From Erysipelotrichaceae bacterium (GTDB lineage Bacteria > Bacillota_I > Bacilli_A > RFN20 > CAG-826): DNA of 64,000 nt. This document shows positions 1-64,000 of this stretch, in pieces. The stretch lies in contig JALFFX010000055.1 in NCBI GenBank assembly GCA_022777645.1, positions 2,705-66,704 on the forward strand. Reading direction: 5' to 3'. A model generated the notes under the pieces. It did not search any database. It was not told the DNA's origin and was given only the letters and a program-made list of their open reading frames with translations. Positions within the stretch are counted from its first letter, which is position 1. The number at the start of each line of letters is the position of its first letter. The position numbers and the translations under genes are program-made.

Positions 1-160
1 TACTAAAAAAGAAGTCTTAGAGGTCATTAGAAATGAATTAGAGCAACGTTTCAACAAATTAAGAGACGAAGCGCAAATGACTACAAATGTTTGGGATAGA
101 CATGACATTGAATGTGCGCTTAAAGAACTCAAATTCGTTTATGAGAATATCTTGAAATAA
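1..160 (+). CDS. hypothetical protein, C-terminal fragment (gene starts upstream of window)
   Basis: open frame from position 2 ending at TAA 158-160; immediately followed by strong RBS of next gene. Confidence 0.4.
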   Translation, partial: TKKEVLEVIRNELEQRFNKLRDEAQMTTNVWDRHDIECALKELKFVYENILK

Positions 161-175
161 AGGAGGAAGGATATA

Positions 176-340
176 ATGGAAGACAAAAAATTAAGACCTG
201 GTGACAAAGGATATAAAGGCGGTACATCATTTGCTGACGTGCATGCTTGTGGTCAAGACAAACGTGTATATTATGTGAAAGATGAAAATGGTAATATCGT
301 TTCTGTACATGAACGTCCACTCATCTTTGGTATCTTTTAA
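176..340 (+). CDS. small hypothetical protein (54 aa)
   Basis: ATG 176 preceded by AAGGAGGAAGG RBS; stop TAA 338-340 overlaps ATG of the next gene (TAATG coupling); below the 60-aa cutoff of the ORF track. Confidence 0.45.
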   Translation: MEDKKLRPGDKGYKGGTSFADVHACGQDKRVYYVKDENGNIVSVHERPLIFGIF

Positions 341-654
341 TGACACGCATTACTCCTGAACAAAGAGTCCAACAAGAAATTATTAGATGGCTCCATCCCT
401 ACTTATACGAGCAGGGGGGGCCTATTATTTTACATGTTCGTTCTGGCAACTCAGGTGAGCCCAAAGGTGCTGCTGACTTGTGGCTGTGCGTTAATGGAGC
501 TCATGTCGAAGTAGAAGTTAAGGCACCTAACGGCAAGCGTTCAACTGACCAAGAACGTTGGGAGCGCATTTGCAAGCAGACGGGGGCCTCATACTTAGTG
601 ACTGACAATCTACCCGAGTTCGTCGCGTTTATCACACCATTTCTTACAAAATAA
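340..654 (+). CDS. VRR-NUC domain nuclease
   Basis: motifs NSGEPKGAADLWL ... VEVEVKAPNGKRSTDQERW match the VRR-NUC (PD-(D/E)XK) pattern G.PDL / ExK / S..Q; the gene is a ~48% GC island in ~30% GC DNA. Confidence 0.65.
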   Translation: MTRITPEQRVQQEIIRWLHPYLYEQGGPIILHVRSGNSGEPKGAADLWLCVNGAHVEVEVKAPNGKRSTDQERWERICKQTGASYLVTDNLPEFVAFITPFLTK

Positions 655-690
655 AAAAAAAGAGGGGGGGTCATTATATACCCTACCCTC
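652..690 (-). terminator. rho-independent terminator for the minus-strand gene 726..1076
   Basis: A9 then GAGGGGGGG-loop-CCCTACCCTC hairpin; on the minus strand this reads as hairpin followed by T9. Confidence 0.4.
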
Positions 691-697
691 ACACACG

Positions 698-727
698 CCC
701 CCAGTTCAACCAAACAACTGGGGTTTT
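698..727 (+). terminator. rho-independent terminator after VRR-NUC gene
   Basis: CCCCAGTT-9nt loop-AACTGGGG perfect 8-bp stem followed by TTTT. Confidence 0.6.
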
Positions 728-1076
728 ATTTTAGTCTTGGTCCAAATGAACAATCTAACATTGAGTCTTTAATTTCGTCACTGTTATCTTCGTCATTGTT
801 AGTGTCATCTTCGTCTAACTCAGACTTTGACTTTTTCTTGCAGTAAACACCAATCCAGTTAATTAACTCATCACCTTGTTTAAGTTCAATATCTAGACGA
901 GGAGATTTCCAGATTTTGAGCAGCTCTTTATCATCGTATTCGAGCTGTTCTTTTACAAACTTTTTATATGCACTATAAGCTTTATCAAAGTTGTTAAATG
1001 TTTTCAATTTTTTCCATACAAATTTATCAGCTTCGAATGTTCCAAGCCATAAATCAATTTTTGTAAAGTCTGCCAT
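726..1076 (-). CDS. hypothetical acidic protein
   Basis: 116-aa ORF; RBS GAGGTGA upstream on minus strand; C-terminal D/E-rich tail. Confidence 0.6.
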   Translation of the reverse strand: MADFTKIDLWLGTFEADKFVWKKLKTFNNFDKAYSAYKKFVKEQLEYDDKELLKIWKSPRLDIELKQGDELINWIGVYCKKKSKSELDEDDTNNDEDNSDEIKDSMLDCSFGPRLK

Positions 1077-1189
1077 GATAGTTTCACCTCACAGTTTGAT
1101 TATACACAAAATGCAAAAATATGTAAACAAAAAGGTTTTTCTCTATTTTGACTCACTTTTACTCTTTTCTAAAAATAAAGAAAAATACC

Positions 1190-1859
1190 AAAAATTATAA
1201 TAAAAAGGAAAAAGAAATAAAATTTTGAAAATTGAATTATTAAGAAATTAAGTTAGTTCTCAGTCTTATGTATATATGTGTGCATGTATATATGTATATT
1301 TTATTGTAAGTATTTATCTTTAAAAATAAAAAATTTTGTTTATAGGAAATAACTTAATTTCTTAATAATTTTAACTAAAATCTCTTCGTCTATATATAAT
1401 ATAATATCTCTCTTCGTCCTCTAGTAAGTTGATGTAGTAAGTTTTTAGTAAGTCCTTCTGTGCCTTTGTGTGAGTTATATATAAATATATAAATGTCTAG
1501 TAAGTTTTTGTCATTGTAAAATTTTCCCGACTTTCTCGCGTTAAAAATCAGTTTTTATCTTTAAGTGTAAAATTAAGTTTTTTCAACGTCCCAAAACTGA
1601 AACTTACTAGAGCAACTTACTAGAATTTTTTGTCATACATTTCGTCCTCACTCTACACTTTACTTGTCGTGAAGTGAATAGTCTCCAACGCACTCACATG
1701 CGCTCACTCACATGTGCTTACACATGAGCAATATTATTGCTAAAATACACGCTTATGCATGAGCAATATTATTGCTAAAACACATATATAACTTTATTTA
1801 AAGATAAAAGTATCACATAATACTAAAATATGATACAATAACAACAAGGAGAGATGATT
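1190..1859. promoter_or_regulatory. large non-coding region with iterons (TAGTAAGT x6 in both orientations), duplicated 24-nt palindrome-containing element, (TG/TA)n tract; candidate origin of replication / early promoter hub
   Basis: no credible ORF across ~670 bp; repeats at 1423-1457, 1497, 1604, 1617; CATGAGCAATATTATTGCTAAAA at ~1722 and ~1757; promoter-like TTAAAGATAA + TACAAT at 1796-1845. Confidence 0.45.
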
Positions 1860-1940
1860 ATGAGATTAACAAAAAGTAATGTTAAAAAATATTATTCAGA
1901 AAACAATGATGAATTGTTTGTTGAAGGAGTATCTTTGTGA
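1860..1940 (+). CDS. small ORF (26 aa)
   Basis: AAGGAGAGATGATT-ATG context identical to other genes; TGA overlaps ATG of next gene (TGATG). Confidence 0.3.
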   Translation: MRLTKSNVKKYYSENNDELFVEGVSL

Positions 1941-2338
1941 TGACTAAACGTGAGAAATTAGAACAAGTAAATCGTATTTTTGAAAAGCATAATTTCTATT
2001 TACTTTCAGATGTATCATTAAACGAAATTTCTGATAATTTTGGCAGCAGTGAGCATGACACTTATTATTGGCAAGATTTGTGTTATACGAAACATTATGG
2101 TAAAAATCATGAGTATATTTTATTTGTCTATATTTCAACTCAACAAAATAAAAAATATCACACAAATCTATGTTTGAGTAGTCGAAGTTGGTTTGGCTCA
2201 AATATCAAAACAAATATGTGTCGAATTTTACCAGATGATATTCAAACTGAGTATGATAAATATTTCTTACAAGCAAGAAGAGCTTATAATTCATTAGAAC
2301 GTGCGCTTAGTAAAGTGAGTGCTGAAACGGACGATTAA
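1940..2338 (+). CDS. hypothetical protein
   Basis: ORF with GAAGGAG RBS; ATG at 1940. Confidence 0.6.
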   Translation: MTKREKLEQVNRIFEKHNFYLLSDVSLNEISDNFGSSEHDTYYWQDLCYTKHYGKNHEYILFVYISTQQNKKYHTNLCLSSRSWFGSNIKTNMCRILPDDIQTEYDKYFLQARRAYNSLERALSKVSAETDD

Positions 2339-2341
2339 ACT

Positions 2342-2650
2342 ATGACACAAGAAGATTTATTAAGAAAAATTTTAAATGATGATGTAGAGCAATTCTCAAT
2401 ACAAGAGATTTTTGAAATTTTTGTAATTATTTTTAATGGATTTGAGAAAAATAGTAGAACTGTCGAATCAATTAAATCAAAAATTACAAAGAATGAATGG
2501 AACTCATTTGTAAACGGATTGACTATCAGCTTATTTGCATCATTGTATGCATCTAAGTTAAGTGAAGAAGAAGCATTAAAATTAGGTGAAAAATTAGATG
2601 GTCTATTAAGTGTCATGGTCACTCAAAAGAAAATTAATCATGATGCATAA
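2342..2650 (+). CDS. hypothetical protein
   Basis: ORF tightly packed after previous gene. Confidence 0.55.
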   Translation: MTQEDLLRKILNDDVEQFSIQEIFEIFVIIFNGFEKNSRTVESIKSKITKNEWNSFVNGLTISLFASLYASKLSEEEALKLGEKLDGLLSVMVTQKKINHDA

Positions 2651-2789
2651 AGAAATGAGAGTATTAAAGTCTATCTTCGTTGCTATATTTTCATTGTGTG
2701 GCTTTATTTGTATTTTGCCTATCGCAATTTTATATTTTATGATAAAATTTATTTATACACCTATTGCTGATATATGGGAGAAAGAATAA

Positions 2790-3209
2790 ATGAAAAAATA
2801 CAAATGCGAGATATGGAAATATCATGTGAAAATTGATGAGTTTGAGTCAGATAATCCTGTGCTTGTCAATCATTGGTTTAATAAAAATTATAAACAAGCT
2901 GATGAGTGGGGAGAATGTACACATTATTTTTTCACAGATGGAATTGATGTTGAAGAATTAAGAGAAAAACAATATAAAGAAATGATGGATGCTAAAGCGA
3001 CGAATGAGCAATTTACATTAGATGAAAAATTATTATTGTTAAAAATATTTATTGCACATTCAACATTATCGACTGAAGTGATTAATAATGAGCCTCAAAT
3101 GAGATTACAAATGGACACATTGCTTAATACATTTAATGTTGGTGAGTTATATTTGGCAAAAATGACTAAATATATCATTAAAGAACAAATTAAATATAAT
3201 GGTAAATGA
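2790..3209 (+). CDS. hypothetical protein
   Basis: ORF with GGGAGAAAG RBS. Confidence 0.6.
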   Translation: MKKYKCEIWKYHVKIDEFESDNPVLVNHWFNKNYKQADEWGECTHYFFTDGIDVEELREKQYKEMMDAKATNEQFTLDEKLLLLKIFIAHSTLSTEVINNEPQMRLQMDTLLNTFNVGELYLAKMTKYIIKEQIKYNGK

Positions 3210-3228
3210 TTCTGAGTTGGAGTAATTG

Positions 3229-3375
3229 ATGTATAAAATAATCATTGAACTGCAAAACAATACTGTTGAAATTCATTTCAACACTCGTGATGAAGCTGTA
3301 GAATATGCTTCACTTTATATTAAAAATTGTCAAAAAGATAATACTTATACAATAAAATTAAGAGAGGTAAAATAA
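3229..3375 (+). CDS. small hypothetical protein (48 aa)
   Basis: ATG 3229 after GGAGT RBS; fills the gap between flanking genes. Confidence 0.35.
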   Translation: MYKIIIELQNNTVEIHFNTRDEAVEYASLYIKNCQKDNTYTIKLREVK

Positions 3376-3380
3376 AAAAA

Positions 3381-3842
3381 ATGAGAAAAGAAGTAATTGA
3401 TTTCAAAGGAAGAAAATTATTACTTAATGATGTTAATAAAATAGAACATACTTTTCCTGATGAAGGTAAAGCTGGTAAATTTATCATTAAGGCAATTTTA
3501 GCTGATAAAAATATCGTCATTTATCAAAGTGTTGGTACAGAAGATACATGGCACTATAATAAATTAGAAATAAGTTATGTGATGCATACATTAATAGAAT
3601 ATATTGAGTTAAGAGCTCAAAATGATACTGAGTTAGATTTACGTAAGACAATTGAGTTTTGCAGAACAGATTTATTTAAGTCATATGACAGAAAAGTCGG
3701 TGAATTAGAAGACACAATTGCAAAGTTAGAAAAGAAATTACAAGATGTTGCAAGTAAAATTGTAATTCCTGATGCACAAGAACATTCAGATGAAGTTGTT
3801 GATGCAGTTCAAGTTGAAAAAGAAAAACCATTAGCAGAATAA
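3381..3842 (+). CDS. hypothetical protein
   Basis: ORF with AGAGAGG RBS. Confidence 0.6.
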   Translation: MRKEVIDFKGRKLLLNDVNKIEHTFPDEGKAGKFIIKAILADKNIVIYQSVGTEDTWHYNKLEISYVMHTLIEYIELRAQNDTELDLRKTIEFCRTDLFKSYDRKVGELEDTIAKLEKKLQDVASKIVIPDAQEHSDEVVDAVQVEKEKPLAE

Positions 3843-3847
3843 AATAC

Positions 3848-4306
3848 ATGAATTTGAAAATTAGTTATTTTAACAATATTAGAAATTTTAATAAATATGA
3901 TATACCATTATCTACAGCTATGTGGGACCCTAAATGGTATACTCAACATATAGATAAAAATGAAGTTATTAATGGATTAAAATGTTCACCATTGGTATTT
4001 TCTTATAAAGAATATTCTCAATTGAAAAATGAATGTCAAAGACATTGTCAGCAAGTTCCATTTCATTGTGAATTTATGAGAAAATATCGAGAACATCTTA
4101 ATAAAATAGATTTTGCTTCATTAATGATGTGGTTTGAGTCAGTTATAGAAAAAATTGCTGAATTAAATAATGATTTAAAAAATAAAGACAAATATCAAAT
4201 TGTTCTTATAGTTCATGAAAAACCTGAGATACATTGTGCTGAAAGACCAATTTTACAAGAATGGTTTAAAGATAATAATATTGTTTTAGAAGAATATTGT
4301 TTATAA
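3848..4306 (+). CDS. hypothetical protein
   Basis: 152-aa ORF. Confidence 0.55.
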   Translation: MNLKISYFNNIRNFNKYDIPLSTAMWDPKWYTQHIDKNEVINGLKCSPLVFSYKEYSQLKNECQRHCQQVPFHCEFMRKYREHLNKIDFASLMMWFESVIEKIAELNNDLKNKDKYQIVLIVHEKPEIHCAERPILQEWFKDNNIVLEEYCL

Positions 4307-4384
4307 TTATTAATGACAATTAACAATATTAAAAATATTGAGAAAATTATATAATTTTTTCAAAATCATGTTTATAATTAAAAT

Positions 4385-4576
4385 ATGATATTAGATGTGA
4401 TTAAAAAATTTTTTCTTGGAAAACTATTTAAAAGAATTGTAAAAACTTGTTTATCAATAGTCATATGTGCACTAATCATTTTAGAAATCTTTTTTGCTAT
4501 TTATTACAAAGATACAAAATTTGCAGATTTACCAGATAAAGTCAAATGGTTATTATTTTGGAAGTATTTCTTATGA
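4385..4576 (+). CDS. small hydrophobic (membrane) protein
   Basis: 63-aa ORF with one predicted TM helix; weak RBS. Confidence 0.3.
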   Translation: MILDVIKKFFLGKLFKRIVKTCLSIVICALIILEIFFAIYYKDTKFADLPDKVKWLLFWKYFL

Positions 4577-4839
4577 TAAAAGTTGTTACGCAAAATCACA
4601 ATAATGAATATCTAATATCAACTATTAAAAAGGTTGCAAATGCAACTGAAGGTTATGACATACAGGGTTATGACACAGCATCAAAACAATATGTTTGGTT
4701 AGGAACATATATCAATGAATTAGTTGCTGAAAAAATATTCGCAATGTTAATTAAGCAACAACATGTTCAATTTGTTGGAGGTCCTTATTACAATATATTT
4801 GAGATGCCATATGATAGTGGTGAATATTTCATATTATAA
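4573..4839 (+). CDS. hypothetical protein
   Basis: start reassigned to ATG 4573 (GGAAG RBS) within ORF 4546..4839. Confidence 0.5.
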   Translation: MIKVVTQNHNNEYLISTIKKVANATEGYDIQGYDTASKQYVWLGTYINELVAEKIFAMLIKQQHVQFVGGPYYNIFEMPYDSGEYFIL

Positions 4840-4854
4840 AAGAGGTGATTAAAA

Positions 4855-5100
4855 ATGAGTGGAAAGAAAGCAATCGAAGTACTTGAAAAAGTGTTTAGTG
4901 GAGTTGAAACTGAAGAAATGCCAAATGAAATTGAAATCAAAGAAGCAATCAGCTCACTAAAACAAGTAATTGAAAGTAAAAAAGTTAAAGGTTATACTAT
5001 TGATGAGTTAGAAAAATATTATAAAGAAAAGAAAGCAAGACTCATCATGACACCAGATTTTTTGAGGGAGTTGAGACGAGATGATGAAAAAGTTAAATAA
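4855..5100 (+). CDS. hypothetical protein
   Basis: AAGAGGTGATT RBS. Confidence 0.6.
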   Translation: MSGKKAIEVLEKVFSGVETEEMPNEIEIKEAISSLKQVIESKKVKGYTIDELEKYYKEKKARLIMTPDFLRELRRDDEKVK

Positions 5101-5284
5101 ACAATTTACACTCACAGTAAATTATAACCCAGAAAATTCATTAAACATTTCTTATTGTGATGAGAAAAACATAATGATAGTTCAAACATTTCAATTAAAA
5201 TCAAAATTAACTGAAAAATCATTAGTTAAATTGATTAAAAAAGTTCAAAAAGAATTGGAGGAAAAAGAAAATGAACAACAATAA
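5081..5284 (+). CDS. hypothetical protein
   Basis: 67-aa ORF overlapping neighbours by a few codons. Confidence 0.5.
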   Translation: MMKKLNKQFTLTVNYNPENSLNISYCDEKNIMIVQTFQLKSKLTEKSLVKLIKKVQKELEEKENEQQ

Positions 5285-6734
5285 TAAATTAGCGCTTAAT
5301 GCAATAAGAGCATATAAAGCAAAAGCACTCAAAGACTCTAAAGATGCTAAACCAGAAGGCGATAAAGTGAAAGCCTATAATAATGCATTAACTTATGCTA
5401 AGAAAGAAAATAAACCGTTCATTTATGGCTATACTAATCGTAATGGTAAATTCTTTGCAATTGATACACCAATGAAAGTTTCAGTAAGTCCTGCAGATGC
5501 TGAAAAAGAATTTAGAAAAAGATATAAAAATTGCAGTGTAGTTTATATTGCATATCCAGATAAAGAATTTATTAAAGATGAAAAAATTGATGTTGAAAAA
5601 GAACTTTTAGCAAATCATTTTGAAAAACGTAAATGCAAACCAGGTATCAATGGAAATGATATTTGTTACTATGATTACAAAGGAACGGGATATTTTCCAG
5701 AAGTTGTTGCTAGATTACAAAATAAATTAGGCAAATTTGACTATGTTGGTGAAACTAATAGAATTGTTGGTATTAAACACAAGCATAAATCATTAAAAGA
5801 AGATGCAGTTGAATTATCACTTGGTGAAAAATTAGCAAAAGCAGTTGCAAAAGCATTCAAAGGTCAATGTGGTCCTTTTGGTGGAGAAAATCCAACTAAA
5901 TATGGAAATAAAGTCAGTTTATATTCTCAAGCTGGAGTCACTTGGTACATATTTAATGATGATGGCTCTGTTGATGTTGAACCAGATGATGAAACTATTA
6001 GTTTGGCTGAAGAAGATGGTGAAGAAATTACAACACATTATAATTCAGCAGATGAATTATTTAATGGTGAAGATGGTTGGTTCTATGATGCTCCATCAAG
6101 TTTAGAAAAACAATTTAGAGAAATTTTAAAAACACGTTCAAATGTTAAAGATGCAAATTTGTATATTTACCAATTCCCAGCAAGTATGACTAAAGAAGAC
6201 ATGAAAGAAGCTAAAAAATATGGTTTAGAAATTCTTGGTAAAGTCGGTGAAAATGGTTTTCAACCTGGTGACTGGATTATTCAAGGAACACTTAAACAAC
6301 TTGAAAAATTCTGTGATGAGTCATTAGGTTATGTTATGCACCCAGACTATTTATATAAGTCTAAAGAATTTGATATTGAAGATGTATTAGTCAAAGATGA
6401 AGCACTTGGTGAAGTGCAAGTCGACGAATTTGCTGAAGAAGAACCAAATGTTTCTAAAAAAATTGAACATCAAGGTAAATGGACAAAGAATGAAATCAAT
6501 GGTCAAGAAATGACAGTTGAACAATTCTTAGAAGAATATGATGCTGGAAATTTACCTATAGTAGATGCAATTTATCCAGAGTCAGGTGGTTTTAAAATAT
6601 CAATTGAAGAAGTTAGAAAATTACCAAAAGATACTATGGGTAGATTCTTAATCTATGACGATGAAGTTGAAGTTGATGATGAATTTGGTCCATATATTAG
6701 TCATTTGTTATGGTTTCAAATTGAAGGCATTTAA
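5271..6734 (+). CDS. hypothetical protein (487 aa, acidic C-terminus)
   Basis: long ORF, GGAGG RBS. Confidence 0.7.
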   Translation: MNNNNKLALNAIRAYKAKALKDSKDAKPEGDKVKAYNNALTYAKKENKPFIYGYTNRNGKFFAIDTPMKVSVSPADAEKEFRKRYKNCSVVYIAYPDKEFIKDEKIDVEKELLANHFEKRKCKPGINGNDICYYDYKGTGYFPEVVARLQNKLGKFDYVGETNRIVGIKHKHKSLKEDAVELSLGEKLAKAVAKAFKGQCGPFGGENPTKYGNKVSLYSQAGVTWYIFNDDGSVDVEPDDETISLAEEDGEEITTHYNSADELFNGEDGWFYDAPSSLEKQFREILKTRSNVKDANLYIYQFPASMTKEDMKEAKKYGLEILGKVGENGFQPGDWIIQGTLKQLEKFCDESLGYVMHPDYLYKSKEFDIEDVLVKDEALGEVQVDEFAEEEPNVSKKIEHQGKWTKNEINGQEMTVEQFLEEYDAGNLPIVDAIYPESGGFKISIEEVRKLPKDTMGRFLIYDDEVEVDDEFGPYISHLLWFQIEGI

Positions 6735-6823
6735 AGATAAGCATTAATTTAAAGCATTAAAAAATATATAATCGTATTGAGAAATCAATGCGATTTTATT
6801 TTAAAAGGAGAGAATTTAAAAAT

Positions 6824-6979
6824 ATGAAAAAAGGCTATTATACTGTAGTGTATGATGAAAACACTAATATTTATGCTAGTAAAACATGTAGAACAAAATT
6901 AGGAAGATGGTTCTATATTAAATGTATTGAAAGAAAAGTAAAAAAGGAAACAGGTAAATGTTTGAAATTGGGGATATAG
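6824..6979 (+). CDS. small basic protein
   Basis: start reassigned to ATG 6824 (AAAGGAGAG RBS). Confidence 0.4.
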   Translation: MKKGYYTVVYDENTNIYASKTCRTKLGRWFYIKCIERKVKKETGKCLKLGI

Positions 6980-7179
6980 TATTTATTAAATCTCTTGAAA
7001 AAGAGGGAATGATATTGAATGTAGGGACTGACTTAGAAACAAATGAAACTAAGTACTGTGTTGTTGATACTGAAAAAGTAATATATTTTATTAAAAATAA
7101 TGATATAATTAAAATAGATACTTTAGAAGAACGTTTAGAGGAATATGAAGAAGAAAACTCTAATCATTCACAAGCATAA
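6958..7179 (+). CDS. hypothetical protein
   Basis: 73-aa ORF. Confidence 0.5.
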   Translation: MFEIGDIVFIKSLEKEGMILNVGTDLETNETKYCVVDTEKVIYFIKNNDIIKIDTLEERLEEYEEENSNHSQA

Positions 7180-7206
7180 ATATTTAAGTAAAGGAAGGAA
7201 ATAAAT

Positions 7207-8655
7207 ATGAAAAGAAAAATTAGTGATGCTACTAAAAAATTAATTGACTCTTCAAATGAGTTAAAAAAGAAAATTGATGACGCTTTAGAACAACATCCTG
7301 ATTTAGTCGCTGGTAAAAAAGCATCAGTTGCTTATGATTTAGCAAAACATAAAAGTGAAATCAATGCAACAAAAAATTACAAACCTTTAAGAGATTTAGT
7401 TGTATCTATTTTAGAAAAATCGAGTCAACCAAAAGCAAAAAAGTATTTAGCAAAAATTGAATATGAATTTGATAAAAAAGTTGCTCGTGACCCAAGAGAA
7501 AATAGTTATAATGAACAATTTTGGTTTAATCAACTATTAGCATTTATTTACAACATTATATTAAAAGCTGATAATCTTGGTTCACCAGATGTTAAAGATG
7601 ATGTTAACATTTTAAAATCATTGCAAAAACGTCACTATCAACAAATGCATGATTCATGTGTCATTGATGAGAAAAAATTTAAAGATGCTGAAGAAGGTTA
7701 TGCTGAAAAAGTTTTTATTGATTTCGTAAAAGCATTTAAACAAACATTACCTAACTGGACATTATATCCTGATAAATGGATTCAAAAAGGTGAAAATTCA
7801 TTATTAAAATTTGAAGTAATAATTTATGAAGAAGATGTTGCAGTTGAAGATATGGATAAAGAATTCAATGATAAAGAAGTAAGAAATGTAATTTATCAAA
7901 CAGCTGAAGAAAATATAAAACAAATTTTACCTAGCAATGTTCAATATGAATTCAAATCATTACAAACAAATTTTAAAGCTGATGATGCAAGTTTTTTAAG
8001 ACTTGATAATCATGATATTGAAATGGATAGAAATTTTCTTGCAACATCAGTAAAAAATGGTGATAAAATTGATATGTCATTTTTAGATGATAGACAAAAA
8101 GTAATTGTTATCAATATTCATGATGATGTTGAAGATAAAAATAAATTGTTTGGTTCAATTACAAGTCAATTATATAAACGAGGTGCTCATATTTTTGATA
8201 AAAAATCTGAAAGACCAAATAAGATATTGTATGCATACGAAGATATGCAATTATTTGAATTAAATTTCAATTTATTATTAAATGGAATTTCTCAATGGTC
8301 AGTTGCTAGTGAAAGAGAAAATAGAAAAATTATTGATTTAGATGCATATACAATAAGAGGAACATTTGACTCTATTAAAGATGATGTAGACCCAATGCTC
8401 ATTCTTTGCAGATTACTTGGTGAAGCACATGATAAAGCTATGGAAGCTCTAGATTTAGCAAAAGATTTGATTGAAGAAGGTGAGTTACCATCTAACTTCG
8501 AATATGAATTAATTGATTTAAATGATGAACTTGATGAATTTGATTTTATGAGTGAAAATAACCCTGTTGATGCGTTTAAAGAAAAATTCGGCAAAAAAGA
8601 AGAATTTGATATTAATGATTCTGATTACGATTGGGATTATGAAGAAAATGATTAA
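7207..8655 (+). CDS. hypothetical protein (482 aa, acidic C-terminus)
   Basis: long ORF, AAAGGAAGGAAAT RBS. Confidence 0.7.
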   Translation: MKRKISDATKKLIDSSNELKKKIDDALEQHPDLVAGKKASVAYDLAKHKSEINATKNYKPLRDLVVSILEKSSQPKAKKYLAKIEYEFDKKVARDPRENSYNEQFWFNQLLAFIYNIILKADNLGSPDVKDDVNILKSLQKRHYQQMHDSCVIDEKKFKDAEEGYAEKVFIDFVKAFKQTLPNWTLYPDKWIQKGENSLLKFEVIIYEEDVAVEDMDKEFNDKEVRNVIYQTAEENIKQILPSNVQYEFKSLQTNFKADDASFLRLDNHDIEMDRNFLATSVKNGDKIDMSFLDDRQKVIVINIHDDVEDKNKLFGSITSQLYKRGAHIFDKKSERPNKILYAYEDMQLFELNFNLLLNGISQWSVASERENRKIIDLDAYTIRGTFDSIKDDVDPMLILCRLLGEAHDKAMEALDLAKDLIEEGELPSNFEYELIDLNDELDEFDFMSENNPVDAFKEKFGKKEEFDINDSDYDWDYEEND

Positions 8656-8697
8656 TCATTGACACTAAAACAGCAGTTAGTAGATATGATTATAATG

Positions 8698-8727
8698 AAG
8701 GTGACTTACAAGTCACCTTTTATTTTT
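8698..8727 (+). terminator. rho-independent terminator
   Basis: AAGGTGACTT-ACA-AGTCACCTT hairpin + TTTTATTTTT. Confidence 0.6.
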
Positions 8728-8775
8728 AAAGATGATTGTTTACTTTATTAAAAAACAGTTTATAATTAATAATAG
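8728..8775 (+). promoter_or_regulatory. promoter with TTAAAGAT element and TATAAT
   Basis: TTTAAAGATGATTG...TTTATAAT directly abutting the terminator T-run. Confidence 0.4.
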
Positions 8776-8882
8776 GAGTTATCTAAAGTAAAGAAATTAG
8801 AAATAATTATTGAGTTTGTAGCTTGCTACTTAGGAGATGATTATTGAAGGTTTCAAGAAATAGATAAATCTTAGAGCTCGAG

Positions 8883-8915
8883 AAAATGGTGGTTGCAAAC
8901 GCCATTTTTTATTTG
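8883..8915 (+). terminator. rho-independent terminator
   Basis: AAAATGGTG-loop-CGCCATTTTTT hairpin + T-run. Confidence 0.5.
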
Positions 8916-8920
8916 TTCTT

Positions 8921-8990
8921 TTTAAAGATAACAATGTATCTTTAACATAAAACAATATAAAATATAACATATATACAAGGAGAGATAATT
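8921..8990 (+). promoter_or_regulatory. promoter with palindromic AAAGATA-N6-TATCTTT element
   Basis: TTAAAGATAACAATGTATCTTTAAC then A/T-rich -10 candidates, then GGAGAGATAATT-ATG. Confidence 0.5.
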
Positions 8991-9629
8991 ATGAACGAAT
9001 TAATTTTAGAAACTCAATCAAACGTAGAACGTCAAGAAGAAGCAATTAAAGAAAAACAAAGATTAGTCAAAGAAGTAGCACATCATTATCATATTGATAG
9101 AGATGTAATTTATGCTTATGCTGATTATTTGCATTATTCTGGAAATGCATGGGAAGAAGGAAATCCATTAAAACTTGTTTCAGGAGAACATGTCAAAGAT
9201 AAAATATCACCTACATTTATTAAATTATTAAATATAATTAACGTATTAAGAGATGTTAGTGATTTAGAATTTTTAAGACCATATTTAACAGCATTAAGAG
9301 AACATGGTATTGATATTAAAATTGTTCCTCATGACTCATTAAGTGATAAAACTTTTTTAGAAGATAATATGGCTTTAATTGAAGAACAACAATGTATTAT
9401 TTGTGAAGAATCAGATTTCTTAAAATATAAAGGTGAAGAAGCTGAAGAAAATCAATTTAGTACAAAGAATAAATTTAAAGAACTTACTGAGTCTTACTAT
9501 AAAATTAATAATGGAATTAAATCTGAAAAAGTTATTAATAAATTAACAAAAGATATGTTTAAAAACCATATAAATAACAATGGTATTAGTGAAATTATTG
9601 GCGAACAAAAACATGAAGAGGAAGAATAA
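8991..9629 (+). CDS. hypothetical protein
   Basis: 212-aa ORF with consensus RBS. Confidence 0.7.
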   Translation: MNELILETQSNVERQEEAIKEKQRLVKEVAHHYHIDRDVIYAYADYLHYSGNAWEEGNPLKLVSGEHVKDKISPTFIKLLNIINVLRDVSDLEFLRPYLTALREHGIDIKIVPHDSLSDKTFLEDNMALIEEQQCIICEESDFLKYKGEEAEENQFSTKNKFKELTESYYKINNGIKSEKVINKLTKDMFKNHINNNGISEIIGEQKHEEEE

Positions 9630-11209
9630 TGTCTATTTATTCAAAATTATTTGAGTATCAGAAAAAGATAGTTGATAATAATATAAATAAAAATGCATAT
9701 GGGCTATTTGTAGACATGGGATTAGGAAAAACTCCCATGTCTCTTGCTTTTGCTGAAAAGCATAATTGTACAAAAATATTAATTATTACAACTGCATCAA
9801 AAGCAACTGAAGATAAAACAGTTCATGGGTCATTTTTCTATTGGGCTGCTCAATCATCAATTAAATATAATTTGTATGATAAAAGATATAATTTTGACAA
9901 TAAAGGAGCAAAAAAGTGGAGAGCACAAATTTCACCAGATACTGTTGACATATTTATGACTAATCATGAGTCAACATTTATCAGAGGTGGTGAAAATACT
10001 CGCAACACATCAATGCTAAATAAACAAGTATATGAATTTATAGAAAGTTGTCGAAATCAAAATGTTGCAATTATTGTCGATGAGTCTCACAAAATAAAAA
10101 GTAGAAGTTCAAGTAGAACAAAAGCTTTAATGAAAATTAAGTCACTCTGTGACACAATTAGCAAAAATACATATTTATATTTATTGACTGGGACTCCATT
10201 TACAAAAGGGTTTGAAGATTTATATACTCAATTAAATTTGCTTGGTTGGGATAAATCTTGGACAACATTTAAAGAAACATTTTGTGTTATGGGCAATATT
10301 CCATCATTAACATCTTGGCAACAACCAATTGTTGATTATAAGAATATACCATTATTATTTAATTTAGTGCACAATTATGCTGTGACAATAAAATCTGAAG
10401 AAGTGTTAGATTTACCAGAACAAATCTTTGTATATCATGAACTTCCATTAAATCAACAAATGTTATTGTTCACTTGTAAAAAGTTGCGTGCACAAATTAT
10501 TAATAAAGAATTAAACGCACGTCATATAAATGAATTTGTCAAGCCTGGTGAAAAAGATGGAAAAGTCAATAATATGTTTTATGCAAATATTGCTTATCCA
10601 AACTTAAATTGGCTTGCAGATAGTGTGACAAAGTTTTATACTAGAGCAAGACAATTGAGTATTGGATTCCAAGGTAATAGTGAAAATGCAATGTGGTTTC
10701 AAAAAGCTCGTTTAGCTGAACTTGAAAAACTATTAACTGAACATGAAGACAATTATATTTTGTTCTATAATTACACACCAGAGTTTGTCGAAATATATGA
10801 TATGTGTGAAAGATTAGGTTATAAAATTGATGTTTGTAATGGTTTGATTAAATCAGAAACATTTTATAACGAATATTGCAATTTGTCAGAAGGTCTTAAA
10901 TTAGTTGAAAAGAAACGAATAATGTTAGTCAATTATGGTAGTGGGTCAGAAGGTAAAAATTGGCAAGAATATGATAAATGTATCTTGTTTAGTCTCCCAG
11001 TATTTAAAGATTGGCAACAAGGGTTAAAACGAATTCATAGACCAGGACAAAAAAATAATGTTATTTATCATGTGTTTTATGAAAATAATTGGCTTGATAG
11101 AAGAATGATGGAGTCATTAAAAGAAAAGAAAATATATGATGAAAACATGTTTATGAATGATTTAGCTCGAATTGATAATTTAATTGCTGAAGATTTACAA
11201 GTAAAGTAA
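9629..11209 (+). CDS. SNF2/DEAD-like superfamily-2 helicase
   Basis: motif I FVDMGLGKT, motif II IIVDESHKIK, motif III LLTGTPF; ATG overlaps the upstream stop. Confidence 0.7.
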   Translation: MSIYSKLFEYQKKIVDNNINKNAYGLFVDMGLGKTPMSLAFAEKHNCTKILIITTASKATEDKTVHGSFFYWAAQSSIKYNLYDKRYNFDNKGAKKWRAQISPDTVDIFMTNHESTFIRGGENTRNTSMLNKQVYEFIESCRNQNVAIIVDESHKIKSRSSSRTKALMKIKSLCDTISKNTYLYLLTGTPFTKGFEDLYTQLNLLGWDKSWTTFKETFCVMGNIPSLTSWQQPIVDYKNIPLLFNLVHNYAVTIKSEEVLDLPEQIFVYHELPLNQQMLLFTCKKLRAQIINKELNARHINEFVKPGEKDGKVNNMFYANIAYPNLNWLADSVTKFYTRARQLSIGFQGNSENAMWFQKARLAELEKLLTEHEDNYILFYNYTPEFVEIYDMCERLGYKIDVCNGLIKSETFYNEYCNLSEGLKLVEKKRIMLVNYGSGSEGKNWQEYDKCILFSLPVFKDWQQGLKRIHRPGQKNNVIYHVFYENNWLDRRMMESLKEKKIYDENMFMNDLARIDNLIAEDLQVK

Positions 11210-11228
11210 AATATAATACAATAATATC

Positions 11229-11423
11229 ATGTTAACTTTAACTGAATGTCCTTGCAAATGTTGTGTACCACCAAAACGTACACCAACATGTCATCCGAGC
11301 TGTAAAGTATATTTGACTTGGAAAAAAGAATTAAATGAGTTTAATAAAAAACTCAGAGAAAAACAAAGATATGAAACTATAGCAGATAATTATCATAGAG
11401 TTAAAAAAGGAAGAAATAGATAA
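11229..11423 (+). CDS. small Cys-rich (zinc-ribbon-like) protein
   Basis: CPCKCC...CHPSC cysteine cluster; no clear RBS. Confidence 0.4.
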   Translation: MLTLTECPCKCCVPPKRTPTCHPSCKVYLTWKKELNEFNKKLREKQRYETIADNYHRVKKGRNR

Positions 11424-11440
11424 AACTTCCTTTTTTTATT
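11405..11440 (+). terminator. rho-independent terminator
   Basis: AAAAGGAAG-loop-CTTCCTTTTTTTATTT. Confidence 0.55.
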
Positions 11441-11500
11441 TAAAGATAATTGTGTATCTTTGTAAAAAATGTATTATAATTTTAAACAAGGAGAGATAAC
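11441..11500 (+). promoter_or_regulatory. promoter with AAAGATA-N6-TATCTTT palindrome
   Basis: TTAAAGATAATTGTGTATCTTT ... TATAAT ... AAGGAGAGATAAC-ATG. Confidence 0.55.
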
Positions 11501-13237
11501 ATGCCAGAAAAAGTCGATATTGAAAAGAAATTAGATAACATCGTTAAAGGTGTTGAAACAAATTACTGGAAAAACTTTACATTATCTGAATGGCGTTTAA
11601 AATTAGCATCTGAATGTCAAGTGTATGTTCATGATGAAAATTACCTTGCAAAAAGATTTGACCAAATAAACTATAAGTTTGTGTCACAAAAAACTGCAAT
11701 GGAAATTTTAAAAGATAATTTATATGCTATTTTGCGTTATAAATATCTAACAAAATCAACAGATGAAGTTGAACAAAGAATTAAAGAAATTGTTCGCTCA
11801 TTTTTAGATAATATTAAAACGTCATTAATTAGAATTAGTTTTAATCCTGATACTGAATGTAAATATGTTAGATGGTTGCCAGATGGTTGTGTTGCTTTCA
11901 GAAATGGTGTATTTGATTTTAGAGAAAATAAATGGTTATTTCAATATCAAAAAATTCGTATTGAAGAATTAAATAATAACATTTATATTTATGACCCAAC
12001 TTATATCATTCAATGGTATATTAATATTGAATTTCAACCGTTAGATGGTATATCAGTCAACAATATGTCTCTTGAAGATTTTACATTATTTATGAAAGAA
12101 TATGATAAAGTCTCAAGAAATTATTGTTTTGAATTAATGTATAACATGTCTCATGATTATGATAATAATTTTAGTAAATCACAATTTAAACATTTATGTG
12201 AAATACTTGGTTATTTGTGCAATCAGTCATTTTTACAATACTTTGTATTATTTATTGGTACTGGTCAAAATGGTAAAAACTCATTATTTGATGGATGTTT
12301 TCTATCAAGAGCAATTCCAATGGCTGCTAATAATGACTTAAATGCTATTGAAGAAGATAAGTTTGTGTCAGGCTCACTTGAAAATAAACCTTTTAACATA
12401 TATTTAGAAACTGATGCAGAAACAATTACAAAATCTAAAAATTTAAAAGCAATTACAGGTTCAATGTATCAAACAATTGAGCACAAAGGTGAAGATAAAG
12501 TATCAGGTATTATTAATTGTAAATTTATTTGGGCAGGTAATGACCAAGATAAAATTAAGTTTAGTGATAATACAACAGGATTTCGACGCAGAATTAACAT
12601 CTTTGAAACATATTACACATGGGATGCTAAAAAGAAATTCTTGTTAACTGGTGATTATTATGATACAACATTTTCACAAGATTTACATGAATTGAAAGAT
12701 GATATACTAAACACAATTGTATTTATTTATTTCGCAATGTTTGGTATTAAATCTGCAACAAACAATTTTACAAAACAATTCTCATTTACAAGCAACGATT
12801 GGAAGATGCAATATGTTGACGCAGACTTTGATTTAAAGGAAAAATTAGATAGAATATCACTTGAAAAAATCAATGATTGGATGTCTAAAACTAGAAATCA
12901 TGAAGCTGCAAAAACATTGTTCTATGATAAAACTCGTAAAAGATTATATGACTCAGCATCTATTAGAGAATTAGGAATTAATAATTTTGAAGAGTTTGTT
13001 GAAAAATTTATTAAAAATGATGAAGTGTTCTTACAATACTTTATTGATAATGATTACTGTTATATGTCTATTCGTCATATTCAAGAAATGAGTGGAACTG
13101 GTGATAAATATGAGCCAACTACATTCACTCAAAACTTAAAAAAGATTTATGGAGTAAGACGAACTGAAAATTTATTTAATAACAAACCTTATGTAAAAGT
13201 TAAGTTTGTTAATAATAAATTAAAAATTATGCAGTAA
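11501..13237 (+). CDS. D5/P4-type primase-helicase (SF3 NTPase)
   Basis: Walker A LFIGTGQNGKNSL typical of D5_N / P4 primase C-terminal NTPase; 578 aa. Confidence 0.6.
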   Translation: MPEKVDIEKKLDNIVKGVETNYWKNFTLSEWRLKLASECQVYVHDENYLAKRFDQINYKFVSQKTAMEILKDNLYAILRYKYLTKSTDEVEQRIKEIVRSFLDNIKTSLIRISFNPDTECKYVRWLPDGCVAFRNGVFDFRENKWLFQYQKIRIEELNNNIYIYDPTYIIQWYINIEFQPLDGISVNNMSLEDFTLFMKEYDKVSRNYCFELMYNMSHDYDNNFSKSQFKHLCEILGYLCNQSFLQYFVLFIGTGQNGKNSLFDGCFLSRAIPMAANNDLNAIEEDKFVSGSLENKPFNIYLETDAETITKSKNLKAITGSMYQTIEHKGEDKVSGIINCKFIWAGNDQDKIKFSDNTTGFRRRINIFETYYTWDAKKKFLLTGDYYDTTFSQDLHELKDDILNTIVFIYFAMFGIKSATNNFTKQFSFTSNDWKMQYVDADFDLKEKLDRISLEKINDWMSKTRNHEAAKTLFYDKTRKRLYDSASIRELGINNFEEFVEKFIKNDEVFLQYFIDNDYCYMSIRHIQEMSGTGDKYEPTTFTQNLKKIYGVRRTENLFNNKPYVKVKFVNNKLKIMQ

Positions 13238-13251
13238 GGAAAGGAGAAACT

Positions 13252-13503
13252 ATGGCAAAAGATGTATTCCCAGTTAGTTCTGAAGTAATTGCATCTGCAT
13301 TAAAAGATGGAATTATTGTTAAAGATGCTTCAACTGGCACTTGGAAACCTTTTATTGGAATTGTTATTTTAGAATATATTGTTCAATTTGAACAATTTGC
13401 TCTATTATATACAGGCAGAAATCCTCAAGATGCAAAATTAGCATTTTTAGCAGAATATAAAAAATCTTGGGATTTGAAAAAACCATTGAAAAAAGAAGAT
13501 TAA
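13252..13503 (+). CDS. hypothetical protein
   Basis: 83-aa ORF, AAGGAAAGGAGA RBS. Confidence 0.55.
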   Translation: MAKDVFPVSSEVIASALKDGIIVKDASTGTWKPFIGIVILEYIVQFEQFALLYTGRNPQDAKLAFLAEYKKSWDLKKPLKKED

Positions 13504-13505
13504 TT

Positions 13506-14258
13506 ATGCCAAGAACAAGAAAAACAAAAGCACAAAAATTAAGAGAAATGAGATTAAATTCTGTTCCCTTCAATGAATTGTCAGTTCTTGATAAAAGTTA
13601 TTTAAAAAGATTAGATGAAGATAAAAGATATTCATTAGAAATCGACCCTTATAATTTATATGAATTCGACGATGTACATAAACAATTTATTTATTATTAT
13701 GTACAACATCGAAATGTGCCACTTGCTGCAAAATTAGCAGGCATTAATGAAAACAAAGGAATTGAACTTTTTAGAGAACATGCTGTTAGAGAAGAGATAG
13801 ATAGAATCAACATTGCAATGTATGCTAGAAATTTCTCAACAAAAATGTTGACATTAGAAGAAATTGGTGCATATCTTAGTGCAATTGCTACAGACCAAGT
13901 ACCTGATGTTGATAAACTCTCAACAAAAGATAAAATACCAGTATTAAAAATGTTAGTTGACTTAAACGTTTTAAAGAAAGATGGATATGATAATCCTCAA
14001 GTAATTGAAGCAATTGAAATTGAAAAAGATGTAGAAAAATTATCTGTCAAAGCAATTAAAAATCTTATTGATGCAAGTTATGATACAACAGAAGCAGATA
14101 AAGATGATATTATTAAAAGTTTAAATGTTGATGCGTCATTATCTGAAGATGATATAACATTCTTAAAATCACTTTCAAAAGATGACTTATTAAAATTATT
14201 AAATGATTTATCAGATAAAAAAGAAAAAGGAGAAAATACAGATGGAAATGAAAACTAG
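13506..14258 (+). CDS. putative DNA-binding protein with terminase-small-subunit-like N-terminal HTH
   Basis: start reassigned to ATG 13506; segment QFIYYYVQHRNVPLAAKLAGI resembles TerS N-terminal HTH. This assignment is tentative. Confidence 0.3.
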   Translation: MPRTRKTKAQKLREMRLNSVPFNELSVLDKSYLKRLDEDKRYSLEIDPYNLYEFDDVHKQFIYYYVQHRNVPLAAKLAGINENKGIELFREHAVREEIDRINIAMYARNFSTKMLTLEEIGAYLSAIATDQVPDVDKLSTKDKIPVLKMLVDLNVLKKDGYDNPQVIEAIEIEKDVEKLSVKAIKNLIDASYDTTEADKDDIIKSLNVDASLSEDDITFLKSLSKDDLLKLLNDLSDKKEKGENTDGNEN

Positions 14259-14466
14259 AAGAAACTATCCTGAAAAACTCAAATCGCATAAAGAACATGC
14301 ATTTGAATTATATGGAATGTCATTTGAAGATTTTGAATTATATTGTGATAAAACTGGAAAACCATCATATAGTAGACAATCAAAAACTGATTTCTTCAAA
14401 GCATGTAATGATTGTGAATTAGTTAAAAAAGATGGCAAATTATTTTTAAAAGGAAGAGAACTCTAA
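14242..14466 (+). CDS. hypothetical protein
   Basis: start reassigned to ATG 14242 after AAGGAG. Confidence 0.45.
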   Translation: MEMKTRRNYPEKLKSHKEHAFELYGMSFEDFELYCDKTGKPSYSRQSKTDFFKACNDCELVKKDGKLFLKGREL

Positions 14467-14654
14467 TGCAAAAAGTAATTATTAAAATTTATATTAAGAA
14501 AAAAGTATCACCATTAGCAACAGTTGAAATTGAAGATGCAAAGAAATTTGATGAACTTTTTGATAATATTGAAAATGCAAAATCTGTTGTTAAGTTCGGT
14601 CAAATTATGTTCTTAAAAACTGAATTTAGATTTGCAACATTGACTTTTAAATAA
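14466..14654 (+). CDS. hypothetical protein
   Basis: 62-aa ORF, ATG overlaps the upstream stop. Confidence 0.45.
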   Translation: MQKVIIKIYIKKKVSPLATVEIEDAKKFDELFDNIENAKSVVKFGQIMFLKTEFRFATLTFK

Positions 14655-14680
14655 GTGCATTGAAAAATGCACTTTTTCTT
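14654..14680 (+). terminator. rho-independent terminator
   Basis: GTGCATTG-AAAA-ATGCAC hairpin + TTTTTCTT running into TTAAAGATAA. Confidence 0.55.
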
Positions 14681-14745
14681 AAAGATAATTATTTATATTT
14701 AAAACAGTATGTTATACAATATAATCAACAAAGGAGTGTAATATT
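14680..14745 (+). promoter_or_regulatory. promoter with TTAAAGATAA element
   Basis: CTTAAAGATAATTATTTATATTT ... TACAAT ... AAAGGAGTG. Confidence 0.45.
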
Positions 14746-14943
14746 ATGGATGTAGTATATTATGCAATAATTTATTTAAAAGATATGCAAGACGTTTTCA
14801 CTGAAATACACATGAAACCGTTTGAGACAAAAGAAGAAGCTCAAAAATGTTGCAGCAAAGTGAATAACGTGTATGGTGAAAGAGTTCTTAAAACAAAAAT
14901 TAGAAGAACTGACTTAGCAAAAACCGGTGAATTCTGGTTATAA
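14746..14943 (+). CDS. hypothetical protein
   Basis: 65-aa ORF with RBS. Confidence 0.5.
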   Translation: MDVVYYAIIYLKDMQDVFTEIHMKPFETKEEAQKCCSKVNNVYGERVLKTKIRRTDLAKTGEFWL

Positions 14944-14964
14944 ATTATTTAGGAGAGATAATTA

Positions 14965-16152
14965 ATGAAAAGTAAATTTATTACTCACATCGTTTTAGAA
15001 GGATGTGATGGAGTTGGTAAAGACTCAATTATGGCTGATTTATGGCCAAAGTATAATTTCAGATACAGAGTATTAATGAGAGGTGAACTTTCAGATTTTG
15101 TTTATTCAAGAAAATATAATCGCGAATTTATCTCAACACAAAGAGGTTTACCTTTTCTTTATGTTTTAATTACAAAAGATGTCAATGAAATTCGTAATCA
15201 AATTATCAAACGTGGTGAAGATGTTGAAAATGAATTGAAAAAATTAGCAGACCAAGAACTTTTTAAAACTTGTGCAAAAATCTTTGAACAAGATTATCAT
15301 ATCATAGTTGTTGATGTCACAGGATTGACAATTCAAGAAGGTTCTGAGAAGGTTTTTAATGAAACATTAAAATATATTAATAATTTAGATAAAGATGACG
15401 AGCCAAATGAGTTTAATAAAATGTATATCAAAGGTGCAAATAAACTTGGACTTAAATGGACAGTTAGAAATAATCAACCATTTTTAGATGGTGAAATGAT
15501 TATGGCAGATGCACAATTACACAATGGTCGATTTGAAACATACGATAATCGTGATATGCCTCATAACTTAATTTTTAGTATCGGATATGATTATCAAAAT
15601 GAAGATACAATTGATGAATTTATGTCAAGACCATATGATTTTGCTTATCCAATTAATAGTAAAATTTTAGTTCGTGGTGAAATATATGATTACATTGATA
15701 AACTCTGTCGAAACAATTTAACATTAGTCACAACTGACTCAAAGTATATTCCACCATTTGAAAACTTAATTAGAGTTGATAAAGTATTTGGCGATGATTA
15801 TATCAAAATGTTAACACAAGCAAAAGCAACATTTTATTGTTCAAGAGATTTAGCATATCTTGAAATGATGACAGTAAGATGTTATGAAGCAGTAAGAGCA
15901 AATCAATTAATATTTGTTGATAGATTGACTGACCCTGAATGTAAAATTTTAAAAGCAATTCATGGGACAAGTTTAGATGACATTATATTGAGTAAATTAT
16001 GGTGTACTGAAAATACATTGACAAATAATTATAAAGAAATTATTAAAAATAAAGAACTTGTTAAATTAATTTTGAAAAATCAAAGACAATGGTATCAAAA
16101 TTTATGCAAAGAGTTATATAATAAAAAAGTTAAAAAATGGCGAAGAAAATAA
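14965..16152 (+). CDS. P-loop (deoxy)nucleoside-monophosphate kinase-like protein with ~200-aa C-terminal extension
   Basis: N-terminal VLEGCDGVGKDS resembles the thymidylate/dNMP kinase P-loop (xEGxDGxGKxT); 395 aa is far longer than standard dNMP kinases. Confidence 0.5.
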   Translation: MKSKFITHIVLEGCDGVGKDSIMADLWPKYNFRYRVLMRGELSDFVYSRKYNREFISTQRGLPFLYVLITKDVNEIRNQIIKRGEDVENELKKLADQELFKTCAKIFEQDYHIIVVDVTGLTIQEGSEKVFNETLKYINNLDKDDEPNEFNKMYIKGANKLGLKWTVRNNQPFLDGEMIMADAQLHNGRFETYDNRDMPHNLIFSIGYDYQNEDTIDEFMSRPYDFAYPINSKILVRGEIYDYIDKLCRNNLTLVTTDSKYIPPFENLIRVDKVFGDDYIKMLTQAKATFYCSRDLAYLEMMTVRCYEAVRANQLIFVDRLTDPECKILKAIHGTSLDDIILSKLWCTENTLTNNYKEIIKNKELVKLILKNQRQWYQNLCKELYNKKVKKWRRK

Positions 16153-16338
16153 TAACTTACGCTGAAAAACAATATGAAGTTTTTAGAGCAATTATTAGAA
16201 ATCTAACATTTAGTTTATAGATTTGAGAGTCTTATACTGAAAAAGCACACAAAAGTCTCAAAGATGACAAATTTAGTGTAAATGTCTTTTAAAAACAAGT
16301 TAGACTCTTATAACACATAAAGGAGTAATTTAAATAAT

Positions 16339-17466
16339 ATGGAAAATATTGTCTGGTCACATAGTAAACTAAACACATTATTAAATAATCCTGCAGAATA
16401 TTATTTATATTATGTGCAAGGAATTCAACCAAAAATTGAAAAAACAGCACTCTCAATTGGAAGTGCTATTCACTGGGGTTTGGAAAATCAAACATCAGAT
16501 TTACAACCTTATTATAATGAAAAAGGAAGTTTTGCTCAATGGAATAATTATACTGATGAGCAATGCTTAGCTGAATGTATTGTTGAAGCATTTTTAAAGA
16601 GACAGAAAGAAGTTATTGATGATATTCTTAAAGATGATGAAACATTAGAAATTTTAGATGTAATGTCTATTGAAAGAGAATTAAGACTCACTGGACATTT
16701 AGACTCTAAATTATATCCTGATGGACATGACTTCTTGGGCATTATAGACCTTTTAATTCTTACTAATAAAGGATTTATATTAATTGACTATAAAACATCA
16801 TCTCGTGATGTTGAGTGGAAATCTTACAAAAGTCAATTATTCAAATATGATTTCTTATTACAATATAATTTTCCAGAAATTCCATTATATAAAGTTGGAA
16901 TTATTAACTTAAAGAAAACTGGTATTAAGCGTAAAAAAGGTGAAAGTGATATTGCTTTCAGACAAAGAATTAGAGAACAATACATTGTTGATGACACATT
17001 AATCAATTGGCATTGTTATTCAAAAGCAGAGTTCTCTGTTGAAGAATTAAATCATTTTAAAGAAGATTTATCTGGAATGTTAGATGTTGGTAGAGGAATT
17101 GTTGAAAATCAATTATTTTATACAAATCTTAGCAACATTCAAGGTATGTATGGTGAGTCACAATATGCTGATATTTTCTATCATAGAGATGACGCTTGGT
17201 ATAGTTATATTATTAAAGATACTATTTATGACTTAGATGAACAAGCAATGTTATCAAAACGCAATTGTGAAGACATTGACATGCTAGTTCTTACAAATAA
17301 AAATGTTTTAAATAAATATAATTTATTCAAATCAGCTGCTGATAAGATTTTCAGTATCAACAAATCAACAACAAAACAACAATTGTTTGATGAATTGAAA
17401 GAAAATTATATTTGTTCTGATAAATTATTAGAACAATACTTTATCACAATGGAACACGAAAACTAA
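16339..17466 (+). CDS. PD-(D/E)XK family nuclease (RecB/Cas4-like exonuclease)
   Basis: GIIDLLILTNKGFILIDYKTS matches the motif II/III D...(D/E)xK core; lies beside an AAA_24 ATPase as in phage recombination modules. Confidence 0.55.
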   Translation: MENIVWSHSKLNTLLNNPAEYYLYYVQGIQPKIEKTALSIGSAIHWGLENQTSDLQPYYNEKGSFAQWNNYTDEQCLAECIVEAFLKRQKEVIDDILKDDETLEILDVMSIERELRLTGHLDSKLYPDGHDFLGIIDLLILTNKGFILIDYKTSSRDVEWKSYKSQLFKYDFLLQYNFPEIPLYKVGIINLKKTGIKRKKGESDIAFRQRIREQYIVDDTLINWHCYSKAEFSVEELNHFKEDLSGMLDVGRGIVENQLFYTNLSNIQGMYGESQYADIFYHRDDAWYSYIIKDTIYDLDEQAMLSKRNCEDIDMLVLTNKNVLNKYNLFKSAADKIFSINKSTTKQQLFDELKENYICSDKLLEQYFITMEHEN

Positions 17467-17569
17467 AGAAAAACGTTTACATTTAAGTATGCATGATATA
17501 TAATGTATAATGTAAATGTAATTGGTCTTAATTGTGATAAATTACATTTATGAAAGGAGAGATAGTATA

Positions 17570-17914
17570 ATGGCAAAAAATCTAAGAGCATTAACTAATG
17601 AGGAATTAGAATATATTGTCAATAACTATATTTTCACTCTTCAAGGTGAATATATAGTTGTGCAAAGAAAAAATTATGGCTTGAAAACTTTGCATCCAAT
17701 TGATAAACCATTCTCAATTAGTACGAAGATGAGACGTGTCACTATTAGTAAACAAGCAATTGATTTATGGATGACACAATTCAAACAAGTATACTCATTA
17801 ATTGAAGTTCAAGCTGCTATTAACAGATTGACAGTCACATTCCAAGATTTGTCAACTGTTGAAATTGCTAAACAATTAAAAACATCGAGAGATGAAATTA
17901 AATTAGAAGAATAA
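17570..17914 (+). CDS. hypothetical protein
   Basis: start reassigned to ATG 17570 (GAAAGGAGAG RBS). Confidence 0.5.
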   Translation: MAKNLRALTNEELEYIVNNYIFTLQGEYIVVQRKNYGLKTLHPIDKPFSISTKMRRVTISKQAIDLWMTQFKQVYSLIEVQAAINRLTVTFQDLSTVEIAKQLKTSRDEIKLEE

Positions 17915-17928
17915 AGGAGAAAGTAATT

Positions 17929-18966
17929 ATGAGAAAAACTCTCAAAATGGTTCTTTATGGGGAACCTGGCGAAGGTAAATCAACATTTGTTAGTAAATCA
18001 AAAAACCCATTTTATATTTCTACTGATGGTAATTTTGAATGGTTAGATTTACCTGAACAAAACCATAAACAAATATTCAGTTTTACTGAATTTAAAAACA
18101 TTGTTAAAGACATGATTGACAATCCTGCAAAATATGCTCAATTTGATGTTATTGCAGTTGACTTGATTGAAGATGTCTTTAAATGGTGTGAATTCGAATA
18201 TTGCAAACGTAATAGAGTTGAACATGTTGGTGATATTGGCTATGGCAAAGGCTATGACATCAGCAGAAATGAATTCTATATTGAGATTTGTAAATTATTA
18301 GGATTAGACAAACATGTCGTCTTAATTGCACACGGTTTTACAAAGACTGAAACAAACAATCGTGGCGTTAACGTTACAAAATACTTACCATCTGATAGAA
18401 TTCCTTCTAAAGTTTGGGATATGATTGAAGGTCGTGTAAGATATTTCTTAAGAGCATTTAGTCGTGATGAAGAAACAAGTGAAGGTAAGTTTGTTAAACG
18501 TAGATACTTATCATTGATTCCAAAACAAGGTGAATATGGTATTTCTAGAGGTTTAAATGAAGCTGAAGTTCCTGAAGATATTGATTTAGACTGGAATACA
18601 TTTATCACAGTTATTGGTTTAGAAGATGATGCAACACCAGTTGTTGAAACACAAAAATCAAGAAAACCAAAAATTATTAAAACAGAACAAGTTAAAGAAG
18701 AACCAAAACTTAAAGCAGAACCAAAAGTTGAATCTGCACCTATTGTTGAAGAAAAACAAAAAGTTGTAGAAGAACCAAAAGTTGAATCTGCACCTGTTGT
18801 TGAATCTGCACCTGTTGTTAAAGAAGAACCAAAAGTTGTAGAAGAACCAAAAGTTGAAGAAAAACAAGCACCTATTGTTAAAGAAGAACCAAAAGTTGAA
18901 CAAGTTAAAGAAGAGTCTATGGCTGAAAGAATTGCTCGTATTAAAGCTCAATTTGGTAAAAAATAA
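17929..18966 (+). CDS. AAA_24 / Sak4-like ATPase with C-terminal PEK-rich tandem repeats
   Basis: Walker A MVLYGEPGEGKSTF; C-terminus made of repeated EEPKVE / ESAPVV units. Confidence 0.55.
   Translation: MRKTLKMVLYGEPGEGKSTFVSKSKNPFYISTDGNFEWLDLPEQNHKQIFSFTEFKNIVKDMIDNPAKYAQFDVIAVDLIEDVFKWCEFEYCKRNRVEHVGDIGYGKGYDISRNEFYIEICKLLGLDKHVVLIAHGFTKTETNNRGVNVTKYLPSDRIPSKVWDMIEGRVRYFLRAFSRDEETSEGKFVKRRYLSLIPKQGEYGISRGLNEAEVPEDIDLDWNTFITVIGLEDDATPVVETQKSRKPKIIKTEQVKEEPKLKAEPKVESAPIVEEKQKVVEEPKVESAPVVESAPVVKEEPKVVEEPKVEEKQAPIVKEEPKVEQVKEESMAERIARIKAQFGKK
18690..18900 (+). repeat. in-frame tandem 18-36 nt repeats (GAAGAACCAAAAGTTGAA / GAATCTGCACCTGTTGTT)
   Basis: directly visible as reiterated nucleotide units encoding EEPKVE/ESAPVV. 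Confidence 0.7.
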
Positions 18967-18978
18967 AGGAGATAATAT

Positions 18979-19572
18979 ATGTCAGAAATTAAAGATGTTG
19001 ATATTCAAAATATCGCTAGTAGTTTAGATGCATTACTTGGCGCATCTAACTTATCAAAAGTCACTGCTGATGGAGCAGGGTTTGAAGATTTACCAGCAGG
19101 TTTCTACCTTACTGAAGTTGCAATGACAAACTTAAAACTTAATAAAAATGGTGACCCAATGGTGTCATTCCAACAAAAAATCGTAGATAATGGCTGGAAA
19201 TATGACGAAGAAGCTGACAATTATGTTAGAGTTCCAGGCTCAAAAGGTAGAGTCATTTTCAAAAACTGGAATTTCGTCACAGAACAAGATGTCAAACGAT
19301 TTGTTTCAGATATGCTAAAGTTTGAAAATCCTGAAAAACCAGGTGAACCATTACTTGAAATGTTAAAAGAAAATCCATCTGATGATATTATGGATTTCTT
19401 CAAAAATACTACTGCATTACTTGAAGTCATTAAGTTCTTAGCAGATTTCAAATGTAGAATATATGTTCAAGTATCTGAATATACTAAAAATGGTGAAAAA
19501 AGAACATCTCAAAATCTTGTTAAATGGGCTGCAATTGAAGAAATTAGCCAACAATTTGGAATTGCAATGTAA
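18979..19572 (+). CDS. hypothetical protein (possible ssDNA-binding protein by position)
   Basis: 197-aa ORF between the Sak4-like ATPase and PrimPol; no motif recognised. Confidence 0.5.
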   Translation: MSEIKDVDIQNIASSLDALLGASNLSKVTADGAGFEDLPAGFYLTEVAMTNLKLNKNGDPMVSFQQKIVDNGWKYDEEADNYVRVPGSKGRVIFKNWNFVTEQDVKRFVSDMLKFENPEKPGEPLLEMLKENPSDDIMDFFKNTTALLEVIKFLADFKCRIYVQVSEYTKNGEKRTSQNLVKWAAIEEISQQFGIAM

Positions 19573-19578
19573 TCATTT

Positions 19579-20472
19579 ATGAGCGCGATAGATAGTTTAG
19601 AAAATATCGTAAATAATAAACATCTAACAGAGTTCCCATTCAAATATTGTTTAGCAAACAAGTTTAAAATACCATATACTGTCAAGGGCTCATTAGCCCG
19701 CCCAAATGAGTCAGGAGACTTCGTCAGTTTAGATGAATTAATAAACTGTGAGTCTCTTGACAAATATGAGGCAATAGGTATATCAATTCAGGCTTCAAAG
19801 ATTTGTGCACTAGATATTGATAAATGTTTCAGTAAACCATTTGATATAAGTACAGGTGATGATAGAGCAAAAGATATTATTCAAATGTTTAAAAATATTG
19901 CTTATATTGAATTCAGTTTTAGTGGTAGAGGATTAAGAATATTATTTATTGGAAATGATATAGTAAATTACTCAGACATATATTATATTAAAAATACAAA
20001 AACAGGATGTGAGTATTATCAACCATCAAATCCTGCAAGATATGTGACATTGACTGGTAGAACAATTTATGATAATTCATTATATTTAATGAAAGACATG
20101 ACTGTGTTATATCAATTTTTAAATAAATATATGTTAAAACCAGTTAAAACTGAACATAAAATAGTTAATAAAAATGATGAAAAATCATTGGAAAAATTAA
20201 TGAAAATGGTTCGAAAACATTATAGTTTAAATCATACATTCCAAGAATTATGGTTCAATAAAGAACATTATTTAGTAAACAATTTATCACAAGAGTCAGA
20301 TACAGATTTCAAATTATTATCTTATTTATATAGTCATATAACACAAGATGAATTGCTGCTAAGATTAGTATTTGAAGAAAGTCCTTATTTCAAAACAAAG
20401 GACCAAAAACATATGAAAAAGTGGACTGCTAGTGATTATAGATATTATAAATTTATGTATCAACACTTATAA
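19579..20472 (+). CDS. archaeo-eukaryotic primase (AEP) PrimPol-like protein
   Basis: ICALDIDK (DxD motif I) and SGRGLRILF (sGxGxH-like motif II). Confidence 0.45.
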   Translation: MSAIDSLENIVNNKHLTEFPFKYCLANKFKIPYTVKGSLARPNESGDFVSLDELINCESLDKYEAIGISIQASKICALDIDKCFSKPFDISTGDDRAKDIIQMFKNIAYIEFSFSGRGLRILFIGNDIVNYSDIYYIKNTKTGCEYYQPSNPARYVTLTGRTIYDNSLYLMKDMTVLYQFLNKYMLKPVKTEHKIVNKNDEKSLEKLMKMVRKHYSLNHTFQELWFNKEHYLVNNLSQESDTDFKLLSYLYSHITQDELLLRLVFEESPYFKTKDQKHMKKWTASDYRYYKFMYQHL

Positions 20473-20490
20473 TAAAATGGAGAGATAATT

Positions 20491-20973
20491 ATGTGCGACG
20501 AAGATTTAGATTTAATTAATGATGAGTCTCATTTAGAAGACTTAGAAAATGAAAGATATAATCGACCATCTTGGCAACAAACATTTATTGATGTCGCCAA
20601 AGTTGTTTCAAAACGCAGCAAAGACCCTCATACAAAAGTAGGTTGTGTTCTTGTTAAAAATAATTGTATTGTTGCAACAGGTTATAATGGTGACCCAAGA
20701 GAATTCAGATATGAGTTTAATTGGAATACTGAAGAAAAATATAATTATGTTGTTCATGCAGAAATGAACACAATCGCAAATGCTGTATATAATGGAGCAG
20801 GAAATAATATTAAAGATGGTGAAGTCTATTTGACATTATCACCTTGTAGTAAATGCATTTTATTGCTCATTCAATTCGGCATTAAAAAAGTTTATTATCT
20901 TGAAGAATATAAAGATTTTGAACTTACAAAGAAAATTGCAGATAATGCAAACATTCGATTAATAAAAATATAG
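20491..20973 (+). CDS. dCMP deaminase
   Basis: zinc-binding signature HAE (VVHAEMNTI) and PCxxC (SPCSKC). Confidence 0.8.
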   Translation: MCDEDLDLINDESHLEDLENERYNRPSWQQTFIDVAKVVSKRSKDPHTKVGCVLVKNNCIVATGYNGDPREFRYEFNWNTEEKYNYVVHAEMNTIANAVYNGAGNNIKDGEVYLTLSPCSKCILLLIQFGIKKVYYLEEYKDFELTKKIADNANIRLIKI

Positions 20974-20984
20974 GAGAGATAATT

Positions 20985-21719
20985 ATGAGAATATTTGAAG
21001 GAAACACTATTGCTGAAGTATATGGTGATGCTGTAAAAAGTCTTTTAACTGCTGATGTAGTTGGAAGTACTAGAGAAATTAACAACTGTGTTCTTATAGT
21101 TCACAATCCAACATTAGAAAACATTTCATTTCCATATCGTAAACCTTTATCATTAAAATATTCAAATGCAGAATTAAGATGGTATTATTCAGCTGATAAT
21201 TCTTGTCACACAATTGGTCAACATGCTAAAATGTGGTTATCATTATCAGATGATGGTGAAACAAACAATTCTGCATATGGTTATATTTTATTTAAGAAAT
21301 ATGGATTTAATCAATTAGAACAAATTATTGAATTATTGAAGAAAGATACAACTACTCGTAGAGCTGTATTGAATATATCAGACCCATCAATTAATCGTAT
21401 TACTACAAAAGATATGCAATGCACAATTGCTCTTGATTTCTTAATTCGTAATGGTGAATTAGAAGAAACAGTTGTGATGCGTTCAAATGATGTGTTTTTC
21501 GGTTTTCCATATGATTATATATTCTTCGTTAGTTTAGGACAATATATTGCTAAAAGATTAGGACTTAAATTAGGTTTATATACACATCATGCAATATCAT
21601 TTCATATGTATTTAAGAGATGTTGATAATTTTAATTACCAAAATTCAACAACATTTACAATTGACGCAGAATCTATTATTAAGGAGTGTTATGAATATGA
21701 AAAGAATAACACCAATTAA
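20985..21719 (+). CDS. thymidylate synthase (ThyA)-family pyrimidine-nucleotide C5-transferase, divergent (candidate dCMP hydroxymethylase/methylase)
   Basis: aligns by eye to ThyA core: MQC (PCH, catalytic Cys retained), MRSNDVFFGFPYDY (QRSCDVFLGLPFNI, Asp at the N177-equivalent position), ISFHMY (GDTHLY). Confidence 0.6.
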   Translation: MRIFEGNTIAEVYGDAVKSLLTADVVGSTREINNCVLIVHNPTLENISFPYRKPLSLKYSNAELRWYYSADNSCHTIGQHAKMWLSLSDDGETNNSAYGYILFKKYGFNQLEQIIELLKKDTTTRRAVLNISDPSINRITTKDMQCTIALDFLIRNGELEETVVMRSNDVFFGFPYDYIFFVSLGQYIAKRLGLKLGLYTHHAISFHMYLRDVDNFNYQNSTTFTIDAESIIKECYEYEKNNTN

Positions 21720-21963
21720 AGTTAGATATTTAGCAAATGAAATTCATGATTTATTCAATATTTGTTTAGATAATGCATTAGCATTATTAAATGATGATGA
21801 ATTAGGAAGATGTTTTGATGATAATAATGAAATTGATATGAATTATATTGAAGTAAAAGTTATCAATCCAAATGCTACATTAAAGATATTATATGATGCA
21901 GCAACATTATTAGATAAAATGTCAAGTATTTATGATAAGGAGAGAACAGTAAATGAAAATTAA
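21691..21963 (+). CDS. hypothetical protein
   Basis: start reassigned to ATG 21691/21697 after AAGGAG; overlaps the end of the ThyA-like gene. Confidence 0.4.
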   Translation: MNMKRITPIKVRYLANEIHDLFNICLDNALALLNDDELGRCFDDNNEIDMNYIEVKVINPNATLKILYDAATLLDKMSSIYDKERTVNEN

Positions 21964-22366
21964 ATTATTTGATAAAAATGTAAAAATACCTACTAAGTCA
22001 CATTCTACTGACTGCGGATTAGATTTATATTTACCAGAAGGTTTTATCATTAAACCATTAGAAACTATATGTCTTGGACTTGGTATTGGTTTCTCAGTTC
22101 CAGAAGGAGCTGCAGGAATATTTGTTCCAAGAAGTAGTATTGCTAAAAAAGGTTTAGTAATTACACCTGCAATTACTGACTGTGGCTATAGTGGAGAAAC
22201 ACATTTGATTTTGACAAATTGTTCAAATAATACTTATACATTTAACAAAGATGATAGAGTTTGCTCATTTGTTTGTTTCAATATCATAAATCCACTTATC
22301 GAAATAGTTGATGAATTACCATCAAGTGAACGTGGTGACAAAGGTTTAGGTTCAACTGGTAATTAA
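21953..22366 (+). CDS. dut: dUTPase (trimeric dUTP diphosphatase family)
   Basis: all five dUTPase motifs are present: DCGLDL, PRSS, ITDCGYSGE, DRVCSF, ERGDKGLGSTG. Confidence 0.8.
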   Translation: MKIKLFDKNVKIPTKSHSTDCGLDLYLPEGFIIKPLETICLGLGIGFSVPEGAAGIFVPRSSIAKKGLVITPAITDCGYSGETHLILTNCSNNTYTFNKDDRVCSFVCFNIINPLIEIVDELPSSERGDKGLGSTGN

Positions 22367-22368
22367 TT

Positions 22369-24186
22369 ATGAAAATAATTATTTGGGATTTTGAAGTATT
22401 TAAACATGATGTCTTATTAGGGACAATTATTGTTGACGGACAAAATCAAACTGTTTATCAAACATGGGATGAAGATGAAATTAGAGCATTCTATCAAGAA
22501 CATAAAAATGACATTTTTGTTGGACATAATTCTACATATTATGATGACCTTATATTAGAAGCAATTGTTCAGCATAAAAGTGCTTATGAAAAATCACAAC
22601 AAATAATTAATGGTGGAATTAGACGTAAAGCAAAATTTCATTTATACTCATATGATTTAATGTCAGTAAGTAGAACACCATTTAGTTTAAAATTAACTGA
22701 ATTGATTTGTGGTAAAAACATTCATACAACAGACGTTGATTTTAATTTAGATAGACAATTAACTGATGAAGAAAAAAAGTTGACTGAAAGTTATAATTTA
22801 GATGATTTAAAACAAACATTATATAACTTCAATATGTTCTTCAATCAGTTTAAATTAAGAATGCAAATTATTCAAAAATATAATTTAGATTTAATGCATA
22901 ATTTGAGAGTCACAGGAACACAATTGGCAGCTAATGTTTTAGGCGCACACAATGACCCTTCATTAAAACATAAACCAATTCCTGCTGAAATATATCCGAC
23001 ATTAAGATTAGAAAATAAACGTCTTCGTGAATTTTATTTAAATGAAGAGTTTAGACAAGGTAAATCTGATATAATTAATGTCGCTGGAGCAGAATTGACA
23101 ATTGCTGCTGGTGGAATTCATTCAGCAATTAAAAAATTTCATGCACCAAAGATATTTTATGCAGATGTATCTGGCTATTATAATCTTGTTATGATGAACC
23201 TTGATTTATTACCAAGAACAATGCCGACTGAATCAAAAGAAGCATATGAGTTTATGTATCATGAACAATTACGTTTAAAGAAACATCCGGAACTTGCTGA
23301 TGAACGTTCAATGTATAAGACAATTTTGTTGTCAGTATTTGGAGCAATGAATAATGAATATACAGATTTCTATGACCCTTGGAAAGCATTATTAGTTACT
23401 ATCAGCGGACAATTATTCTTAGTTGATTTATTAGAAAAAATGGAAGGACTTGTCACAGTTGTGCAAGCAAATACAGATGGTTTAATGCTAATACCAAATG
23501 ACTGGAATGATGAACCAAAACTTATTAAAATAATTGAAGAATGGGAAGCACGTACAGGATTTGTTATTAAAAAGGAACATGTGTATAATTTATGGCAAAG
23601 AGATGTTAACTGTTATATTTGTCAAGATGAAAAAGGTGGAGTAATTTTTAAAGGTGATACATTCAGAAATTATGTTGTTGATGATGTTCAATATGCATCT
23701 TGTCGATTATTTGATTGTAAAGAACCACCAATTATTGCACAAGGAGTAGGAGATTATTTGTTATATGGTAAATTACCAGAAGATACAGTAAAAGAAAAAG
23801 CTCAAAACTTAATTTTATTCCAATATGCATGTAAAAAATTAAGTTATAATTATATGACTGAAGATAAGATATTGTTATATAAAACAGAAAGAGGTAAAAT
23901 AAAAGAAGAGTTAATTTCATCTAAAGTAGTCAAACCATTAAATCGTGTATTTGCTGCTAAACCAGAATATGTTGAAGGTTTGCCAATAATCACAATTCTT
24001 ACAAAACATAAAGATGCTAATGGTAAACATAGTACATCGAAAGTCGCAAACTTACCTGACTCAGTATTTATCTATAATGAAGATATAACAAATGCTTATG
24101 ATAAATTAAAAGATAAAATAAATTGGCAATATTATATTGACCGTATTTACGAAAAAATATTAGATTTCATGCCGGAAGGAGATTAA
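22369..24186 (+). CDS. family-B DNA polymerase, compact phi29-like type (605 aa)
   Basis: ExoI DFE, ExoII HNSTYYDD (HNxxFD-like), motif A YADVSGYYN, motif B KTILLSVFG, motif C ANTDGLML. Confidence 0.55.
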   Translation: MKIIIWDFEVFKHDVLLGTIIVDGQNQTVYQTWDEDEIRAFYQEHKNDIFVGHNSTYYDDLILEAIVQHKSAYEKSQQIINGGIRRKAKFHLYSYDLMSVSRTPFSLKLTELICGKNIHTTDVDFNLDRQLTDEEKKLTESYNLDDLKQTLYNFNMFFNQFKLRMQIIQKYNLDLMHNLRVTGTQLAANVLGAHNDPSLKHKPIPAEIYPTLRLENKRLREFYLNEEFRQGKSDIINVAGAELTIAAGGIHSAIKKFHAPKIFYADVSGYYNLVMMNLDLLPRTMPTESKEAYEFMYHEQLRLKKHPELADERSMYKTILLSVFGAMNNEYTDFYDPWKALLVTISGQLFLVDLLEKMEGLVTVVQANTDGLMLIPNDWNDEPKLIKIIEEWEARTGFVIKKEHVYNLWQRDVNCYICQDEKGGVIFKGDTFRNYVVDDVQYASCRLFDCKEPPIIAQGVGDYLLYGKLPEDTVKEKAQNLILFQYACKKLSYNYMTEDKILLYKTERGKIKEELISSKVVKPLNRVFAAKPEYVEGLPIITILTKHKDANGKHSTSKVANLPDSVFIYNEDITNAYDKLKDKINWQYYIDRIYEKILDFMPEGD

Positions 24187-24189
24187 TTT

Positions 24190-24585
24190 ATGGAAAAGAA
24201 ATCAAAAACTTATTTACTTTACGAACTTAGAGATGGACTCAAAGATGGTAGAGAAAAAAATCAAGAACTACTTGCTATCGAAGATGATTTTATTGAAACA
24301 GTTAAAGCAACTGGTAAATTCGATAAATTTGCATTCATGTTTGATAATTGGCTAGTAGAAAAACAAAGACTTGAAGAAAGTATTAATAGAGTTCCAAAAC
24401 GTATTGCTGCTTGTAATAAGTTAATTGAAATGCTTGAAAAGAACAACAGCAAGACACCAATGGTTGAGATGATTTTTAACTTAGTAATTGATGCTCTTGG
24501 AATTGCTGAAACAGAAGAAGAAACTCAAGAAGAACAAACAGCTGAAATTGAACTTGAACTTCCAAAGTTTGAAGAAAACAACTAA
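24190..24585 (+). CDS. hypothetical acidic protein
   Basis: GGAAGGAGATTAATTT-ATG. Confidence 0.55.
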   Translation: MEKKSKTYLLYELRDGLKDGREKNQELLAIEDDFIETVKATGKFDKFAFMFDNWLVEKQRLEESINRVPKRIAACNKLIEMLEKNNSKTPMVEMIFNLVIDALGIAETEEETQEEQTAEIELELPKFEENN

Positions 24586-24596
24586 TTAATAATAAT

Positions 24597-24630
24597 AAAA
24601 CTCACAATTGATTATATTGTGAGTTTTTAT
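24597..24630. terminator. bidirectional rho-independent terminator at the convergence of + and - transcription
   Basis: AAAA-CTCACAAT-loop-ATTGTGAG-TTTTT. Confidence 0.65.
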
Positions 24631-24664
24631 TATGCGATAATTTTGACATCATCTTTATTTCAAA

Positions 24665-26743
24665 TTATAAATCACCATAATAATTTATTGCAGTTCTTAA
24701 ACAAGATACAAAACCATCATCAATAGTTTTTATTTTACCAATTTGTTTTTCATCATAACGGACATTTTCAATGTCAGCGATTGTTTGCTTACAATGTTGA
24801 TTTATTACAACATATTGTGAGCCAAATGCTTTATTTAATAACATTGTTGACTCTTCATAACTATCTGGAGTATAACGTTCAATAATAATATCATTATCAG
24901 CATCATACATTCCTGTCATACTCTCAATTTTACTTGAGTCAATATATACATTCTTATCAGGTGTAAATTCTTTCATCATCTTTAAAGCATCTTTAATATT
25001 GGCTCTAAATTTAGTCTCACGAATAACTTGAATTTGCGGATAAAGACCATATTTAACACCAATGTCTAAAACTTTCCAAGTATCACCTGTTCTAGCAAAG
25101 AAAGTTGTACTATAATCATAATCTAATTTATCTTCAGTAACAATATTAAGGTCTGTGAATGCTTTACCATAAGCAGCATATTTTTGTCCTTGGAAAACAT
25201 ATAATATAAGCATAGTAAATGCATCGACAATATCATCATGTTGAACAAATGGAAAAGCAATTAGACGTTGCTTAAGATTTTGCATGTTTTCTGTAAGAAT
25301 ATATTTATTTTGAGTTGCGTCCCATTTAGTTCTAACAAATACAACATTACCTGACTGTACATAATCTGATGCATATTGCATACGCTCAGACTTGTCCATA
25401 TTACCTGGGTTCCAAGCTCTCATACCTGGAACATCATCTTGTAATTCTGTCATTAATGGTGACCCATTTGCTTTATCTTCAATTATATTTATTATTCCTT
25501 CATAAACATTTTCTAGTGACATCAAATATTGCTTAGAACGTGTAAAATTTTGTTTTGCTTCTAAACAATCGACAATATAAATTGTTTTATTAATCTTATA
25601 TGCAAGTAAAGAACCCAAAAAGTCATTTTTTGATTTGTCTTTGACAGGGAAATCATGAGAACCATATATTACTGTTGCAACATTTTCATCAATTCGATTA
25701 TTATGTGTGTCCCACCCTGGAACATTAATACAATCTTCTTCTTTTATCATATCTTCCTTGATAATAGTTTGGTCAGATGCAATTGGATTTTGTAAATATT
25801 GTGTTTCCCATACTGTTGGTCCAACAAGTGCTTTGATACGAGAATAATCACCAAAACGTTCAGGCCATAAATAATCATCTTGTTTATATTCAATAATATC
25901 ACCTGATATAGGACATATTAAATAAGTGTGCTTTTTAAATTGTGCAGGTAAAACAACAAATATAAATTGTGATGCTAACACTTCATCATTTTTAATACGT
26001 CCAGTGACATCGTTTGGAGCCAATCTTTGTTGAATATTGAGAATAATATATTTATCAGGATTATTAACACGAGAAGGCAATGTATTACGGAAGAACGACC
26101 AAGCATTATTCATTTCTTCTTTATCTTTTCTTGCTGCTTCAGCATTTGTCAAGTCGTCACATATAAGAATATCTGCGCCATAACCTGTCATAGCATCTCT
26201 GTTCATAGAATATAATTCTGCAGCACGATTGTCAACAAGTTTAAATGCTGAGTTTGTGACCAATTGTATGTCAGGGAAAAAGAATTTAAAACGCTCACTG
26301 TTTAATACACGTTGACGAGCAATATTCATTTCACCTGCTAAACCTTGAGTGTGAGATATTGATGCTAACTTGATAGGGTCATTTAGCCACATCCATACAC
26401 CACCGAGAACATTAAATGTTTTTGATTTTGTATGACGAGGAGGTAAGTTGATATTACCATTTTGTTTATTTTGACGAACATCAATTATTTCTATATCATC
26501 CCATGTTTCATCGCCGACTGGCTCAGGCAAAATGATTTCTTTTTCAGGTCCATCATAACCTAACCAAGGTCGACAAAGATATTGAAAAAATTCACAGTAA
26601 AATTGAATTATCTTACCATCAATAAATGGAGCAGGGTCAGCTTCACACCAAAAATCTTTTACAAATGAATAAAAGTCTTTTTGATAGAGTTGACGATATA
26701 GAATTTTTTGAGTTTGCGATAGTGTTTTGTAATTATATAACAT
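24665..26743 (-). CDS. terL: terminase large subunit
   Basis: N-terminal ATPase with P-loop-like LPPRHTKSKT and Walker B ILICDDL, plus a C-terminal nuclease-sized domain; 692 aa. Confidence 0.65.
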   Translation of the reverse strand: MLYNYKTLSQTQKILYRQLYQKDFYSFVKDFWCEADPAPFIDGKIIQFYCEFFQYLCRPWLGYDGPEKEIILPEPVGDETWDDIEIIDVRQNKQNGNINLPPRHTKSKTFNVLGGVWMWLNDPIKLASISHTQGLAGEMNIARQRVLNSERFKFFFPDIQLVTNSAFKLVDNRAAELYSMNRDAMTGYGADILICDDLTNAEAARKDKEEMNNAWSFFRNTLPSRVNNPDKYIILNIQQRLAPNDVTGRIKNDEVLASQFIFVVLPAQFKKHTYLICPISGDIIEYKQDDYLWPERFGDYSRIKALVGPTVWETQYLQNPIASDQTIIKEDMIKEEDCINVPGWDTHNNRIDENVATVIYGSHDFPVKDKSKNDFLGSLLAYKINKTIYIVDCLEAKQNFTRSKQYLMSLENVYEGIINIIEDKANGSPLMTELQDDVPGMRAWNPGNMDKSERMQYASDYVQSGNVVFVRTKWDATQNKYILTENMQNLKQRLIAFPFVQHDDIVDAFTMLILYVFQGQKYAAYGKAFTDLNIVTEDKLDYDYSTTFFARTGDTWKVLDIGVKYGLYPQIQVIRETKFRANIKDALKMMKEFTPDKNVYIDSSKIESMTGMYDADNDIIIERYTPDSYEESTMLLNKAFGSQYVVINQHCKQTIADIENVRYDEKQIGKIKTIDDGFVSCLRTAINYYGDL

Positions 26744-26879
26744 TTATCTCTCCAATATTTTATTATATCAAAAATTAACTATAAATTAAATATATCATCA
26801 GTTATTTCTGATATTAAAATAAGGCATTTTTAGATGCAGAACTATTCAGCTAGTTATATCTAACATTATTACAGACTGT

Positions 26880-26960
26880 TAATATTTCATTAGAAGATTT
26901 TAATAAATTAAAAGTGTATAAATGTAATTATACACAATTATTAAGTTTAAATATCATTGA
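26880..26960. promoter_or_regulatory. inverted repeat GTGTATAAATGTAATTATACAC upstream of terL
   Basis: 8-bp arms, located in the 290-bp leader of terL. Confidence 0.3.
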
Positions 26961-27029
26961 GCAGATAGTGTAGTTTATGATAAACATTTTTGAAGTCGTC
27001 AGGTGTGACATATACCTTTTCTGGCTTAA

Positions 27030-27242
27030 TCATGACGCATCGCTCCTTTCGTTATCGTGTTCTTTGATTTCTATTTTATGATTAGTTTCTTCAAACTCAT
27101 CTTGATTTCTTGAATAAGGAATAATCGCTTCTTCGTATTCAACCCCCGTTGCGATTTCTCTTACATAAAAGTTGCTATCGCTATAAATCTTTTTAAGTGT
27201 TTTTCCATCAAGTTCATTGATAAAAGTTTCACATACTAACAT
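27030..27242 (-). CDS. hypothetical protein
   Basis: 70-aa ORF. Confidence 0.4.
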   Translation of the reverse strand: MLVCETFINELDGKTLKKIYSDSNFYVREIATGVEYEEAIIPYSRNQDEFEETNHKIEIKEHDNERSDAS

Positions 27243-27246
27243 ATAA

Positions 27247-28200
27247 CTATTCTCCTAATTCACTTAAACCTTTAATCTTACTTGCATAAGTCGACCAGTT
27301 TGTGGCTGTTTTATAACTTTCTACTAAATTATCAGGTACATAGATAAACCCTTCAGTGGTACTTGTCTTGATTGGCGTATAGCTAAAGACATTTGAACTT
27401 CCCAACGTTGCAACTTCATTTGCTCTTAAAATCAAGGTTGTTAATTTTTCACAATAATAAAATACTTCACTTCCTCCAACACGTTTTGCTTTTGGCAAAT
27501 CAACAGTTTTTAAATTTAAGCATTTATTAAAAGCCCAACCACCGATTTGCGTTACTTCTGGAAAAACTACTGTTGTTAATTTTTCATCCCCATCAAATGT
27601 ATTGTTTCCAATAGTTTTTAATTGTGGGAGATTTATTGTTACCAAATGTCTGCAATAACGAAATTCACTATTAGAGGTTGAAGTTAATAACGGAAAATCT
27701 ATTGTAGTCATTTGTCCTGCATTAAATGCATAGCCGCCAACTTTGGTTGCTTTGGGGAAAATAGCTTTTTCCCCTCTATAGCCATTAAATGCATAACTCT
27801 CAATTGTAGTCACTTCTGGAAAATTATATGATGTTAATTTATAACAATTAGAAAAGGCCCAATCACCAATAGTTGTAATATTGGTTGGAGAAAAATTTGC
27901 GATTGCTAAATTTTCACATTGATAGAAAGCATAAATAGGAATAGTAGAAATATTTGGAAGATTAACGGTTGTTAAGTTATTACATCGATAGAATGAATAA
28001 GGTCTAATACTTGCCACATTACTTGTTATTTCGGTTATGCTTCCGTCAATAAGTGCGTCAATATTGCCACCACCTATTTCAATACTGTCTATTTCGTTTG
28101 CCATATTTATTGGCTGTATCGTTCCGGTTGTGCCTTTTTTAGAACGGATAGAATTAGCAATATCACTAAATACTGCGTTTAGATTTATTTCGCTTGCCAT
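27247..28200 (-). CDS. leucine-rich-repeat protein (BspA/TpLRR-like); tail/receptor-binding associated
   Basis: ~10 tandem ~23-aa units of the form TTIxxYAFxxCxxLxxVxFP; stop/start abuts the fibre gene. Confidence 0.6.
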   Translation of the reverse strand: MASEINLNAVFSDIANSIRSKKGTTGTIQPINMANEIDSIEIGGGNIDALIDGSITEITSNVASIRPYSFYRCNNLTTVNLPNISTIPIYAFYQCENLAIANFSPTNITTIGDWAFSNCYKLTSYNFPEVTTIESYAFNGYRGEKAIFPKATKVGGYAFNAGQMTTIDFPLLTSTSNSEFRYCRHLVTINLPQLKTIGNNTFDGDEKLTTVVFPEVTQIGGWAFNKCLNLKTVDLPKAKRVGGSEVFYYCEKLTTLILRANEVATLGSSNVFSYTPIKTSTTEGFIYVPDNLVESYKTATNWSTYASKIKGLSELGE

Positions 28201-28201
28201 A

Positions 28202-29947
28202 TTAGAACTCCTTCGTCAAAACATTCGCAATTGCTTGTTGAATAGCATTATCTACATAAGTAATATCAGCTTTTGTTTCTTGCAAATGCTTTATGTTATC
28301 AGCATTTGCTTTTCCTTTATTACCAGGATATGCAGTTGAACCTGTTTCTCCAAGTATAAGTTGTTTAGAATCATTAATTAGTGTACATTTAACAATTGCT
28401 GATTTATGTCTTAAATAGCCTGTAGAAAATGATATAGAAGTAAAATAAATTGAATCATTAAGATATAAAATACCTTGAGTATTTGAATGTTCAACATCAA
28501 ATGTTTCACCTTCTGGGAAATCAATTCCAACACTTGCTTCTTCAGGGGTATAAGAAATGTTACTTGTGTACAAATATTCACCATCAATAGTATATACAGC
28601 AATTAAAGGATACATAATTCCATTACTTGTGTAGTTAGCAAATACACAGTTATCACTAATAGTCATACGAGTAAAGCTTACACCGTCAATTATTTTTAAT
28701 TTGAATGTACCAAGTAATGTGTTATTAGTTGTTGCACTAGCATCATTAGCATAAATGTAAACTGTATCAGTACCATCATATGGTTTTACATATAAACGAT
28801 TTAAATTTTTAGAATAGACTACATCTTGAAGTGGAGTAGTTGAATTAATTTCTGCAAATTTAAATCCAGTATATACTTCCCAATTAGCACCAAAGGTACC
28901 ATCTGCATTAATCGTGACTGATTTTTCAACACCACCATTTTGGAAAATAATTAATTTACCATCTTTAACGGTTAAACCACAACATTGTTCAAGTGTTGCT
29001 GATTCATTTAATTCTTTAGTAGCAATTAAATTACCATTTAAATCATATGAACAGGCAACAATATCTCTTTCTTGTTCTGCCCACTTTGATATGATTCCAA
29101 AAATATATTTTCCATCACTTGCAAGAGATTGCATATATGGATAGCCAGGCACTTCTTGAGTGTAGTTTCTAAATTTTGTTGGAGTGTTTGTTGTAAGAAC
29201 TTTACTATTACCAACTTCAATATATGTAGACCCAGTCCATCTATAAAGTTTATTATCATCTACTGTAACATAAAATGTACTTGCAGAACCTACTGTAGGA
29301 AGATTTAAAAATGAAGATACTTCTAAAAAAACATTCATTTTAGTTTTTAAACCATCATCAACATATTTTTTACTTGTAGCACAATCATCTGTGGCAGGAG
29401 CTAAAGGAACAACAACATTTCCATCCCCTGTTCTTTGAACTATACCATTATATCCAACTTGTTTTTGAAGAGGATAAATTTTATCAGCACCATTATAAAC
29501 ACCATAAAGATAATCTCCTTGATGGGAAACTACACGATTAACTTTACCATTTAATGCATGATTTACATATGTTTTTTCAGCATAATTACTTAGGTCAACA
29601 ATGCTACTTAATTTATCCCATTTCCAATCTGTTTCATCTTCATTCCAAATGATAGCAACATTATCTCCTTGTGTTACTTGAACTGAACCTTTTGTCAATG
29701 TTCCTGTACCTGATATATCATAAACATAGCCATTCATTTCTTTTGTAATGGTTAAACTATTTAAGATATCAACTGTTACTGTTCCTTGTGGTTTATAAAC
29801 TCTTGAAATAGCAGAAGCAATAGAATTATCTACATAAGTTTTTTCAGCATAGTAATTTGCAATATTTTTTCCGTTGCCGTCTCTAGTAGCAGCTTCAACT
29901 TTAATAGGATTACCATTTGGGTCTCTTAAAACAGTATATATAGCCAT
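28202..29947 (-). CDS. tail fibre / receptor-binding protein
   Basis: N-terminus MAIYTVLRDPNGNPI...YAEKTYVDNSI is typical of phage fibre anchors; YAEKTYVNHAL repeat; beta-rich; C-terminal ITYVDNAIQQAI. Confidence 0.5.
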   Translation of the reverse strand: MAIYTVLRDPNGNPIKVEAATRDGNGKNIANYYAEKTYVDNSIASAISRVYKPQGTVTVDILNSLTITKEMNGYVYDISGTGTLTKGSVQVTQGDNVAIIWNEDETDWKWDKLSSIVDLSNYAEKTYVNHALNGKVNRVVSHQGDYLYGVYNGADKIYPLQKQVGYNGIVQRTGDGNVVVPLAPATDDCATSKKYVDDGLKTKMNVFLEVSSFLNLPTVGSASTFYVTVDDNKLYRWTGSTYIEVGNSKVLTTNTPTKFRNYTQEVPGYPYMQSLASDGKYIFGIISKWAEQERDIVACSYDLNGNLIATKELNESATLEQCCGLTVKDGKLIIFQNGGVEKSVTINADGTFGANWEVYTGFKFAEINSTTPLQDVVYSKNLNRLYVKPYDGTDTVYIYANDASATTNNTLLGTFKLKIIDGVSFTRMTISDNCVFANYTSNGIMYPLIAVYTIDGEYLYTSNISYTPEEASVGIDFPEGETFDVEHSNTQGILYLNDSIYFTSISFSTGYLRHKSAIVKCTLINDSKQLILGETGSTAYPGNKGKANADNIKHLQETKADITYVDNAIQQAIANVLTKEF

Positions 29948-30043
29948 TATGCATCAACCTCCTCTACAACGATTTCATCATTTTTGCGAGCACAATAGAT
30001 GATTCTATCTTCAAGTTCAATTTTTTTCATAAATCTCTCCTTT

Positions 30044-30322
30044 TTAATCAGTTTCTTCGATTGTTTCTGTTGATGCTTGAAATAAATTAACAGTAGCAAC
30101 TGTTGCATTACTAGCATTTTTTAATGTAATAGTTAAATAACCATTTGATACAGAAGCACTTCCAGATGCAATTACTGTTTTATAAACTGCAGATGCTAAA
30201 GGAATTAATGTATCACTATTTGAAATATCAGTTGTCGTTGCAGTCACAGTAGTCGGAATGCGATAATCATAAATGTTGTAAGTAGTACCAGATTTAACTA
30301 CTTGAATAACATAATCATTCAT
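30044..30322 (-). CDS. hypothetical protein (T/S-rich, Ig-like?)
   Basis: 92-aa ORF. Confidence 0.4.
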   Translation of the reverse strand: MNDYVIQVVKSGTTYNIYDYRIPTTVTATTTDISNSDTLIPLASAVYKTVIASGSASVSNGYLTITLKNASNATVATVNLFQASTETIEETD

Positions 30323-30383
30323 AATACTTTTTCTCCTAACTTCTTATTTTTATTTTATAATAAATTTTATCAAAATGCATCAA

Positions 30384-30680
30384 TTATTCTTGCCATACAT
30401 TAAATGTAATATCAGCATCATTATTTGCAAAGCACATAAAGTAATATAAACCATCACTCATTCCTGCAAACACTGCAATTGCTAAATTTTTATCATCGTC
30501 ATTTGTTAAAATCATTGGTAAATGAAAATTGATACTACCAGTTTGAGATGATAAAGGTTGTAATGTAAATACTGATGTGCAACTAAGTGTTACTGTTCCA
30601 ACGTTTCTCATATTTAACTTTAATGCTCCTTCAACATTTGTTTTGAAAAATTTTGCAAATTCTACTAATTTAATACTCAT
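30384..30680 (-). CDS. hypothetical protein
   Basis: 98-aa ORF. Confidence 0.4.
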   Translation of the reverse strand: MSIKLVEFAKFFKTNVEGALKLNMRNVGTVTLSCTSVFTLQPLSSQTGSINFHLPMILTNDDDKNLAIAVFAGMSDGLYYFMCFANNDADITFNVWQE

Positions 30681-30683
30681 ATA

Positions 30684-33125
30684 TTATTTTTCTTCACGAA
30701 ATACTTTAATAATATGTTCAGCACCAAATGTATCACTACCTTCGTCTTCAGGATGTGTTTCAACAATAATTTCAACATCTAATCCTTTTTTATTAAAGAA
30801 TTTTTCAATTTCATTATCTAACCAGATGTGTTCTTTCCAGTCCATCATATCAACGTCAATTGAGAGATAATCTTCTCCATCAACTTTGTTGTTAACAAAG
30901 TATACATTTTCACTGAAATCAGTATTTAATGAACGTAAATGTTTTTCTAATTCTTTAGCAAAATCTTTCAATTCTTCATTAACTTTTATATATTTACTTG
31001 TATCTTTTAAATATTTCTTTGGAAGTAAAATACACATTACAACATTATTTTCCCATTCAAGTATTTCTGTAAAGCCATCTTGTTTAAGCGCTTTAGCAAT
31101 ATCTTCAAAAATATGGTCTTCATAATATTTTGGTTCTATACCAAGCTCTTCAGCAACACTTTGCATTTCGTAATTCATGTCATCTTCATAATTGATTGTA
31201 TATTCTTCATTTGCATCAAAAATTTCTAACATATCTTTATCAATACGATATTTGAAATCAAATAATGAGTCATATTCTTCACCATCAATTATACTTTTTT
31301 CATTGAGTTTTGTGAGTAATGCTTCTAAATGAGGGAATTTACCACTAAATTGAGCATCTTGTACTAAATTTTCATTTAATTGTTTATTTTTCATAATACT
31401 ATCCTTCTTTCTTCTTCTAGAATTATGTATACTTTGAGGCAATGAATAATTACCAGATAACACATCATCAGCAGTTAATGATTTAAACACATGTCTGCAA
31501 TATGGTCTTGTGCTTAAAAATGTAGGTTCACCTATAATATCTTGCACAGTTTGAATGTTGTGTTCTTTTATATATTTTTCAATTGCTTCAATTTTCTTTT
31601 TTTCTTTTGTCGGATTATATGCTGATTTCCATTTTGCATCAACATATATTTTCCCTTGTTTACTGATATGGTCATCTGCACTATCATCATGTTTACTACA
31701 AGCAAAGAAAATTTTTGGATTACCATAATTACGATATTTTTTAATTTCTTCTTCAGTCATCTTTGTAATAACTTCATCAGTTAAACTATCTTTGAATGAC
31801 ATTTCTTCACTTTCAACAATTAGTTTAAGAGTTTTTAATTTATCAAGATAACCTTTATGTCTAAATTCTTTAAAAATTTGATTTTCTTTACTATATTCAC
31901 CTTCAGTATCTAAACCTGAACGTCTAAATGAATATATTTTATCAATTAATTTATTAATGCTTTCTAGAGAAGGTTTATTTAAAATGCTGTTATATTCCTT
32001 AACTAATTCATTAACTTCATTAGAAACGTCAATTTGAATGATTTCTTCCTTACTTGGCTCTTTTATCCAACCTGTATATATAGAATATATACCTTTTGAA
32101 AATAAATCAGATGTATCATTTTGTACATATACTTCTACATTAATATTATTAAATTTAATATCATATGCATCATTAAACATAGATTTATATGCATCATAAA
32201 TTTTCATCATGTTTTCATCTGACTCATCAACAATGATATGAACATCAAAATCTGACTTTGATGTATAATTATATGATGCATTGCTGCCGATGACAATTAC
32301 ATCACTTATTGTAATATCAATATCTGCATCAGCTAACCATTCTTTATATTTTTCAACAATTAACTCAATATGCTCTTTAATTTCAGGTTTTAATGTACCA
32401 TCTTCATTCCACAATTTTGGATTGAGAGTTTTTCTAATTGCATCATGAACACTGACTGAATCATGCAATTCTTCATAACAATCTAATAAGAATTCTCTAA
32501 ATGATGGTTTGTATTTCTTTCCATTTGCATTTATTTCTTTTAATTCATTAATCAGTGCGATATTTAATCTATATAAATCATCAGCAAATTCTTTTATTTC
32601 ATCAACTGGTCGATATTCGATTAAACCTAAACCATTAGCATAAAATTGTTTTGCTGTTTTATTATATTCAATATTATTTTTAACTTCTTCATTTAATTGT
32701 TTAACAGCTGATGAAATAAATCTTACTAAATTCCAACCAAAGTTTGTAAGATTATTTACTTTATTACTTGTTTCTGTATTTTCTTCAGATGAATCCCAAT
32801 CAAGACGTAAAATTCTTTTTAATTGATTTAACTCATAATCATGTATTACATCTTCAATTTTACTATCTGTTGTTCGTTTTTCAAGTTGTTGTTTAAAATA
32901 TTGAACCCAATAAAAATTACTAAAACCTGATACTTTGAAAAAATTATCATTCACATCAGCTTTAAGTATTCTTTTTAAAAAAGATGCTTTTTCTTCAGGT
33001 AAATCTAAAAAACAAACATGATGATTTCTATCAACTAATTCATCATGATAACCATATTGTTTATAAAGTTTGGCAAATTGAACCATTCCAAACTGATAAT
33101 TATTTACTAAACATACAACTTTCAT
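30684..33125 (-). CDS. large protein with central Pol-beta-type nucleotidyltransferase motif (candidate virion-associated effector)
   Basis: start set at MKVVCL (TAATATG coupling with the upstream gene); IVIGSNASYNYTSKSDFDVHIIVD is the GS-x10-D-x-D minimal NTase signature. Confidence 0.5.
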   Translation of the reverse strand: MKVVCLVNNYQFGMVQFAKLYKQYGYHDELVDRNHHVCFLDLPEEKASFLKRILKADVNDNFFKVSGFSNFYWVQYFKQQLEKRTTDSKIEDVIHDYELNQLKRILRLDWDSSEENTETSNKVNNLTNFGWNLVRFISSAVKQLNEEVKNNIEYNKTAKQFYANGLGLIEYRPVDEIKEFADDLYRLNIALINELKEINANGKKYKPSFREFLLDCYEELHDSVSVHDAIRKTLNPKLWNEDGTLKPEIKEHIELIVEKYKEWLADADIDITISDVIVIGSNASYNYTSKSDFDVHIIVDESDENMMKIYDAYKSMFNDAYDIKFNNINVEVYVQNDTSDLFSKGIYSIYTGWIKEPSKEEIIQIDVSNEVNELVKEYNSILNKPSLESINKLIDKIYSFRRSGLDTEGEYSKENQIFKEFRHKGYLDKLKTLKLIVESEEMSFKDSLTDEVITKMTEEEIKKYRNYGNPKIFFACSKHDDSADDHISKQGKIYVDAKWKSAYNPTKEKKKIEAIEKYIKEHNIQTVQDIIGEPTFLSTRPYCRHVFKSLTADDVLSGNYSLPQSIHNSRRRKKDSIMKNKQLNENLVQDAQFSGKFPHLEALLTKLNEKSIIDGEEYDSLFDFKYRIDKDMLEIFDANEEYTINYEDDMNYEMQSVAEELGIEPKYYEDHIFEDIAKALKQDGFTEILEWENNVVMCILLPKKYLKDTSKYIKVNEELKDFAKELEKHLRSLNTDFSENVYFVNNKVDGEDYLSIDVDMMDWKEHIWLDNEIEKFFNKKGLDVEIIVETHPEDEGSDTFGAEHIIKVFREEK

Positions 33126-33126
33126 A

Positions 33127-33618
33127 TTAATCGTAATTCCCACTTCCTGGAACAGGATTACTTGTGACAACAAACATTGATGCAAGAGATTTTGTTGCTA
33201 ATAAATTCATTAAATCTCTACCAAATGCACTTTGGTTCCACCATACTTTATCATCACCAGAAATCATGCTTCTATCTAAATCATATGTTTTGCTAAATCC
33301 ACCAACACTAGCAGATGTCATAATGCCACCAGTCGTAGGACTGCCACCAGCAATATCTGCTAAGCTTGTTGCACCAGATTTTACTTTTGCTTGAGCTTGA
33401 CCAATTATCCATGCATAATGAGCAATTGCTAAACTCATTGCATATTTCCAGTCAACACCAAAAATAGAATAGAAAATTTTATTATTTGCAATTGGATATA
33501 AATTATTAAAAAGTGTATCTATATTAGAGACATTTGTAAATTGAGGCATCCAAAACAAAAAATCTTCTTTTGTGAATTCAGGATTTTCTCTATCAATAAG
33601 TGTTCCTAAAATAGCCAT
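33127..33618 (-). CDS. hypothetical protein
   Basis: 163-aa ORF. Confidence 0.5.
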   Translation of the reverse strand: MAILGTLIDRENPEFTKEDFLFWMPQFTNVSNIDTLFNNLYPIANNKIFYSIFGVDWKYAMSLAIAHYAWIIGQAQAKVKSGATSLADIAGGSPTTGGIMTSASVGGFSKTYDLDRSMISGDDKVWWNQSAFGRDLMNLLATKSLASMFVVTSNPVPGSGNYD

Positions 33619-33623
33619 TCGAA

Positions 33624-34055
33624 TTAACCTCTAGAGACTCTTTCTTTTAATTCCTTTAATTCTTTTAAATGCTCTTCTTCTTCACCTTTAATATGTTCGT
33701 AAATACCAACAGCTTCTTCAGATTGAGCTTCTTTAATTGCTTTGTCATAAGCTTCAATTGCTTCTACTTCATCTTCAATAAGAGCATCTAATGTAGTAGT
33801 ATCTGCATCATTCATGCAAGAGTCAAACATAACTTTTTCATGAATTTTTTCTTCATCATCATTTTCTTCTTTTTCCCAAAGTAAACCAATAGGACCAAAA
33901 TTACTGATTCCTTCATAAATTTCTTTGACTTTATCAGACTTTTGTAACTTTTTAATCATCATTTCTTTTGAAGTCTTAACTTCATCAAATTTAACATATT
34001 GAAGTTCATCATTATTTGTAATAACATATAACTTTTCCATAAATAAATACCTCAT
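33624..34055 (-). CDS. hypothetical Glu-rich helical protein (weak ferritin-like ExxH pattern)
   Basis: EAIEAY...EHIKGEEEEHL. Confidence 0.45.
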   Translation of the reverse strand: MRYLFMEKLYVITNNDELQYVKFDEVKTSKEMMIKKLQKSDKVKEIYEGISNFGPIGLLWEKEENDDEEKIHEKVMFDSCMNDADTTTLDALIEDEVEAIEAYDKAIKEAQSEEAVGIYEHIKGEEEEHLKELKELKERVSRG

Positions 34056-34129
34056 ATTAATTATATAACAAAATTTTTATAAGAATATAAAAAAAGAATT
34101 AGTTTTGAGCTAATTCTTTCTTTTTATAA

Positions 34130-34531
34130 TTATTCAACAACAGTTGGTCTAATAACTTTGACTTTTTGTTTAACCATTAAATCTTTAAAGTAAAGTTTAG
34201 CTTCTCTTTCTCCTAAGACTGATGTATCATACTCAACTTTTGTTGGATGTGAAATTGCAATATCACCATTTTCAAATTCAATAATCATATCAACTTCATC
34301 ACATTTGATTTCTTTACCGAATTCAACTTCAATTGGTAATACTCTTGAAATTTTAATTGGTTGATTTTCTGTTGGTAGAACTGGCATTTGTTTTAATGAA
34401 ACATTTTCAGAAACTTGAATTTTAACTGATTCTTTGATTTCTTTTTTGTCATCGACTTTTTCTGCATGAGATGAATGCATTCTATCAGAACATTTCATAC
34501 CTTTTCTAGAAGTATAATTCAATGTTGACAT
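34130..34531 (-). CDS. hypothetical protein (possible tail assembly chaperone by position)
   Basis: 133-aa ORF downstream of the tube gene. Confidence 0.45.
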   Translation of the reverse strand: MSTLNYTSRKGMKCSDRMHSSHAEKVDDKKEIKESVKIQVSENVSLKQMPVLPTENQPIKISRVLPIEVEFGKEIKCDEVDMIIEFENGDIAISHPTKVEYDTSVLGEREAKLYFKDLMVKQKVKVIRPTVVE

Positions 34532-34543
34532 AAATTAATCTCC

Positions 34544-35047
34544 TTATTCATAATAGAATATTTGACCACATGTGAATGTCCAGTCTTGAAGTTGAGCTGT
34601 ATCACCAAATGTAATATCAGCCATCTTTTTAATATAGCAGTCATTACATGTAGCAATAATGTTTGTACCTGATAAATTATCAACATATGCTGATGTGACT
34701 TGTAATTTTAAACCAGGAACATTTTCTTGAATAGACTCAAATATTGAACAAATTTGAGCTAATCTAATAACCATATCTGAGACTTGTCTAATTTGAACTT
34801 TACATTCACCAGTTTTATCATTATTTTTGTTATGAACCCATGAACCAGTGTAGTCACCTTCAGTTTCCCAAGCATCTTTATTACGAGTAAGAGAAATTTC
34901 TCCTAAGAAACTGCCGACTCCACCAGCTTCAATACCTGCTCCACCAATTGAGAATTGTTGTCCTCTGATTGACTCAGGAATATATTGATTATCTGGTATT
35001 GTTATTGTAAGAATATAATCCGTTAACGAATATCTATTAGTAGCCAT
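34544..35047 (-). CDS. tail tube protein (XkdM-like) candidate
   Basis: 167-aa beta-rich protein immediately after the sheath candidate. Confidence 0.4.
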   Translation of the reverse strand: MATNRYSLTDYILTITIPDNQYIPESIRGQQFSIGGAGIEAGGVGSFLGEISLTRNKDAWETEGDYTGSWVHNKNNDKTGECKVQIRQVSDMVIRLAQICSIFESIQENVPGLKLQVTSAYVDNLSGTNIIATCNDCYIKKMADITFGDTAQLQDWTFTCGQIFYYE

Positions 35048-35060
35048 ATATCAACCCTCC

Positions 35061-36437
35061 TTAGAAAACCTTTCCAACAATTTCGATTGTTCTAATTGAA
35101 TAACTATCAGCAATTACTAAATAAATTGATGGTAGCATATGATTTTGCAAATCTTCAGTAGATAATGAAGTAAATGGTAAAATTTTGAATAAATAACCTT
35201 GTGTCACTGGAGTATTTTTGCTGACAATTAAGTATCTACCTGTTGAGTCATATAAATCTTCAGTTGACCAGATTTTTTCTGTTGATAAATAACCAAATGC
35301 TTTATATCTTTGTAATTCATCAGACATTGCTGCTGAAACTAAACTTAAACCAACTTGATTATATCTTAGTTTATTTCTCAAAACACCAAGAATTCTATCA
35401 GTGACAGTTTGAGTGAGAACAATTCTAATAAAGTCATTTACTAAATCTGTTCCATTAGTCATATTGCCACCGTATTCCATAATACCATAAGATGATAAGT
35501 TAATATCACAATTGATATTGACTTTTTTAAGATTTTCAAATACACTATTATCATCAACAATTGGTGAAGTAAGAACACCTGTATTTTCAGTGATACCATC
35601 ACTTAATGTAGGTTTAAACATTGAAACAGTTTCTGGTGTGTAGCAATAATCTGCAATTGTTCCTCTATAAACGTTAATTTGTGATAAGTAAGCCAACACA
35701 GTCATTTCAATACCTTGAGGACCATATTTAACAATAATGTTTGATAAATTTGCAACACTATTTAATGGATTTTCATAATCATCATTACCAACATATTTCA
35801 TTATGTAATATGTTTTGTTTTCACTATATTCTGTAGCTAGTTTATATTCATTTGTATTATCTTTTAAATAACCAACTGAAATTGTTTTTGTTTGAGCAGT
35901 CGCTGTATAGAATGCACCAGCATTAATATCTTCTTGAGATGAAGGTTGAACAGCTGGACGAACAGCTTTACATGCTTTAGCACTGACTGTTAAACTATGT
36001 AAATATGTGACTAATTTCTTTTCACTAATTCCACTAAATAAAGAATTGTTATTCATCTTTGTTGCAACAATTTGCATAACAACATTTGAACATGTAGATG
36101 CAATAACAATTTCATCAGTTGGTAATTCAGCAATTGCTTCAACAATGGCTGTAGCATCTGATTCATTATTACCTGTAGCAGAAATTTTAACATAGTGAAT
36201 TTGTTGTCCACCATTGTTAAAGAATGCTAACACGTATGTATAAAGAACACTAGATGTAGAACCACCTTGGCTTGTAAAATCACTAATACTTGTGAAATAA
36301 GTATCAGTTCCATTTTCAAAATCAGTTATATTTGAATTACAGTCAATAAGAACGCCAATATTTCTAGAACCACTGACAGACGCACTTGTATAATGACTAA
36401 TGTTAACATTTACGAAATTTTTAGAACTGAGTGCCAT
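35061..36437 (-). CDS. tail sheath protein candidate
   Basis: 458 aa; sits after the head-tail connector genes and before the tube-sized gene. Confidence 0.45.
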   Translation of the reverse strand: MALSSKNFVNVNISHYTSASVSGSRNIGVLIDCNSNITDFENGTDTYFTSISDFTSQGGSTSSVLYTYVLAFFNNGGQQIHYVKISATGNNESDATAIVEAIAELPTDEIVIASTCSNVVMQIVATKMNNNSLFSGISEKKLVTYLHSLTVSAKACKAVRPAVQPSSQEDINAGAFYTATAQTKTISVGYLKDNTNEYKLATEYSENKTYYIMKYVGNDDYENPLNSVANLSNIIVKYGPQGIEMTVLAYLSQINVYRGTIADYCYTPETVSMFKPTLSDGITENTGVLTSPIVDDNSVFENLKKVNINCDINLSSYGIMEYGGNMTNGTDLVNDFIRIVLTQTVTDRILGVLRNKLRYNQVGLSLVSAAMSDELQRYKAFGYLSTEKIWSTEDLYDSTGRYLIVSKNTPVTQGYLFKILPFTSLSTEDLQNHMLPSIYLVIADSYSIRTIEIVGKVF

Positions 36438-36492
36438 AATTGTTTTCTTCCTTTCATATTAATTATAATCTATATTTTTTAAATATATAAAT

Positions 36493-37047
36493 TTATTGTA
36501 TTTTTGTAATTACAAATTCAACATCTTTTAATTGATATTTTTCATCAAAATAACCAGCTGATGTTGTTTTTTTAAAATTATGACGACATTGCAATTGTAA
36601 AGTTAAATCACAACGAGGCCATAATGTATTATTAATAAATTCCTTTTGGTCTATAGGAAATTCAATACCTTTAATATATACTCCTGCATTTCTTAATGTA
36701 GTAGCAACTTCACTTGTTTTAAATAATGCTCTAATTTGTTGAGCACACATATGACACATATTACCATATATTTTTAATATAAAGTTATATGTTGCAAGTG
36801 AAGTCATAGTATCATCTTCTTCTGGAATAATGACGTTGTTTTCATTTTCTTGTTCAACAACATCAAATGTCATAAACACATCAGTTAATTTAATTGAAAA
36901 TACATCAGTATTATTAAGAATTTCAGTTAAATCTGCTCCACGAACTGAAGCAGCATTTAAAATTCTATCACCTGAAATGCCTGTTTGTTCAATTAATTGT
37001 TCACGAACACGTATAATTAATGTATCATAATCAATTGAAGTAATCAT
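36493..37047 (-). CDS. head-tail connector / neck protein candidate
   Basis: position between major capsid and sheath. Confidence 0.4.
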   Translation of the reverse strand: MITSIDYDTLIIRVREQLIEQTGISGDRILNAASVRGADLTEILNNTDVFSIKLTDVFMTFDVVEQENENNVIIPEEDDTMTSLATYNFILKIYGNMCHMCAQQIRALFKTSEVATTLRNAGVYIKGIEFPIDQKEFINNTLWPRCDLTLQLQCRHNFKKTTSAGYFDEKYQLKDVEFVITKIQ

Positions 37048-37463
37048 ATAATTTTCTCACCATTAAGATATGCAATATAATCTTGAAAGTTTTTGTACTG
37101 TGCCAAATTGACCATTGTACATGTTCCTCTTCTAACTCCCCAACCATCATAAGGATGTACTCCATCAACATGTAAGAAATTACCTGTTTCATCTTGGAAA
37201 AAATCTCCAATATTAACACGATATTCTGCTTTACAATACCATTCATATTTTAATGATTGAGTATTTCCATCTTTTGATTGATTTAATGTAGAGTCTTGAG
37301 GCTGTAATGACATCATTATTTTTCTTTTGTCAAATGTATGAATTAAACGACCAAGACTATCAGCTTTTTTACCAACTTCAACATACCAGTCATATTCAAA
37401 ATGAAATTCAGCAATTGCTTCATCAAAATATGTTGGGTCTATAATGCGTCTAATATCTGACAT
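37044..37463 (-). CDS. head-tail connector protein candidate
   Basis: position; 139 aa. Confidence 0.4.
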   Translation of the reverse strand: MSDIRRIIDPTYFDEAIAEFHFEYDWYVEVGKKADSLGRLIHTFDKRKIMMSLQPQDSTLNQSKDGNTQSLKYEWYCKAEYRVNIGDFFQDETGNFLHVDGVHPYDGWGVRRGTCTMVNLAQYKNFQDYIAYLNGEKII

Positions 37464-37472
37464 AATAACTCC

Positions 37473-37775
37473 TTAAATAACAATATCTTCTATAACGTAC
37501 CAGTCTCTGTCACGTTTTGTGACCCACCAGTCGAATTTATCTGGGTCATTTTTATGCATATTGTAGAAATCAATAACTTCTTTACGAGTTTTGAATTTTT
37601 CAGTATGAGGGTTTCCTTGTGAATCATCTTCACTATACCATAAAGCTTCATATGCACAGAAATCATCATCTTTTAAAGTTTTAATCATTTCAACAACAGC
37701 TTTTTTGATTTCTTTTTTAGAAACATTATCACAATCTTCGACTTCAATTGTGTAATTACCATGTTTAAATTTCAT
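37473..37775 (-). CDS. head completion protein candidate
   Basis: position; 100 aa. Confidence 0.4.
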   Translation of the reverse strand: MKFKHGNYTIEVEDCDNVSKKEIKKAVVEMIKTLKDDDFCAYEALWYSEDDSQGNPHTEKFKTRKEVIDFYNMHKNDPDKFDWWVTKRDRDWYVIEDIVI

Positions 37776-37915
37776 ACTTCAATTTCCTTTCAATTAAATA
37801 AAGGGCGAACAAGCCGAATTGTTTTGAATTAATTCAGCTAATTCAGCCCTTCAGTGTATACTTAACTTAAATTACTTTGGAGAGATAATTAAGTCGATAC
37901 CTAATTATTAATTTC

Positions 37916-39007
37916 TTAGTTTGTGAAATCGTAGTATCTTACGATGCCAGCATCATTTGAGCTCTCATTGTATGGTAATTGAACTTGAGAAACTTGACCA
38001 ACGAAGATAGAAGTATAAGCAGCTTTATCAACGTTTGGTAATGTGACATAGTGTTGAATTGGATATGGCATATCCATTCTGACGTAATCTTTTTCTTTAC
38101 GATAAGCAACTACTCTACCTTTGCTATTAGTACCAATTGCATTTAAGTCTGGTCTACCAACAATTGTGAGTTTGAATTTTTCTCCACCTTGTGCTTTTGC
38201 TAAGTTATGTTCCTTAATGAAATCAAATAAGGAATTGCTGTACAATGCACTAAATCTGGAAACTAAGTCTGACATCATCCATGTTGGAACAAGGAGTGTG
38301 TCTGGTAATAAATTGACGTTCATGTTGCTATCATTTAAGACATCTAAGAAGATACCATTAATAAATGCAACAACGACATCATCATTATATCCTTCAAAAC
38401 CAGAACCAGTTGTAGCGGAGTTCGTGATTGAAGTGACTTTAACTTTTGTTGAGTTGAATAAACCTGTGTCACCATTAATACCTAAATAAGCAACGTTTTG
38501 GCAGAAGTAATCCCAACCAGCTCTAATACCATCTTGATAAATTTGTTCGATGGATTTAGAAAGAGCAGCTTTCTTCATTTTTTCTAATTCTACAAATCTT
38601 AAATCATAAGCGATTTCATATGTGTAGACTTTTGCGGTATTTTGTGTCATACCAGCATTGACTCTTGGAATAAGGTTTCCACCATTTCCGAAGAGATTTC
38701 TTGTATCATTCATAATACCAGCCCAGTTGACTGTGTAGTATTCAATGAAATCTACAAATCCACCACCAGTTTCGATTGGGACATCTTGAGCATAAGTGAA
38801 GAAGACTTTTGGCTCATATGTCTTTTGGTGTAATTTTGCTAATTTTGTTTGTAAGAAGGTGAAGTTAGCATCGAAAACTTTGGTGTCATTAACGAACATT
38901 CTCTTTTGCATGCCAGTTAATGGGACAGCTTTTCCTCTATGTTTACGAGCGATAGAGTCAGAAAATCTGTATTTTGTTTCACTAGATGTAAATACGTTAT
39001 TCATCAT
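37916..39007 (-). CDS. major capsid protein (DUF2184-like)
   Basis: 363 aa; preceded by a decoration-like and an acidic scaffold-like gene in the DUF2213-DUF2190-DUF2184 arrangement. Confidence 0.55.
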   Translation of the reverse strand: MMNNVFTSSETKYRFSDSIARKHRGKAVPLTGMQKRMFVNDTKVFDANFTFLQTKLAKLHQKTYEPKVFFTYAQDVPIETGGGFVDFIEYYTVNWAGIMNDTRNLFGNGGNLIPRVNAGMTQNTAKVYTYEIAYDLRFVELEKMKKAALSKSIEQIYQDGIRAGWDYFCQNVAYLGINGDTGLFNSTKVKVTSITNSATTGSGFEGYNDDVVVAFINGIFLDVLNDSNMNVNLLPDTLLVPTWMMSDLVSRFSALYSNSLFDFIKEHNLAKAQGGEKFKLTIVGRPDLNAIGTNSKGRVVAYRKEKDYVRMDMPYPIQHYVTLPNVDKAAYTSIFVGQVSQVQLPYNESSNDAGIVRYYDFTN

Positions 39008-39017
39008 TCATTCCTCC

Positions 39018-39500
39018 TTATTTAATCAAGATTTCAGCTAATTTAGCTGTTCCTTGTAATTCAGTGACTCCTGTGAATTCCCAACCAAGTGCAATATTGC
39101 TTGAACTTACAGTTGTTAATTTACCAGCAGCGGTAACATATACTGGAGCACCTTCAACAGCAGCTGCTAAATCAGCAGCACTGTCTAATTCAACTGCCAC
39201 GAAACCACGAACAATTAAATTGAATTGTTCACCAGCTTTTGTTGCGACTGAACCAGTTGCAGCTGGATAGGTATCAGGGACTTTAACGTTTGTGGCTAAC
39301 AAGACACCAGCAACTTGTGAAGCAACAGTTAAACTTGCAGCAACTTTATATAAGCTGTGACTTGTGCCATGCATCATAACATCACCGTTATGAGCAGTTC
39401 CGGATTCCAAAGTAGCTGGCGCAACATCATATTTGTCACTAACAGTAGGATAGCCAGCCATTAATTTTTGAATTCCGTTTTTTCCAAGAATTAAACTCAT
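39018..39500 (-). CDS. head decoration protein (DUF2190-like) candidate
   Basis: 160-aa A/G/V/T-rich beta protein immediately upstream of the capsid gene. Confidence 0.45.
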   Translation of the reverse strand: MSLILGKNGIQKLMAGYPTVSDKYDVAPATLESGTAHNGDVMMHGTSHSLYKVAASLTVASQVAGVLLATNVKVPDTYPAATGSVATKAGEQFNLIVRGFVAVELDSAADLAAAVEGAPVYVTAAGKLTTVSSSNIALGWEFTGVTELQGTAKLAEILIK

Positions 39501-39521
39501 GATTTGTTTCTCCTTTTCTTC

Positions 39522-40103
39522 CTATTTTCTGAGTTGATTTTTGTAAAATTTATCAAATGAGTCATCAATGTCTTCTTCATCATCGCTCTCATTTAATACA
39601 TCATTGTTTTGCTCGATTTCTTCAACAGAGTCTTCAAGTGCAATATCTTCTTCATCTTCGATTTCTTCGTCTGTGAGTCCATCTTCAGCATCTTCGTCTT
39701 CGTCGCCTTCATCGACATCGACTTCTTCTGAACTTTCTTCCATTACAATTCCTTTATTTTTTTCTTCATCTTCAATTGCTTCATCAACATCAACTTCGTC
39801 TTTTTCGACTTCTTCATCGACATCGACTTCTTCTTTAGCATCTTCAGACTTTGCTAATTTTAATAAATCAGGAATAAGTGGAATAAATTCTTTGAGAATT
39901 TGAATTTCTTCTTCAGATAATTCTTTATCTTTTTTCGCAGCATCATCGATATTTTCTTCAGTAACACATGTACAATCTTCTAAGTTTTTACCGCATTTTT
40001 GACAAAGTTCATCTTTTTCTTCATCAAATTCAAACTTTTTAAGTTTTTCACTATCAATGATACGTGTCTTTTTTGTTGAATTATTTATAATTTTAAATCT
40101 CAT
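39522..40103 (-). CDS. highly acidic protein, scaffold candidate
   Basis: D/E runs (EEVDVDEEVEKDEVDVD); CxxC...CxC near the N-terminus. Confidence 0.4.
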   Translation of the reverse strand: MRFKIINNSTKKTRIIDSEKLKKFEFDEEKDELCQKCGKNLEDCTCVTEENIDDAAKKDKELSEEEIQILKEFIPLIPDLLKLAKSEDAKEEVDVDEEVEKDEVDVDEAIEDEEKNKGIVMEESSEEVDVDEGDEDEDAEDGLTDEEIEDEEDIALEDSVEEIEQNNDVLNESDDEEDIDDSFDKFYKNQLRK

Positions 40104-40185
40104 AATTTACAAAACCATTTCCTTTCATAAATTATTATAATCTATATTTTTTATAAATATACAAATAATTTTCATTTTTTATACA

Positions 40186-40671
40186 TTAATTAACTTTAAT
40201 TAATTTACATTTCACATATTTTTGTAATTTTTTTAAATCATATAAATATCTGTTCTCGTCGTCCTGATTTAATAGGGTACCAAGATTATTCACATTGTGA
40301 ATTGTAGCAATGAAAACAGCTTTTACATAATATTCTATTTCAATAACAAACTCTGTAAGTTTGCTTTGAATTTCATTTTCACTAATATCTCTCTCAAGTA
40401 TGTCTGTGATAATTATATCTAATACACTATCTAATCGATCGTTTATATATATTAAACATTTATCTAATATATGTCGTCCTGGCAACATCATTGTACCTGT
40501 TTCAGTAAAGTACATTATATCTGCTATAGACATTTGAGTCGTTGATGTAGTTTCATCTGTATTTAAGACATCTACATCAACGACCTTTGTTCCATCTTCC
40601 TGGAAAATTCCAAACTCTATACGGAACTTATTTAATATATTTAATTTATCAATATTAATGAAATTGTCCAT
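40186..40671 (-). CDS. hypothetical protein
   Basis: 161-aa ORF. Confidence 0.5.
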   Translation of the reverse strand: MDNFINIDKLNILNKFRIEFGIFQEDGTKVVDVDVLNTDETTSTTQMSIADIMYFTETGTMMLPGRHILDKCLIYINDRLDSVLDIIITDILERDISENEIQSKLTEFVIEIEYYVKAVFIATIHNVNNLGTLLNQDDENRYLYDLKKLQKYVKCKLIKVN

Positions 40672-40674
40672 TAA

Positions 40675-41139
40675 TTATTTTTCTTCAATCTTGGTTTTTA
40701 TTGCTTCTTTTTGAGCAGCTGTTAAAACCATAACAGATTCGATTAATTCAATCATTTCATCGGCTTTTGCGCTTTTACCTTTGAATAGAGATAACACTTT
40801 AACAAATAATGCTCTTCCACCTAAATCACGATAGATAGGATAGAGTAATTGAGTGCAACTCCACACTGCAGAAAAATTACCAAGCAATAATTTCCAATCA
40901 GAAAAACCTAAATGAAAAATTCCATGATAAGCGCAAACAACACCTGCTGAAAATAATGGCACTAAAATTACATAAATATGACTCATGATTTTAGAAAGTT
41001 TTGCTTTCTTTTCATCATTAGCATTTTTGTTAGGAATAACTTTTGTGAAAATTTTAATAATTCCAATAAGAACCATAATAATTAATGCCATGAGAACAAT
41101 TGGCAATGCATATTTACTTAAAACTTCTTCAAATGTCAT
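40675..41139 (-). CDS. membrane protein, 2-3 TM helices (holin-like)
   Basis: hydrophobic helices ALPIVLMALIIMVLIGII and VILVPLFSAGVVCAY. Confidence 0.45.
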   Translation of the reverse strand: MTFEEVLSKYALPIVLMALIIMVLIGIIKIFTKVIPNKNANDEKKAKLSKIMSHIYVILVPLFSAGVVCAYHGIFHLGFSDWKLLLGNFSAVWSCTQLLYPIYRDLGGRALFVKVLSLFKGKSAKADEMIELIESVMVLTAAQKEAIKTKIEEK

Positions 41140-41219
41140 AACTTTTCACCTTCCTTATATTGCTTTTAATAACGCGCTAATTAGACTTAAAATTTTACAT
41201 AGAAAACTGGCGCCATTTT

Positions 41220-41591
41220 CTATAACCCCAATTTTTTTGACTCTTCAGGTAATAGAGTTTCAATTACTTCTTTCTTGTCTGCGAGTGCAGCCTTGAGTTC
41301 AGCAATTTTAGCGTCTAACTCTTCAATTAAAGCTTTTTGAGGTGCGATAGATGCTTCTTTCTTTTCTTTAACAGTATCAATTAAAGCTTGTAAACCATCA
41401 ATTTGTTTTTGATAATTTAAGATTTGACCTTCAAATTGACATTCTGTGTTTTTGATGCTAGCTTCAGCAACTGCTTTTTCTTTTTTAACTGCATCAACAT
41501 CAGCGATGACTTTTTCGACTTCTTCCTTTAAGTCGGAAACTTCAACTTCTTTGACCTCATAGACAACGCCGTCGATAACTTTGTATGCCAT
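41220..41591 (-). CDS. coiled-coil protein
   Basis: heptad-rich K/E sequence. Confidence 0.5.
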   Translation of the reverse strand: MAYKVIDGVVYEVKEVEVSDLKEEVEKVIADVDAVKKEKAVAEASIKNTECQFEGQILNYQKQIDGLQALIDTVKEKKEASIAPQKALIEELDAKIAELKAALADKKEVIETLLPEESKKLGL

Positions 41592-41612
41592 AATTTCTTC
41601 CTCCTTCCTTGA

Positions 41613-42281
41613 TTACCAGTCAATTATACCATATTTGTTTAAGAAGAACTTGATTACTAAGAAAATAACTCCTATTAATGCAAGTATCGCAACAAATATA
41701 ATAACTTTACGTGCAGATTTAGTAAATGCAGCAAATCTTTCAGTTATAGCATTTACACAATCCATTGTGACATTTATTACACCAGTGATAAAACCAACAA
41801 CTGTGTAATAAACAATTAATAATGGTATCAATATGAACATTAATGCTTTAAGCATTTTGTTAGGTAAAGGTTTTTTCAAACCAATTAAATCAGCAATGCC
41901 TTCATATATACCATAATTAGCATTTTGTAATTGTTTTTCTGTTTCAGAACTTTTAACTTGTTCTTGTTTTAATGAAGTATCAGCAGCAGTTTTTAATTCA
42001 TCTTTTTTCTTTTCAGTAATATTTTCTACTAATTCTTCATCTTCAACAGCACGACTTGTAGCAGCTAAACCAACTAAATCTTTAGCTTGTTCAGTGACTG
42101 ATTTACTTCTATCAAGTTCAAAATGAATGTCAGTTTTAGGGACATCGATAATGTGATGTTCTTTATCATCACTTGATGTAGTAGCTGGAACAGAAGTACT
42201 TGTGTCTTTTTCAACAGTGTCTTTTTCAACAGTGTCTTCTATCAATACTTCTTGTTTAACAATTTTTTCTTCTTCAGTCAT
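41613..42281 (-). CDS. membrane protein with two C-terminal TM helices
   Basis: LMFILIPLLIVYYTVVGFITGV and VIIFVAILALIGVIFLVI. Confidence 0.5.
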   Translation of the reverse strand: MTEEEKIVKQEVLIEDTVEKDTVEKDTSTSVPATTSSDDKEHHIIDVPKTDIHFELDRSKSVTEQAKDLVGLAATSRAVEDEELVENITEKKKDELKTAADTSLKQEQVKSSETEKQLQNANYGIYEGIADLIGLKKPLPNKMLKALMFILIPLLIVYYTVVGFITGVINVTMDCVNAITERFAAFTKSARKVIIFVAILALIGVIFLVIKFFLNKYGIIDW

Positions 42282-42301
42282 ATTTTACCTTCCTTAGAGT
42301 A

Positions 42302-44536
42302 TTATATAATTTCACCCTTTTCTTCTGCTATATTTAATTGTTCTTTAATTTCTTTTCTGAGTCGACCTTTTGACTTAGATTTTTCTTCCTCATTTTCTGA
42401 GTCTTCAGTATCTTCTCTATTTAATCTTTTCAATGCATTTTGTAATTTATGCATTGCTTTTTGATAAAAGTGTTGTGAATGTTCTTCATTAGATACAGAG
42501 TCTTTCCATTGTCTAATATCACCTAAACTTAAATTTGAGTCATGCCATACTTCAATATAATTTGTATTAGAATTTTTAATAGTCATTTGATTATCTACTT
42601 TAATTCCTAATTTTTCTAATGCAGAAATTAATCTTATTATATTTGCTTTTGCCATATAAGGTGTGACTTCTTCAGCATATCTGATAACAATATTTTGTCC
42701 TCTTGTACCGAAATCAATTTTTACATCTTCTCCCAATATATCATGAATTGATTCTATAATACGTGGGTCGAGTGCAGCTGCGTCACCTGTGTATTCCTTT
42801 TTAACTATATTATTTAGATATTCACGCTTCCAAGTTTCAACAGCAGCAATTAAATCTTCATATGTTTTGAAATTTCTACTAAATATTCTTTCTTGGTCAC
42901 TTCCATCTCTATTTTCTTCAATAATAGAAACATATAAATCTCTTGGTTGTTCAATACTTCCATGACCATAAATGAATATTGTAATTACTTTTCCATTTGG
43001 AGCAATTCTTACTGAGTTAATTGACTCTCCGCGTTTTTTCATTCTTAATACTAACTCTTCAATATCTAAATCTTGCAAATGACCATTAAACATTTCTTTA
43101 GATAAAGAATCGTTTACTATTTCTTTTTTATATTCAGGTGATAATCTACCTGTATCATATGAATTAAGATATGCAATTAGATAACCGCCCTGACCTTTCA
43201 CTCCATAAATATCAGCTGATGTGTACTCGTTTTCTTTATCTTCACTTTCTGTTTTTTCAAGAATTTCTTTTGCTTTCTTTTCAGCTTCTTCATATGTTGC
43301 AAATTCATTATCAGAATCTGATTTAAACCAGTCGTCGTTTCTATAAGAAGTTGCATTATATATTATTCCATCACGTTTAACAAGTCTATGATGTTCAACT
43401 CTAAGATGGAAATAATCATATTCTTCAGATTTAGGGTCTTTAACAATCACTCTATTTGTCATTTTATCTTTAATAGAGTCTTTCACTTCTGATTTTGTGA
43501 TTATAGCCCATTCAATATTTTCTTCATCTTTTTTAAACAACACAGTTTTACCTGTTTCAAGACTTTCAGCATAAATCACATTATTGACAATTTTACTAAC
43601 TTTATATTGTTTACCTTGTTTACCAAACTCTTGAATTAATGTTCCTTTTGAAACAGAATCTCTCATTTCAATTGTCATTGGTTTAGTATCACCAATTTCA
43701 CCTAAAGGAGAAGTGAAACTTTTCTTATAAACAATATATGGTTCAAATTCTTTAACAATTGTTGTATAGATTTTTTCACCATTTGCTTTAACAAATTCTT
43801 TTTCTTCAGGAGTTAATTGTCTATTAAATCTGTTAACTAAATCATGGAGAATAAGTTGGTTAATCCACTTTTTAGCAGTATCAGGTAATTCATAATCACT
43901 ATTTGCTTGTGTAAAACAAATATCATTCATAGCATGTAATAGTTTTTCAGAATCGAATGATGCTTTTTTATCTTTAATTGATTCAATGCCCCATTCTTTC
44001 TTTTCTTTTTTACTATCTTGAATGCGAGCAATGCCTGCTCTTCCTTGTTCACATAATGCAACATGGTTTCCACGAATATTAATTTGTGAATAATTTCCTT
44101 TTCCATCATCTTCAATATCACAATCATATCCACATGATAAATCAGTTCTTACACCATTTTCAATATCTTCAATTGTTGGTTGGTCAGTAATCAATAAATC
44201 ACCCAACATGACATCTTGACCTTCTGATTTTCCACGATGAATATTAAATGTATGACCAACAGCTAAATCAGCATAATTTTCTGGTCCAACATCAACATCA
44301 GGATGCTCAACACAAATTGGTTTATTCTCAAATGATGCCATTGTTAAATCATCAAATACTTCAGTTGCTTTTCTATCAACATCAACAATTTCATCTGACT
44401 CTTTATCTGGGAAAATTTCAGATAATAAATATTGTTGTTTGCCTGTACGAGATAAAACTGCATCTTTACAAATAAGATACCCTTCAGGTGTTTTATATTT
44501 ATGTTCGCTTAATTTAATAGTCGCTAACATTTTCAT
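42302..44536 (-). CDS. head morphogenesis protein (DUF2213-like N-terminus; prohead protease/scaffold candidate)
   Basis: 744 aa at the head of the capsid module; N-terminal ~190 aa of DUF2213 type. Confidence 0.4.
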   Translation of the reverse strand: MKMLATIKLSEHKYKTPEGYLICKDAVLSRTGKQQYLLSEIFPDKESDEIVDVDRKATEVFDDLTMASFENKPICVEHPDVDVGPENYADLAVGHTFNIHRGKSEGQDVMLGDLLITDQPTIEDIENGVRTDLSCGYDCDIEDDGKGNYSQINIRGNHVALCEQGRAGIARIQDSKKEKKEWGIESIKDKKASFDSEKLLHAMNDICFTQANSDYELPDTAKKWINQLILHDLVNRFNRQLTPEEKEFVKANGEKIYTTIVKEFEPYIVYKKSFTSPLGEIGDTKPMTIEMRDSVSKGTLIQEFGKQGKQYKVSKIVNNVIYAESLETGKTVLFKKDEENIEWAIITKSEVKDSIKDKMTNRVIVKDPKSEEYDYFHLRVEHHRLVKRDGIIYNATSYRNDDWFKSDSDNEFATYEEAEKKAKEILEKTESEDKENEYTSADIYGVKGQGGYLIAYLNSYDTGRLSPEYKKEIVNDSLSKEMFNGHLQDLDIEELVLRMKKRGESINSVRIAPNGKVITIFIYGHGSIEQPRDLYVSIIEENRDGSDQERIFSRNFKTYEDLIAAVETWKREYLNNIVKKEYTGDAAALDPRIIESIHDILGEDVKIDFGTRGQNIVIRYAEEVTPYMAKANIIRLISALEKLGIKVDNQMTIKNSNTNYIEVWHDSNLSLGDIRQWKDSVSNEEHSQHFYQKAMHKLQNALKRLNREDTEDSENEEEKSKSKGRLRKEIKEQLNIAEEKGEII

Positions 44537-44615
44537 AAACTTTCTCCTTTTTAATAAAAATTATTTTTTTTTTAACAAAAATATTATAAATCATATTTTT
44601 TGCAAATTGACAAAA

Positions 44616-45629
44616 TTAATTTCTTTGATTTAATGTTAATCGTAATAATTCATCAGAAGTATATGTTGTAACGACAGTAAAATCTAATAAATAGTTATGA
44701 TTTGATATTGTACTATTATAATAACCAATATTTGTGACATCAGGAACAGATGCTATCATTGAAATTGCAATCGCATCTAAAATACCTTTGTTTCTAATTT
44801 TATCAAAAATTGGTAAACCATAATCTGGACGATACCATAATTCTTTTTTAACCACAGAAATTCTTTGTGTAATATTATCTCTAACTCCACGTTGTCTTTC
44901 TGAATAATTGATATTTTGTTCAAACTTATAATAATTTAAGTTTGCATTCCAATCGCCAGGTTTTCTTAATGTTAATACATATTTACCTGTTGAGAAATTA
45001 TAAGCATACCAAGTATTAGATGTCCAGTCATCTGAGTATCTCACTTGTTCTCTTAAACTTAAATCTGGGTCTGGTAAAATTCTAGTATTTAAAATTTCAA
45101 CATAACCAGAATAAATTTCATCAGAAAAACGAATTTGATTTTCTGATACTGTAATAATATCTGAGTTTAAATATACTTTATTTTCAGACACAACAGCATC
45201 GTCATAATCTAATGTTAATTGATGATTGACAATCAAGTTATCTTTTAAAAATGCTTTTAAATAAATATATCGATTTGTAAAATCAAATCCATTTGTTGCT
45301 TTATTTGTATCAATAATAAAGTCAATAACTTCACCATCTTCAGTAGTATAAGATACAATTTTATTTTGTAAATCTATATACAATATAGCAAATTTTCCAT
45401 TAGTATCTTGTTTTGTTCTATATTCATATGTTGTTTCTGTTTCACTGTATTTGAAAAAGCCAGTCACGCGACAGTAAATATCATCTGATTTAGTAGTTAT
45501 ATCATTTTTTTCAATAAATGTTAAAGTTGCTTCATTTTCTTCAATAATTCCACCACTACCAAACCAAACTACATTTTTATGTAATTTATTGTTTTCATCT
45601 GTATATTCATATAACTTTCTACATCTCAT
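44616..45629 (-). CDS. baseplate / tail fibre-associated protein
   Basis: position after baseplate genes. Confidence 0.4.
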   Translation of the reverse strand: MRCRKLYEYTDENNKLHKNVVWFGSGGIIEENEATLTFIEKNDITTKSDDIYCRVTGFFKYSETETTYEYRTKQDTNGKFAILYIDLQNKIVSYTTEDGEVIDFIIDTNKATNGFDFTNRYIYLKAFLKDNLIVNHQLTLDYDDAVVSENKVYLNSDIITVSENQIRFSDEIYSGYVEILNTRILPDPDLSLREQVRYSDDWTSNTWYAYNFSTGKYVLTLRKPGDWNANLNYYKFEQNINYSERQRGVRDNITQRISVVKKELWYRPDYGLPIFDKIRNKGILDAIAISMIASVPDVTNIGYYNSTISNHNYLLDFTVVTTYTSDELLRLTLNQRN

Positions 45630-45635
45630 ATATTA

Positions 45636-46451
45636 TTATCCCCATAAATAATAGCTAACAGGAGTTTCAGGTTCTTCAGGAGTAGCAAATTTTGCATCAT
45701 CAAACATTGATAAATTGTCAATGTTTTGAATCGTTCTTTGATAAGAAATACCAAGAGACTCAATTGTTAAAAGTCCATTTAAAAACAAATATCTCATAGT
45801 TGGTGTAAATACTGGTGAAGCACCATTTGACCAATAAATTGTAACTGTAGCAGAATCAACATTTTGTTGTTCAGTCAAATTATATTGTGTGACATAATAT
45901 AAATTTATTTCATCTGCATTTTTTGAATTTTCAGCACCATATAAAGCAGCAAGTTCTTCACGAGTTCCATTAAAATATTGCTTACGAATTTGCATTTTAA
46001 TATATGTTAAAAATTCTTTATTATTCAATGTCACGAATTTTTTAGAAATTAAATCATCTTCTGTTGTAGGTGATGTATTAATATAATTTCCATTTTCATC
46101 AAGAGCAGAACATTTAATTGTTATATTTCTTGTACAGTTAAAAATTGCACCAACTTTATCTAACATTTCAATAGGAACAAAATAATTTCCATTACCATCT
46201 TTTATCGCACCCTTAGTTTTTGAAGATACATTGTCAGCATCTTTAAGATAATACGTATAATAATCTTTATCTGGATTGACAACATTTAAGATGTCATAAT
46301 ATTCAAAAAGTTTATTATAAAAAGTATCAATTGATGTAAGTATGTTCCAAAAAATTCTCATTCTATCTTCAAAGCCATGAGACTCATTCATAAATAGGCT
46401 CATGCGTTGTAAATAGTATTCAAGTTCAAGTAATTCTTTTTTAGCAATCAT
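45636..46451 (-). CDS. baseplate-associated protein
   Basis: position. Confidence 0.4.
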   Translation of the reverse strand: MIAKKELLELEYYLQRMSLFMNESHGFEDRMRIFWNILTSIDTFYNKLFEYYDILNVVNPDKDYYTYYLKDADNVSSKTKGAIKDGNGNYFVPIEMLDKVGAIFNCTRNITIKCSALDENGNYINTSPTTEDDLISKKFVTLNNKEFLTYIKMQIRKQYFNGTREELAALYGAENSKNADEINLYYVTQYNLTEQQNVDSATVTIYWSNGASPVFTPTMRYLFLNGLLTIESLGISYQRTIQNIDNLSMFDDAKFATPEEPETPVSYYLWG

Positions 46452-46452
46452 T

Positions 46453-48210
46453 TTAATCAGCTACCTTAATATAAATATAACCTGTTGAATAAATATTACC
46501 TGATGTTTCAGGAGTTTCAAAATAAATATCTGACTCAGTAAATTGTAAGTATGTGTTCTTTAAATTTAGCAATGTATCTGTTGCACCTTTGATAGAAGTG
46601 CCAATTGCAAAAAATGTTGACATAGCATTTTTATTAATATCAGCTTTTTGAACAACTGAGCTGATAGATGTTGCATTCAAATCTTCACCAAGACTAATAT
46701 TATTTAAGTAATACAATAAATCATTAACAATTGACTTTTCAACATCTGACTCAGCATGATGTAAAGTTCCATTTGTTCTATTTGTTGCAAAGTTGAATGA
46801 GTTATTAACTAACATTAATTGTACTTTAATGCCATATTTCACTGTTGTTTTACCATCAGTTTTTTCATCATATTGTAAGAATGTATAAGGTGTGCACTTT
46901 TTCCAATAAATATTATAAGTAAGATTTGACGCTTTATTAATTTGATAATTAACAACTTCACCTGTAATTTGATTTTTCTCACAAACATTTGTATTGTCTG
47001 TAAATGTTTCAACAGTTGCATTTTCTTGTAATTGATAATATTGTCCAAATGTTGTTGACCAGTTATCTGGTTGTGATGTTGTTAGAATATAAACATTATT
47101 GACTGAGTCATAACTGTAGATTGTATTAGCAGACCAAGTTGAACTTGTATTTGCTGTTGCAGTTAATTGAGTATATTTTGAATAATTTTGTATCCAGTCA
47201 GCTGGTTGAGTTAAAATTTTTGTATATGATAAACCAGCATAAGGAATAGTTGGAATTCCTGGAGTCATTTTATTATAAATTAATGAACCTAAAATTGATT
47301 TATCAATATGAGCATTTTCATCATATCTAACACAAATATAAGTACAATGTTGAGGAACAACAGTTCCATCATCCATAATTTCATCAGTTGTTGATTTATT
47401 ATCATAAGCCCAAACATCTTTAATTCCTTCGATATTAAGAATTGCACCTTCAAGTCCAGATAAAACTGTTGTAGCTTGATTGCCCATTGACTGAATTCTT
47501 CTACTGCGTAAACTTTCATCAGTTTCACGAACATTACCTACAACAGCATCAGTTTGTTGATATACTTTCCATTTACCATATTCAACTGTTTGATTAATAA
47601 ATCCTGAATTATCTTCATTTAAACTATTCCAGTCAACTTTTGAAATATCAGTACCATTACCTATTGCAATATTTGCACCAAGTTCTTGACATTCAACATC
47701 TGTTAATAATTGAATTGCTCCATCTCCTTCAGCATCCCATGAAATAACATTATTTGGTGAAATAACTGAACCATCTGCTTGATTAATACCTGGGTTTTTC
47801 CATAACCATTCTTTACCTGCTTTATCAATAAATGAGATAAATTTTACATTTGTTTGAGCAACACCAGAAATGTTTTTGACATATAACTGAGCAGTTGATG
47901 CAGTTTCATTGATACGAGAGATATTATTATATGAGCAAAGAATGTCTAAAAAGGAGCCTGTCGCAGATGCTGGGTCAAGCATATCATATGAATATTGAAT
48001 AACTTGACACATATTATTGATAATTAAAGCAATACTATTAATCCATTGACCATCAGCATTTGCTGAATTAACATCAATGTCATTACCGTAAATTCTCTTC
48101 ATTTGTTTAATAAGAGTGTCACGAATATCTGCGAAAGATGCGACCTGAATGCCGCCTTGTGTAATTTTTATAAAACTGCTAATATCAACATTTTGCTCAA
48201 ATATTGCCAT
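46453..48210 (-). CDS. baseplate J-like protein
   Basis: N-terminal ...DIRDTLIKQM...ASATGSFLDILCSYNNISR resembles the baseplate-J signature A.G..LD.lg...G..R. Confidence 0.5.
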   Translation of the reverse strand: MAIFEQNVDISSFIKITQGGIQVASFADIRDTLIKQMKRIYGNDIDVNSANADGQWINSIALIINNMCQVIQYSYDMLDPASATGSFLDILCSYNNISRINETASTAQLYVKNISGVAQTNVKFISFIDKAGKEWLWKNPGINQADGSVISPNNVISWDAEGDGAIQLLTDVECQELGANIAIGNGTDISKVDWNSLNEDNSGFINQTVEYGKWKVYQQTDAVVGNVRETDESLRSRRIQSMGNQATTVLSGLEGAILNIEGIKDVWAYDNKSTTDEIMDDGTVVPQHCTYICVRYDENAHIDKSILGSLIYNKMTPGIPTIPYAGLSYTKILTQPADWIQNYSKYTQLTATANTSSTWSANTIYSYDSVNNVYILTTSQPDNWSTTFGQYYQLQENATVETFTDNTNVCEKNQITGEVVNYQINKASNLTYNIYWKKCTPYTFLQYDEKTDGKTTVKYGIKVQLMLVNNSFNFATNRTNGTLHHAESDVEKSIVNDLLYYLNNISLGEDLNATSISSVVQKADINKNAMSTFFAIGTSIKGATDTLLNLKNTYLQFTESDIYFETPETSGNIYSTGYIYIKVAD

Positions 48211-48266
48211 AAATTTATCTCCTTACTATTTTAATTCTATATCATTTATTAATGATTTGAAATAAA

Positions 48267-48668
48267 TTAATCAACATGTGATGCCATTAATGGTATTACA
48301 ATACCATATTTTAATGAATGTGTAAGTGGGTCATTAGTCATTTTTGGTTTATAATCAATAGCATTTAAACTTGAAATAAAATTCAAATCACAAAACACAA
48401 TTAATACAATATCATTTACTGCATATTTATGTTTTTTATCAAAATAATATGCTTGTATCGCATATTCTTGTTGATTATAATTTAATGGAAAAGGTTTGAC
48501 TCTAAGACAACCATAAATACTACCTTCTGTTCCTGCTTCTAATACAATTTCTTGAACATATGCTAAAGTTGCAACATGTGTATCTAACATTGTTTTTTCT
48601 TTCATCACATTTAATACATCTAATAATGATGATGCTTTTGAAACTTTTCCTTCTAAATTTTCTCTCAT
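48267..48668 (-). CDS. small baseplate protein
   Basis: position upstream of the J-like gene. Confidence 0.4.
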   Translation of the reverse strand: MRENLEGKVSKASSLLDVLNVMKEKTMLDTHVATLAYVQEIVLEAGTEGSIYGCLRVKPFPLNYNQQEYAIQAYYFDKKHKYAVNDIVLIVFCDLNFISSLNAIDYKPKMTNDPLTHSLKYGIVIPLMASHVD

Positions 48669-48669
48669 A

Positions 48670-49734
48670 CTAATAATTTAATCCTAATGTTGATTTAATA
48701 ATACTTACTGCTCTTGCAATAATTTTTAATTCAAATGTTTCTCCTCTGTTTTCAAATGCATAATCAATTTGTCTAATCATATATGCACCAAGGTTTGGAG
48801 TATCTGTATTTACGAAAGTTGTATCAATATAATTTGAACTAAAATTTGTTTGTGCACCTTGAAGTGAATTTTCACTCATATTAAGTAATGAATTATCAAT
48901 AATGATAATATCACCTGTCTTAAAACAAAATGTTGGTATTAAATATATCTCAACACCATCTTTTGTAAGACGAGGATTTCCTTTTTTAAAACTAATTGTT
49001 TGTGAATTAATTCTAATTTGTCGTTTATCATTTATATTGCTCACATTAACTATTCCACCATCTATAGATGCATCTGCATTTACTGTAAAATCTGATGTTT
49101 GATTAGCAAGTGTTTCAGCTAATGTTGCAGGCGTTCCCCAGTTAGCACTCACTTCTGTTAAAAATTGATGTCTTAAGCTTTCATTAAGATGGCTTGAGTC
49201 AATTCCAGAAGTTAAGCATATATAATTTAAGGCTGCATATAAATTAATGCCTGAGTTAAGGTTAAAATTAATTCTACTTTGTGAATAACCAGCAACTAAT
49301 GTTGATGCAAATATAATATGACATTTATGGTCACGTCTCATTTGTATCTCATTAGAAATATATGCGATTTCACCACTAAAATAACATTGTAATTGTTGAG
49401 TCATATAACCAGCCCAGATTTCAATTTTATAATATTGTCCTAAAATAATTTGTGAAATTGTTGAATAAGTTAAGTTACTAATTTCACAAACACCATTATC
49501 TTCTAATGCTGTTAGTTTCTTTACACCTTTAACACTTATATTTAATTGGTCTGGAATAAATTCAGTTTCTAATATTGTATTACCATTTTCACGATATTGA
49601 TAATTTGTAATTTTACTACTACCAAAAATTAGAGGTTTAACTTTATACAACTTACTATAAAGTCGAACTTCTAATTGTCTCATCCAACAAAAATTGTTGA
49701 CATTTTTTCCTAAATTAGTAATATTATTAGCCAT
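48670..49734 (-). CDS. baseplate hub/spike-region protein
   Basis: position. Confidence 0.4.
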   Translation of the reverse strand: MANNITNLGKNVNNFCWMRQLEVRLYSKLYKVKPLIFGSSKITNYQYRENGNTILETEFIPDQLNISVKGVKKLTALEDNGVCEISNLTYSTISQIILGQYYKIEIWAGYMTQQLQCYFSGEIAYISNEIQMRRDHKCHIIFASTLVAGYSQSRINFNLNSGINLYAALNYICLTSGIDSSHLNESLRHQFLTEVSANWGTPATLAETLANQTSDFTVNADASIDGGIVNVSNINDKRQIRINSQTISFKKGNPRLTKDGVEIYLIPTFCFKTGDIIIIDNSLLNMSENSLQGAQTNFSSNYIDTTFVNTDTPNLGAYMIRQIDYAFENRGETFELKIIARAVSIIKSTLGLNY

Positions 49735-51206
49735 TAATTGTATCCTGCATCTTGAATTACTTTGTTGATAGCATCATATACTTTTTTGATATTTTTCGAA
49801 ATATCACCTTTGCTTACCCAAATTGTATAAGATGATAATTTTTTACGAACTGCATTAACTTCATCTTCTGTTCCATTATAAGAACTAGAAAGTGCTGGGT
49901 TCATTAAATATACTTCATATTGTTTTGTAGAGTCTTTAAACCACATGTTTTGATTTCTATCCATATCTGTAAAAGCAGCAACTGGACACCATTTTTCTTT
50001 TTGACCTGTGCCAATTGAACTACCGTCTAATGTTGTGACTTTTGATTCCCAACCATAACCATTAACATTATTTTGCTCAAAATTAATTACATAATAGTTA
50101 CCTGCAATATTAAGAACAACTTGATGAGGCTTATCTTCTTGAATATTATAAATTGTGATATTACTATTAATATTATTAACAACAATTTCAATATCATCTA
50201 AAAAGTTCATTAATCTAATTGTATCTTGTTTCGCACTACCATTAATTAATTTGAATGCTTTACGTTTCTTTTCTTCTTCTTTTCGTCTATTGAAAATTGC
50301 AGAAATAGAACAAATAATTGCACCAACAATAACTACTGCAGCAGCTACAATTGTACCAACTGGAAAAATTGCTGCGACTGCTGATGTCAACGAAGCAGCA
50401 ACACCAATAACTGATACAGCATAAATTGTACCAACTAATACTGCAGCAGCTACTACAATAATTGCTTGTGCAACTGCAATATCTTTCATATCTTTTAAAT
50501 ATTCAACAGATGCTGCTAAGAAGTCATTTTCAATATAACCACTATCATACAATGCTTTTGTGACAGTTTGAGCAAGTGCACCATTATCGGCAAGAACTGA
50601 ACCAAGACTTGAACCAACTGGATTTGATACTAAAGGTAAACCTAAATCAATGCGTTCAGCTTCTTGTAAATTTACATATTCTTGTTGTTCAACCATAATT
50701 ATTTGATAGAACTTAAATGTAAATTTAAGTGAATTTTGACGTTCAACCCAAGTGATTCCTTGTAAAGCCATATTTTTACGAATTTTAAATCTTGTTGAAG
50801 CATTAATAATTTTATCATTATCTAAACCATTAACATTATTCTTTTGAAGTGCATCACTATCAATTGTAATTAATGTACATAAGATACCTTCATCTTTAAT
50901 TTTTTCAAAAGCATGTTGAATGTTTGTAATTCTATCACCCATTTGAATAAAATCATAAGAATTGTCGCCCCAGTTCATACCATTTAAACTGAATGTGCCT
51001 GAAACACTATACTCAGTTGGAAGACGATACATATGGTCACTAACAGTATCACCAGATTGCATAGGTTGACGTGCAATTTCTGCATTTGTTGAAACTTGTC
51101 TATCATCGATATTGTCTAAAAGTAAATATCTGTTTGGCTCAAAATTTCCACCAACAGAGTCATATTGGTTAAAATTACATCCGATGATTAATCTATAAGC
51201 TCCCAT
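49734..51206 (-). CDS. tail protein with ~60-aa internal hydrophobic segment
   Basis: AVAQAIIVVAAAVLVGTIYAVSVIGVAASLTSAVAAIFPVGTIVAAAVVIVGAIICSISAIF; immediately after the tape measure gene. Confidence 0.45.
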   Translation of the reverse strand: MGAYRLIIGCNFNQYDSVGGNFEPNRYLLLDNIDDRQVSTNAEIARQPMQSGDTVSDHMYRLPTEYSVSGTFSLNGMNWGDNSYDFIQMGDRITNIQHAFEKIKDEGILCTLITIDSDALQKNNVNGLDNDKIINASTRFKIRKNMALQGITWVERQNSLKFTFKFYQIIMVEQQEYVNLQEAERIDLGLPLVSNPVGSSLGSVLADNGALAQTVTKALYDSGYIENDFLAASVEYLKDMKDIAVAQAIIVVAAAVLVGTIYAVSVIGVAASLTSAVAAIFPVGTIVAAAVVIVGAIICSISAIFNRRKEEEKKRKAFKLINGSAKQDTIRLMNFLDDIEIVVNNINSNITIYNIQEDKPHQVVLNIAGNYYVINFEQNNVNGYGWESKVTTLDGSSIGTGQKEKWCPVAAFTDMDRNQNMWFKDSTKQYEVYLMNPALSSSYNGTEDEVNAVRKKLSSYTIWVSKGDISKNIKKVYDAINKVIQDAGYN

Positions 51207-51218
51207 ATTTTCTCCTTC

Positions 51219-52550
51219 CTATTCTGTTGCACTGACAATTTGTTTTGCTAAATCTGACCACATTTTGTCTTGAGATGTCATTGCAGCGTTTGAACCATTA
51301 TTAGTCACATTAGCATTAATGTTAACATTATTAATTCTTGAATTATCAGTATTTACTGAATTTGAATTCCAAGTATCTGACCCAAATGCAGAATTTCCAT
51401 TTGATTGACCAAAACTAATAAGATTAATAATATTCATAATTAATTGAGCAATTCCTTTAATGAAATTGAAGATGCCTTTGATACAAGCCATAATAACATC
51501 TTTGTTTTCAGCAACCCATTGTAAGAATTCCATTGCAATTTCTTGTTTAAATTGCTCAAATTCTAATTGCATTTCTTGAACACTTGCAAGAACACCAGAA
51601 GACTGCATCTCTTCATACCAAGCTGAATATCTTTCCATATAACCCAACAAACGCTCACGTTGCTCACTATTCATATACATTAAATCTTCATCAGATTGTA
51701 TATTTAATAATGATTTTGCTTGTGTGAACCCATACGCTTGTGAGTCATTCATACCATATTTTAATTTAGTATCACGCGCACTTGCATTTGTAATAAGTGA
51801 ACTAGATGAAAATGAAGCAGCGCCTGTTTTCATATTTAAAATTGCTTTAGTTGCATCAACAACACCTGAAGCAAAATCTTTAATTGGCTTTACAAGAGTC
51901 CTCATTGCTTTGCCAACCATTTTAATTGCTTCGGCTGCAACTACGGCTTTACCAGTAGTTTTAGCTTGACTATCTTTAAGACCTTCACTTTCTTTTTGAA
52001 GAGCTACAAGTTCACCTTTTTTCTTATTTATTTGTCTTGTTTTAGCACCTTTTTTACCACCAGTCAAACCTTCACGTTCAGCTTCTAATTGAGCAATTTC
52101 TGCTTGTTTTGACTCTTGAGCAGCAGCATTAACTGCTATTGCATCAGAAATTTCAATTTGTTTATTAGCAAATAATCCATTCTTAAATAAATTAAATGCT
52201 TTAAATTGTTTCATATTTTTGACGCCAAGTGCACCTTGACTCCAAGCATCACGAATGTGTTGTGTTTCTTGTTGATAAGGTAAAGCTTGCAATTTTCTTT
52301 GAGCCTCAATTGCTTTTCTTTGAGCTTCTTTAACTTTTAAAATACTATCTTCAATTTTCTTTTGTTTAGCTAATTGAGCATTTAATTTATCTTGTTGCTT
52401 TTCAGCTTTAACAAGTTCTTTAACTACATCTTTAAAATTTGCAGAACTTGCGTCTAACCTTTTTAATCGATTTTGTAATTCACGAACTTCTGCATTAACT
52501 TTCTCAAGATTAGTTCTAAATGTAATGTTTTTAGTTAAACTTGTAGACAT
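51219..52550 (-). CDS. tail tape measure protein (short, 443 aa)
   Basis: coiled-coil N-terminus; sits directly downstream of the overlapping chaperone pair. Confidence 0.5.
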   Translation of the reverse strand: MSTSLTKNITFRTNLEKVNAEVRELQNRLKRLDASSANFKDVVKELVKAEKQQDKLNAQLAKQKKIEDSILKVKEAQRKAIEAQRKLQALPYQQETQHIRDAWSQGALGVKNMKQFKAFNLFKNGLFANKQIEISDAIAVNAAAQESKQAEIAQLEAEREGLTGGKKGAKTRQINKKKGELVALQKESEGLKDSQAKTTGKAVVAAEAIKMVGKAMRTLVKPIKDFASGVVDATKAILNMKTGAASFSSSSLITNASARDTKLKYGMNDSQAYGFTQAKSLLNIQSDEDLMYMNSEQRERLLGYMERYSAWYEEMQSSGVLASVQEMQLEFEQFKQEIAMEFLQWVAENKDVIMACIKGIFNFIKGIAQLIMNIINLISFGQSNGNSAFGSDTWNSNSVNTDNSRINNVNINANVTNNGSNAAMTSQDKMWSDLAKQIVSATE

Positions 52551-52553
52551 ATT

Positions 52554-52835
52554 TTATCTTTTTCTTTCTTCTTTTAAATTTTCTGTTATCTCATATTTAT
52601 TGTATAAATTAACCATACAAATCTCATATAAGTCAAGAAACTCATCAATTGTATATGCATCTTTTAACTCACGATAAGTTGCATATTTATTTGTGACTAA
52701 TACATAAATTGCATCATGTACACGAGAACACTTATGTATATAACTTGCACTTCCTCCAACGCCTAACAGAGTGTTCTCTTCATTTATTCGTTGGATACGG
52801 GAAAAAGTTTTGTAATAACCTCTGATAAGAACCAC
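52554..52835 (-). CDS. tail assembly chaperone, frameshift extension (GT-like)
   Basis: overlaps the upstream ORF by ~50 nt in the -1 frame, immediately before the tape measure gene. Confidence 0.5.
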   Translation of the reverse strand: MVLIRGYYKTFSRIQRINEENTLLGVGGSASYIHKCSRVHDAIYVLVTNKYATYRELKDAYTIDEFLDLYEICMVNLYNKYEITENLKEERKR

Positions 52836-53113
52836 ATAAACAATTCATTTAATGCAACAAAATTTTTATCAATTCCAAGAGGTTGATATACTTCTCTTCC
52901 TTTTACTTTAACTGGTAACCATTTATCACCAACTTTAACTTCTAAATTTTCTAATGCAAATAACAATGTAGTTTTTGTCATAGCATAATTTTCTAAGTTA
53001 ACTTGATAACTGATAGCTAACATATCGACAGGACTAACAGCTGCGACTCTAAAAGTCGTATCTTTCATGCTATTAATTGTAAATTCACGATGTGTGTAAT
53101 TTGTTTCTTCCAT
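52784..53113 (-). CDS. tail assembly chaperone (G-like)
   Basis: canonical position and overlap. Confidence 0.5.
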   Translation of the reverse strand: MEETNYTHREFTINSMKDTTFRVAAVSPVDMLAISYQVNLENYAMTKTTLLFALENLEVKVGDKWLPVKVKGREVYQPLGIDKNFVALNELFMWFLSEVITKLFPVSNE

Positions 53114-53187
53114 TTTATTTATCTCTCCTTCTAATATATTTTATTATAAAATCAAATGATTTTGAATAAAACATTAAAAATCATATG

Positions 53188-53232
53188 TTAAAAAAAATAA
53201 CATACAATGAAACGATTGATATGTTATTTTAA
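53188..53232 (-). terminator. rho-independent terminator (minus strand)
   Basis: on the minus strand: TAACATA-loop-TATGTTA followed by T8. Confidence 0.45.
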
Positions 53233-53278
53233 AAAGCTTGTTTTAGTTCTAATTTAATATCTATCGTATTGAAATATA

Positions 53279-54532
53279 TTAATCAGAAGATAATTTTCTA
53301 TAATACAAACGTCCAGATACTGATGCTGGAGTGAAAAATTTAATAGAACTAATTCCACCATAATCATGTTTAATTTCAAATCTCCAAGCATCTGATGTAG
53401 ATTTTAAATATATTTTTGCAGTGCGTTCTTCTCCAGGTTCTGCTCGTTTAATACCTAAAAATACAAGACCAAAGTTAACTATAACACTAGTATCTGACGA
53501 CATAAACGTCATGAAATAAAAGTTATTAACAGCAATAGCATTTGACGGTATAGATGTACCATTAGCATTGTAATTAATACTAATACCAGTTATGTTATCT
53601 ATTGAAGTAGTTTTATTAAATTTACTACAATTATCAGCGTTACGCACTGTTGCTTTATTATAAGAAGTTCCAGCAACAAGTTGACCATCTGAATTAACAT
53701 ACACAGGTTGTGTTAATGAGCCAATTGCAGGATGAGATGAGCTATTTCCTATCTTACTTGCATATTCAACATCATTGACAATTATTGACTCACCAAGAAC
53801 TGTGTTATTTTTATTCAATAATTTAATTGTATTGGTTCCATTACCGCTTAATGATGCACCATATGATGCTTTAATATTATTACCATCTTCATCTGATGTA
53901 GCATTATTAGCATTATCAGCAGTGCCATGTAAACTTGAAATATACGCATTTGAAACATGAGCTGATGCTGAACCAATTGTTGTTGCATAAATTGTTGTGC
54001 TGTTAAGTGTTGTAATATAACCTGTTGTAAACTTATTTGAACTGCTGCCAAGATTTATACCATAAAAATTAGTTGATTGAATGCTTGTAAAATTAGAAAG
54101 TGTACTACTTAATGTAATATCTTTTGTTGTACCTTGTGTTTGTAAAGTTGTTGTACCTATTGTCGTATTACTTGGGTCTTTAATGTTCAATGTAATAGCA
54201 CTAGACAATTGATTAGCATTTTGAACAATTGTATTTGTAATATATTGACTCATTGCACTATCTAATTTTGAACGTAATGCTGTATTATATATTGTTGATG
54301 GACTAATTGATAAATCTGAGTCTGTGATTTTATTTGAATTCTTCAACACTTCCATAAATGTATATGGGAGAATTGAAGAATTACGTAAGCCAGTGTTCAT
54401 ATGACTTGCGTAAATAATAGTACCAGCACTAAAACCATCTTGCTCAGACTCTTGTGTTGTTGTCCAAGTTTGGAAAGAATCAGTACCTTGTTTACCAAAA
54501 ATCTTCAAATTGTTTTGAATTTTATTTGCCAT
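53279..54532 (-). CDS. S/T/N-rich beta protein (major tail / fibre-like)
   Basis: start set at MANK (AAGAGGTG RBS); low-complexity S/T/N composition. Confidence 0.45.
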   Translation of the reverse strand: MANKIQNNLKIFGKQGTDSFQTWTTTQESEQDGFSAGTIIYASHMNTGLRNSSILPYTFMEVLKNSNKITDSDLSISPSTIYNTALRSKLDSAMSQYITNTIVQNANQLSSAITLNIKDPSNTTIGTTTLQTQGTTKDITLSSTLSNFTSIQSTNFYGINLGSSSNKFTTGYITTLNSTTIYATTIGSASAHVSNAYISSLHGTADNANNATSDEDGNNIKASYGASLSGNGTNTIKLLNKNNTVLGESIIVNDVEYASKIGNSSSHPAIGSLTQPVYVNSDGQLVAGTSYNKATVRNADNCSKFNKTTSIDNITGISINYNANGTSIPSNAIAVNNFYFMTFMSSDTSVIVNFGLVFLGIKRAEPGEERTAKIYLKSTSDAWRFEIKHDYGGISSIKFFTPASVSGRLYYRKLSSD

Positions 54533-54563
54533 AATGAACACCTCTTACGTTATATTCTTTTAA

Positions 54564-54962
54564 TTATTCTGCACCTGGACGATTTTTGTCAGCTTCTAAA
54601 ATTTTAGCATTTCTCTCAATGTCAGCATTATATTTAGCTTTTGCATTAGTGAGTTTTCTGCTCATTTCTTCAGCTTTTTCTAACCATTCAGATGGGACAC
54701 CAGATGCATCAGTTTCTACGCCGATTGTAAATTTATTTGTTTTAGCAAAACTTTTCACAGCGTCCCATTCTTTAATTTCAAGTGGGTACCAACCAACACC
54801 TGGAACAATATCAACTTTCATATTCATCCATGCAGGTTTGACATTGAGTCTATCCTTAACTGGCGAATACTTATTTGTCGCATCAATTAACATGATGCTT
54901 GGAATTACACCAATGACTGTTGGTGTGTTGTTAGAAATTTGAATGAACTTTGTTGTACTCAT
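54564..54962 (-). CDS. hypothetical protein (tube- or terminator-sized)
   Basis: 132 aa. Confidence 0.45.
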   Translation of the reverse strand: MSTTKFIQISNNTPTVIGVIPSIMLIDATNKYSPVKDRLNVKPAWMNMKVDIVPGVGWYPLEIKEWDAVKSFAKTNKFTIGVETDASGVPSEWLEKAEEMSRKLTNAKAKYNADIERNAKILEADKNRPGAE

Positions 54963-55148
54963 GTAATTATCTCTCCTTTCATCAAATTTTCATTTTTATC
55001 ATATCTATGAAATATGCATTTAATTCAGGTCCAAGTATCTTACACATTGGTGAGTTTTTTCAACAATGTTTTGGTTAACTAATACTGAATTTTGCATATT
55101 CATAGTTGTGACCGGAATTTGTTTATATCGATAAGGTAATACTTTTCT

Positions 55149-56906
55149 TTACTCTTCTTCAGCTCCTCTAGCTACTTCTGTCGACTCAGTTCTTTCAACT
55201 GGCTCAACATTACTTGCTGGCTCAATTTCTTCGGCTGTATTATCTCCTTCTTCTCTGTTATCAACATTCTCTTCTATATCAGTGTTTGTCTCGACTCCTG
55301 AACTTTCTATACTCTCAGTCTCACTCACAAACGGATTATTTGAAAATGTTGGTCTATTAATCTTAGCAGTTGGATGTTTCTTGCCAATTACATCAATTGA
55401 GTCAAGTATAGTTTGTTCTTCTTCTAATTTAAGTACACCTAACATGTTATCATCTATATTGATGTCGATTGCATCATTGTTAATATAATTCTTAATCGAC
55501 ATAGCATATTGATATTTACTAATAATACCATTATTGACTAACTCATTCAACATAGTTGATAATTCTCTAATTGATGTGACTTTGTCCTTGTTCTCTTCGT
55601 CTTTAACGAGTGAGATGAAGTCAAAGTCAGGTGAACCTTTAACATCATATACGATGAACAAAATCTTTAAGAACTTATTGAGCACTGGTCTGAAGAACTC
55701 ATTGCATCTGTTCTTGATTGTTATTGCATATCTCTTTAATGCGTCAGTTTCTTGACTAAGTCCACCTTTAAGGTCACCATAAAGTATGCCTTGCATTTCT
55801 AATGCTGCACTTATCAACCACATATTTTTTTCCATTAAATCAGATAAGCCACTCAATCCACTCATTGTAAATTGATTATACTCGTCATCTTTATCAAGGA
55901 ATGTTAATGAATTATATGTTCTACCATAATTAACCATTGCAAGTCTTTGTTCAAGTTGTTTCATTGAACCTTTGTCCATACCCATGAAGATACTTCTCAT
56001 ACCTTTCATCTTAACAACTTCTATTAACGACTTGTTAACTAAACTTGTAATTGAACTTTTTAACTGGTCATCTCTAGCTAACTCATTCAATATATGTGCA
56101 CCTTCAGCATAACCCCAACCTTGCAAATAACCCATCTTCAATAATCTTGGCGCATTACGATGCTCATATCTTAAAACAAAACTGTGATGGACAGTCCAAG
56201 ACTTACCATTAGCAAATGTCACTTCATATGAGTAAGGTTTGCCATAATCTATGTCCTTCATGCTACTAACTGTTCTTGTAGATTGTGAACAACCATACCA
56301 TCTATCAGTAACATAAATCTTAAAACGTTTACCTTTAATCATTGCAGGACTTAATGGCTTTGCATAATCCTCAACCTTAAATCCTTCAAACATTATGACA
56401 CCAATTGCACCACCAAATAAAGCTCCCCACTTTAACAAATTGATAAGCTCTGATTTATACTTCTCATATGCTTTGTATATTTCTGTATAATCTTCATTAC
56501 CATGTAAAGTAAAGCCACAGTTAACCTCATCTTGTGCTGGCTTATCAATTGCTCTACGAAATACCCATGAATCATTATATATTGCTAACCATAATGTATA
56601 ATTGAGTGTATCATTGCTAAAGCCATAGTTTGTAAATGACTGTACTTTATCATTAGTGCCAATTGCTGCTAATGAATTGCCATAACTATCTTTGAGTGTT
56701 GTTGCTGCATGATTAACAGGCTTACTTTTTGCTGCAATGCTATCATATCTTTCTGCAGTATCTTCAATTGACTCTCTAAGTGTTGGAACTTGAGATGCAC
56801 GACTTGCTTCACCTATTGTTGAAGCAAATATACTTTGCACTTGTCCGAACTCAGAGTCTGAAAGACCTGTAGATAAATTAGTTGTTGTCTTAATACTTTT
56901 CTCCAT
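55149..56906 (-). CDS. portal protein candidate (alternative: a second sheath-like protein)
   Basis: 585 aa with a long acidic C-terminal tail; first large gene of the late transcription unit. Confidence 0.3.
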   Translation of the reverse strand: MEKSIKTTTNLSTGLSDSEFGQVQSIFASTIGEASRASQVPTLRESIEDTAERYDSIAAKSKPVNHAATTLKDSYGNSLAAIGTNDKVQSFTNYGFSNDTLNYTLWLAIYNDSWVFRRAIDKPAQDEVNCGFTLHGNEDYTEIYKAYEKYKSELINLLKWGALFGGAIGVIMFEGFKVEDYAKPLSPAMIKGKRFKIYVTDRWYGCSQSTRTVSSMKDIDYGKPYSYEVTFANGKSWTVHHSFVLRYEHRNAPRLLKMGYLQGWGYAEGAHILNELARDDQLKSSITSLVNKSLIEVVKMKGMRSIFMGMDKGSMKQLEQRLAMVNYGRTYNSLTFLDKDDEYNQFTMSGLSGLSDLMEKNMWLISAALEMQGILYGDLKGGLSQETDALKRYAITIKNRCNEFFRPVLNKFLKILFIVYDVKGSPDFDFISLVKDEENKDKVTSIRELSTMLNELVNNGIISKYQYAMSIKNYINNDAIDINIDDNMLGVLKLEEEQTILDSIDVIGKKHPTAKINRPTFSNNPFVSETESIESSGVETNTDIEENVDNREEGDNTAEEIEPASNVEPVERTESTEVARGAEEE

Positions 56907-56982
56907 GTTTTAATTATATAATCATTAAATCAAAATGTAAATTAAATAAAGAATGCTGACGATGTTTCACAATAATCAACTG

Positions 56983-57426
56983 TTAAAATACTCTTAAACT
57001 ATCAAAAGCTCTATCTTCTATGCAACCATAACACAACAATAACGATAATGCTTTTAACTGTGCATCAGTTAAACGTGTCACATTGTGTATATTGTTATAC
57101 CACACATAAATAATGCCTAACTCACTCATCATCTTATCATAACAATCTGCATCATGTCTAAAGTGCTCAACACAATATTCTCGTGTCCAACCTTTTAACT
57201 TACAATATTCTAATAAGCATTTTTCTGAGTGTGAAGGAATAGCATACTCAATTGTGCCATCAGGCCAGATTATCACTTCGCAATAATTGACAAACACTTG
57301 ACTATGCACCTTATAACTAAAAGGCATATAAAGATATTTGTTGCTCAAATGATGTGGTGACTTGCCATTGTTGCGATATTCAGCAATTTCAAGCAATTGT
57401 TGATGTTCAATACTATTGTCATGCAT
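56983..57426 (-). CDS. hypothetical Cys-rich protein
   Basis: 147-aa ORF. Confidence 0.5.
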   Translation of the reverse strand: MHDNSIEHQQLLEIAEYRNNGKSPHHLSNKYLYMPFSYKVHSQVFVNYCEVIIWPDGTIEYAIPSHSEKCLLEYCKLKGWTREYCVEHFRHDADCYDKMMSELGIIYVWYNNIHNVTRLTDAQLKALSLLLCYGCIEDRAFDSLRVF

Positions 57427-57616
57427 AATACTTAACTATCTCACCATCATTTGTTAATACTATAACACGAAATGCTTGTGTAAACCTTTGCACTATTTTT
57501 GCAACTTTTAGTGTATCACTTGTAGTTAATGCTTTCTTATACTTAGTTGTAATTGACATATATTTATCGACCCAATATTGACGTTTATCTCGACGATTAA
57601 TAACAACTATTTGCAT
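57419..57616 (-). CDS. hypothetical protein
   Basis: 65-aa ORF. Confidence 0.4.
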   Translation of the reverse strand: MQIVVINRRDKRQYWVDKYMSITTKYKKALTTSDTLKVAKIVQRFTQAFRVIVLTNDGEIVKYYA

Positions 57617-57618
57617 AA

Positions 57619-57807
57619 TTATCTTTCCTTATGCATTAAACTGCTTGCACTCTCATCCCAGTTAGATGAATGTTTGTTTTCAAACTTATTAGCATCTGCC
57701 CAAGCATCACTACTATTAGAATACCACTTTGTAGTGTATTGATGCCATTTTCCATCACCAGTATATGGTGATTCTAAATATCTAATTCTTACTGCCCACA
57801 CTCTCAT
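57619..57807 (-). CDS. hypothetical protein
   Basis: 62-aa ORF. Confidence 0.35.
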   Translation of the reverse strand: MRVWAVRIRYLESPYTGDGKWHQYTTKWYSNSSDAWADANKFENKHSSNWDESASSLMHKER

Positions 57808-58051
57808 ACATTCTTCTTATTTGCCTAAGTATTTGTCTACCAGCGTGCTTATCACTTGGCGTATTGCTAACAACCATCATGCCAACAGGCATTACGATTT
57901 TCGAATGATTACTACCTTTGTTTACAATGAAGCCGACATTCTCTAACCTTTGTATGACATGCACACTTAAACCTTTATAATCAATAAATATGTCTATGAG
58001 TTCGCACCATATCTTATTTAATTCATTTGATGTAGTAGCTAATCTGCACAT
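57782..58051 (-). CDS. HicA/YcfA-like protein (candidate mRNA-interferase toxin fold)
   Basis: KGSNHSKIVMPVG....SNTPSDKHAGRQILRQI parallels HicA GSNH...P.H....ILKQ; RBS AAAAGGAG. Confidence 0.4.
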   Translation of the reverse strand: MCRLATTSNELNKIWCELIDIFIDYKGLSVHVIQRLENVGFIVNKGSNHSKIVMPVGMMVVSNTPSDKHAGRQILRQIRRMYESVGSKN

Positions 58052-58308
58052 TCATTGATACTCCTTTTAAGTTCTTCCAATTGTTTTTTCTTACTTTCAA
58101 TATCATATTCGATACTTATTGCTTCGAAGATGTTATCAGCTTTACCTAACACTGCTTCATAAACATCTAACATATCTTCTAAGTATTGAGTGTCTGCTTC
58201 TCTATTTTGATATTGATACTCAAATTCAGCATCCCATTCATAATTCATAAACCTGAGCAACCAAGTTTGTTGGTCTTCAGTCATTTCAATCTTAACTTTA
58301 TTTTTCAT
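58039..58308 (-). CDS. hypothetical acidic protein
   Basis: start reassigned to MKNKVK (GAGGAG RBS). Confidence 0.45.
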   Translation of the reverse strand: MKNKVKIEMTEDQQTWLLRFMNYEWDAEFEYQYQNREADTQYLEDMLDVYEAVLGKADNIFEAISIEYDIESKKKQLEELKRSINECAD

Positions 58309-58504
58309 ATGACTCCTCGCTTGTGCCATCAGCATAGTAGATGTTAATGCGTTGCCAACCATTGTGTTGTAATGTTCGTGTACAAGCACATTCTTTATCT
58401 ATACTAATAATGACATTTTCACCATTTGCATTTTTGCCTACAAGTGGCTCTTCAATATAACCATACTTTTGTAATAGTTCATTGTACATATATCTATCCT
58501 CCAC
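58298..58504 (-). CDS. hypothetical protein
   Basis: 68-aa ORF. Confidence 0.4.
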   Translation of the reverse strand: MEDRYMYNELLQKYGYIEEPLVGKNANGENVIISIDKECACTRTLQHNGWQRINIYYADGTSEESYEK

Positions 58505-58555
58505 ATTATTATTGTATCACATTCATGGTTAAAGATACGTATTTATCTTTAATGA

Positions 58556-58987
58556 CTATTTATCACTTCCTACTTTAAACCAATACTTGTGCATTGTGAC
58601 TTTACTTGCATCCCAAATATCTCTAACTTTACCGTCAACAATACAGCTGAGATGATGTGTGCCTGCAACAATTACAAATGTGCCTTTTGTGATTTGTTCT
58701 TCTATCATCCACTCTTTAACTGTCATCTTACGATTGTTAACATCTCTTGGCTCTTTGCATCTGATGAAACCATGTGTCTCTAAGTATTTCTCATATACAT
58801 GCCAGTCAATGAGAACAAAACCTTTTTTAATTCCAACTTCAGTGAGTTCACGTACTGTTTGTTCCCAGCTTTGTCCAGTTGCTAGAGCGATCGCTCTAAT
58901 AACACAATCACCGCCATATTTATCTTTTGGATTCACATTAGTATATTCATAGAAATCTGTGTTTTGAAACCTAAGCTCTTTTTTCAT
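58556..58987 (-). CDS. putative papain-fold (CHAP/NlpC-like) Cys-His peptidase
   Basis: GGDCVIRAIALA ... VAGTHHLSCIVDG spacing resembles Cys...His catalytic dyads. Confidence 0.3.
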   Translation of the reverse strand: MKKELRFQNTDFYEYTNVNPKDKYGGDCVIRAIALATGQSWEQTVRELTEVGIKKGFVLIDWHVYEKYLETHGFIRCKEPRDVNNRKMTVKEWMIEEQITKGTFVIVAGTHHLSCIVDGKVRDIWDASKVTMHKYWFKVGSDK

Positions 58988-59166
58988 TAATCATCAATCT
59001 CCTTCACATTATTATTGTATAATAAAAGAGTGCATAAGCACTCAGTTATCTTTAATAATAAATAATGGTCTTTTTTTTTTTATATTTCCCCAATATATTA
59101 TACTACATTTTGACTTAAATCTAACTAGTTATCTTTAAAATCATATGTAGTTAATTATTATTTAAA
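58988..59166 (-). promoter_or_regulatory. ~85-bp promoter cassette (palindromic AAAGATA-N6-TATCTTT, extended -10 TGGTATAAT-like, T11 tract)
   Basis: same unit recurs at 60016-60262 and 61768-61860. Confidence 0.5.
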
Positions 59167-59682
59167 TTAATGAATTTTGAAAACTTGATTTGCATCTGCT
59201 TTCATTATATCTCTAGTATGTTTATCAAGATTTGTTATTTCATCAATATTTTTATCTGGAAAATAAGAACATTCTTCACCTAATGCTGCTTGCACATATA
59301 CTGAAAATGGAAATGTCAGCATATGTTTAGAAACATTATTATCAATTAAATTTTTGGTAATCCATCTATCAGCCAAATATCCTTCATCAAAACTTTCAGG
59401 CCAATCATGATTAATATGATATACTTCAACATTTGAAAAATCTGATGCAATTTTTTCAACAGGTATTTGTAAATATAATGCTAAACATTTTCTAATATCT
59501 TCATTTGAATGAAAACAATCATAAAAATATTCATTTTCTAAAAAACCTTTTTTAATTCCTTCATAATTTTTATTACTGTCAAATTCATCAATATTATTGA
59601 TTGCTGGTTCCCATTTTAAGTTAATAGTATCTTTAAATTTTCTAATACTATCAATGATTTTCTTTTTTTCATTTTTATTCAT
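59167..59682 (-). CDS. hypothetical protein
   Basis: start set at MNKNEKK (AAATGGAG RBS). Confidence 0.5.
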   Translation of the reverse strand: MNKNEKKKIIDSIRKFKDTINLKWEPAINNIDEFDSNKNYEGIKKGFLENEYFYDCFHSNEDIRKCLALYLQIPVEKIASDFSNVEVYHINHDWPESFDEGYLADRWITKNLIDNNVSKHMLTFPFSVYVQAALGEECSYFPDKNIDEITNLDKHTRDIMKADANQVFKIH

Positions 59683-59728
59683 ATTAATTACTCCATTTCT
59701 ATATATATAATATAACATCAATATTGTT

Positions 59729-59956
59729 TTATAAAATTATTTTTTTTTCATTTTCAATTTCTTCAAACTCACTTATAAGAAATTTTCTAAAATCTTCATC
59801 TAAAAGTATATCTTCATCAGAACATCTTCTAATATTTTTAAATTCACAATATATATCAACGATGTCTTGATGTTTTTCTTTTAACATGAGTTGAATATAT
59901 TGTAGCATTTGTAATTCTTTATGTGAGAGTGTTTGTGTAGTAAATTTCAATTTCAT
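59729..59956 (-). CDS. hypothetical protein
   Basis: 75-aa ORF. Confidence 0.45.
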   Translation of the reverse strand: MKLKFTTQTLSHKELQMLQYIQLMLKEKHQDIVDIYCEFKNIRRCSDEDILLDEDFRKFLISEFEEIENEKKIIL

Positions 59957-60284
59957 TTTACATCATTCCTTATTTGCATTTATATTATACTATAAAACAA
60001 TACAAATCTAACTAGTTATCTTTAAGTAAAATAATACTCTTTTTTTTTTTTTATATATTTCCCCAGTATATTATACCACATTTTTACTTAAAGATACATA
60101 ATTATCTTTAAGTAAAATTCTTTTTTTTTTTAATATTCTCCAAATATATTATACCATATTTTTACTTAAATGTAATCAGTTATCTTTAATGATAAATAAT
60201 GGATTTTTTTTTATATATTTCCCTAGTATATTATACTATATTTTTACTTAAAAGTAATTAGTTATCTTTAATGATAAATAATCC
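59957..60284 (-). repeat. tandem array (~3.3 copies) of the ~80-87-bp promoter cassette
   Basis: unit boundaries at TTATCTTTA occurrences 60015, 60101, 60180, 60262; each unit contains a T9-T13 run and TATATT(T)CCCCAGTATATTATAC. Confidence 0.65.
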
Positions 60285-60545
60285 ATTCCAGTCTTCGTCT
60301 GCGTATGATTCAAATGTATCATGTTCAACAAGAAACTCTGCTGTTGAGATGATGACTTGAGCATACATGTTATCATGTGAATATTCAGCTGCTGGAGTTT
60401 CGCTGCCATCGGCTTCCAATGTTGCAGCATCGTAGCAATAATCTAAGAAGTCATCATCATAGTGTCCGTGTAAGTATGAATATTCAATGATGATATTATA
60501 ATAAGTTTTGAGAGTGCATGTCTCAAGATTAAGTTCATATCTCAT
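60258..60545 (-). CDS. hypothetical acidic protein
   Basis: 95-aa ORF. Confidence 0.5.
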   Translation of the reverse strand: MRYELNLETCTLKTYYNIIIEYSYLHGHYDDDFLDYCYDAATLEADGSETPAAEYSHDNMYAQVIISTAEFLVEHDTFESYADEDWNGLFIIKDN

Positions 60546-60547
60546 AA

Positions 60548-60799
60548 TCAGTCCTCATCATCGACGCCGAAGTATCTGTTTTCAAGTTCGTTAACTAAGA
60601 GTTCAGTATAAGCTTTTTCATCTTCTTCTCCGAAACAATTATCTAAGCCAACTCCCAACACAGCTAATAAAACTTCCTTTAATTGATAATTGCTCATATC
60701 TGTGTAATTGTCAGCAATGAAGTCATATAACACGCCTGCGCCTTCTGATGTCGCTTTCACTAATTCCTTTTCTAAGTTTTTCATCAATATTTCCTCCAT
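60548..60799 (-). CDS. hypothetical acidic protein
   Basis: 83-aa ORF; conserved leader TATAAT-ATATATGTAAAGGATGGAGG upstream. Confidence 0.5.
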   Translation of the reverse strand: MEEILMKNLEKELVKATSEGAGVLYDFIADNYTDMSNYQLKEVLLAVLGVGLDNCFGEEDEKAYTELLVNELENRYFGVDDED

Positions 60800-60850
60800 C
60801 CTTTACATATATATTATACTATAAGTTGAAGTAAAGATATATACTTATCT
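60800..60850 (-). promoter_or_regulatory. promoter + conserved 5' leader (AAAGATA...TATCTTT, TATAGTATAAT, AAGGATGGAGG RBS)
   Basis: leader identical in four genes. Confidence 0.5.
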
Positions 60851-61180
60851 TTACTTAACAACTTCAATTAACTCAAGTCCTAAACGTTTATCCCAGTAGT
60901 GAGCTGCATTGACAACAGTTGATGGCACTTTTCTATGTGAGTATAATCCTGCGTCATGTGTTTCTTTTTCTGAGTAATGTTCAATGAATGATTGTTCTAA
61001 ATCTTTGTATGATTCATCAGATTCAAAATCTTCCATACATTGCTCCCACGTTTCTCCATCAGGCCAGATGTAGAGCCAATCTGAGTAATAAGCTTCTTCA
61101 TCATTCATGTATATCATGATTTGTCCAAGCAACCAAGCCTTTTCACCATTATCTAATTTTAACCATTCTTCGTGTGTCAT
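60851..61180 (-). CDS. hypothetical protein
   Basis: 109-aa ORF with conserved leader. Confidence 0.5.
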   Translation of the reverse strand: MTHEEWLKLDNGEKAWLLGQIMIYMNDEEAYYSDWLYIWPDGETWEQCMEDFESDESYKDLEQSFIEHYSEKETHDAGLYSHRKVPSTVVNAAHYWDKRLGLELIEVVK

Positions 61181-61247
61181 TGAGATGTTCCTCCATCCTT
61201 TACATATATATTATATAATATTTATAAGTAAAGATATATACTTATCT
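61181..61247 (-). promoter_or_regulatory. promoter + conserved leader
   Basis: TAAAGATAAGTATATATCTTTACTTATAAATATTATATAATATATATGTAAAGGATGGAGG on the minus strand. Confidence 0.5.
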
Positions 61248-61712
61248 TTACTTAATACCATACCATAAAATATTACCACGATCTTTCAAACAATCATAAG
61301 CTTTATAAGCATCTTGTGCAGTAATTCCATCATGCATATAAGCACTTTCAACTTTGCACTTTCTTGACCATTCTAAGCCTTCTGTATAATCGTCTTTAAT
61401 TTCTTGTTTGATGATTTGTTTCACCTTATTTGCAAACCATTCTTTGATTTGTTGTTCATCCATATTACAGAACTTATTGCAGCGTGGTCTGTTAAAGTCC
61501 ACATCACCCCAAGCTTTACTAATATATATGACAACATCATCACCTTCGAGGTCACAGCATTCAAATAACCAATAACCTCTCATTGCAAATGAGTTTTCCC
61601 ACATGCCATCACTAAGTTGACCTTCAACACTTTGAATTATTGATAACATTTTTGTTCCCTTTAAGCCGGTGTGTATTTTTCTACAATTTGCTTTAATTTT
61701 TTCTGACCACAT
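61248..61712 (-). CDS. hypothetical protein
   Basis: 154-aa ORF. Confidence 0.5.
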   Translation of the reverse strand: MWSEKIKANCRKIHTGLKGTKMLSIIQSVEGQLSDGMWENSFAMRGYWLFECCDLEGDDVVIYISKAWGDVDFNRPRCNKFCNMDEQQIKEWFANKVKQIIKQEIKDDYTEGLEWSRKCKVESAYMHDGITAQDAYKAYDCLKDRGNILWYGIK

Positions 61713-61887
61713 TTTATGTATCCTCCATCCTTTACATATATATTATAATATTTTTTATCTTAAAGATATATGATTATCTTTAAGTAAAATAATGGTCTTT
61801 TTTTTTTTTTTTTTTTTAACAATTCCCCATTATATTATACCATATTTTTTCTCAAAGATACATAATTATCTTTAGGAGAAGAGAATA
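61713..61887 (-). promoter_or_regulatory. double promoter cassette with ~20-nt poly-T (poly-A on the transcribed strand)
   Basis: two AAAGATA-N6-TATCTTT elements each followed by TATAAT; T-run 61798-61817. Confidence 0.5.
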
Positions 61888-62256
61888 TCACCCGAGTTGG
61901 ATGATATTCTCAAGATGTTTAGCGAAGAAATCTGTGATGTTATAATTTTTATTATTTGCCTCATATTCACCTTTCTCAATTTCTTCACCTTGAGCATTGA
62001 AGTAAGTGACGTGTGTGATTTGTTTATTATTTTTAGTTATACGAGCAACAACATAATCATCACCTTGCTTATTAGTTTTTACTTCGATGTTTGTAAACCT
62101 TACAACACCTTTGGAAACTTTACGTCCATTATTAGTAATAGTCTCCCACATCATTGAAATATATGTGCCTTTTTTATATGTGGCCATAATACTTTCGAAC
62201 TCTTTTCTTGTCATAACATTTGTTCCTCCATCCTTGACATATATATTGTATAACAT
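61888..62256 (-). CDS. hypothetical protein
   Basis: 122-aa ORF with conserved leader. Confidence 0.5.
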   Translation of the reverse strand: MLYNIYVKDGGTNVMTRKEFESIMATYKKGTYISMMWETITNNGRKVSKGVVRFTNIEVKTNKQGDDYVVARITKNNKQITHVTYFNAQGEEIEKGEYEANNKNYNITDFFAKHLENIIQLG

Positions 62257-62506
62257 ATATGCTTAAAAGTAATTAGTTATCTTTAAATACAAATATTCAC
62301 TTATTTAAAGATAACAATGTACATATTAAGAATTTAGAGTTATTATATTTATGAACAAAAATTGTGATGTGTATTGACATTACGCTCCTTTGTGACTGGT
62401 AGTTATATCTCGCCAATATAACTACTTTTTTTATTGCTTAAAGATAACTAATTACATTTGAAAAATAACGTTATATAATAATAATGTCAATGATGGAGGA
62501 ACATAA
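62257..62506. promoter_or_regulatory. divergent promoter region at the -/+ strand switch, with several copies of the TAAAGATAAC element in both orientations
   Basis: 62270 AGTTATCTTTA (-), 62306 TTTAAAGATAACAATGTACAT (+), 62445 TTAAAGATAACTAATTACATTT (+), TATATAAT + GATGGAGGAACAT RBS. Confidence 0.5.
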
Positions 62507-62821
62507 ATGACAAACTTAAATGAAAATACAAAAGCAGCTCAATCAATGATTAGCCGCTACATCAATACTACTAAAGGTAGTAGTATTTATAATGCATATT
62601 GCAAACCTTCAGCAGCAAAAGTTGAGGCGTGCAATAAGATTAAAAAGGAAATGAATGAGGTAGGGGGGTATGGCTTCCGTATCACAAAAGCAGGGTCTAG
62701 CTTCTTTAGCTGTGCTTATCTTGTCAATCATATTGCTGATGGTGAAACTAAAGCAACTAAATATTTAATTTATCATACAGTGAATAATGTATATCGTATA
62801 AAATACGATGCTCAAAGATAA
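62507..62821 (+). CDS. hypothetical protein
   Basis: 104-aa ORF, GATGGAGGAACATAA-ATG; contains a G6 tract. Confidence 0.55.
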   Translation: MTNLNENTKAAQSMISRYINTTKGSSIYNAYCKPSAAKVEACNKIKKEMNEVGGYGFRITKAGSSFFSCAYLVNHIADGETKATKYLIYHTVNNVYRIKYDAQR

Positions 62822-62881
62822 ACAAGTCGTTAAACTTAAAAATATGATACAATATATTTGTCAATGAGGAGGAATGATTGG

Positions 62882-63691
62882 ATGGAACAAATTGACAACT
62901 TAATTGAATTAAAAAACAAACGTGAAATTGCATTTGAAGCATTTGAAGCAAATGAAAAAATTGTCATTGATGAACTGACAAAAATATTAAATGAAAAATG
63001 CTGTCCTGAAGGAGTCGAATTAGTAGTCGACTTAAAAATGCAAGTATGTCGCAGATATGATGAACAATATGGTCAATATTATTTCAATGGTGATATAGGC
63101 TTCAAGACAGATGATGAGGAGCGTCTTGCAAAAGGATGGAAAACAGACTTTGGCTCAGACTTTGATATTCGCATTTATCAAAATGGGGGTATTGAGATTA
63201 ACAAAGGAACGTGCGGCTCATATCGTCGTCAAGATAAGTTTCAAGTCGCTAGAGATTTATGCTTAGCTAAGATTTGGGAAAATGAAGAAGCATTGGTCAA
63301 TTGTATGAATTATCATTTCAAATATGACCTTTATAAGACACTTAAAGATATTGATAACAAAATTATACAAATTGAACAACAACAAAGATGTGATAATGCT
63401 TTAAAGGCATTAGGGGGGGCGGTTTATCTCTACACAGAAAATGTCTACAATAAATATGAATATGTCGGCGATAAATATGAAATTGCTAAAGCACACAGTC
63501 CAAGTGATATTTTCAAAATTGAAAAAATTACAGATAAAAATGTGCTTGGATACTATGTTGATTTTCCGTGGAAAAAGAAACGTCTTGACCGTAATATAAT
63601 TATGACCAAAATTATGAATAATTATTTAAAGACATCTGTTGAATTACCAACTGCATTCATAGTATCAAATGACGAGGAGGCGGGTAAATAA
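62882..63691 (+). CDS. hypothetical protein
   Basis: start set at MEQIDN (GAGGAGG RBS); G7 tract inside, C10 tract just after the stop. Confidence 0.55.
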   Translation: MEQIDNLIELKNKREIAFEAFEANEKIVIDELTKILNEKCCPEGVELVVDLKMQVCRRYDEQYGQYYFNGDIGFKTDDEERLAKGWKTDFGSDFDIRIYQNGGIEINKGTCGSYRRQDKFQVARDLCLAKIWENEEALVNCMNYHFKYDLYKTLKDIDNKIIQIEQQQRCDNALKALGGAVYLYTENVYNKYEYVGDKYEIAKAHSPSDIFKIEKITDKNVLGYYVDFPWKKKRLDRNIIMTKIMNNYLKTSVELPTAFIVSNDEEAGK

Positions 63692-63702
63692 CTACCCCCC
63701 CC

Positions 63703-63780
63703 CTCCTTTCTTAAAGATAACTAATTACATTTAAACATATTTGTGATACAATATAATTGTAAAATGGAAGGAAGATAATT
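63703..63780 (+). promoter_or_regulatory. promoter with TTAAAGATAACTAATTACATTT element
   Basis: near-identical to 62445-62466; followed by TACAAT and GGAAGGAAGATAATT-ATG. Confidence 0.5.
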
Positions 63781-64000
63781 ATGATTTACACACCAGATGA
63801 TATGAGGGAAATTATCAGTGACAATGTTGCTGATTTACAAATTGAAAGATTAAGTGATAATTTTCAATCATTAATGGACTACATTGATTTAGATACATTA
63901 GTTGCTTGGTTCGTAGAATGTATGTGCGAAAACGATCCTCATTACTACATGGAAAATGAAAATGATGCAGATGCAGTTTGTGATTGGTATCAAAAACACT
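63781..64000 (+). CDS. hypothetical protein, N-terminal fragment (continues beyond window)
   Basis: ATG 63781 with strong RBS; open to the window end. Confidence 0.5.
   Translation, partial: MIYTPDDMREIISDNVADLQIERLSDNFQSLMDYIDLDTLVAWFVECMCENDPHYYMENENDADAVCDWYQKH

Follow-up and report, generated by a model that had tools for sequence, protein, structure and literature searches.

The segment from base 160 to base 730 of the window (the whole stretch of 64,000 nucleotides that was analysed) is probably the end of a phage early operon, with its final two genes and its terminator. The second of these genes encodes a nuclease of predicted function that was most likely inherited vertically; its GC excess appears to be old and to have been kept, and the runs of six or seven G found in and around it are best read as elements of fixed length and not as slippage switches. 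As judged from its sequence, the window belongs to a new AT-rich gut phage, of a lineage without a relative among 50,697 GenBank phage records; megablast of bases 1-1500 and tblastn of the nuclease against these records gave no match. A sharp island of GC with rare codons resembles a textbook recent import, yet the relatives of this phage point to an old, conserved and vertical gene. Therefore, compositional islands in phages need not mean transfer. The features of the segment, and of the upstream part of the operon, are listed below with the evidence for each.

161..171, plus strand: Shine-Dalgarno sequence AGGAGGAAGG of ORF54, after the stop codon of the upstream gene (158-160); read from the sequence
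176..340, plus strand: ORF54, 54 aa, conserved partner of the nuclease; list of open reading frames, homologues upstream of the VRR-NUC gene
338..342, plus strand: TAATG, overlap of the ORF54 stop codon with the nuclease start codon; sequence, gene spacing in relatives
340..654, plus strand: predicted stand-alone VRR-NUC (PD-(D/E)XK) nuclease, 104 aa, 47% GC; PHROG, family alignment, profile, AlphaFold2, Foldseek
414..420, plus strand: G7 tract, i.e., the third base of Gln25 (CAG) and then GGG GGG for Gly26 and Gly27; sequence, orthologue comparison
653..661, plus strand: A9 run that begins with the second and third base of the nuclease stop codon and is, on the minus strand, the U9 tail of hairpin 1; sequence, fold
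662..690, minus strand: hairpin 1 (GAGGGGGGGT...CCCTACCCTC), which holds the G7 tract 664-670; fold, equivalent in the related loci L001 and L003
699..732, plus strand: hairpin 2 (CCCCAGTT...AACTGGGG, 699-723) followed by TTTTATTTT (724-732); fold, the T-run overlaps the ORF116 stop codon (726-728)
726..1076, minus strand: ORF116, convergent; list of open reading frames, conserved in all syntenic relatives
62507..64000, plus strand: upstream part of the same early operon, with genes for proteins of 104 aa, 277 aa and, truncated, 79 aa; colinearity of L001 and L007

The nuclease and its operon

The protein encoded at 340-654 falls below the gathering score of the Pfam family VRR_NUC (PF08774), with 17.7 bits versus 23.8 and a match confined to residues 56-84. 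Nevertheless, in an alignment of 39 family members, 16 of which match Pfam VRR_NUC at E <= 0.01 (best 4e-9), the residues E7, D46, E59, K61 and Q71 are invariant; these are the catalytic residues of PD-(D/E)XK nucleases (the Glu of helix 1, the Asp and the Glu-x-Lys) and the Gln of VRR-Nuc proteins. The roles of these catalytic residues and of the conserved Gln have been described; the Gln forms a hydrogen bond with the catalytic Lys and is not present in Hjc (PMC4103454). The nuclease also matches PHROG 93 and PHROG 5702, the latter labelled 'Holliday junction resolvase', and the family profile matches the PDB entries 4qbo, 4qbn and 4qbl with E values from 3e-8 to 2e-4 (2.8e-8 for 4qbo). The AlphaFold2 model (pLDDT 95.6) shows a helix at residues 6-21, strands at 29-33, 47-51 and 54-60, a helix at 69-81, a strand at 84-88 and a last helix at 91-102. 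In the Foldseek search with this model, ranks 1 to 7 were taken by 4qbn and 4qbl (TM 0.63-0.76) and 4qbo was also matched; the next-best matches after the VRR-NUC structures were Hjc and RecU (2wj0, 2wcw, 1zp7 and 2fco), together with FAN1. The invariant residues, the profile match and the Foldseek result thus bear out the VRR-NUC (PD-(D/E)XK) identity that the earlier note on this DNA had proposed.

The stand-alone VRR-Nuc proteins stNUC (4QBO), saNUC (4QBN) and psNUC (4QBL) are homodimers that cleave four-way junctions (Pennell et al. 2014, PMC4103454). They share with the window protein the E...D...ExK motif and the Gln, and are its best profile and fold matches; however, only 15-25% of the aligned residues are identical, and the window protein is itself below the Pfam threshold. 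Another difference is that the subfamily of the window nuclease is always found behind the conserved 54-aa ORF. From the homology with these solved proteins, it is predicted that the nuclease should be active on branched DNA junctions as a homodimer. It would cut four-way (Holliday) and other branched junctions, and could thereby clear the phage genome of intermediates that arise in its replication and recombination. The archaeal Hjc, the bacterial RecU and other PD-(D/E)XK phage resolvases have the fold and the expected role on branched DNA in common with the window nuclease, but belong to sequence families separate from it. As a gene it is, by prediction, an ordinary phage junction-resolving nuclease.

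ORF54, whose C-terminus reads ...NGNIVSV.ERPLIFGIF, showed no family match in Pfam, PHROG, NCBIfam or PADLOC; the last two databases likewise gave no match for any of the three proteins scanned. Its homologues lie directly 5' of the VRR-NUC gene in L001, L003, L007, L008, L011, L012, L013, L015 and L017, and in the relatives the pair either overlaps or is separated by 1-2 bases. The nuclease has no separate Shine-Dalgarno sequence and its start codon overlaps the ORF54 stop codon in TAATG, which implies translational coupling to ORF54; the coupling to a 54-aa ORF (176-340) through the overlap at 338-342 had already been recognised, and it stands. ORF54 would be translated from its strong ribosome-binding site and the nuclease then by coupling at TAATG. 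No promoter-like or terminator-like site was found between 231 and 340.

The 3' end of the operon is marked by two hairpins, and the fold of bases 645-740 on both strands gave z = -3.6 and -2.6. The arrangement is that of an intrinsic bidirectional terminator: on the plus strand, the hairpin at 699-723 is followed by UUUUAUUUU, and on the minus strand the hairpin at 690-662 is followed by U9. Transcription of the operon from the left would stop at hairpin 2 and its U-run (699-732), and the minus-strand transcript of ORF116 at hairpin 1 and its U9 tail (690-653); since each hairpin would end the transcript of one strand, the pair is predicted to form one tandem bidirectional terminator. In L001 the stem of hairpin 2 is altered on both sides (GCCGG...CCGGC) with its pairing intact. 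A simple terminator scan missed both hairpins because of its limits on loop and mismatch. The second G7 (664-670) lies within hairpin 1, in agreement with its earlier assignment to a terminator stem; in contrast, the island is not bracketed by terminators, as had been claimed, since both hairpins (662-690 and 699-723) are 3' of the nuclease gene and there is none upstream.

The operon extends across the junction of the window, given that L001 and L007 are colinear across it, with approx. 2.1 kb between base 64000 and base 1 in the relatives. Its upstream part carries a G6 at 62663-62668 and a G7 at 63413-63419, as previously listed for the region 62507..63700, as well as a terminator stem (fold z = -3.5) at 63695-63703 that had been read as C10 and is C9.

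Conservation of the locus and its GC excess

Related loci were searched for with five sequences, which recovered one distant locus in IMG/VR, two in the JGI metagenomes and none in 185,579 genomes of bacteria and archaea. The nuclease is at the same position in 11 of 11 related loci (L001-L003, L005, L007, L008, L011-L013, L015 and L017), at least nine independent contigs of metagenomic origin carry an orthologue there, and the same 54-aa partner and convergent neighbour are beside it in every related contig recovered, while the surrounding region is mosaic between relatives. The divergence of the nuclease protein tracks that of its neighbours. In L001, its identity to the window is 0.71 versus 0.62, 0.74 and 0.45 for the neighbours; in L003, 0.76 versus 0.48 and 0.70; and in L007, 0.54 versus 0.33, 0.52, 0.51 and 0.36. 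On the strength of these sequence comparisons, the nuclease is most likely a conserved anchor gene that this phage group has inherited vertically, within an otherwise mosaic region.

Regarding composition, bases 340-720 have 47.2% GC versus 28.9% in the rest of the window, the highest value among all segments of 381 bases (mean 0.290, sd 0.038; runner-up 0.43 at 39046), which agrees with the GC-rich island first described. The nuclease gene (340-654) has a GC of 0.470 and a GC3 of 0.429; against a GC3 mean of 0.188 (sd 0.071) across the 84 ORFs of the window, it is therefore the top outlier. GC1 and GC2 are raised along with GC3, so that none of the three codon positions is typical in composition. 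From the codons that the earlier note regarded as rare elsewhere, GCG (3%) and GGC (12%) are in fact uncommon, whereas CGT makes up 25% of the Arg codons of the window; the truly rare codons present in the gene are GGG (3.9%, the rarest Gly codon), CCC (2%), CGC (4%) and CAG (4%).

The GC excess of the gene (41-47% versus 29-34%) is common to every lineage down to approx. 47% protein identity, and more distant homologues do not show it; from this it follows that the trait is old and has persisted. The GC of the gene minus that of its flanks is +0.18 in the window, +0.10 to +0.14 in L001, L003, L005, L007, L013, L015 and L017, +0.07 in L008, +0.06 in L011, and +0.01 or less in L012, L009 and L004. 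Relatives carrying the gene at typical AT content had been named beforehand as the sign that would speak against acquisition: the distant relatives do have an ordinary AT content, and the close ones are GC-enriched. At synonymous sites, pS is 0.76-0.86 (saturated) for the convergent neighbour versus 0.50-0.55 for the nuclease gene, and the fraction of identical codons is 0.63-0.66 versus approx. 0.51-0.54 for the pooled neighbours, a lower synonymous divergence that is only moderately significant. The fact that GC was kept while the synonymous sites of the neighbours are at or near saturation implies a persistent force on the nuclease gene.

As causes of this excess we favour either a GC-biased repair that acts on a recombination anchor or a selective advantage of rare codons ending in G or C; the latter may hold a hazardous nuclease at a low level. 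GC-biased repair has been proposed for bacteria (PMC4450053). If the excess is maintained, by biased repair at the anchor or through slow translation of the nuclease, the gene would provide a compact natural test case in a phage. A bolder proposal, which we put forward tentatively, is that the GC-rich recoding of the nuclease and the fixed tracts of six or seven G, distributed over the sense strand of the early operon, are in this phage clade two faces of a selected nucleotide-level system. This could consist of Shine-Dalgarno-like sites that hold ribosomes, either for pausing or for protecting the mRNA against 5'-to-3' decay, an effect of strong Shine-Dalgarno sites in Bacillus subtilis (PMC5737220), or of a recombination hot spot of GC-biased repair, with an equilibrium GC held approx. 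15 points above that of the genome.

It is rather unlikely that the excess dates from an ancient replacement, in which the ancestor of the clade received the allele of a GC-richer relative whose decay to the AT-rich background is still incomplete. Such an event would fit with the excess being confined to a single clade and lacking in L011 and L012, the more distant orthologues in synteny, with the increase of GC1 and GC2 besides GC3, and with the regional mosaicism, which indicates that exchange occurs. Nevertheless, the GC-rich relatives are not closer than the AT-rich ones: the family members that look GC-rich (P0028 and P0047) are not near the window clade in the tree, and the nearest outgroup homologues are found in AT-rich contexts. 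Moreover, a GC3 of 0.31-0.44 has been held across lineages whose neighbouring genes are synonymously saturated, and L013 and L015, which differ at 12% of sites, have equal GC. A net drift from GC to AT was not seen in the polarised substitutions of the window/L002 and other pairs; this is a weak objection, given that the numbers are small and that an apparent AT-to-GC excess of the same kind (a parsimony bias) was also seen in a control gene, so that the test cannot discriminate decay. An excess that is old and kept by a persistent force is the reading that we prefer over replacement followed by decay.

The G tracts

The hexamer GGGGGG has 11 matches versus 0.76 expected, all of them in the early operon, as are 8 of the 9 runs of G or C with at least five bases. 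Four tracts act as Shine-Dalgarno sequences, each 7-9 bases ahead of the ATG of the gene that follows. The tract within the nuclease gene had been given as 412-420; its true coordinates are 414-420, and its location in two Gly codons was correctly described. This GGG GGG pair is kept in the window, L002, L001, L003, L007, L005, L013, L015 and L017. The tract is a G7 in the window and L002 and a G6 in the remaining eight orthologues with a tract; its length changes only by substitution of the preceding base (CAG, CAA, TAT, CAC or CAT), and 10 of 10 genes are in frame. The tract after the nuclease stop codon is a G7 in 6 of 7 sequences. Compared in this way, the tracts of six or seven G are fixed-length elements of the operon, and they appear to serve in some cases as ribosome-binding sites, in others as terminator stems and in others as Gly-Gly codons. 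Their fixed length, with one tract kept right after a stop codon, is a small, well-defined puzzle. A Chi-like or packaging-site role was set aside because all the tracts point the same way on both sides of the likely junction and extend over several kb.

The earlier note suggested that the G tracts vary expression by phase. In such a contingency locus, slippage of the G7 at 414-420 during replication would turn the nuclease on and off, the off state being a 56-aa product with a hydrophobic tail. Seven G is the lower limit of the tract lengths usually screened for phase variation, so the tract is at the low end of that range; the limit of approx. seven or more G is to be read with a slippage threshold that depends on the host. 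The tract is conserved although GGG is the rarest Gly codon, and in the window the +1 frame is open for 30 codons past it; nevertheless, among the loci this open frame ranges from 14 to 52 codons and is not conserved. There is also the precedent of polyG switching in Campylobacter phages (Sorensen 2021, Cell Rep 35:109214, as cited in PMC11868660), where G homopolymers are likewise within coding sequences of an AT-rich phage.

Phase variation is, however, very improbable here. A contingency locus is recognised by tract lengths that differ by indels between strains, and no such indel was found in the ten orthologues, which come from independent samples and have G6 or G7 by base substitution only; these lengths were taken from consensus assemblies, which could hide low-frequency variants within a phage population. 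A tract length that is almost fixed, substitution as its only change and a frame that is never broken argue against phase variation, and the tract behind the stop codon, although non-coding, has a length just as fixed. The Campylobacter-phage tracts reportedly have approx. nine or more G, vary in length between and within stocks, and are located in receptor-binding genes. The tracts of the window phage are much shorter, with six or seven G, are fixed across diverged relatives, and are located in early genes, ribosome-binding sites and terminators.

Import and overlapping information

Still less probable is the proposal that the nuclease is a recent moron or self-mobile cassette, imported from a GC-richer genome with its own expression signals; the sequence comparisons largely refute it. 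Like phage morons, the gene has an atypical composition (GC 0.47 versus 0.29, GC3 0.43 versus a mean of 0.19) at all three codon positions and a terminator 3' of it, and it is located in a region that is mosaic between relatives. Unlike them, it is universal in the relatives, i.e., present in 11 of 11 loci at the same site where a moron is expected in some close relatives and not in others, and it co-diverges with its neighbours. Morons are also flanked by a promoter and a terminator of their own, whereas this gene has no promoter or terminator upstream, is coupled to the preceding gene through the overlap of its start with the ORF54 stop codon, and has terminators downstream only. Neither bacterial genomes nor known phages yielded a donor, and the closest outgroups are AT-rich. 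Homing or self-mobile nucleases show a sporadic distribution and an added DNA-recognition domain; the window nuclease is universal and syntenic, and consists of a single domain of 104 aa without an extension, i.e., without a DNA-targeting domain of the homing-endonuclease kind.

There is just as little to recommend a hidden second layer, i.e., a structured RNA or a second gene in the same DNA (the +1 ORF starting at ATG 434 or the antisense ORF at 501-713) that forces both the composition and the synonymous conservation: the synonymous divergence of the nuclease is indeed below that of its neighbours, an ATG 13 bases past the G7 opens an ORF of 26-49 codons in the window, L002, L003 and L001, and the antisense frame is free of stop codons for 45-96 codons in all loci, but the ATG is absent in L007, L013 and L005, which are equally GC-rich, the start of the antisense ORF is not conserved and, in the window, this ORF contains the minus-strand terminator, and the RNA of the gene folds no better than shuffled sequences (z = +0.99), with a covariation term of 0.29 in the alignment fold and no match in Rfam. 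An antisense gene and a structured RNA were discarded on these grounds. A product of +1 frameshifting or of an internal start was likewise discarded as a general trait, since neither its ATG nor the length of its ORF is conserved.

Regarding the neighbouring genes, eight early proteins were compared with Pfam and PHROG; the sole match was a marginal one in PHROG, to phrog_224 (single-strand DNA binding protein), with E = 0.009, at L001:3424-3633.

The nuclease gene and its operon

The 64-kb window, with a GC content of 29.1%, reads as a tailed-phage genome, and no close relative of this phage was found among 50,697 GenBank phage records. The features referred to here are as follows.

~1.9-24 kb, plus strand: replication and recombination module (SNF2 helicase, DUF5906 primase-helicase, PDDEXK_1 nuclease, AAA_24 protein)
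Minus strand: structural module (PF09950 major capsid protein and a distant portal homologue)
62507-64000, plus strand: upstream part of the operon
176-340, plus strand: ORF54, 54 residues
340-654, plus strand: VRR-NUC nuclease gene, 104 residues
662-690: hairpin 1, from RNA folding, with A9 on its left flank
699-723: hairpin 2, from RNA folding, with TTTTATTTT on its right flank
726-1076, minus strand: ORF116, the convergent gene

The related metagenomic locus L001 aligns with window positions 62657-63999 and, 2.1 kb later, with positions 2-1776; a second locus, L007, shows the same gene order, unbroken across the window junction. The start (1-160) and the end (62400-64000) of the window are thus read from the alignments as parts of one plus-strand operon, of which, judged by both loci, ~2.1 kb (L001 1343-3469) are absent from the window. 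The colinearity of L001 and L007 across the window ends makes a circularly permuted phage contig of ~66 kb the probable source; with these ends joined, the nuclease island would come last, on the 3' side, in an early operon of ~4.4 kb.

The assignment of the gene to the VRR-NUC family, made previously from the sequence, proved to be right by motif and fold. The protein alone scores 17.7 bits against Pfam VRR_NUC, below the cut-off of 23.8, and 16 of the 39 aligned family members match that model individually. HMMER, run exhaustively against 1.84 billion representative proteins, yielded 137 relatives, mostly of ~100 residues, and E7, G43, D46, E59, K61 and Q71 are invariant in the 39-member alignment. 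The protein matches PHROG 93 (endonuclease) and 5702 (Holliday junction resolvase). Among PDB structures, its top-ranking hits are 4qbo, 4qbn and 4qbl, the three solved VRR-Nuc proteins of the stand-alone type, and the family profile also matches all three; Hjc, FAN1 and RecU come next. In the work of Pennell et al., VRR-Nuc proteins of this type proved to be dimeric and to cut four-way junctions, with a conserved Gln bonded to the catalytic Lys (PMC4103454). On the basis of motif, fold and these characterized proteins, the window nuclease was filed as a VRR-NUC protein with predicted resolvase activity.

ORF54 has a strong ribosome-binding site (AGGAGG), and its stop codon overlaps the nuclease start codon in the TAATG described in the earlier note; no promoter- or terminator-like site was found between the two genes. 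Since the nuclease gene has no ribosome-binding site of its own, its translation would have to depend on coupling to ORF54. The tightly coupled pair is conserved in the window, L001, L003, L007, L008, L011-L013, L015 and L017, down to ~39% nuclease identity to the window. No known family was matched by ORF54, a possible partner or regulator of the nuclease.

The same note had placed terminators on both sides of the island; both hairpins are in fact downstream of the nuclease gene. The fold z-scores of this region are -3.6 for the plus strand and -2.6 for the minus strand. The plus-strand transcript meets a U-run only past hairpin 2, and the ORF116 transcript meets U9 only past hairpin 1; as each strand finds its U-run only after its own hairpin, the two structures are interpreted as one tandem bidirectional terminator. 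The stem of hairpin 2 is changed on both sides in L001 with pairing kept, and L007 carries instead one classic A4-stem-T9 terminator.

Inheritance and GC excess of the nuclease gene

The GC island stood out as described, since positions 340-720 reach 47.2% GC, more than any other 381-base window (mean 0.290, sd 0.038). GC1, GC2 and GC3 of the nuclease gene are 0.56, 0.42 and 0.43 (means of 84 ORFs: 0.41, 0.30 and 0.19), and its GC3 is the highest among these ORFs; in the operon as a whole GC3 is somewhat raised (0.26-0.29). Rare codons in the gene include three GGG (3.9% of window Gly codons), three CCC (2%), two CGC (4%) and two CAG (4%); CGT, also named as rare, is not, as it makes up 25% of window Arg codons. 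Second in GC content among the stretches of the window is 39046-39426 (43%), inside an ORF at 39018-39500 on the minus strand that directly adjoins the major capsid gene (37916-39007).

Related DNA was taken from independent metagenome assemblies, with the following protein identities to the window nuclease: L002 98%, L003 76%, L001 74%, L007 55%, L013, L015 and L017 52-57%, L005 and L008 47%, L011 45% and L012 39%; L009 and L004 are two unrelated phages with distant homologues. Wherever flanks are available, the gene follows an ORF54 homologue and precedes a convergent ORF116 homologue. In L013 it is an intact VRR-NUC gene for 118 residues (6168-6524), missed by the contig's own gene table (gap 6166-6679), and in that lineage the protein has a different, longer C-terminus and the terminator differs. 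The nuclease has diverged from the window version in parallel with its neighbours (identity of 0.54 versus 0.33, 0.52, 0.51 and 0.36 in L007, for example). Sliding nucleotide comparison revealed ordinary phage mosaicism around the nuclease, within which ORF54, nuclease and ORF116 are conserved anchors; in L013 the gene before ORF54 bears no relation to that of the window. A search of 185,579 bacterial and archaeal species, one genome each, gave no homologue. In a neighbour-joining tree, the family members P0005, P0004 and P0003 form a ladder leading to P0002 and the window, and the only two members with a GC-rich amino-acid composition are located elsewhere. The proposal of a mobile moron or recent import is thus largely refuted by shared position, co-divergence and the lack of GC-rich kin nearby; a homing element was likewise rejected. 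The gene is best read as a conserved phage nuclease, with predicted junction activity, that closes the early operon.

GC content of the nuclease gene and of the rest of each locus
Locus: gene; rest of locus
Window: 0.470; 0.290
L015: 0.459; 0.319
L013: 0.454; 0.338
L001: 0.444; 0.322
L005: 0.426; 0.310
L003: 0.417; 0.313
L007: 0.407; 0.298
L008: 0.351; 0.285
L011: 0.336; 0.281
L012: 0.340; 0.327
L004: 0.307; 0.302
L009: 0.255; 0.241

The enrichment is common to all lineages with at least ~47% identity, L008 excepted, and GC3 across the enriched lineages is 0.31-0.44. L013 and L015 have equal GC despite differences at 12% of sites. The nuclease gene shows a pS of 0.50-0.55 versus 0.76-0.86 (saturated) for the convergent neighbour, and its codons at conserved residues are unchanged in a fraction of 0.63-0.66 versus ~0.51-0.54 for the pooled neighbours. 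Polarised counts showed no GC-to-AT excess; the test is weak, since an apparent surplus of AT-to-GC changes, a bias known from parsimony, turned up equally in an AT-rich control gene. From these comparisons we read the enrichment as old and maintained, not as the fading remnant of a transfer.

Neither a hidden RNA structure nor an overlapping gene, both tested as reasons for the GC-rich DNA, was supported. Two causes seem most likely. One would be GC-biased repair, a process proposed for bacteria (PMC4450053), acting where this mosaic region has a conserved recombination anchor. The other would be selection for rare codons, which together with coupling-only initiation would hold down the amount of a hazardous nuclease.

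Guanine tracts of the operon

The G7 tracts at 414-420 and 664-670 were confirmed, as were a G6 at 62663 and a G7 at 63413; the run at 63695 is C9, not the C10 reported earlier. GGGGGG occurs 11 times, counting overlaps, versus 0.76 expected from shuffles, and 8 of the 9 G/C runs of at least 5 bases in the 64 kb are within this operon. GGG GGG encodes Gly26-Gly27 in the window, L002, L001, L003, L007, L005, L013, L015 and L017, and the coding tract is G7 or G6 solely according to the preceding base (CAG, CAA, TAT, CAC, CAT); at another conserved Gly of the gene, GGA, GGT and GGG interchange freely. Only three of the 40 Gly-Gly pairs of the window are GGG-GGG, each of them within the operon, and that of the 104-residue gene in the upstream part of the operon is kept in L001 and L007 too. 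The relatives L001 (5.3 kb), L013 and L015 hold 8, 9 and 10 tracts, and L004, L009 and L012 hold none. The typical context is [T/A]A-G6-[T/C]. Four tracts are clear ribosome-binding sites, 7-9 bases before the ATG of the next gene (L001 1353; L013 3383; L015 1938 and 2467), and some others are terminator stems. The G7 that immediately follows the nuclease stop is conserved among the window, L002, L001, L013, L015 and L017, although the terminators behind it differ among those loci.

No frameshifted orthologue was found at the coding tract. Phase variation by slippage, also suggested earlier, is not supported, since among the consensus assemblies compared tract length is near-constant across deep divergence, the opposite of hypermutable tracts. 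As judged from these loci, fixed-length G tracts are a mark of the operon within this clade of phages. Thirteen bases after the coding G7, an ATG opens a 26-codon hydrophobic ORF (MFVLATQVSPKVLLTCGCALMELMSK) in the +1 frame (434-514), present in L002 and L003 and longer in L001; L007, L013 and L005 lack its ATG, and the ORF is therefore probably a by-product.

Promoter-like elements and non-coding regions

The 19-mer TTAAAGATAACTAATTACA has 10 copies in the window with at most 3 mismatches, versus 0.21 expected.

Plus strand: 14679, 62305, 62438 and 63711
Minus strand: 1305, 59120, 60007, 60171, 60253 and 62268

It also occurs in L001, near 1049 and 1596. The element always points along local transcription, and at 62438 and 63711, where the flanks were read, an extended -10 of the TGnTAcAAT type follows ~17 bases downstream; the set looks like an early promoter family sharing an upstream or operator element. 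A non-coding region at 1100-1860, with 17-21% GC between 1100 and 1500, contains the direct repeat CATGAGCAATATTATTGCTAAAA (1724-1746 and 1757-1779) with the palindrome AGCAATATTATTGCT inside each copy, and looks like a candidate operator or origin ahead of the point where the plus-strand module starts.

Within the stretch missing from the window (L001 2545-3065; L007 2334-2680), the relatives have a tRNA with anticodon CAT (70 bits for L001 2971-3044). Ahead of this tRNA are ~400 bases of non-coding DNA with 38-41% GC; L007 2601-2660 gives a sub-threshold match to the HDV-like ribozyme RF02682 (28.7 bits versus a cut-off of 44, E = 0.039).

Follow-up and report, generated by a model that had tools for sequence, protein, structure and literature searches.

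A candidate replication origin for an SF3 helicase in the gene-free interval of an uncultured Erysipelotrichaceae-associated myovirus

Background

What purpose is served by a gene-free interval, filled with repeated short words, that stands at the head of the early genes of an uncultured phage? The window examined here, by which we mean the whole 64,000-nt stretch of DNA, is phage-like in character, with a G+C content of ~28%. The original prediction took the interval to be either an iteron-containing origin of replication or an early regulatory hub. As described below, the first of these proposals has gained comparative support, whereas the second is plausible only for a pair of palindromes beside the early promoter.

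Results

A phage genome with early and structural genes on different strands

Early and replication genes span positions 1860-24186 on the plus strand, and a structural block—large terminase, tail sheath, baseplate, prohead protease, and portal—occupies 24665-62256 on the minus strand. The landmarks used below are as follows:

9629-11209, plus strand: SNF2 helicase gene
Within 1860-24186, plus strand: genes for a PD-(D/E)XK exonuclease, a Sak4-like ATPase, a single-strand DNA-binding protein, and thymidylate synthase
19579-20472, plus strand: primase-polymerase-like gene (PHROG)
22369-24186, plus strand: DNA polymerase gene
24665-26743, minus strand: large terminase gene
55149-56906, minus strand: portal gene

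By annotation, this is the gene content of a virulent myovirus, and no integrase or repressor was seen among the scanned proteins. In L097, a 99%-identical contig from another sample, the end of the window is joined to its start via 4,883 nt of small plus-strand genes, so that the genome is, judging from this junction, a circle or a circular permutation of ~69 kb (68.9 kb as a reconstructed circle). Searches by megablast, blastn, and tblastn (the last with the helicase described below and with a 116-aa neighbour protein) recovered no close cultured phage, and the DNA polymerase and large terminase share just 22–31% identity with those of isolate phages, too remote a relationship for the packaging type to be deduced from either protein. 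Near-identical copies of the phage (L094–L098, from three sequencing runs) differ by one substitution in the non-coding region and therefore offer no footprinting power.

GC skew had been put forward as a pointer to the origin, but it does not mark this region. On the 68.9-kb circle, the cumulative minimum falls at ~62.6 kb, ~7.5 kb from the gene-free region, and the maximum at 24.6 kb; both coincide with switches in the direction of transcription. Skew is positive across the plus-strand block between 62.5 kb and, past the junction of the circle, 0.65 kb, though this block would lie on the leftward replichore, and skew in this genome thus follows transcription and the coding strand and is uninformative about an origin. 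It neither supports nor refutes an origin at this locus.

The gene-free interval and its flanking promoters

The true gene-free interval covers 1077-1859 (783 nt), from the start of a minus-strand gene at 726-1076 to an ORF at 1860, and is the sole long, truly non-coding region of the window. A gap at 14467-14964, taken up as a second candidate, proved to hold small ORFs and one promoter, without repeats. Between 1201 and 1936 there is no ORF of at least 30 aa in any frame, in agreement with the original prediction that nothing here is credibly coding. That prediction had placed the region between a set of terminators and a plus-strand promoter near 1796. The promoter is real, whereas the gene that separates the terminators from the region (726-1076) had been overlooked, together with its own promoter (PL), the core inverted repeat at 1232-1373, and the phased A-tracts described below. 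The transcriptional features of the interval are as follows:

1127..1099, minus strand: PL, leftward promoter of gene 726-1076, TTTACA-17-TATAAT, matching 11 of 12 consensus positions
1314-1323, minus strand: orphan TTAAAGATAA, inside the 86-nt spacer of the core
1555-1564, minus strand: orphan TTAAAGATAA, with no -10 element at the distance typical of the promoter family
1798-1839, plus strand: PR, rightward early promoter, comprising TTAAAGATAA (1798-1807), 26 nt, and TG-n-TACAAT (1831-1839)
1860-1939, plus strand: first ORF of the early operon, 26 codons, with a strong ribosome-binding site, AGGAGA

PL was the best match of the promoter scan, and equivalent leftward TTTACA promoters stand at the same edge of the region in two relatives, L001 and L002. 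The -10 element of PR, TACAAT, lies at 1834-1839, and both the motif and the spacing of PR are identical to those of ~16 other promoters of the phage. The 26-codon ORF downstream of PR is hypervariable in the 99%-identical L097, where the non-coding region carries one substitution. Another promoter-like sequence, TTAACT-18-TATAAT at 1371-1400, is weak evidence in DNA this rich in A+T. The region gave no Rfam match of note and no tRNA. DnaA boxes are not enriched, with 25 matches to TTATCCACA at no more than one mismatch against 26 expected in the window; one match of this type falls in the region, inside PL.

An inverted repeat around an AT-rich spacer

The strongest single feature of the interval is an inverted repeat, 1232-1259 paired with 1346-1373, in which 25 of 28 positions match across an 86-nt spacer. 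In 120 Markov simulations of sequences with the same composition, the best inverted repeat had 11.3 +/- 1.5 matches on average and 20 at most. Each arm carries two copies of a short word, ATTAAG, and the words of one arm are opposed to those of the other:

1171-1232, no strand assigned: phased A-tracts, spaced at 10, 9, 12, 7, 10, and 9 bp
1232-1259, plus strand: left arm, with two ATTAAG words (1239, 1247) 8 bp apart
1260-1345, no strand assigned: AT-rich spacer, 86 nt and 83% A+T, a candidate DNA-unwinding element
1346-1373, minus strand: right arm, with two inverted ATTAAG words (1353, 1361) 8 bp apart

Stretches that start within the spacer, at 1284 and 1307, rank among the ~0.1% least stable 60–100-nt stretches of the genome. 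The spacer also contains the alternating TG/TA tract that had been noted before, here resolved as a perfect alternating purine-pyrimidine run of 33 nt (1267-1299), the only such run of at least 20 nt in the 64 kb. The phased A-tracts beside the core are likely, from their spacing, to make the DNA there intrinsically bent.

Arrays of a variant word to the right of the core

A second set of words follows the core. TAGTAAGT, expected 2.8 times in the whole 64 kb, has seven copies in the window, six of which fall within 1422-1622:

1381-1418, plus strand: two copies of TCTCTTCGTC (1381, 1409) around TATATATAATATAATA, from the repeat scan
1422-1505, plus strand: four direct TAGTAAGT(T) words at 1422, 1435, 1446, and 1498, spaced at 13, 11, and 52 bp
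1572-1579, plus strand: a fifth ATTAAGTT word
1602-1622, minus strand: two inverted TAGTAAGT words at 1602 and 1615, 13 bp apart

The count of four direct and two inverted copies is as originally reported, and the positions given at that time were off by 1–3 nt. The inverted pair forms a 25-nt inverted repeat with 1420-1444, and a leading C is present in four of the six copies, the resulting 9-mer CTAGTAAGT occurring only at 1421, at 1497, and in both inverted copies. TAGTAAGT is one base away from ATTAAGT, the word of the core, so that the whole region can be described as using a single consensus, A(T/G)TAAGT; within 1239-1622 there are five copies of ATTAAG and six of TAGTAAGT. The earlier case for an origin had been built on the TAGTAAGT array, and not on the ATTAAG pairs and the 86-nt spacer.

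Palindromic direct repeats next to the early promoter

Between the arrays and PR lie two further repeated elements:

1691-1718, plus strand: tandem pair of the 14-mer CACTCACATG(C/T)GCT, the most G+C-rich part of the region
1716-1749 and 1751-1784, plus strand: 34-nt direct repeat in two copies, 91% identical

Each 34-nt repeat holds the palindrome AGCAAT-ATT-ATTGCT (1727-1741 and 1762-1776). What had been described as a duplicated 24-nt palindromic element is indeed present twice, but is 23 nt long, starts at 1723 and 1758, and forms part of the longer direct repeat. AGCAATATTATTGCT has just these two copies in the window; an IMG/VR search with the exact 23-nt element returned no match, and the regions of the relatives contain no equivalent of the repeats or their palindromes. 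The reiteration of CACATG likewise holds, with copies at 1695, 1709, and 1721; the 8-mer count alone shows no excess over chance for this tandem. Just upstream of PR, the 34-nt repeats are a plausible candidate operator for a dimeric regulator.

A candidate initiator helicase in the early operon

Among the early genes is one for a helicase of superfamily 3 (SF3), which begins 9.6 kb downstream of the end of the region (1859 to 11501):

11501-13237, plus strand: DUF5906 / D5-like SF3 helicase, 578 aa, candidate initiator (Pfam DUF5906, 1.6e-12)

The best PHROG matches of this protein are families labelled "DNA primase", and no primase domain was detected in its 578 aa. Sequence searches of the PDB, with the single sequence or with a profile, gave zero matches. 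A Foldseek search with a structural model, the ATPase core of which was poorly predicted, returned poxvirus D5/E5 and the PriRep protein of SaPI5 (7ola) with probabilities of 0.98–1.0 and E-values from 5e-4 to 7e-3. The last 148 residues, modelled separately, reached a pLDDT of 92.5 and end in the order alpha-beta-alpha-alpha-beta-beta, which is canonical for a winged helix. Foldseek matches to this domain are non-significant (best E 0.53), with winged-helix regulators of the Fur, MecI, HxlR, and ArsR types dominating the top of the list.

The C-terminal domain is also the most divergent part of the protein, with a mean pairwise identity of 42%, whereas the N-terminal domain averages 58% and the ATPase 69%. 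Its putative recognition helix has the form P-x-x-F-T-Q-x-L-K-K-x-Y, in which the variable positions are identical only among genomes that have a word in common. Such a correspondence between helix and word is what would be expected if the helicase were the initiator; shared ancestry alone could give the same pattern.

A shared plan with changing words in related phages

Relatives were gathered from IMG/VR, public assemblies, and GTDB genomes, using the helicase and other proteins as anchors. A region of the same plan is common to at least 12 of them—L001–L007, L010, L013, L106, L107, and in part L011, where the start of the fetched locus cuts the region—so that the poor conservation named beforehand as an argument against the proposal is clearly not what is seen. 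Where measured, their helicases are 43–55% identical to that of the window; L106 was found through another early protein, and its helicase does not enter this range. The region is bounded on one side by the first leftward gene, in most cases portal, and on the other by the first early gene, and its elements follow one another in a fixed order: a leftward promoter, two words 8 bp apart, an AT-rich spacer, inverted words, arrays, and a rightward early promoter. The two-word arm with 8-bp spacing is found in L001, L002, L003, L005, and L006. The spacers between the inverted words measure 64–170 nt and often include a TA/TG run, and the arrays comprise three to five direct and two to five inverted words at spacings of ~11–13 bp, with some wider gaps. 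Distances from the region to the helicase gene vary from directly upstream (L107) to ~9 kb upstream (L013).

What changes from lineage to lineage is the word itself:

L001: ATTAACTT
L002: ATTAAGTC
L003: TTTAAGTT
L005 and L006: TTTAAG
L010 and L013: CTATTAACA
L107: TTTATC

Words of 7–8 nt reach 8–18 per kb inside the region, against 0.02–0.7 per kb elsewhere in each locus; words of 6 nt are less distinctive in density, and L007 is weak in this respect. A plan that is kept while its word turns over is, on the genomes compared, characteristic of a cis element that is recognised by a sequence-specific, co-evolving protein. Among larger relatives (L014, L015, L099–L101, and L105), no such region was found within reach, or the organisation is different, with gaps occupied by tRNA-like genes or by a GT-rich repeat of another kind.

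Discussion

Alternative functions for the region

The position of the region between two divergent promoters raises the question of whether its words might serve transcription alone, as operators through which a phage regulator—a repressor, or an early/late switch resembling p4 of phi29—would act on PL and PR, with no role in replication. Such a function would account for the palindromes (1727-1776), which lie ~70–120 nt upstream of the start of PR, and for the presence inside the region of orphan copies of the promoter-associated TTAAAGATAA. The words, on the other hand, stand 100–400 bp from PL and PR and are absent from the ~16 other promoters of the phage and, at the densities given above, from the rest of the relatives' loci; their absence from other promoters argues against a general transcription factor. 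Nor does control of promoters offer an obvious use for a conserved AT-rich spacer between inverted word pairs, and the early proteins encoded nearby yielded no helix-turn-helix regulator. Given where the elements sit, we regard an operator function as unlikely for the words and as reasonable for the palindromes adjoining PR, and we consider it doubtful that the region as a whole is a purely transcriptional control region.

The words could also mark a site of packaging initiation of the pac or cos type, at which the small terminase subunit would bind on either side of a central segment to be cut. The pac sites of P1 and SPP1 have repeated words that flank a central cleavage segment in this way, and in relatives with genomes of 55–58 kb the portal gene, first in the structural operon, follows immediately downstream of the region. 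In the phage studied here, however, an insertion of ~11 kb of accessory genes separates portal from the region, which has stayed attached to the early operon, and the gene for the large terminase sits 23 kb from the region, at the opposite end of the late block. A conserved 250-aa protein encoded next to the helicase (13506-14258) gave weak small-terminase signals (Pfam Terminase_2, E=0.003; phrog_51, E=0.002), but the signal appeared in just one of 12 family members and a PDB profile search returned no terminase, so this protein was set aside as a candidate small terminase. A strongly AT-rich core of low stability is moreover a hallmark of origins and not of pac sites. The ends of assembly contigs do not fall in the region and are uninformative on packaging. 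We therefore hold a packaging function to be improbable.

A centromere-like partition site of a plasmid-prophage, its arrays bound by an adaptor of the ParB or ParR type, is a very remote prospect: the promoter-adjacent arrays of direct and inverted repeats at 11–13 bp resemble parC and parS sites, but no member of the ParA/ParM or ParB/ParR families was found among the scanned proteins, which took in part of the small ORFs, no integrase or repressor was seen, and the phage has the genes of a virulent myovirus.

A model for initiation at the region

We lean, with some caution, towards reading the gene-free interval as an origin of bidirectional replication served by the phage's own SF3 helicase. 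This is the best supported of the readings because clustered words flank a core prone to melting, because the plan is kept in relatives, and because an SF3 helicase is encoded; from this combination we infer which protein binds the words, that the spacer melts, and that replication begins here. In such a model, patterned on the origins of SaPIs, P4, and the SF3 tumour viruses, the winged-helix-like C-terminal domain of the helicase-initiator would recognise the A(T/G)TAAGT words, and the opposed pairs at 1239/1247 and 1353/1361 would set two assemblies of the helicase facing each other, head to head. These would melt the intervening spacer (1260-1345), aided by the alternating TA/TG run and by the bent A-tract DNA, and would load themselves for two diverging forks, after which synthesis would pass to the primase-polymerase, a separate protein (19579-20472), and to the DNA polymerase (22369-24186). 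The TAGTAAGT arrays (1422-1622), with words about one helical turn apart, may provide auxiliary initiator sites that recruit or enhance the helicase or exert control over it, and the 34-nt palindromic repeats (1716-1784) may be a separate operator that regulates PR.

A bolder version of this model is speculative, and we rate it as rather unlikely. In this version, the origin would consist of two modules, and a single SF3 helicase family would have re-tuned its word repeatedly across a large clade of uncultured phages. The split between ATTAAG in the core and TAGTAAGT in the arrays would separate loading sites from sites of control or handcuffing, and the orphan TTAAAGATAA copies at 1314 and 1555 would couple origin firing to the early transcription machinery.

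Comparison with known origins

The closest parallels lie with the staphylococcal pathogenicity islands (SaPIs), whose origins contain 6–12 short iterons and a central AT-rich region, with at least two iterons on each side, those of one side opposed to those of the other; their initiator is a self-loading SF3/SF6 helicase, which binds the iterons through a winged-helix domain at its C-terminus and of which probably one hexamer is loaded per side (PMC9371898). In the present phage, opposed ATTAAG pairs likewise surround a spacer of 86 nt and 83% A+T, two words to a side, and the iterons fall within the same range of number and are confined to the region, TAGTAAGT occurring once elsewhere in 64 kb. 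An SF3 helicase is encoded, with SaPI5 PriRep (7ola) among its structural matches, and the primase is a separate protein, as in SaPI1 (Pri and Rep). The differences are that 9.6 kb separate the candidate origin from the helicase gene downstream of it, whereas a SaPI origin is immediately downstream of its gene; that the words are of 7–9 nt, compared with 5–6 nt in SaPIs; that an extra array module (1422-1622) with a one-base variant of the word is present; and that the element is a 69-kb myovirus rather than a satellite, with a winged-helix domain that is putative.

An SF3 helicase followed by a winged helix is also found in the alpha protein of P4 and in ORF904 of pRN1 (PMC2777425). Alpha differs from the helicase studied here in having a fused DnaG-type primase, whereas the primase of this phage is separate (19579-20472), and the PDB search detected no sequence similarity between the two. 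At the P4 origin, as reported by Ziegelin et al., the winged-helix domain at the C-terminus of alpha recognises octamer iterons that run in both orientations. Words in both orientations and, some way off, a second cluster of them are points of likeness; in P4, however, crr is kilobases from ori, whereas the two modules here are adjacent.

In the core origins of polyomaviruses and papillomaviruses, large T antigen or E1 assembles as a head-to-head double hexamer on inverted words that are flanked by an AT-rich or easily melted tract. The region described here shares with them an SF3 helicase-initiator (a candidate in the present case), inverted short words, and an AT-rich or easily melted tract. 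Those viruses are eukaryotic, however; their origin-binding domain is N-terminal and not a winged helix, and their words are pentamers in a 64-bp core. Iterons beside an AT-rich unwinding region, read by an initiator with winged-helix domains, also characterise the lambda ori and the plasmid origins of RepA, pi, and TrfA. These initiators lack helicase activity of their own and depend on a helicase loader from the host or the phage, unlike the self-loading assemblies proposed above, and their iterons are mostly direct and of 17–22 bp, with DnaA boxes common there and not enriched here.

Implications

Hardly any uncultured gut phage has a known origin of replication. The concept of an origin of this type is already established from SaPIs, P4, and the small DNA tumour viruses, and the gain from the present locus would lie in annotation and comparative material rather than in a new principle. 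The plan is easily recognised and would permit origins to be annotated across a clade of 55–80-kb Erysipelotrichaceae-associated myoviruses, and the same clade would supply naturally occurring, matched pairs of word and helicase variants with which to study how self-loading SF3 helicases read DNA.

Surroundings of the origin-like region

We compared the window with L097, a variant of the same phage that is 99.25% identical to it and was assembled from another sample. The 783-nt non-coding region (the candidate replication origin) differs between the two by one substitution, and the 26-codon ORF that follows it and opens the early operon (window 1860-1939, L097 8951-9039) shows some 12 substitutions as well as an indel of 9 nt. 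On its other side, the region is flanked by one divergent gene:

726-1076, minus strand: 116-aa protein gene, divergent from the region, with a near-consensus promoter

Its product carries a strongly acidic C-terminal tail; searches of Pfam and PHROGs yielded no family match, and tblastn against cultured phages yielded no match.

Motifs shared among the relatives

In one subclade of relatives, a second motif, TTTACTTTC(A/G)AA, clusters in the non-coding regions that correspond to the window's; 21 of its 24 copies lie there. Its sequence is kept across genomes with differing iterons (the short repeated words around the AT-rich core) and is similar to the -35 part of the early promoters of these subclade genomes; the window's region has no copy. 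Several relatives also have alternating purine-pyrimidine runs of CA/TG/CG (25-32 nt) adjoining the portal-side promoter.

Motifs in relatives' loci that share the plan of the region
L003 1524-1683: TTTACTTTC(A/G)AA
L004 6581-6823: TTTACTTTC(A/G)AA
L004 6475-6572: alternating runs, longest in the locus
L005 4876-5455: TTTACTTTC(A/G)AA
L005 4769-4795: alternating run, longest in the locus
L006 5165-5736: TTTACTTTC(A/G)AA
L006 5072-5096: alternating run, longest in the locus
L010 2658 and 2814: TTTACTTTC(A/G)AA
L013 450: TTTACTTTC(A/G)AA

Larger relatives

A 75-kb relative, L015 (IMGVR_UViG_3300021387_001438), has a 700-nt, C-poor stretch without genes (289-984; 10% C), in which GG[TC]A[AG][AG]G[TC] occurs 14 times on a single strand, versus 3 times in the other 21 kb. 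The stretch has neither an AT-rich core nor inverted copies of this word and is a repeat region of a different kind. In the early region of the 80-kb relatives there are genes for tRNA-like or structured RNAs, together with an ORF resembling NUMOD3 homing endonucleases (L099 3400-3700; L100 3800-4100; L101 4400-4650). The window lacks these, and ARAGORN found no tRNA there.

Other features of the window

One gene next to the helicase is kept in all relatives:

13506-14258, plus strand: 250-aa protein gene, immediately 3' of the helicase gene

The N-terminus of the protein is basic, one of its motifs resembles the helix-turn-helix of small terminases, and the weak matches to small-terminase families (E ~0.002-0.003) were seen for the window's member only. 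Further downstream, the Sak4-like gene contains, towards its 3' end, the 8-mers AAAAGTTG and GAACCAAA in tandem, six copies each (18650-18950); two independent assemblies break within this repeat stretch, at 18784-18851.

Promoter family and accessory module

Throughout the window, a phage-wide promoter family places TTAAAGATAA exactly 26 nt 5' of the -10 TAtAAT, frequently as the palindrome TTAAAGATAA-N4-TATCTTTAA. All 22 exact copies are oriented with the local genes, and allowing one mismatch gives 84 matches against 31 expected.

Copies of the promoter element in the window
8922, 11440, 14679, 58543, 62438, 63711: examples
59046-62277, minus strand: examples
1314 and 1555, minus strand: orphan copies

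This arrangement suggests that a dimeric factor binds over the -35 region of early promoters.

Relative to the 55-58-kb relatives, an insertion of about 11 kb of small genes separates the portal from the origin-like region:

57000-62256, minus strand: inserted small genes
62507 across a 4.9-kb gap to 654, plus strand: inserted small genes

Each of these small genes is served by its own strong promoter, often with a terminator made of an A/T run as well, and the insertion resembles a module for host takeover or accessory functions.

Follow-up and report, generated by a model that had tools for sequence, protein, structure and literature searches.

What is the palindrome AAAGATA-N6-TATCTTT for, and what reads it, in the 64,000-nucleotide stretch of contig JALFFX010000055.1 that we analysed here (the window)? 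We consider it quite probable that its copies define a class of promoters carrying a protein-binding dyad, be it activating or repressing. In our reading, the window is part of a phage genome of about 69 kb, circular or circularly permuted and tentatively Erysipelotrichaceae-associated, and the units are the predicted early and middle promoters of this phage, serving host takeover and replication. The 4.9 kb missing from the window are represented by a bridging contig (L254). The source is an uncultured gut phage with no close cultured relative: megablast against 50,697 phage records returned no match, and its portal protein shares only about 27% identity with its counterpart in any cultured phage. 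No Rfam family was found in the window, and the non-coding stretch just outside it gave no meaningful Rfam match.

Distribution of the element

The exact palindrome occurs eight times in the window, where 0.01 matches are expected, and TTAAAGATAAY 15 times, where 0.54 are expected (Table 1). The element described at intergenic sites in the first-pass annotation is therefore real, as is the perfect 7-bp inverted repeat with a 6-bp spacer reported for its best copies, and the positions given there agree with ours to within 1-6 nt (11444 and 58533 become 11442 and 58531). Its tally of at least 20 sites holds for a relaxed model (TAAAGATA or a one-mismatch variant), which yields 23 promoter-type copies in the window, and not for TTAAAGATAAY itself; one further copy sits in the missing segment and brings the predicted early and middle promoters to 24. 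All copies are intergenic or at gene ends and are oriented toward the downstream gene. Intergenic DNA contains 18 copies of the half-site TTAAAGATAA in 5.4 kb and coding DNA 4 in 58.6 kb, a 43-fold difference in density; an equal frequency in coding sequence was the outcome named beforehand as one that would overturn the proposal. Of the four "coding" copies, at least three, at 4266, 6731 and 60270, lie in the last codons of a gene, with a -10 at the correct offset. The term "genome-wide" has to be given up: no strong copy lies between 24.6 and 58.4 kb, a 34-kb structural and late block, and late promoters are devoid of the box. What emerges is a map of the operons of this phage and of their predicted timing, with 24 predicted early and middle promoters, a separate late class and terminators.

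Six plus-strand copies begin within the U-run of a terminator hairpin, in agreement with the junctions noticed at first pass. At all six loci a G+C-containing hairpin followed by a U-run stands at an operon end, as in an intrinsic terminator, with z-scores of -2.5 to -3.8 for the hairpins at about 11403-11437, 62398-62432 and 63674-63705. Being located just after terminators, the palindrome would be present in read-through RNA, and inverted repeats can form hairpins, which invites the idea that it acts at the nucleic-acid level, as an RNA hairpin for processing or termination, a DNA cruciform, or a replication or packaging signal, its place near promoters being a coincidence. We regard this as highly improbable, given that the arms are invariant rather than co-varying, that the majority of copies are imperfect on one side only, and that the stem would comprise 7-9 A/U-rich pairs; the strict offset from the -10 and the orientation toward genes would also be left unexplained.

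Table 1. Promoter units, exact palindromes and terminators in the window
Feature	Position	Strand	Remarks
Exact AAAGATA-N6-TATCTTT palindromes	8924, 11442, 58531, 60090, 60833, 61230, 61762, 61854
Promoter unit	1798..1839	+	degenerate right arm; TTAAAGATAAA..TACAAT, offset 35; first of plus-strand replication module
Promoter unit	4266..4307	+	in final codons of gene 3848-4306; precedes gene 4385
Promoter unit	6731..6772	+	at end of gene 5271-6734; precedes gene 6788
Variant promoter unit	8726..8766	+	TTAAAGATGA, -35 TTTACT; ORF-less unit of ~140 nt downstream
Promoter unit	8922..8963	+	perfect palindrome; helicase operon
Promoter unit	11440..11480	+	perfect palindrome; primase gene
Promoter unit	14679..14720	+	right arm TATATTTAA
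Variant promoter unit	17463..17504	+	CTAAAGAAAA with TTTACA-17-TATAAT
Promoter unit	58511..58552	-	perfect palindrome; heads long minus-strand operon running into structural genes
Promoter unit	59014..59055	-	right arm replaced by hairpin GAGTGC-TTAT-GCACTC and T-run
Gene-less promoter unit	59097..59138	-	followed by GGGGAAATATA and A-run
Four tandem promoter units	59984..60271	-	82-bp period; T of TAAAGATA at 60270, 60188, 60110 (perfect palindrome) and 60024; gene (59729-59956) behind the last only
Promoter unit	60813..60854	-	perfect palindrome; conserved leader ATATATATGTAAAGGATGGAGG
Promoter unit	61210..61251	-	perfect palindrome; leader ATATATATGTAAAGGATGGAGG
Promoter unit	61742..61783	-	perfect palindrome; leader ATATATATGTAAAGGATGGAGG
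Gene-less promoter unit	61834..61875	-	perfect palindrome; followed by GGGGAATTG and A20 run
Promoter unit	62245..62286	-	first leftward promoter of divergent control region; -35-like right arm
Promoter unit	62305..62346	+	first rightward promoter; ORF-less unit of ~80 nt ending in terminator
Promoter unit	62438..62479	+	ATTACA-17-TATAAT
Promoter unit	63711..63752	+	-35-like right arm; TG-extended TACAAT
Intrinsic terminator	8697..8720	+	U-run continues into next element
Intrinsic terminator	8881..8910	+
Terminator hairpin and U-run	~11403..11437	+
Intrinsic terminator	14653..14674	+
Terminator hairpin and U-run	~62398..62432	+
Terminator-like hairpin and short U-run	~63674..63705	+

Anatomy of the promoter unit

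The 24 bp of the element consist of a left arm that hardly varies, TTAAAGATAA, a spacer of 4 variable bp and the right arm TAYMTTTAA. Across 43 sites in six sequences (the window, the bridging contig and four related metagenomic phages), it is always 34-35 nt from the first T of TAAAGATA to the start of the -10 hexamer, a fixed distance where a range of 15-35 nt had originally been given, and such strict spacing is typical of elements that act with RNA polymerase rather than of free-standing operators. At all 43 sites the hexamer is of the sigma-A type, reading TAtAAT, TACAAT or similar and often TG-extended; a conserved G about 7 nt after it marks the predicted transcription start, and further downstream come either a ribosome-binding site and start codon or another promoter unit. 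The centre of the dyad falls between offsets 10 and 11, with the -10 starting at offset 35, which places the centre near -36.5 and the element at about -48 to -25. Its initial assignment to the -35 region is thus accurate for the right, variable arm, which overlaps the -35 hexamer, and too narrow for the whole, as the invariant left arm (-48 to -38) lies upstream of the -35 and is itself preceded by T-runs.

Each column of the left arm is conserved in 41-43 of the 43 sites, including the G and T within AAAGATAA (43 and 42 sites, respectively), and the 4-bp spacer takes 20 different forms; a specific arm next to unrelated spacers points to selection and not to recent copying. Dyad symmetry, with at least 7 of 10 arm positions matching, is found at 28 of the 43 sites versus 1.8% of controls, and its survival through complete spacer turnover supports recognition by a dimeric DNA-binding protein. 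The right arm itself comes in two forms, of which one resembles a -35 (TTACAT) and the other inverts the left arm exactly (TATCTT). About two-thirds of the sites have a -35-like hexamer 16-18 bp upstream of the -10, as in ATTACA-17-TATAAT at 62451-62479 and 60176-60148 or TTTACA-17-TATAAT at 17476-17504, and exact TATCTTT is present at 12 sites, in the window and in relatives L134 and L135. The eight perfect palindromes of the window read gTATCT at the -35 and have no TTGACA-like hexamer; those at 8923, 60853, 61250 and 61782 lack both a -35 match and a TG extension, and the genes behind them have strong ribosome-binding sites.

Could RNA polymerase read such a unit by itself, with the left arm as a proximal UP subsite, the right arm as the -35 with its flanks and the palindrome as a by-product? 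UP elements, the sites of the alpha C-terminal domain at -59 to -38, tolerate many A/T sequences, and the left arm is A/T-rich and occupies the position of their proximal subsite, with terminator T-runs before it at the distal one. A usable -35-like right arm in two-thirds of sites fits the same scheme, as do relative L130, whose left arm is a simple A-tract (TTTAAAAAAA-CTAT-TTACATTTAA), and promoters of distant phages, ATTTTTCTATTGACA-N17-TAgAAT with CTA likewise just upstream of the -35, which suggest an ordinary strong sigma-A promoter as the core. The box would then amount to an ordinary, though unusually rigid, promoter consensus. We nevertheless judge this account improbable: the 12 sites with TATCTTT, in three phages and with unrelated spacers, lose their match to the -35; neither alpha nor sigma recognises a dyad; and where UP elements show a degenerate preference for A/T, the left arm is a specific 10-mer with an invariant G and T, mirrored downstream. 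Moreover, one sister lineage carries a G-rich box, GTAGGTAT, at the equivalent position.

Conservation and exchange among related phages

The four related metagenomic phages keep the element at an identical offset from the -10. The palindrome at 14979 of L135 is the orthologue of the minus-strand unit at 58511..58552, and the perfect copies of L134 have their arms extended inward, as AAAGATAAC-TG-GTTATCTTT. Two promoters with a perfect palindrome in the window have other right arms in both L005 and L129, namely TATATTT for the helicase and TACATTT or AACATTT for the primase; as orthologous promoters switch between them, the two right-arm forms look functionally interchangeable. Sister lineages with conserved gene order have other upstream boxes, gAAAGTAGGTAT or CTATTGACATTTAA. 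The invariant gAAAGTAGGTAT box begins 30 nt before the -10 and is accompanied by no -35 hexamer; the phages that have it range in G+C from 28% through 33% to 50%, which speaks for a reader carried by the phage and not specific to the host. Three interchangeable boxes in phages that share their gene order constitute a natural experiment for finding the protein that reads them, and possibly a source of orthogonal promoter/factor pairs for low-G+C Firmicutes.

A broader proposal, which we hold to be rather doubtful, is that these boxes reveal small phage transcription factors of a new family, which sequence comparison would not recognise and which take over -35 recognition for host RNA polymerase in some phages of gut Firmicutes. 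DNA specificity would have been exchanged among sister lineages (the dyad of TTAAAGATAA, the box GTAGGTAT or plain TTGACA) independently of host G+C, with the half-site and the host -35 interchangeable in orthologous promoters of the window.

Motif scans of IMG/VR gave single chance matches only, and the IMG/VR relative L004, which covers structural genes only, lacks the motif there. No relatives were found in single-protein locus searches with the helicase alone or with a 277-aa early protein alone, and exact look-up of a 75-aa early protein found no record.

Search for the reader protein

We searched about 75 proteins (those of the early and replication genes and of the missing 4.9-kb segment, together with a few from the structural block) against Pfam and PHROGs, and detected no helix-turn-helix (HTH), sigma-like or other DNA-binding protein, so that the search proposed at first pass for an encoded binder of this kind came back empty; early and middle proteins gave no Pfam match of any kind. 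The original suggestion of a dimeric protein site is supported by the symmetry of the DNA, and the protein is one whose binding, phage origin and positive effect we infer. In this sense the promoter box points to a regulator invisible to sequence searches. Comparing presence and absence of proteins with motif type left about ten lineage-restricted ORFs and singled out none. One candidate reader is the lineage-restricted 108-aa protein encoded at 61888-62214(-), which has no match among PDB sequences and whose AlphaFold model (pLDDT 52) is uninformative. Further small lineage-restricted candidates are encoded at 60548-60799(-), 8991-9629(+), 6788-6979(+) and 57419-57616(-). A 154-aa early protein belongs to a family widespread in unrelated phages, none of which has this motif.

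When 185,579 species genomes were scanned for the palindrome, at least 118 matches came up; among the matches listed, all were single and 75 lie inside long ORFs, and there was no host regulon and no -10 at the correct offset. A literature search for the motif found no description of it, the matches being primers and unrelated sequences. Known sites were rejected in turn, namely the Fur/PerR box (GATAAT-N-ATTATC, of different spacing), the DnaA box (6 of 9 positions match), the IHF site (core mismatch) and a class II CRP/FNR-type site at -41.5 (the dyad centre here being near -36.5).

Activation or repression

A dyad on top of the -35 is compatible with either sign of control. An early-made dimeric repressor of the phage could occlude the -35 of early and middle promoters at the onset of late expression, in a Cro-like or phi29 p4/p6-like manner, the promoters themselves being intrinsically strong host promoters. 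Such a shut-off operator would account for the overlap of the palindrome with the -35 and for its absence from late promoters; with a near-consensus -10 and A/T-rich DNA upstream of it, host polymerase could start by itself at time zero, and tandem strong early promoters are a typical trait of host-takeover regions. Yet a repressor does not require a -10 spacing that is invariant over 43 sites in six sequences, nor a left arm stricter than any operator needs; the 31 of 43 sites without exact TATCTTT would offer one good half-site and leave most promoters poorly repressed, and no recognisable repressor gene lies beside the divergent control region. We consider shut-off somewhat unlikely.

We tentatively favour, with limited confidence, a positive version in which a lineage-specific dimeric factor aids host RNA polymerase and substitutes for the -35. 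A dimeric, probably phage-encoded factor would recognise the half-site TTAAAGATAA and act positively on host RNA polymerase, which would still use the ordinary sigma-A -10 (TAtAAT, in many copies TG-extended) and start at a G about 7 nt beyond it. The upstream half-site, centred at about -42.5, would lie at a position from which activators contact sigma region 4 or the alpha C-terminal domain, and the downstream one could be read either by sigma, as TTACAT, or by the second subunit, as a second TATCTTTAA, in which case this contact would replace -35 recognition. Late promoters, having no box, would rely on an extended -10 of the TGnTATAAT type. Terminators directly upstream of plus-strand units would insulate the operons, and their U-runs may double as A/T-rich upstream DNA.

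Some features sit awkwardly with activation in general. A factor needed at every non-late promoter would allow no transcription to start upon injection, for which a virion-borne factor or unaided firing of the -35-proficient copies would offer a way out. A dyad over the -35 is also textbook repressor geometry, and a centre near -36.5 is off the classical activator position, -41.5, by half a helical turn.

Comparison with known phage promoters

Known phage systems offer several parallels. In middle promoters of T4, a 9-bp non-palindromic MotA box centred at -30 is read by a monomer, and MotA/AsiA appropriate sigma. There, and as proposed here, a phage box at a strict distance from the retained host -10 takes the place of the -35 or overrules it, and it defines a temporal class, late promoters being without it; unlike there, the box of the window is a 24-bp dyad near -36.5 whose invariant half lies upstream of the -35, and no MotA/AsiA domain is recognisable by Pfam in its early and middle proteins. 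Promoters dependent on lambda cII carry TTGC-N6-TTGC, direct repeats that straddle the -35 and are bound by a tetramer. They share two half-sites with a short spacer, at a strict position over a poor -35, and differ in that ours are inverted repeats with 10-bp half-sites, many copies of which retain a good -35.

The operators of lambdoid Cro/cI and P22 c2 are likewise dyads of 17-24 bp over early promoters, in many copies per genome. Those form cooperative clusters at varying positions beside a recognisable HTH gene, whereas the window has one site per promoter in a constant register and no HTH detected; a dyad over early promoters, as in a phage repressor or Cro operator, is present here, and no recognisable repressor gene is found among the roughly 75 proteins. 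The host-takeover promoters of the Bacillus phage SPO1 and promoters A1-A3 of T7 are simple promoters of the host type and have no conserved dyad, and we know of no description, for either, of gene-less 82-bp promoter repeats with A-runs. What they have in common with the window is a compact early region of small genes, a strong promoter and terminator for each operon, and tandem promoters stacked upstream of the first gene.

Distribution of the element

The palindromic promoter element read from sequence alone in the first-pass annotation proved to be real, with eight exact copies of AAAGATA-N6-TATCTTT in the window against 0.01 expected and 15 of TTAAAGATAAY against 0.54, and its coordinates were right to a few bases. 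We tabulated all TAAAGATA occurrences with their flanks and then built a weight matrix, by which the "at least 20" sites announced become 23 promoter-type copies. All copies point toward the downstream gene, those scoring at least 21 are without exception intergenic or within a gene's last codons, and the motif is far from equally frequent in coding sequence, TTAAAGATAA having a 43-fold higher density in the DNA outside genes than within them.

The window (26-36% G+C) has no DNA-level match among phage records, and no cultured phage has a portal more than ~27% identical. As contig L254 from the same sample links the two ends of the window, the phage genome is circular or circularly permuted, at ~68.9 kb with 4.9 kb outside the window; a MAG labelled 'Erysipelotrichaceae bacterium' has a deposited helicase of at least 90% identity, which tentatively suggests Erysipelotrichaceae as the host. 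The extent claimed for the element, genome-wide, did not hold: no copy lies between 24.6 and 58.4 kb, and intergenic regions of the structural block feature A-rich DNA followed by a TGaT(n)TATAAT-like extended -10 (Table), with neither a dyad nor an upstream box. One such sequence, AAAAAATATAGATTATAAT, occurs twice, upstream of 36437 and of 40103. Because these late promoters have no dyad, the box is the mark of a temporal or functional promoter class and not of all promoters.

Table. Gene blocks and promoter-associated features (window positions unless a contig is named)
Feature	Position	Strand	Remark
SNF2-type helicase, primase, PD-(D/E)XK nuclease, AAA_24 ATPase, dCMP deaminase, thymidylate-synthase homologue, dUTPase, DNA polymerase	1.9-24.6 kb	plus	encoded proteins
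Large terminase subunit, portal, head protease, baseplate wedge	24.6-58 kb	minus	encoded proteins
Block of small unknown genes	58.5-62.26 kb	minus	
Rightward operon, start	62.3 kb	plus	
Hairpin and U-run directly upstream of element	8697-8720, 8881-8910, 14653-14674; about 11403-11437, 62398-62432, 63674-63705	plus	
Leader ATATATATGTAAAGGATGGAGGAA	60800-60830, 61181-61209, 61713-61741, 62215-62244	minus	
Late-promoter-like motif	26744-27029, 34056-34129, 36438-36492, 40104-40185, 44537-44615, 48211-48266, 53114-53278, 56907-56982	minus	A-rich DNA + TGaT(n)TATAAT
gAAAGTAGGTAT-type box, examples	L133 2281-2304, 3606, 4417; L132 4565, 9675, 14578		

Anatomy of the promoter unit

We aligned 43 sites (23 from the window, one from L254 and 19 from related phage contigs), in which the left arm TTAAAGATAA, each column kept in 41-43 of the 43, is followed by a 4-bp spacer of 20 different forms (CTAA commonest), the right arm (T)TAYMTTTAA, 12 variable bases, a -10 hexamer TATAAT or TACAAT, and a conserved G about 7 nt further on. 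The element has the features of a sigma-A -10 promoter. The earlier description was good apart from extent, spacing and position: across the 43 sites the -10 hexamer begins 34-35 nt past the first T of TAAAGATA rather than at 15-35 nt, and, with the conserved G as +1, the placement in the -35 region applies to the right arm, which overlaps the -35 hexamer, while the whole element spans about -48 to -25 with its dyad centre near -36.5. In about two thirds of sites the right arm provides aTTACA or TTTACA with a 17-bp spacer, and a simple consensus scan finds these too; 12 sites, of which the window has eight, instead carry TATCTTT there, an exact inversion of the left arm that costs them the -35 match. 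The two arms match at seven or more of ten positions in 28 of the 43 sites, versus 1.8% of random 10-mers.

Helicase homologues are abundant in metagenomes, and the same element recurs at the same offset, often in orthologous places, in contigs L005/L006, L129, L134 and L135, whose helicase is 56-72% identical or an early protein 53-64% identical. In the window perfect palindromes precede the helicase operon and the primase gene, but these promoters take another form in L005 and L129 (right arms TATATTT for the helicase, TACATTT and AACATTT). At the head of the long minus-strand operon L135 has a palindromic promoter, as the window does, and perfect copies in L134 have their arms extended inwards (AAAGATAAC-TG-GTTATCTTT). 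Of the terminator-promoter junctions reported earlier, those on the plus strand stand, with six elements directly preceded by a hairpin and U-run (Table) bearing the features of intrinsic terminators, and similar junctions are found in L005 and L132; on the minus strand most copies come after a gene end or another promoter unit, not a terminator. Position, orientation, the -10, conservation and terminators make it well supported, at the sequence level, that the boxes would serve as promoters of non-late genes, that is, early and middle/replication genes.

Sister lineages and the role of the dyad

Sister lineages carry other sequences at this position. L131 has (TAAATGTCA)-CTAT-TGACATTTAA, where the -35 is canonical and a partial dyad shares the same centre in three of seven sites, and L130 has a plain A-tract where the left arm would be. 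L007, L132 and L133 (28%, 50% and 33% G+C) share a box gAAAGTAGGTAT (GYGGGTAT in L132) that starts 30 nt upstream of the -10 in promoters without a -35 hexamer, and one copy, at L133 2281, is a perfect 10-4-10 palindrome (GTAGGTATGA-ACTT-TCATACCTAC). In more distant phages that have a 154-aa early protein in common, promoters read ATTTTTCTATTGACA-N17-TAgAAT and lack the special boxes. The promoters probably descend from a strong sigma-A promoter of ordinary type (CTA-TTGACA), to which upstream elements differing from lineage to lineage would have been added, and that related phages swapped the box is an added point of interest.

As dyad symmetry persists in three phages although the spacers are unrelated, and does so at the expense of the -35 match, we strongly infer that a dimeric protein would bind the dyad. 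A promoter read by RNA polymerase only, with an UP-like left arm, agrees with the position, the T-runs and the L130 A-tract but leaves the perfect palindromes unexplained, and we regard it as unlikely; a hairpin or another DNA-level role for these palindromes appears highly improbable. For the dimeric factor, we lean tentatively toward a positive role, in which it would assist or substitute for -35 recognition, because the register with the -10 is invariant, the upstream half is more strictly conserved and centred near -42.5, around which activators usually sit, the -35 hexamer and second half-site look interchangeable at orthologous promoters, and the sister lineage's G-rich box is without a -35. 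A Cro-like shut-off repressor at the dyad would fit classical geometry and explain how transcription could begin at time zero, and is a somewhat doubtful possibility.

The nearest parallels are found in T4 MotA-box middle promoters, lambda cII-dependent promoters, lambdoid operators and the densely punctuated early regions of the SPO1/T7 style. The element differs from MotA-box promoters and class II activator sites in position, the proteins that read those sites were not recognised here, and the recognisable repressor gene of lambdoid operator systems was not found either. It is an unusually rigid case of a kind already known, in which a class of phage promoters defined by timing carries a putative regulator site within it.

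Search for a proposed protein reading the box

The HTH or sigma-like protein suggested as a search target in the first-pass annotation did not emerge, as none of the early and middle proteins, including those of the missing segment, had a Pfam or PHROGs match to a DNA-binding, sigma, MotA or AsiA family. Profiling of proteins against box type leaves about ten lineage-restricted ORFs, one being the first gene of the leftward early operon (61888-62214, minus), whose 108-aa product is present in L134 and L135, the box relatives with early regions covered, and absent from L133. Its family has ten members only, its AlphaFold model is poor (pLDDT 52), and it has no PDB sequence match. That the reader protein escapes sequence methods adds to the interest of the system. 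At one genome per species, the perfect palindrome has at least 118 matches, 75 of the 118 listed inside long ORFs; because the matches listed are scattered, single and all without promoter architecture, no host regulon is visible among them.

Additional features

Five gene-less promoter units lie on the minus strand (59097-59138, 60070-60271, 61834-61875), and in each of them TATAAT-ATACTGGGGAAATATATA precedes an A-run of 9-20; an 82-bp tandem array (60013-60283) is made up of three such units and a fourth that has a gene behind it. No gene-less unit occurs in L134 or L135. Possible roles are as stacked early promoters, as decoys that bind the factor, or as sources of short RNAs. A hairpin GAGTGC-TTAT-GCACTC with a T-run (59028-59043, minus) sits between the left arm and -10 of promoter 59054, a putative terminator of the upstream gene-less promoter nested within the next. 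Four early genes have a near-identical leader from -10 to start codon (Table), and the whole unit of promoter, 5'UTR and ribosome-binding site seems to have been propagated as a single cassette. Two plus-strand promoter-to-terminator units without an ORF above eight codons, 62353-62437 and 8772-8915, are candidate small RNAs whose folding is clearly more stable than that of shuffled controls (z of -3.4 and -4.3; no Rfam match), and the 3' part of the latter (CTTAGAGCTCGA..GGTTGCAAAC) is conserved in L005.

The clustered dCMP deaminase, thymidylate-synthase homologue (E 3e-21 only) and dUTPase (20491-22366) could serve the usual supply of dTTP or belong to a pathway for modified pyrimidines. 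The AAA_24 ATPase gene (17929-18966) contains an in-frame 18/54/72-bp tandem repeat (18679-18900) encoding a repetitive, charged, K/E/P-rich tract. Runs of 7-9 G or C (413-421, 664-670, 62662-62668, 63413-63420, 63697-63705), some within genes, in a genome of ~29% G+C may be slippage-prone tracts or assembly artefacts. In the segment absent from the window, three small proteins (L254 4977-6378) with a common C-terminal KGELELL, two also with an N-terminal MKYIRTQ.. motif, probably form a small paralogous family. A 465-bp non-coding stretch of G+C above its surroundings (L254 6570-7035; no meaningful Rfam match) separates the rightward early operon from the window's first gene, immediately before window position 1. 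Finally, a large non-coding region between divergent genes (1100-1860) is a candidate replication origin or packaging region, with TAGTAAGTT/ACTTACTAG repeats, a 35-bp direct repeat (1716-1784), four copies of TATGTATA (1267-1299) and two isolated box copies without a -10 (1322-, 1563-).
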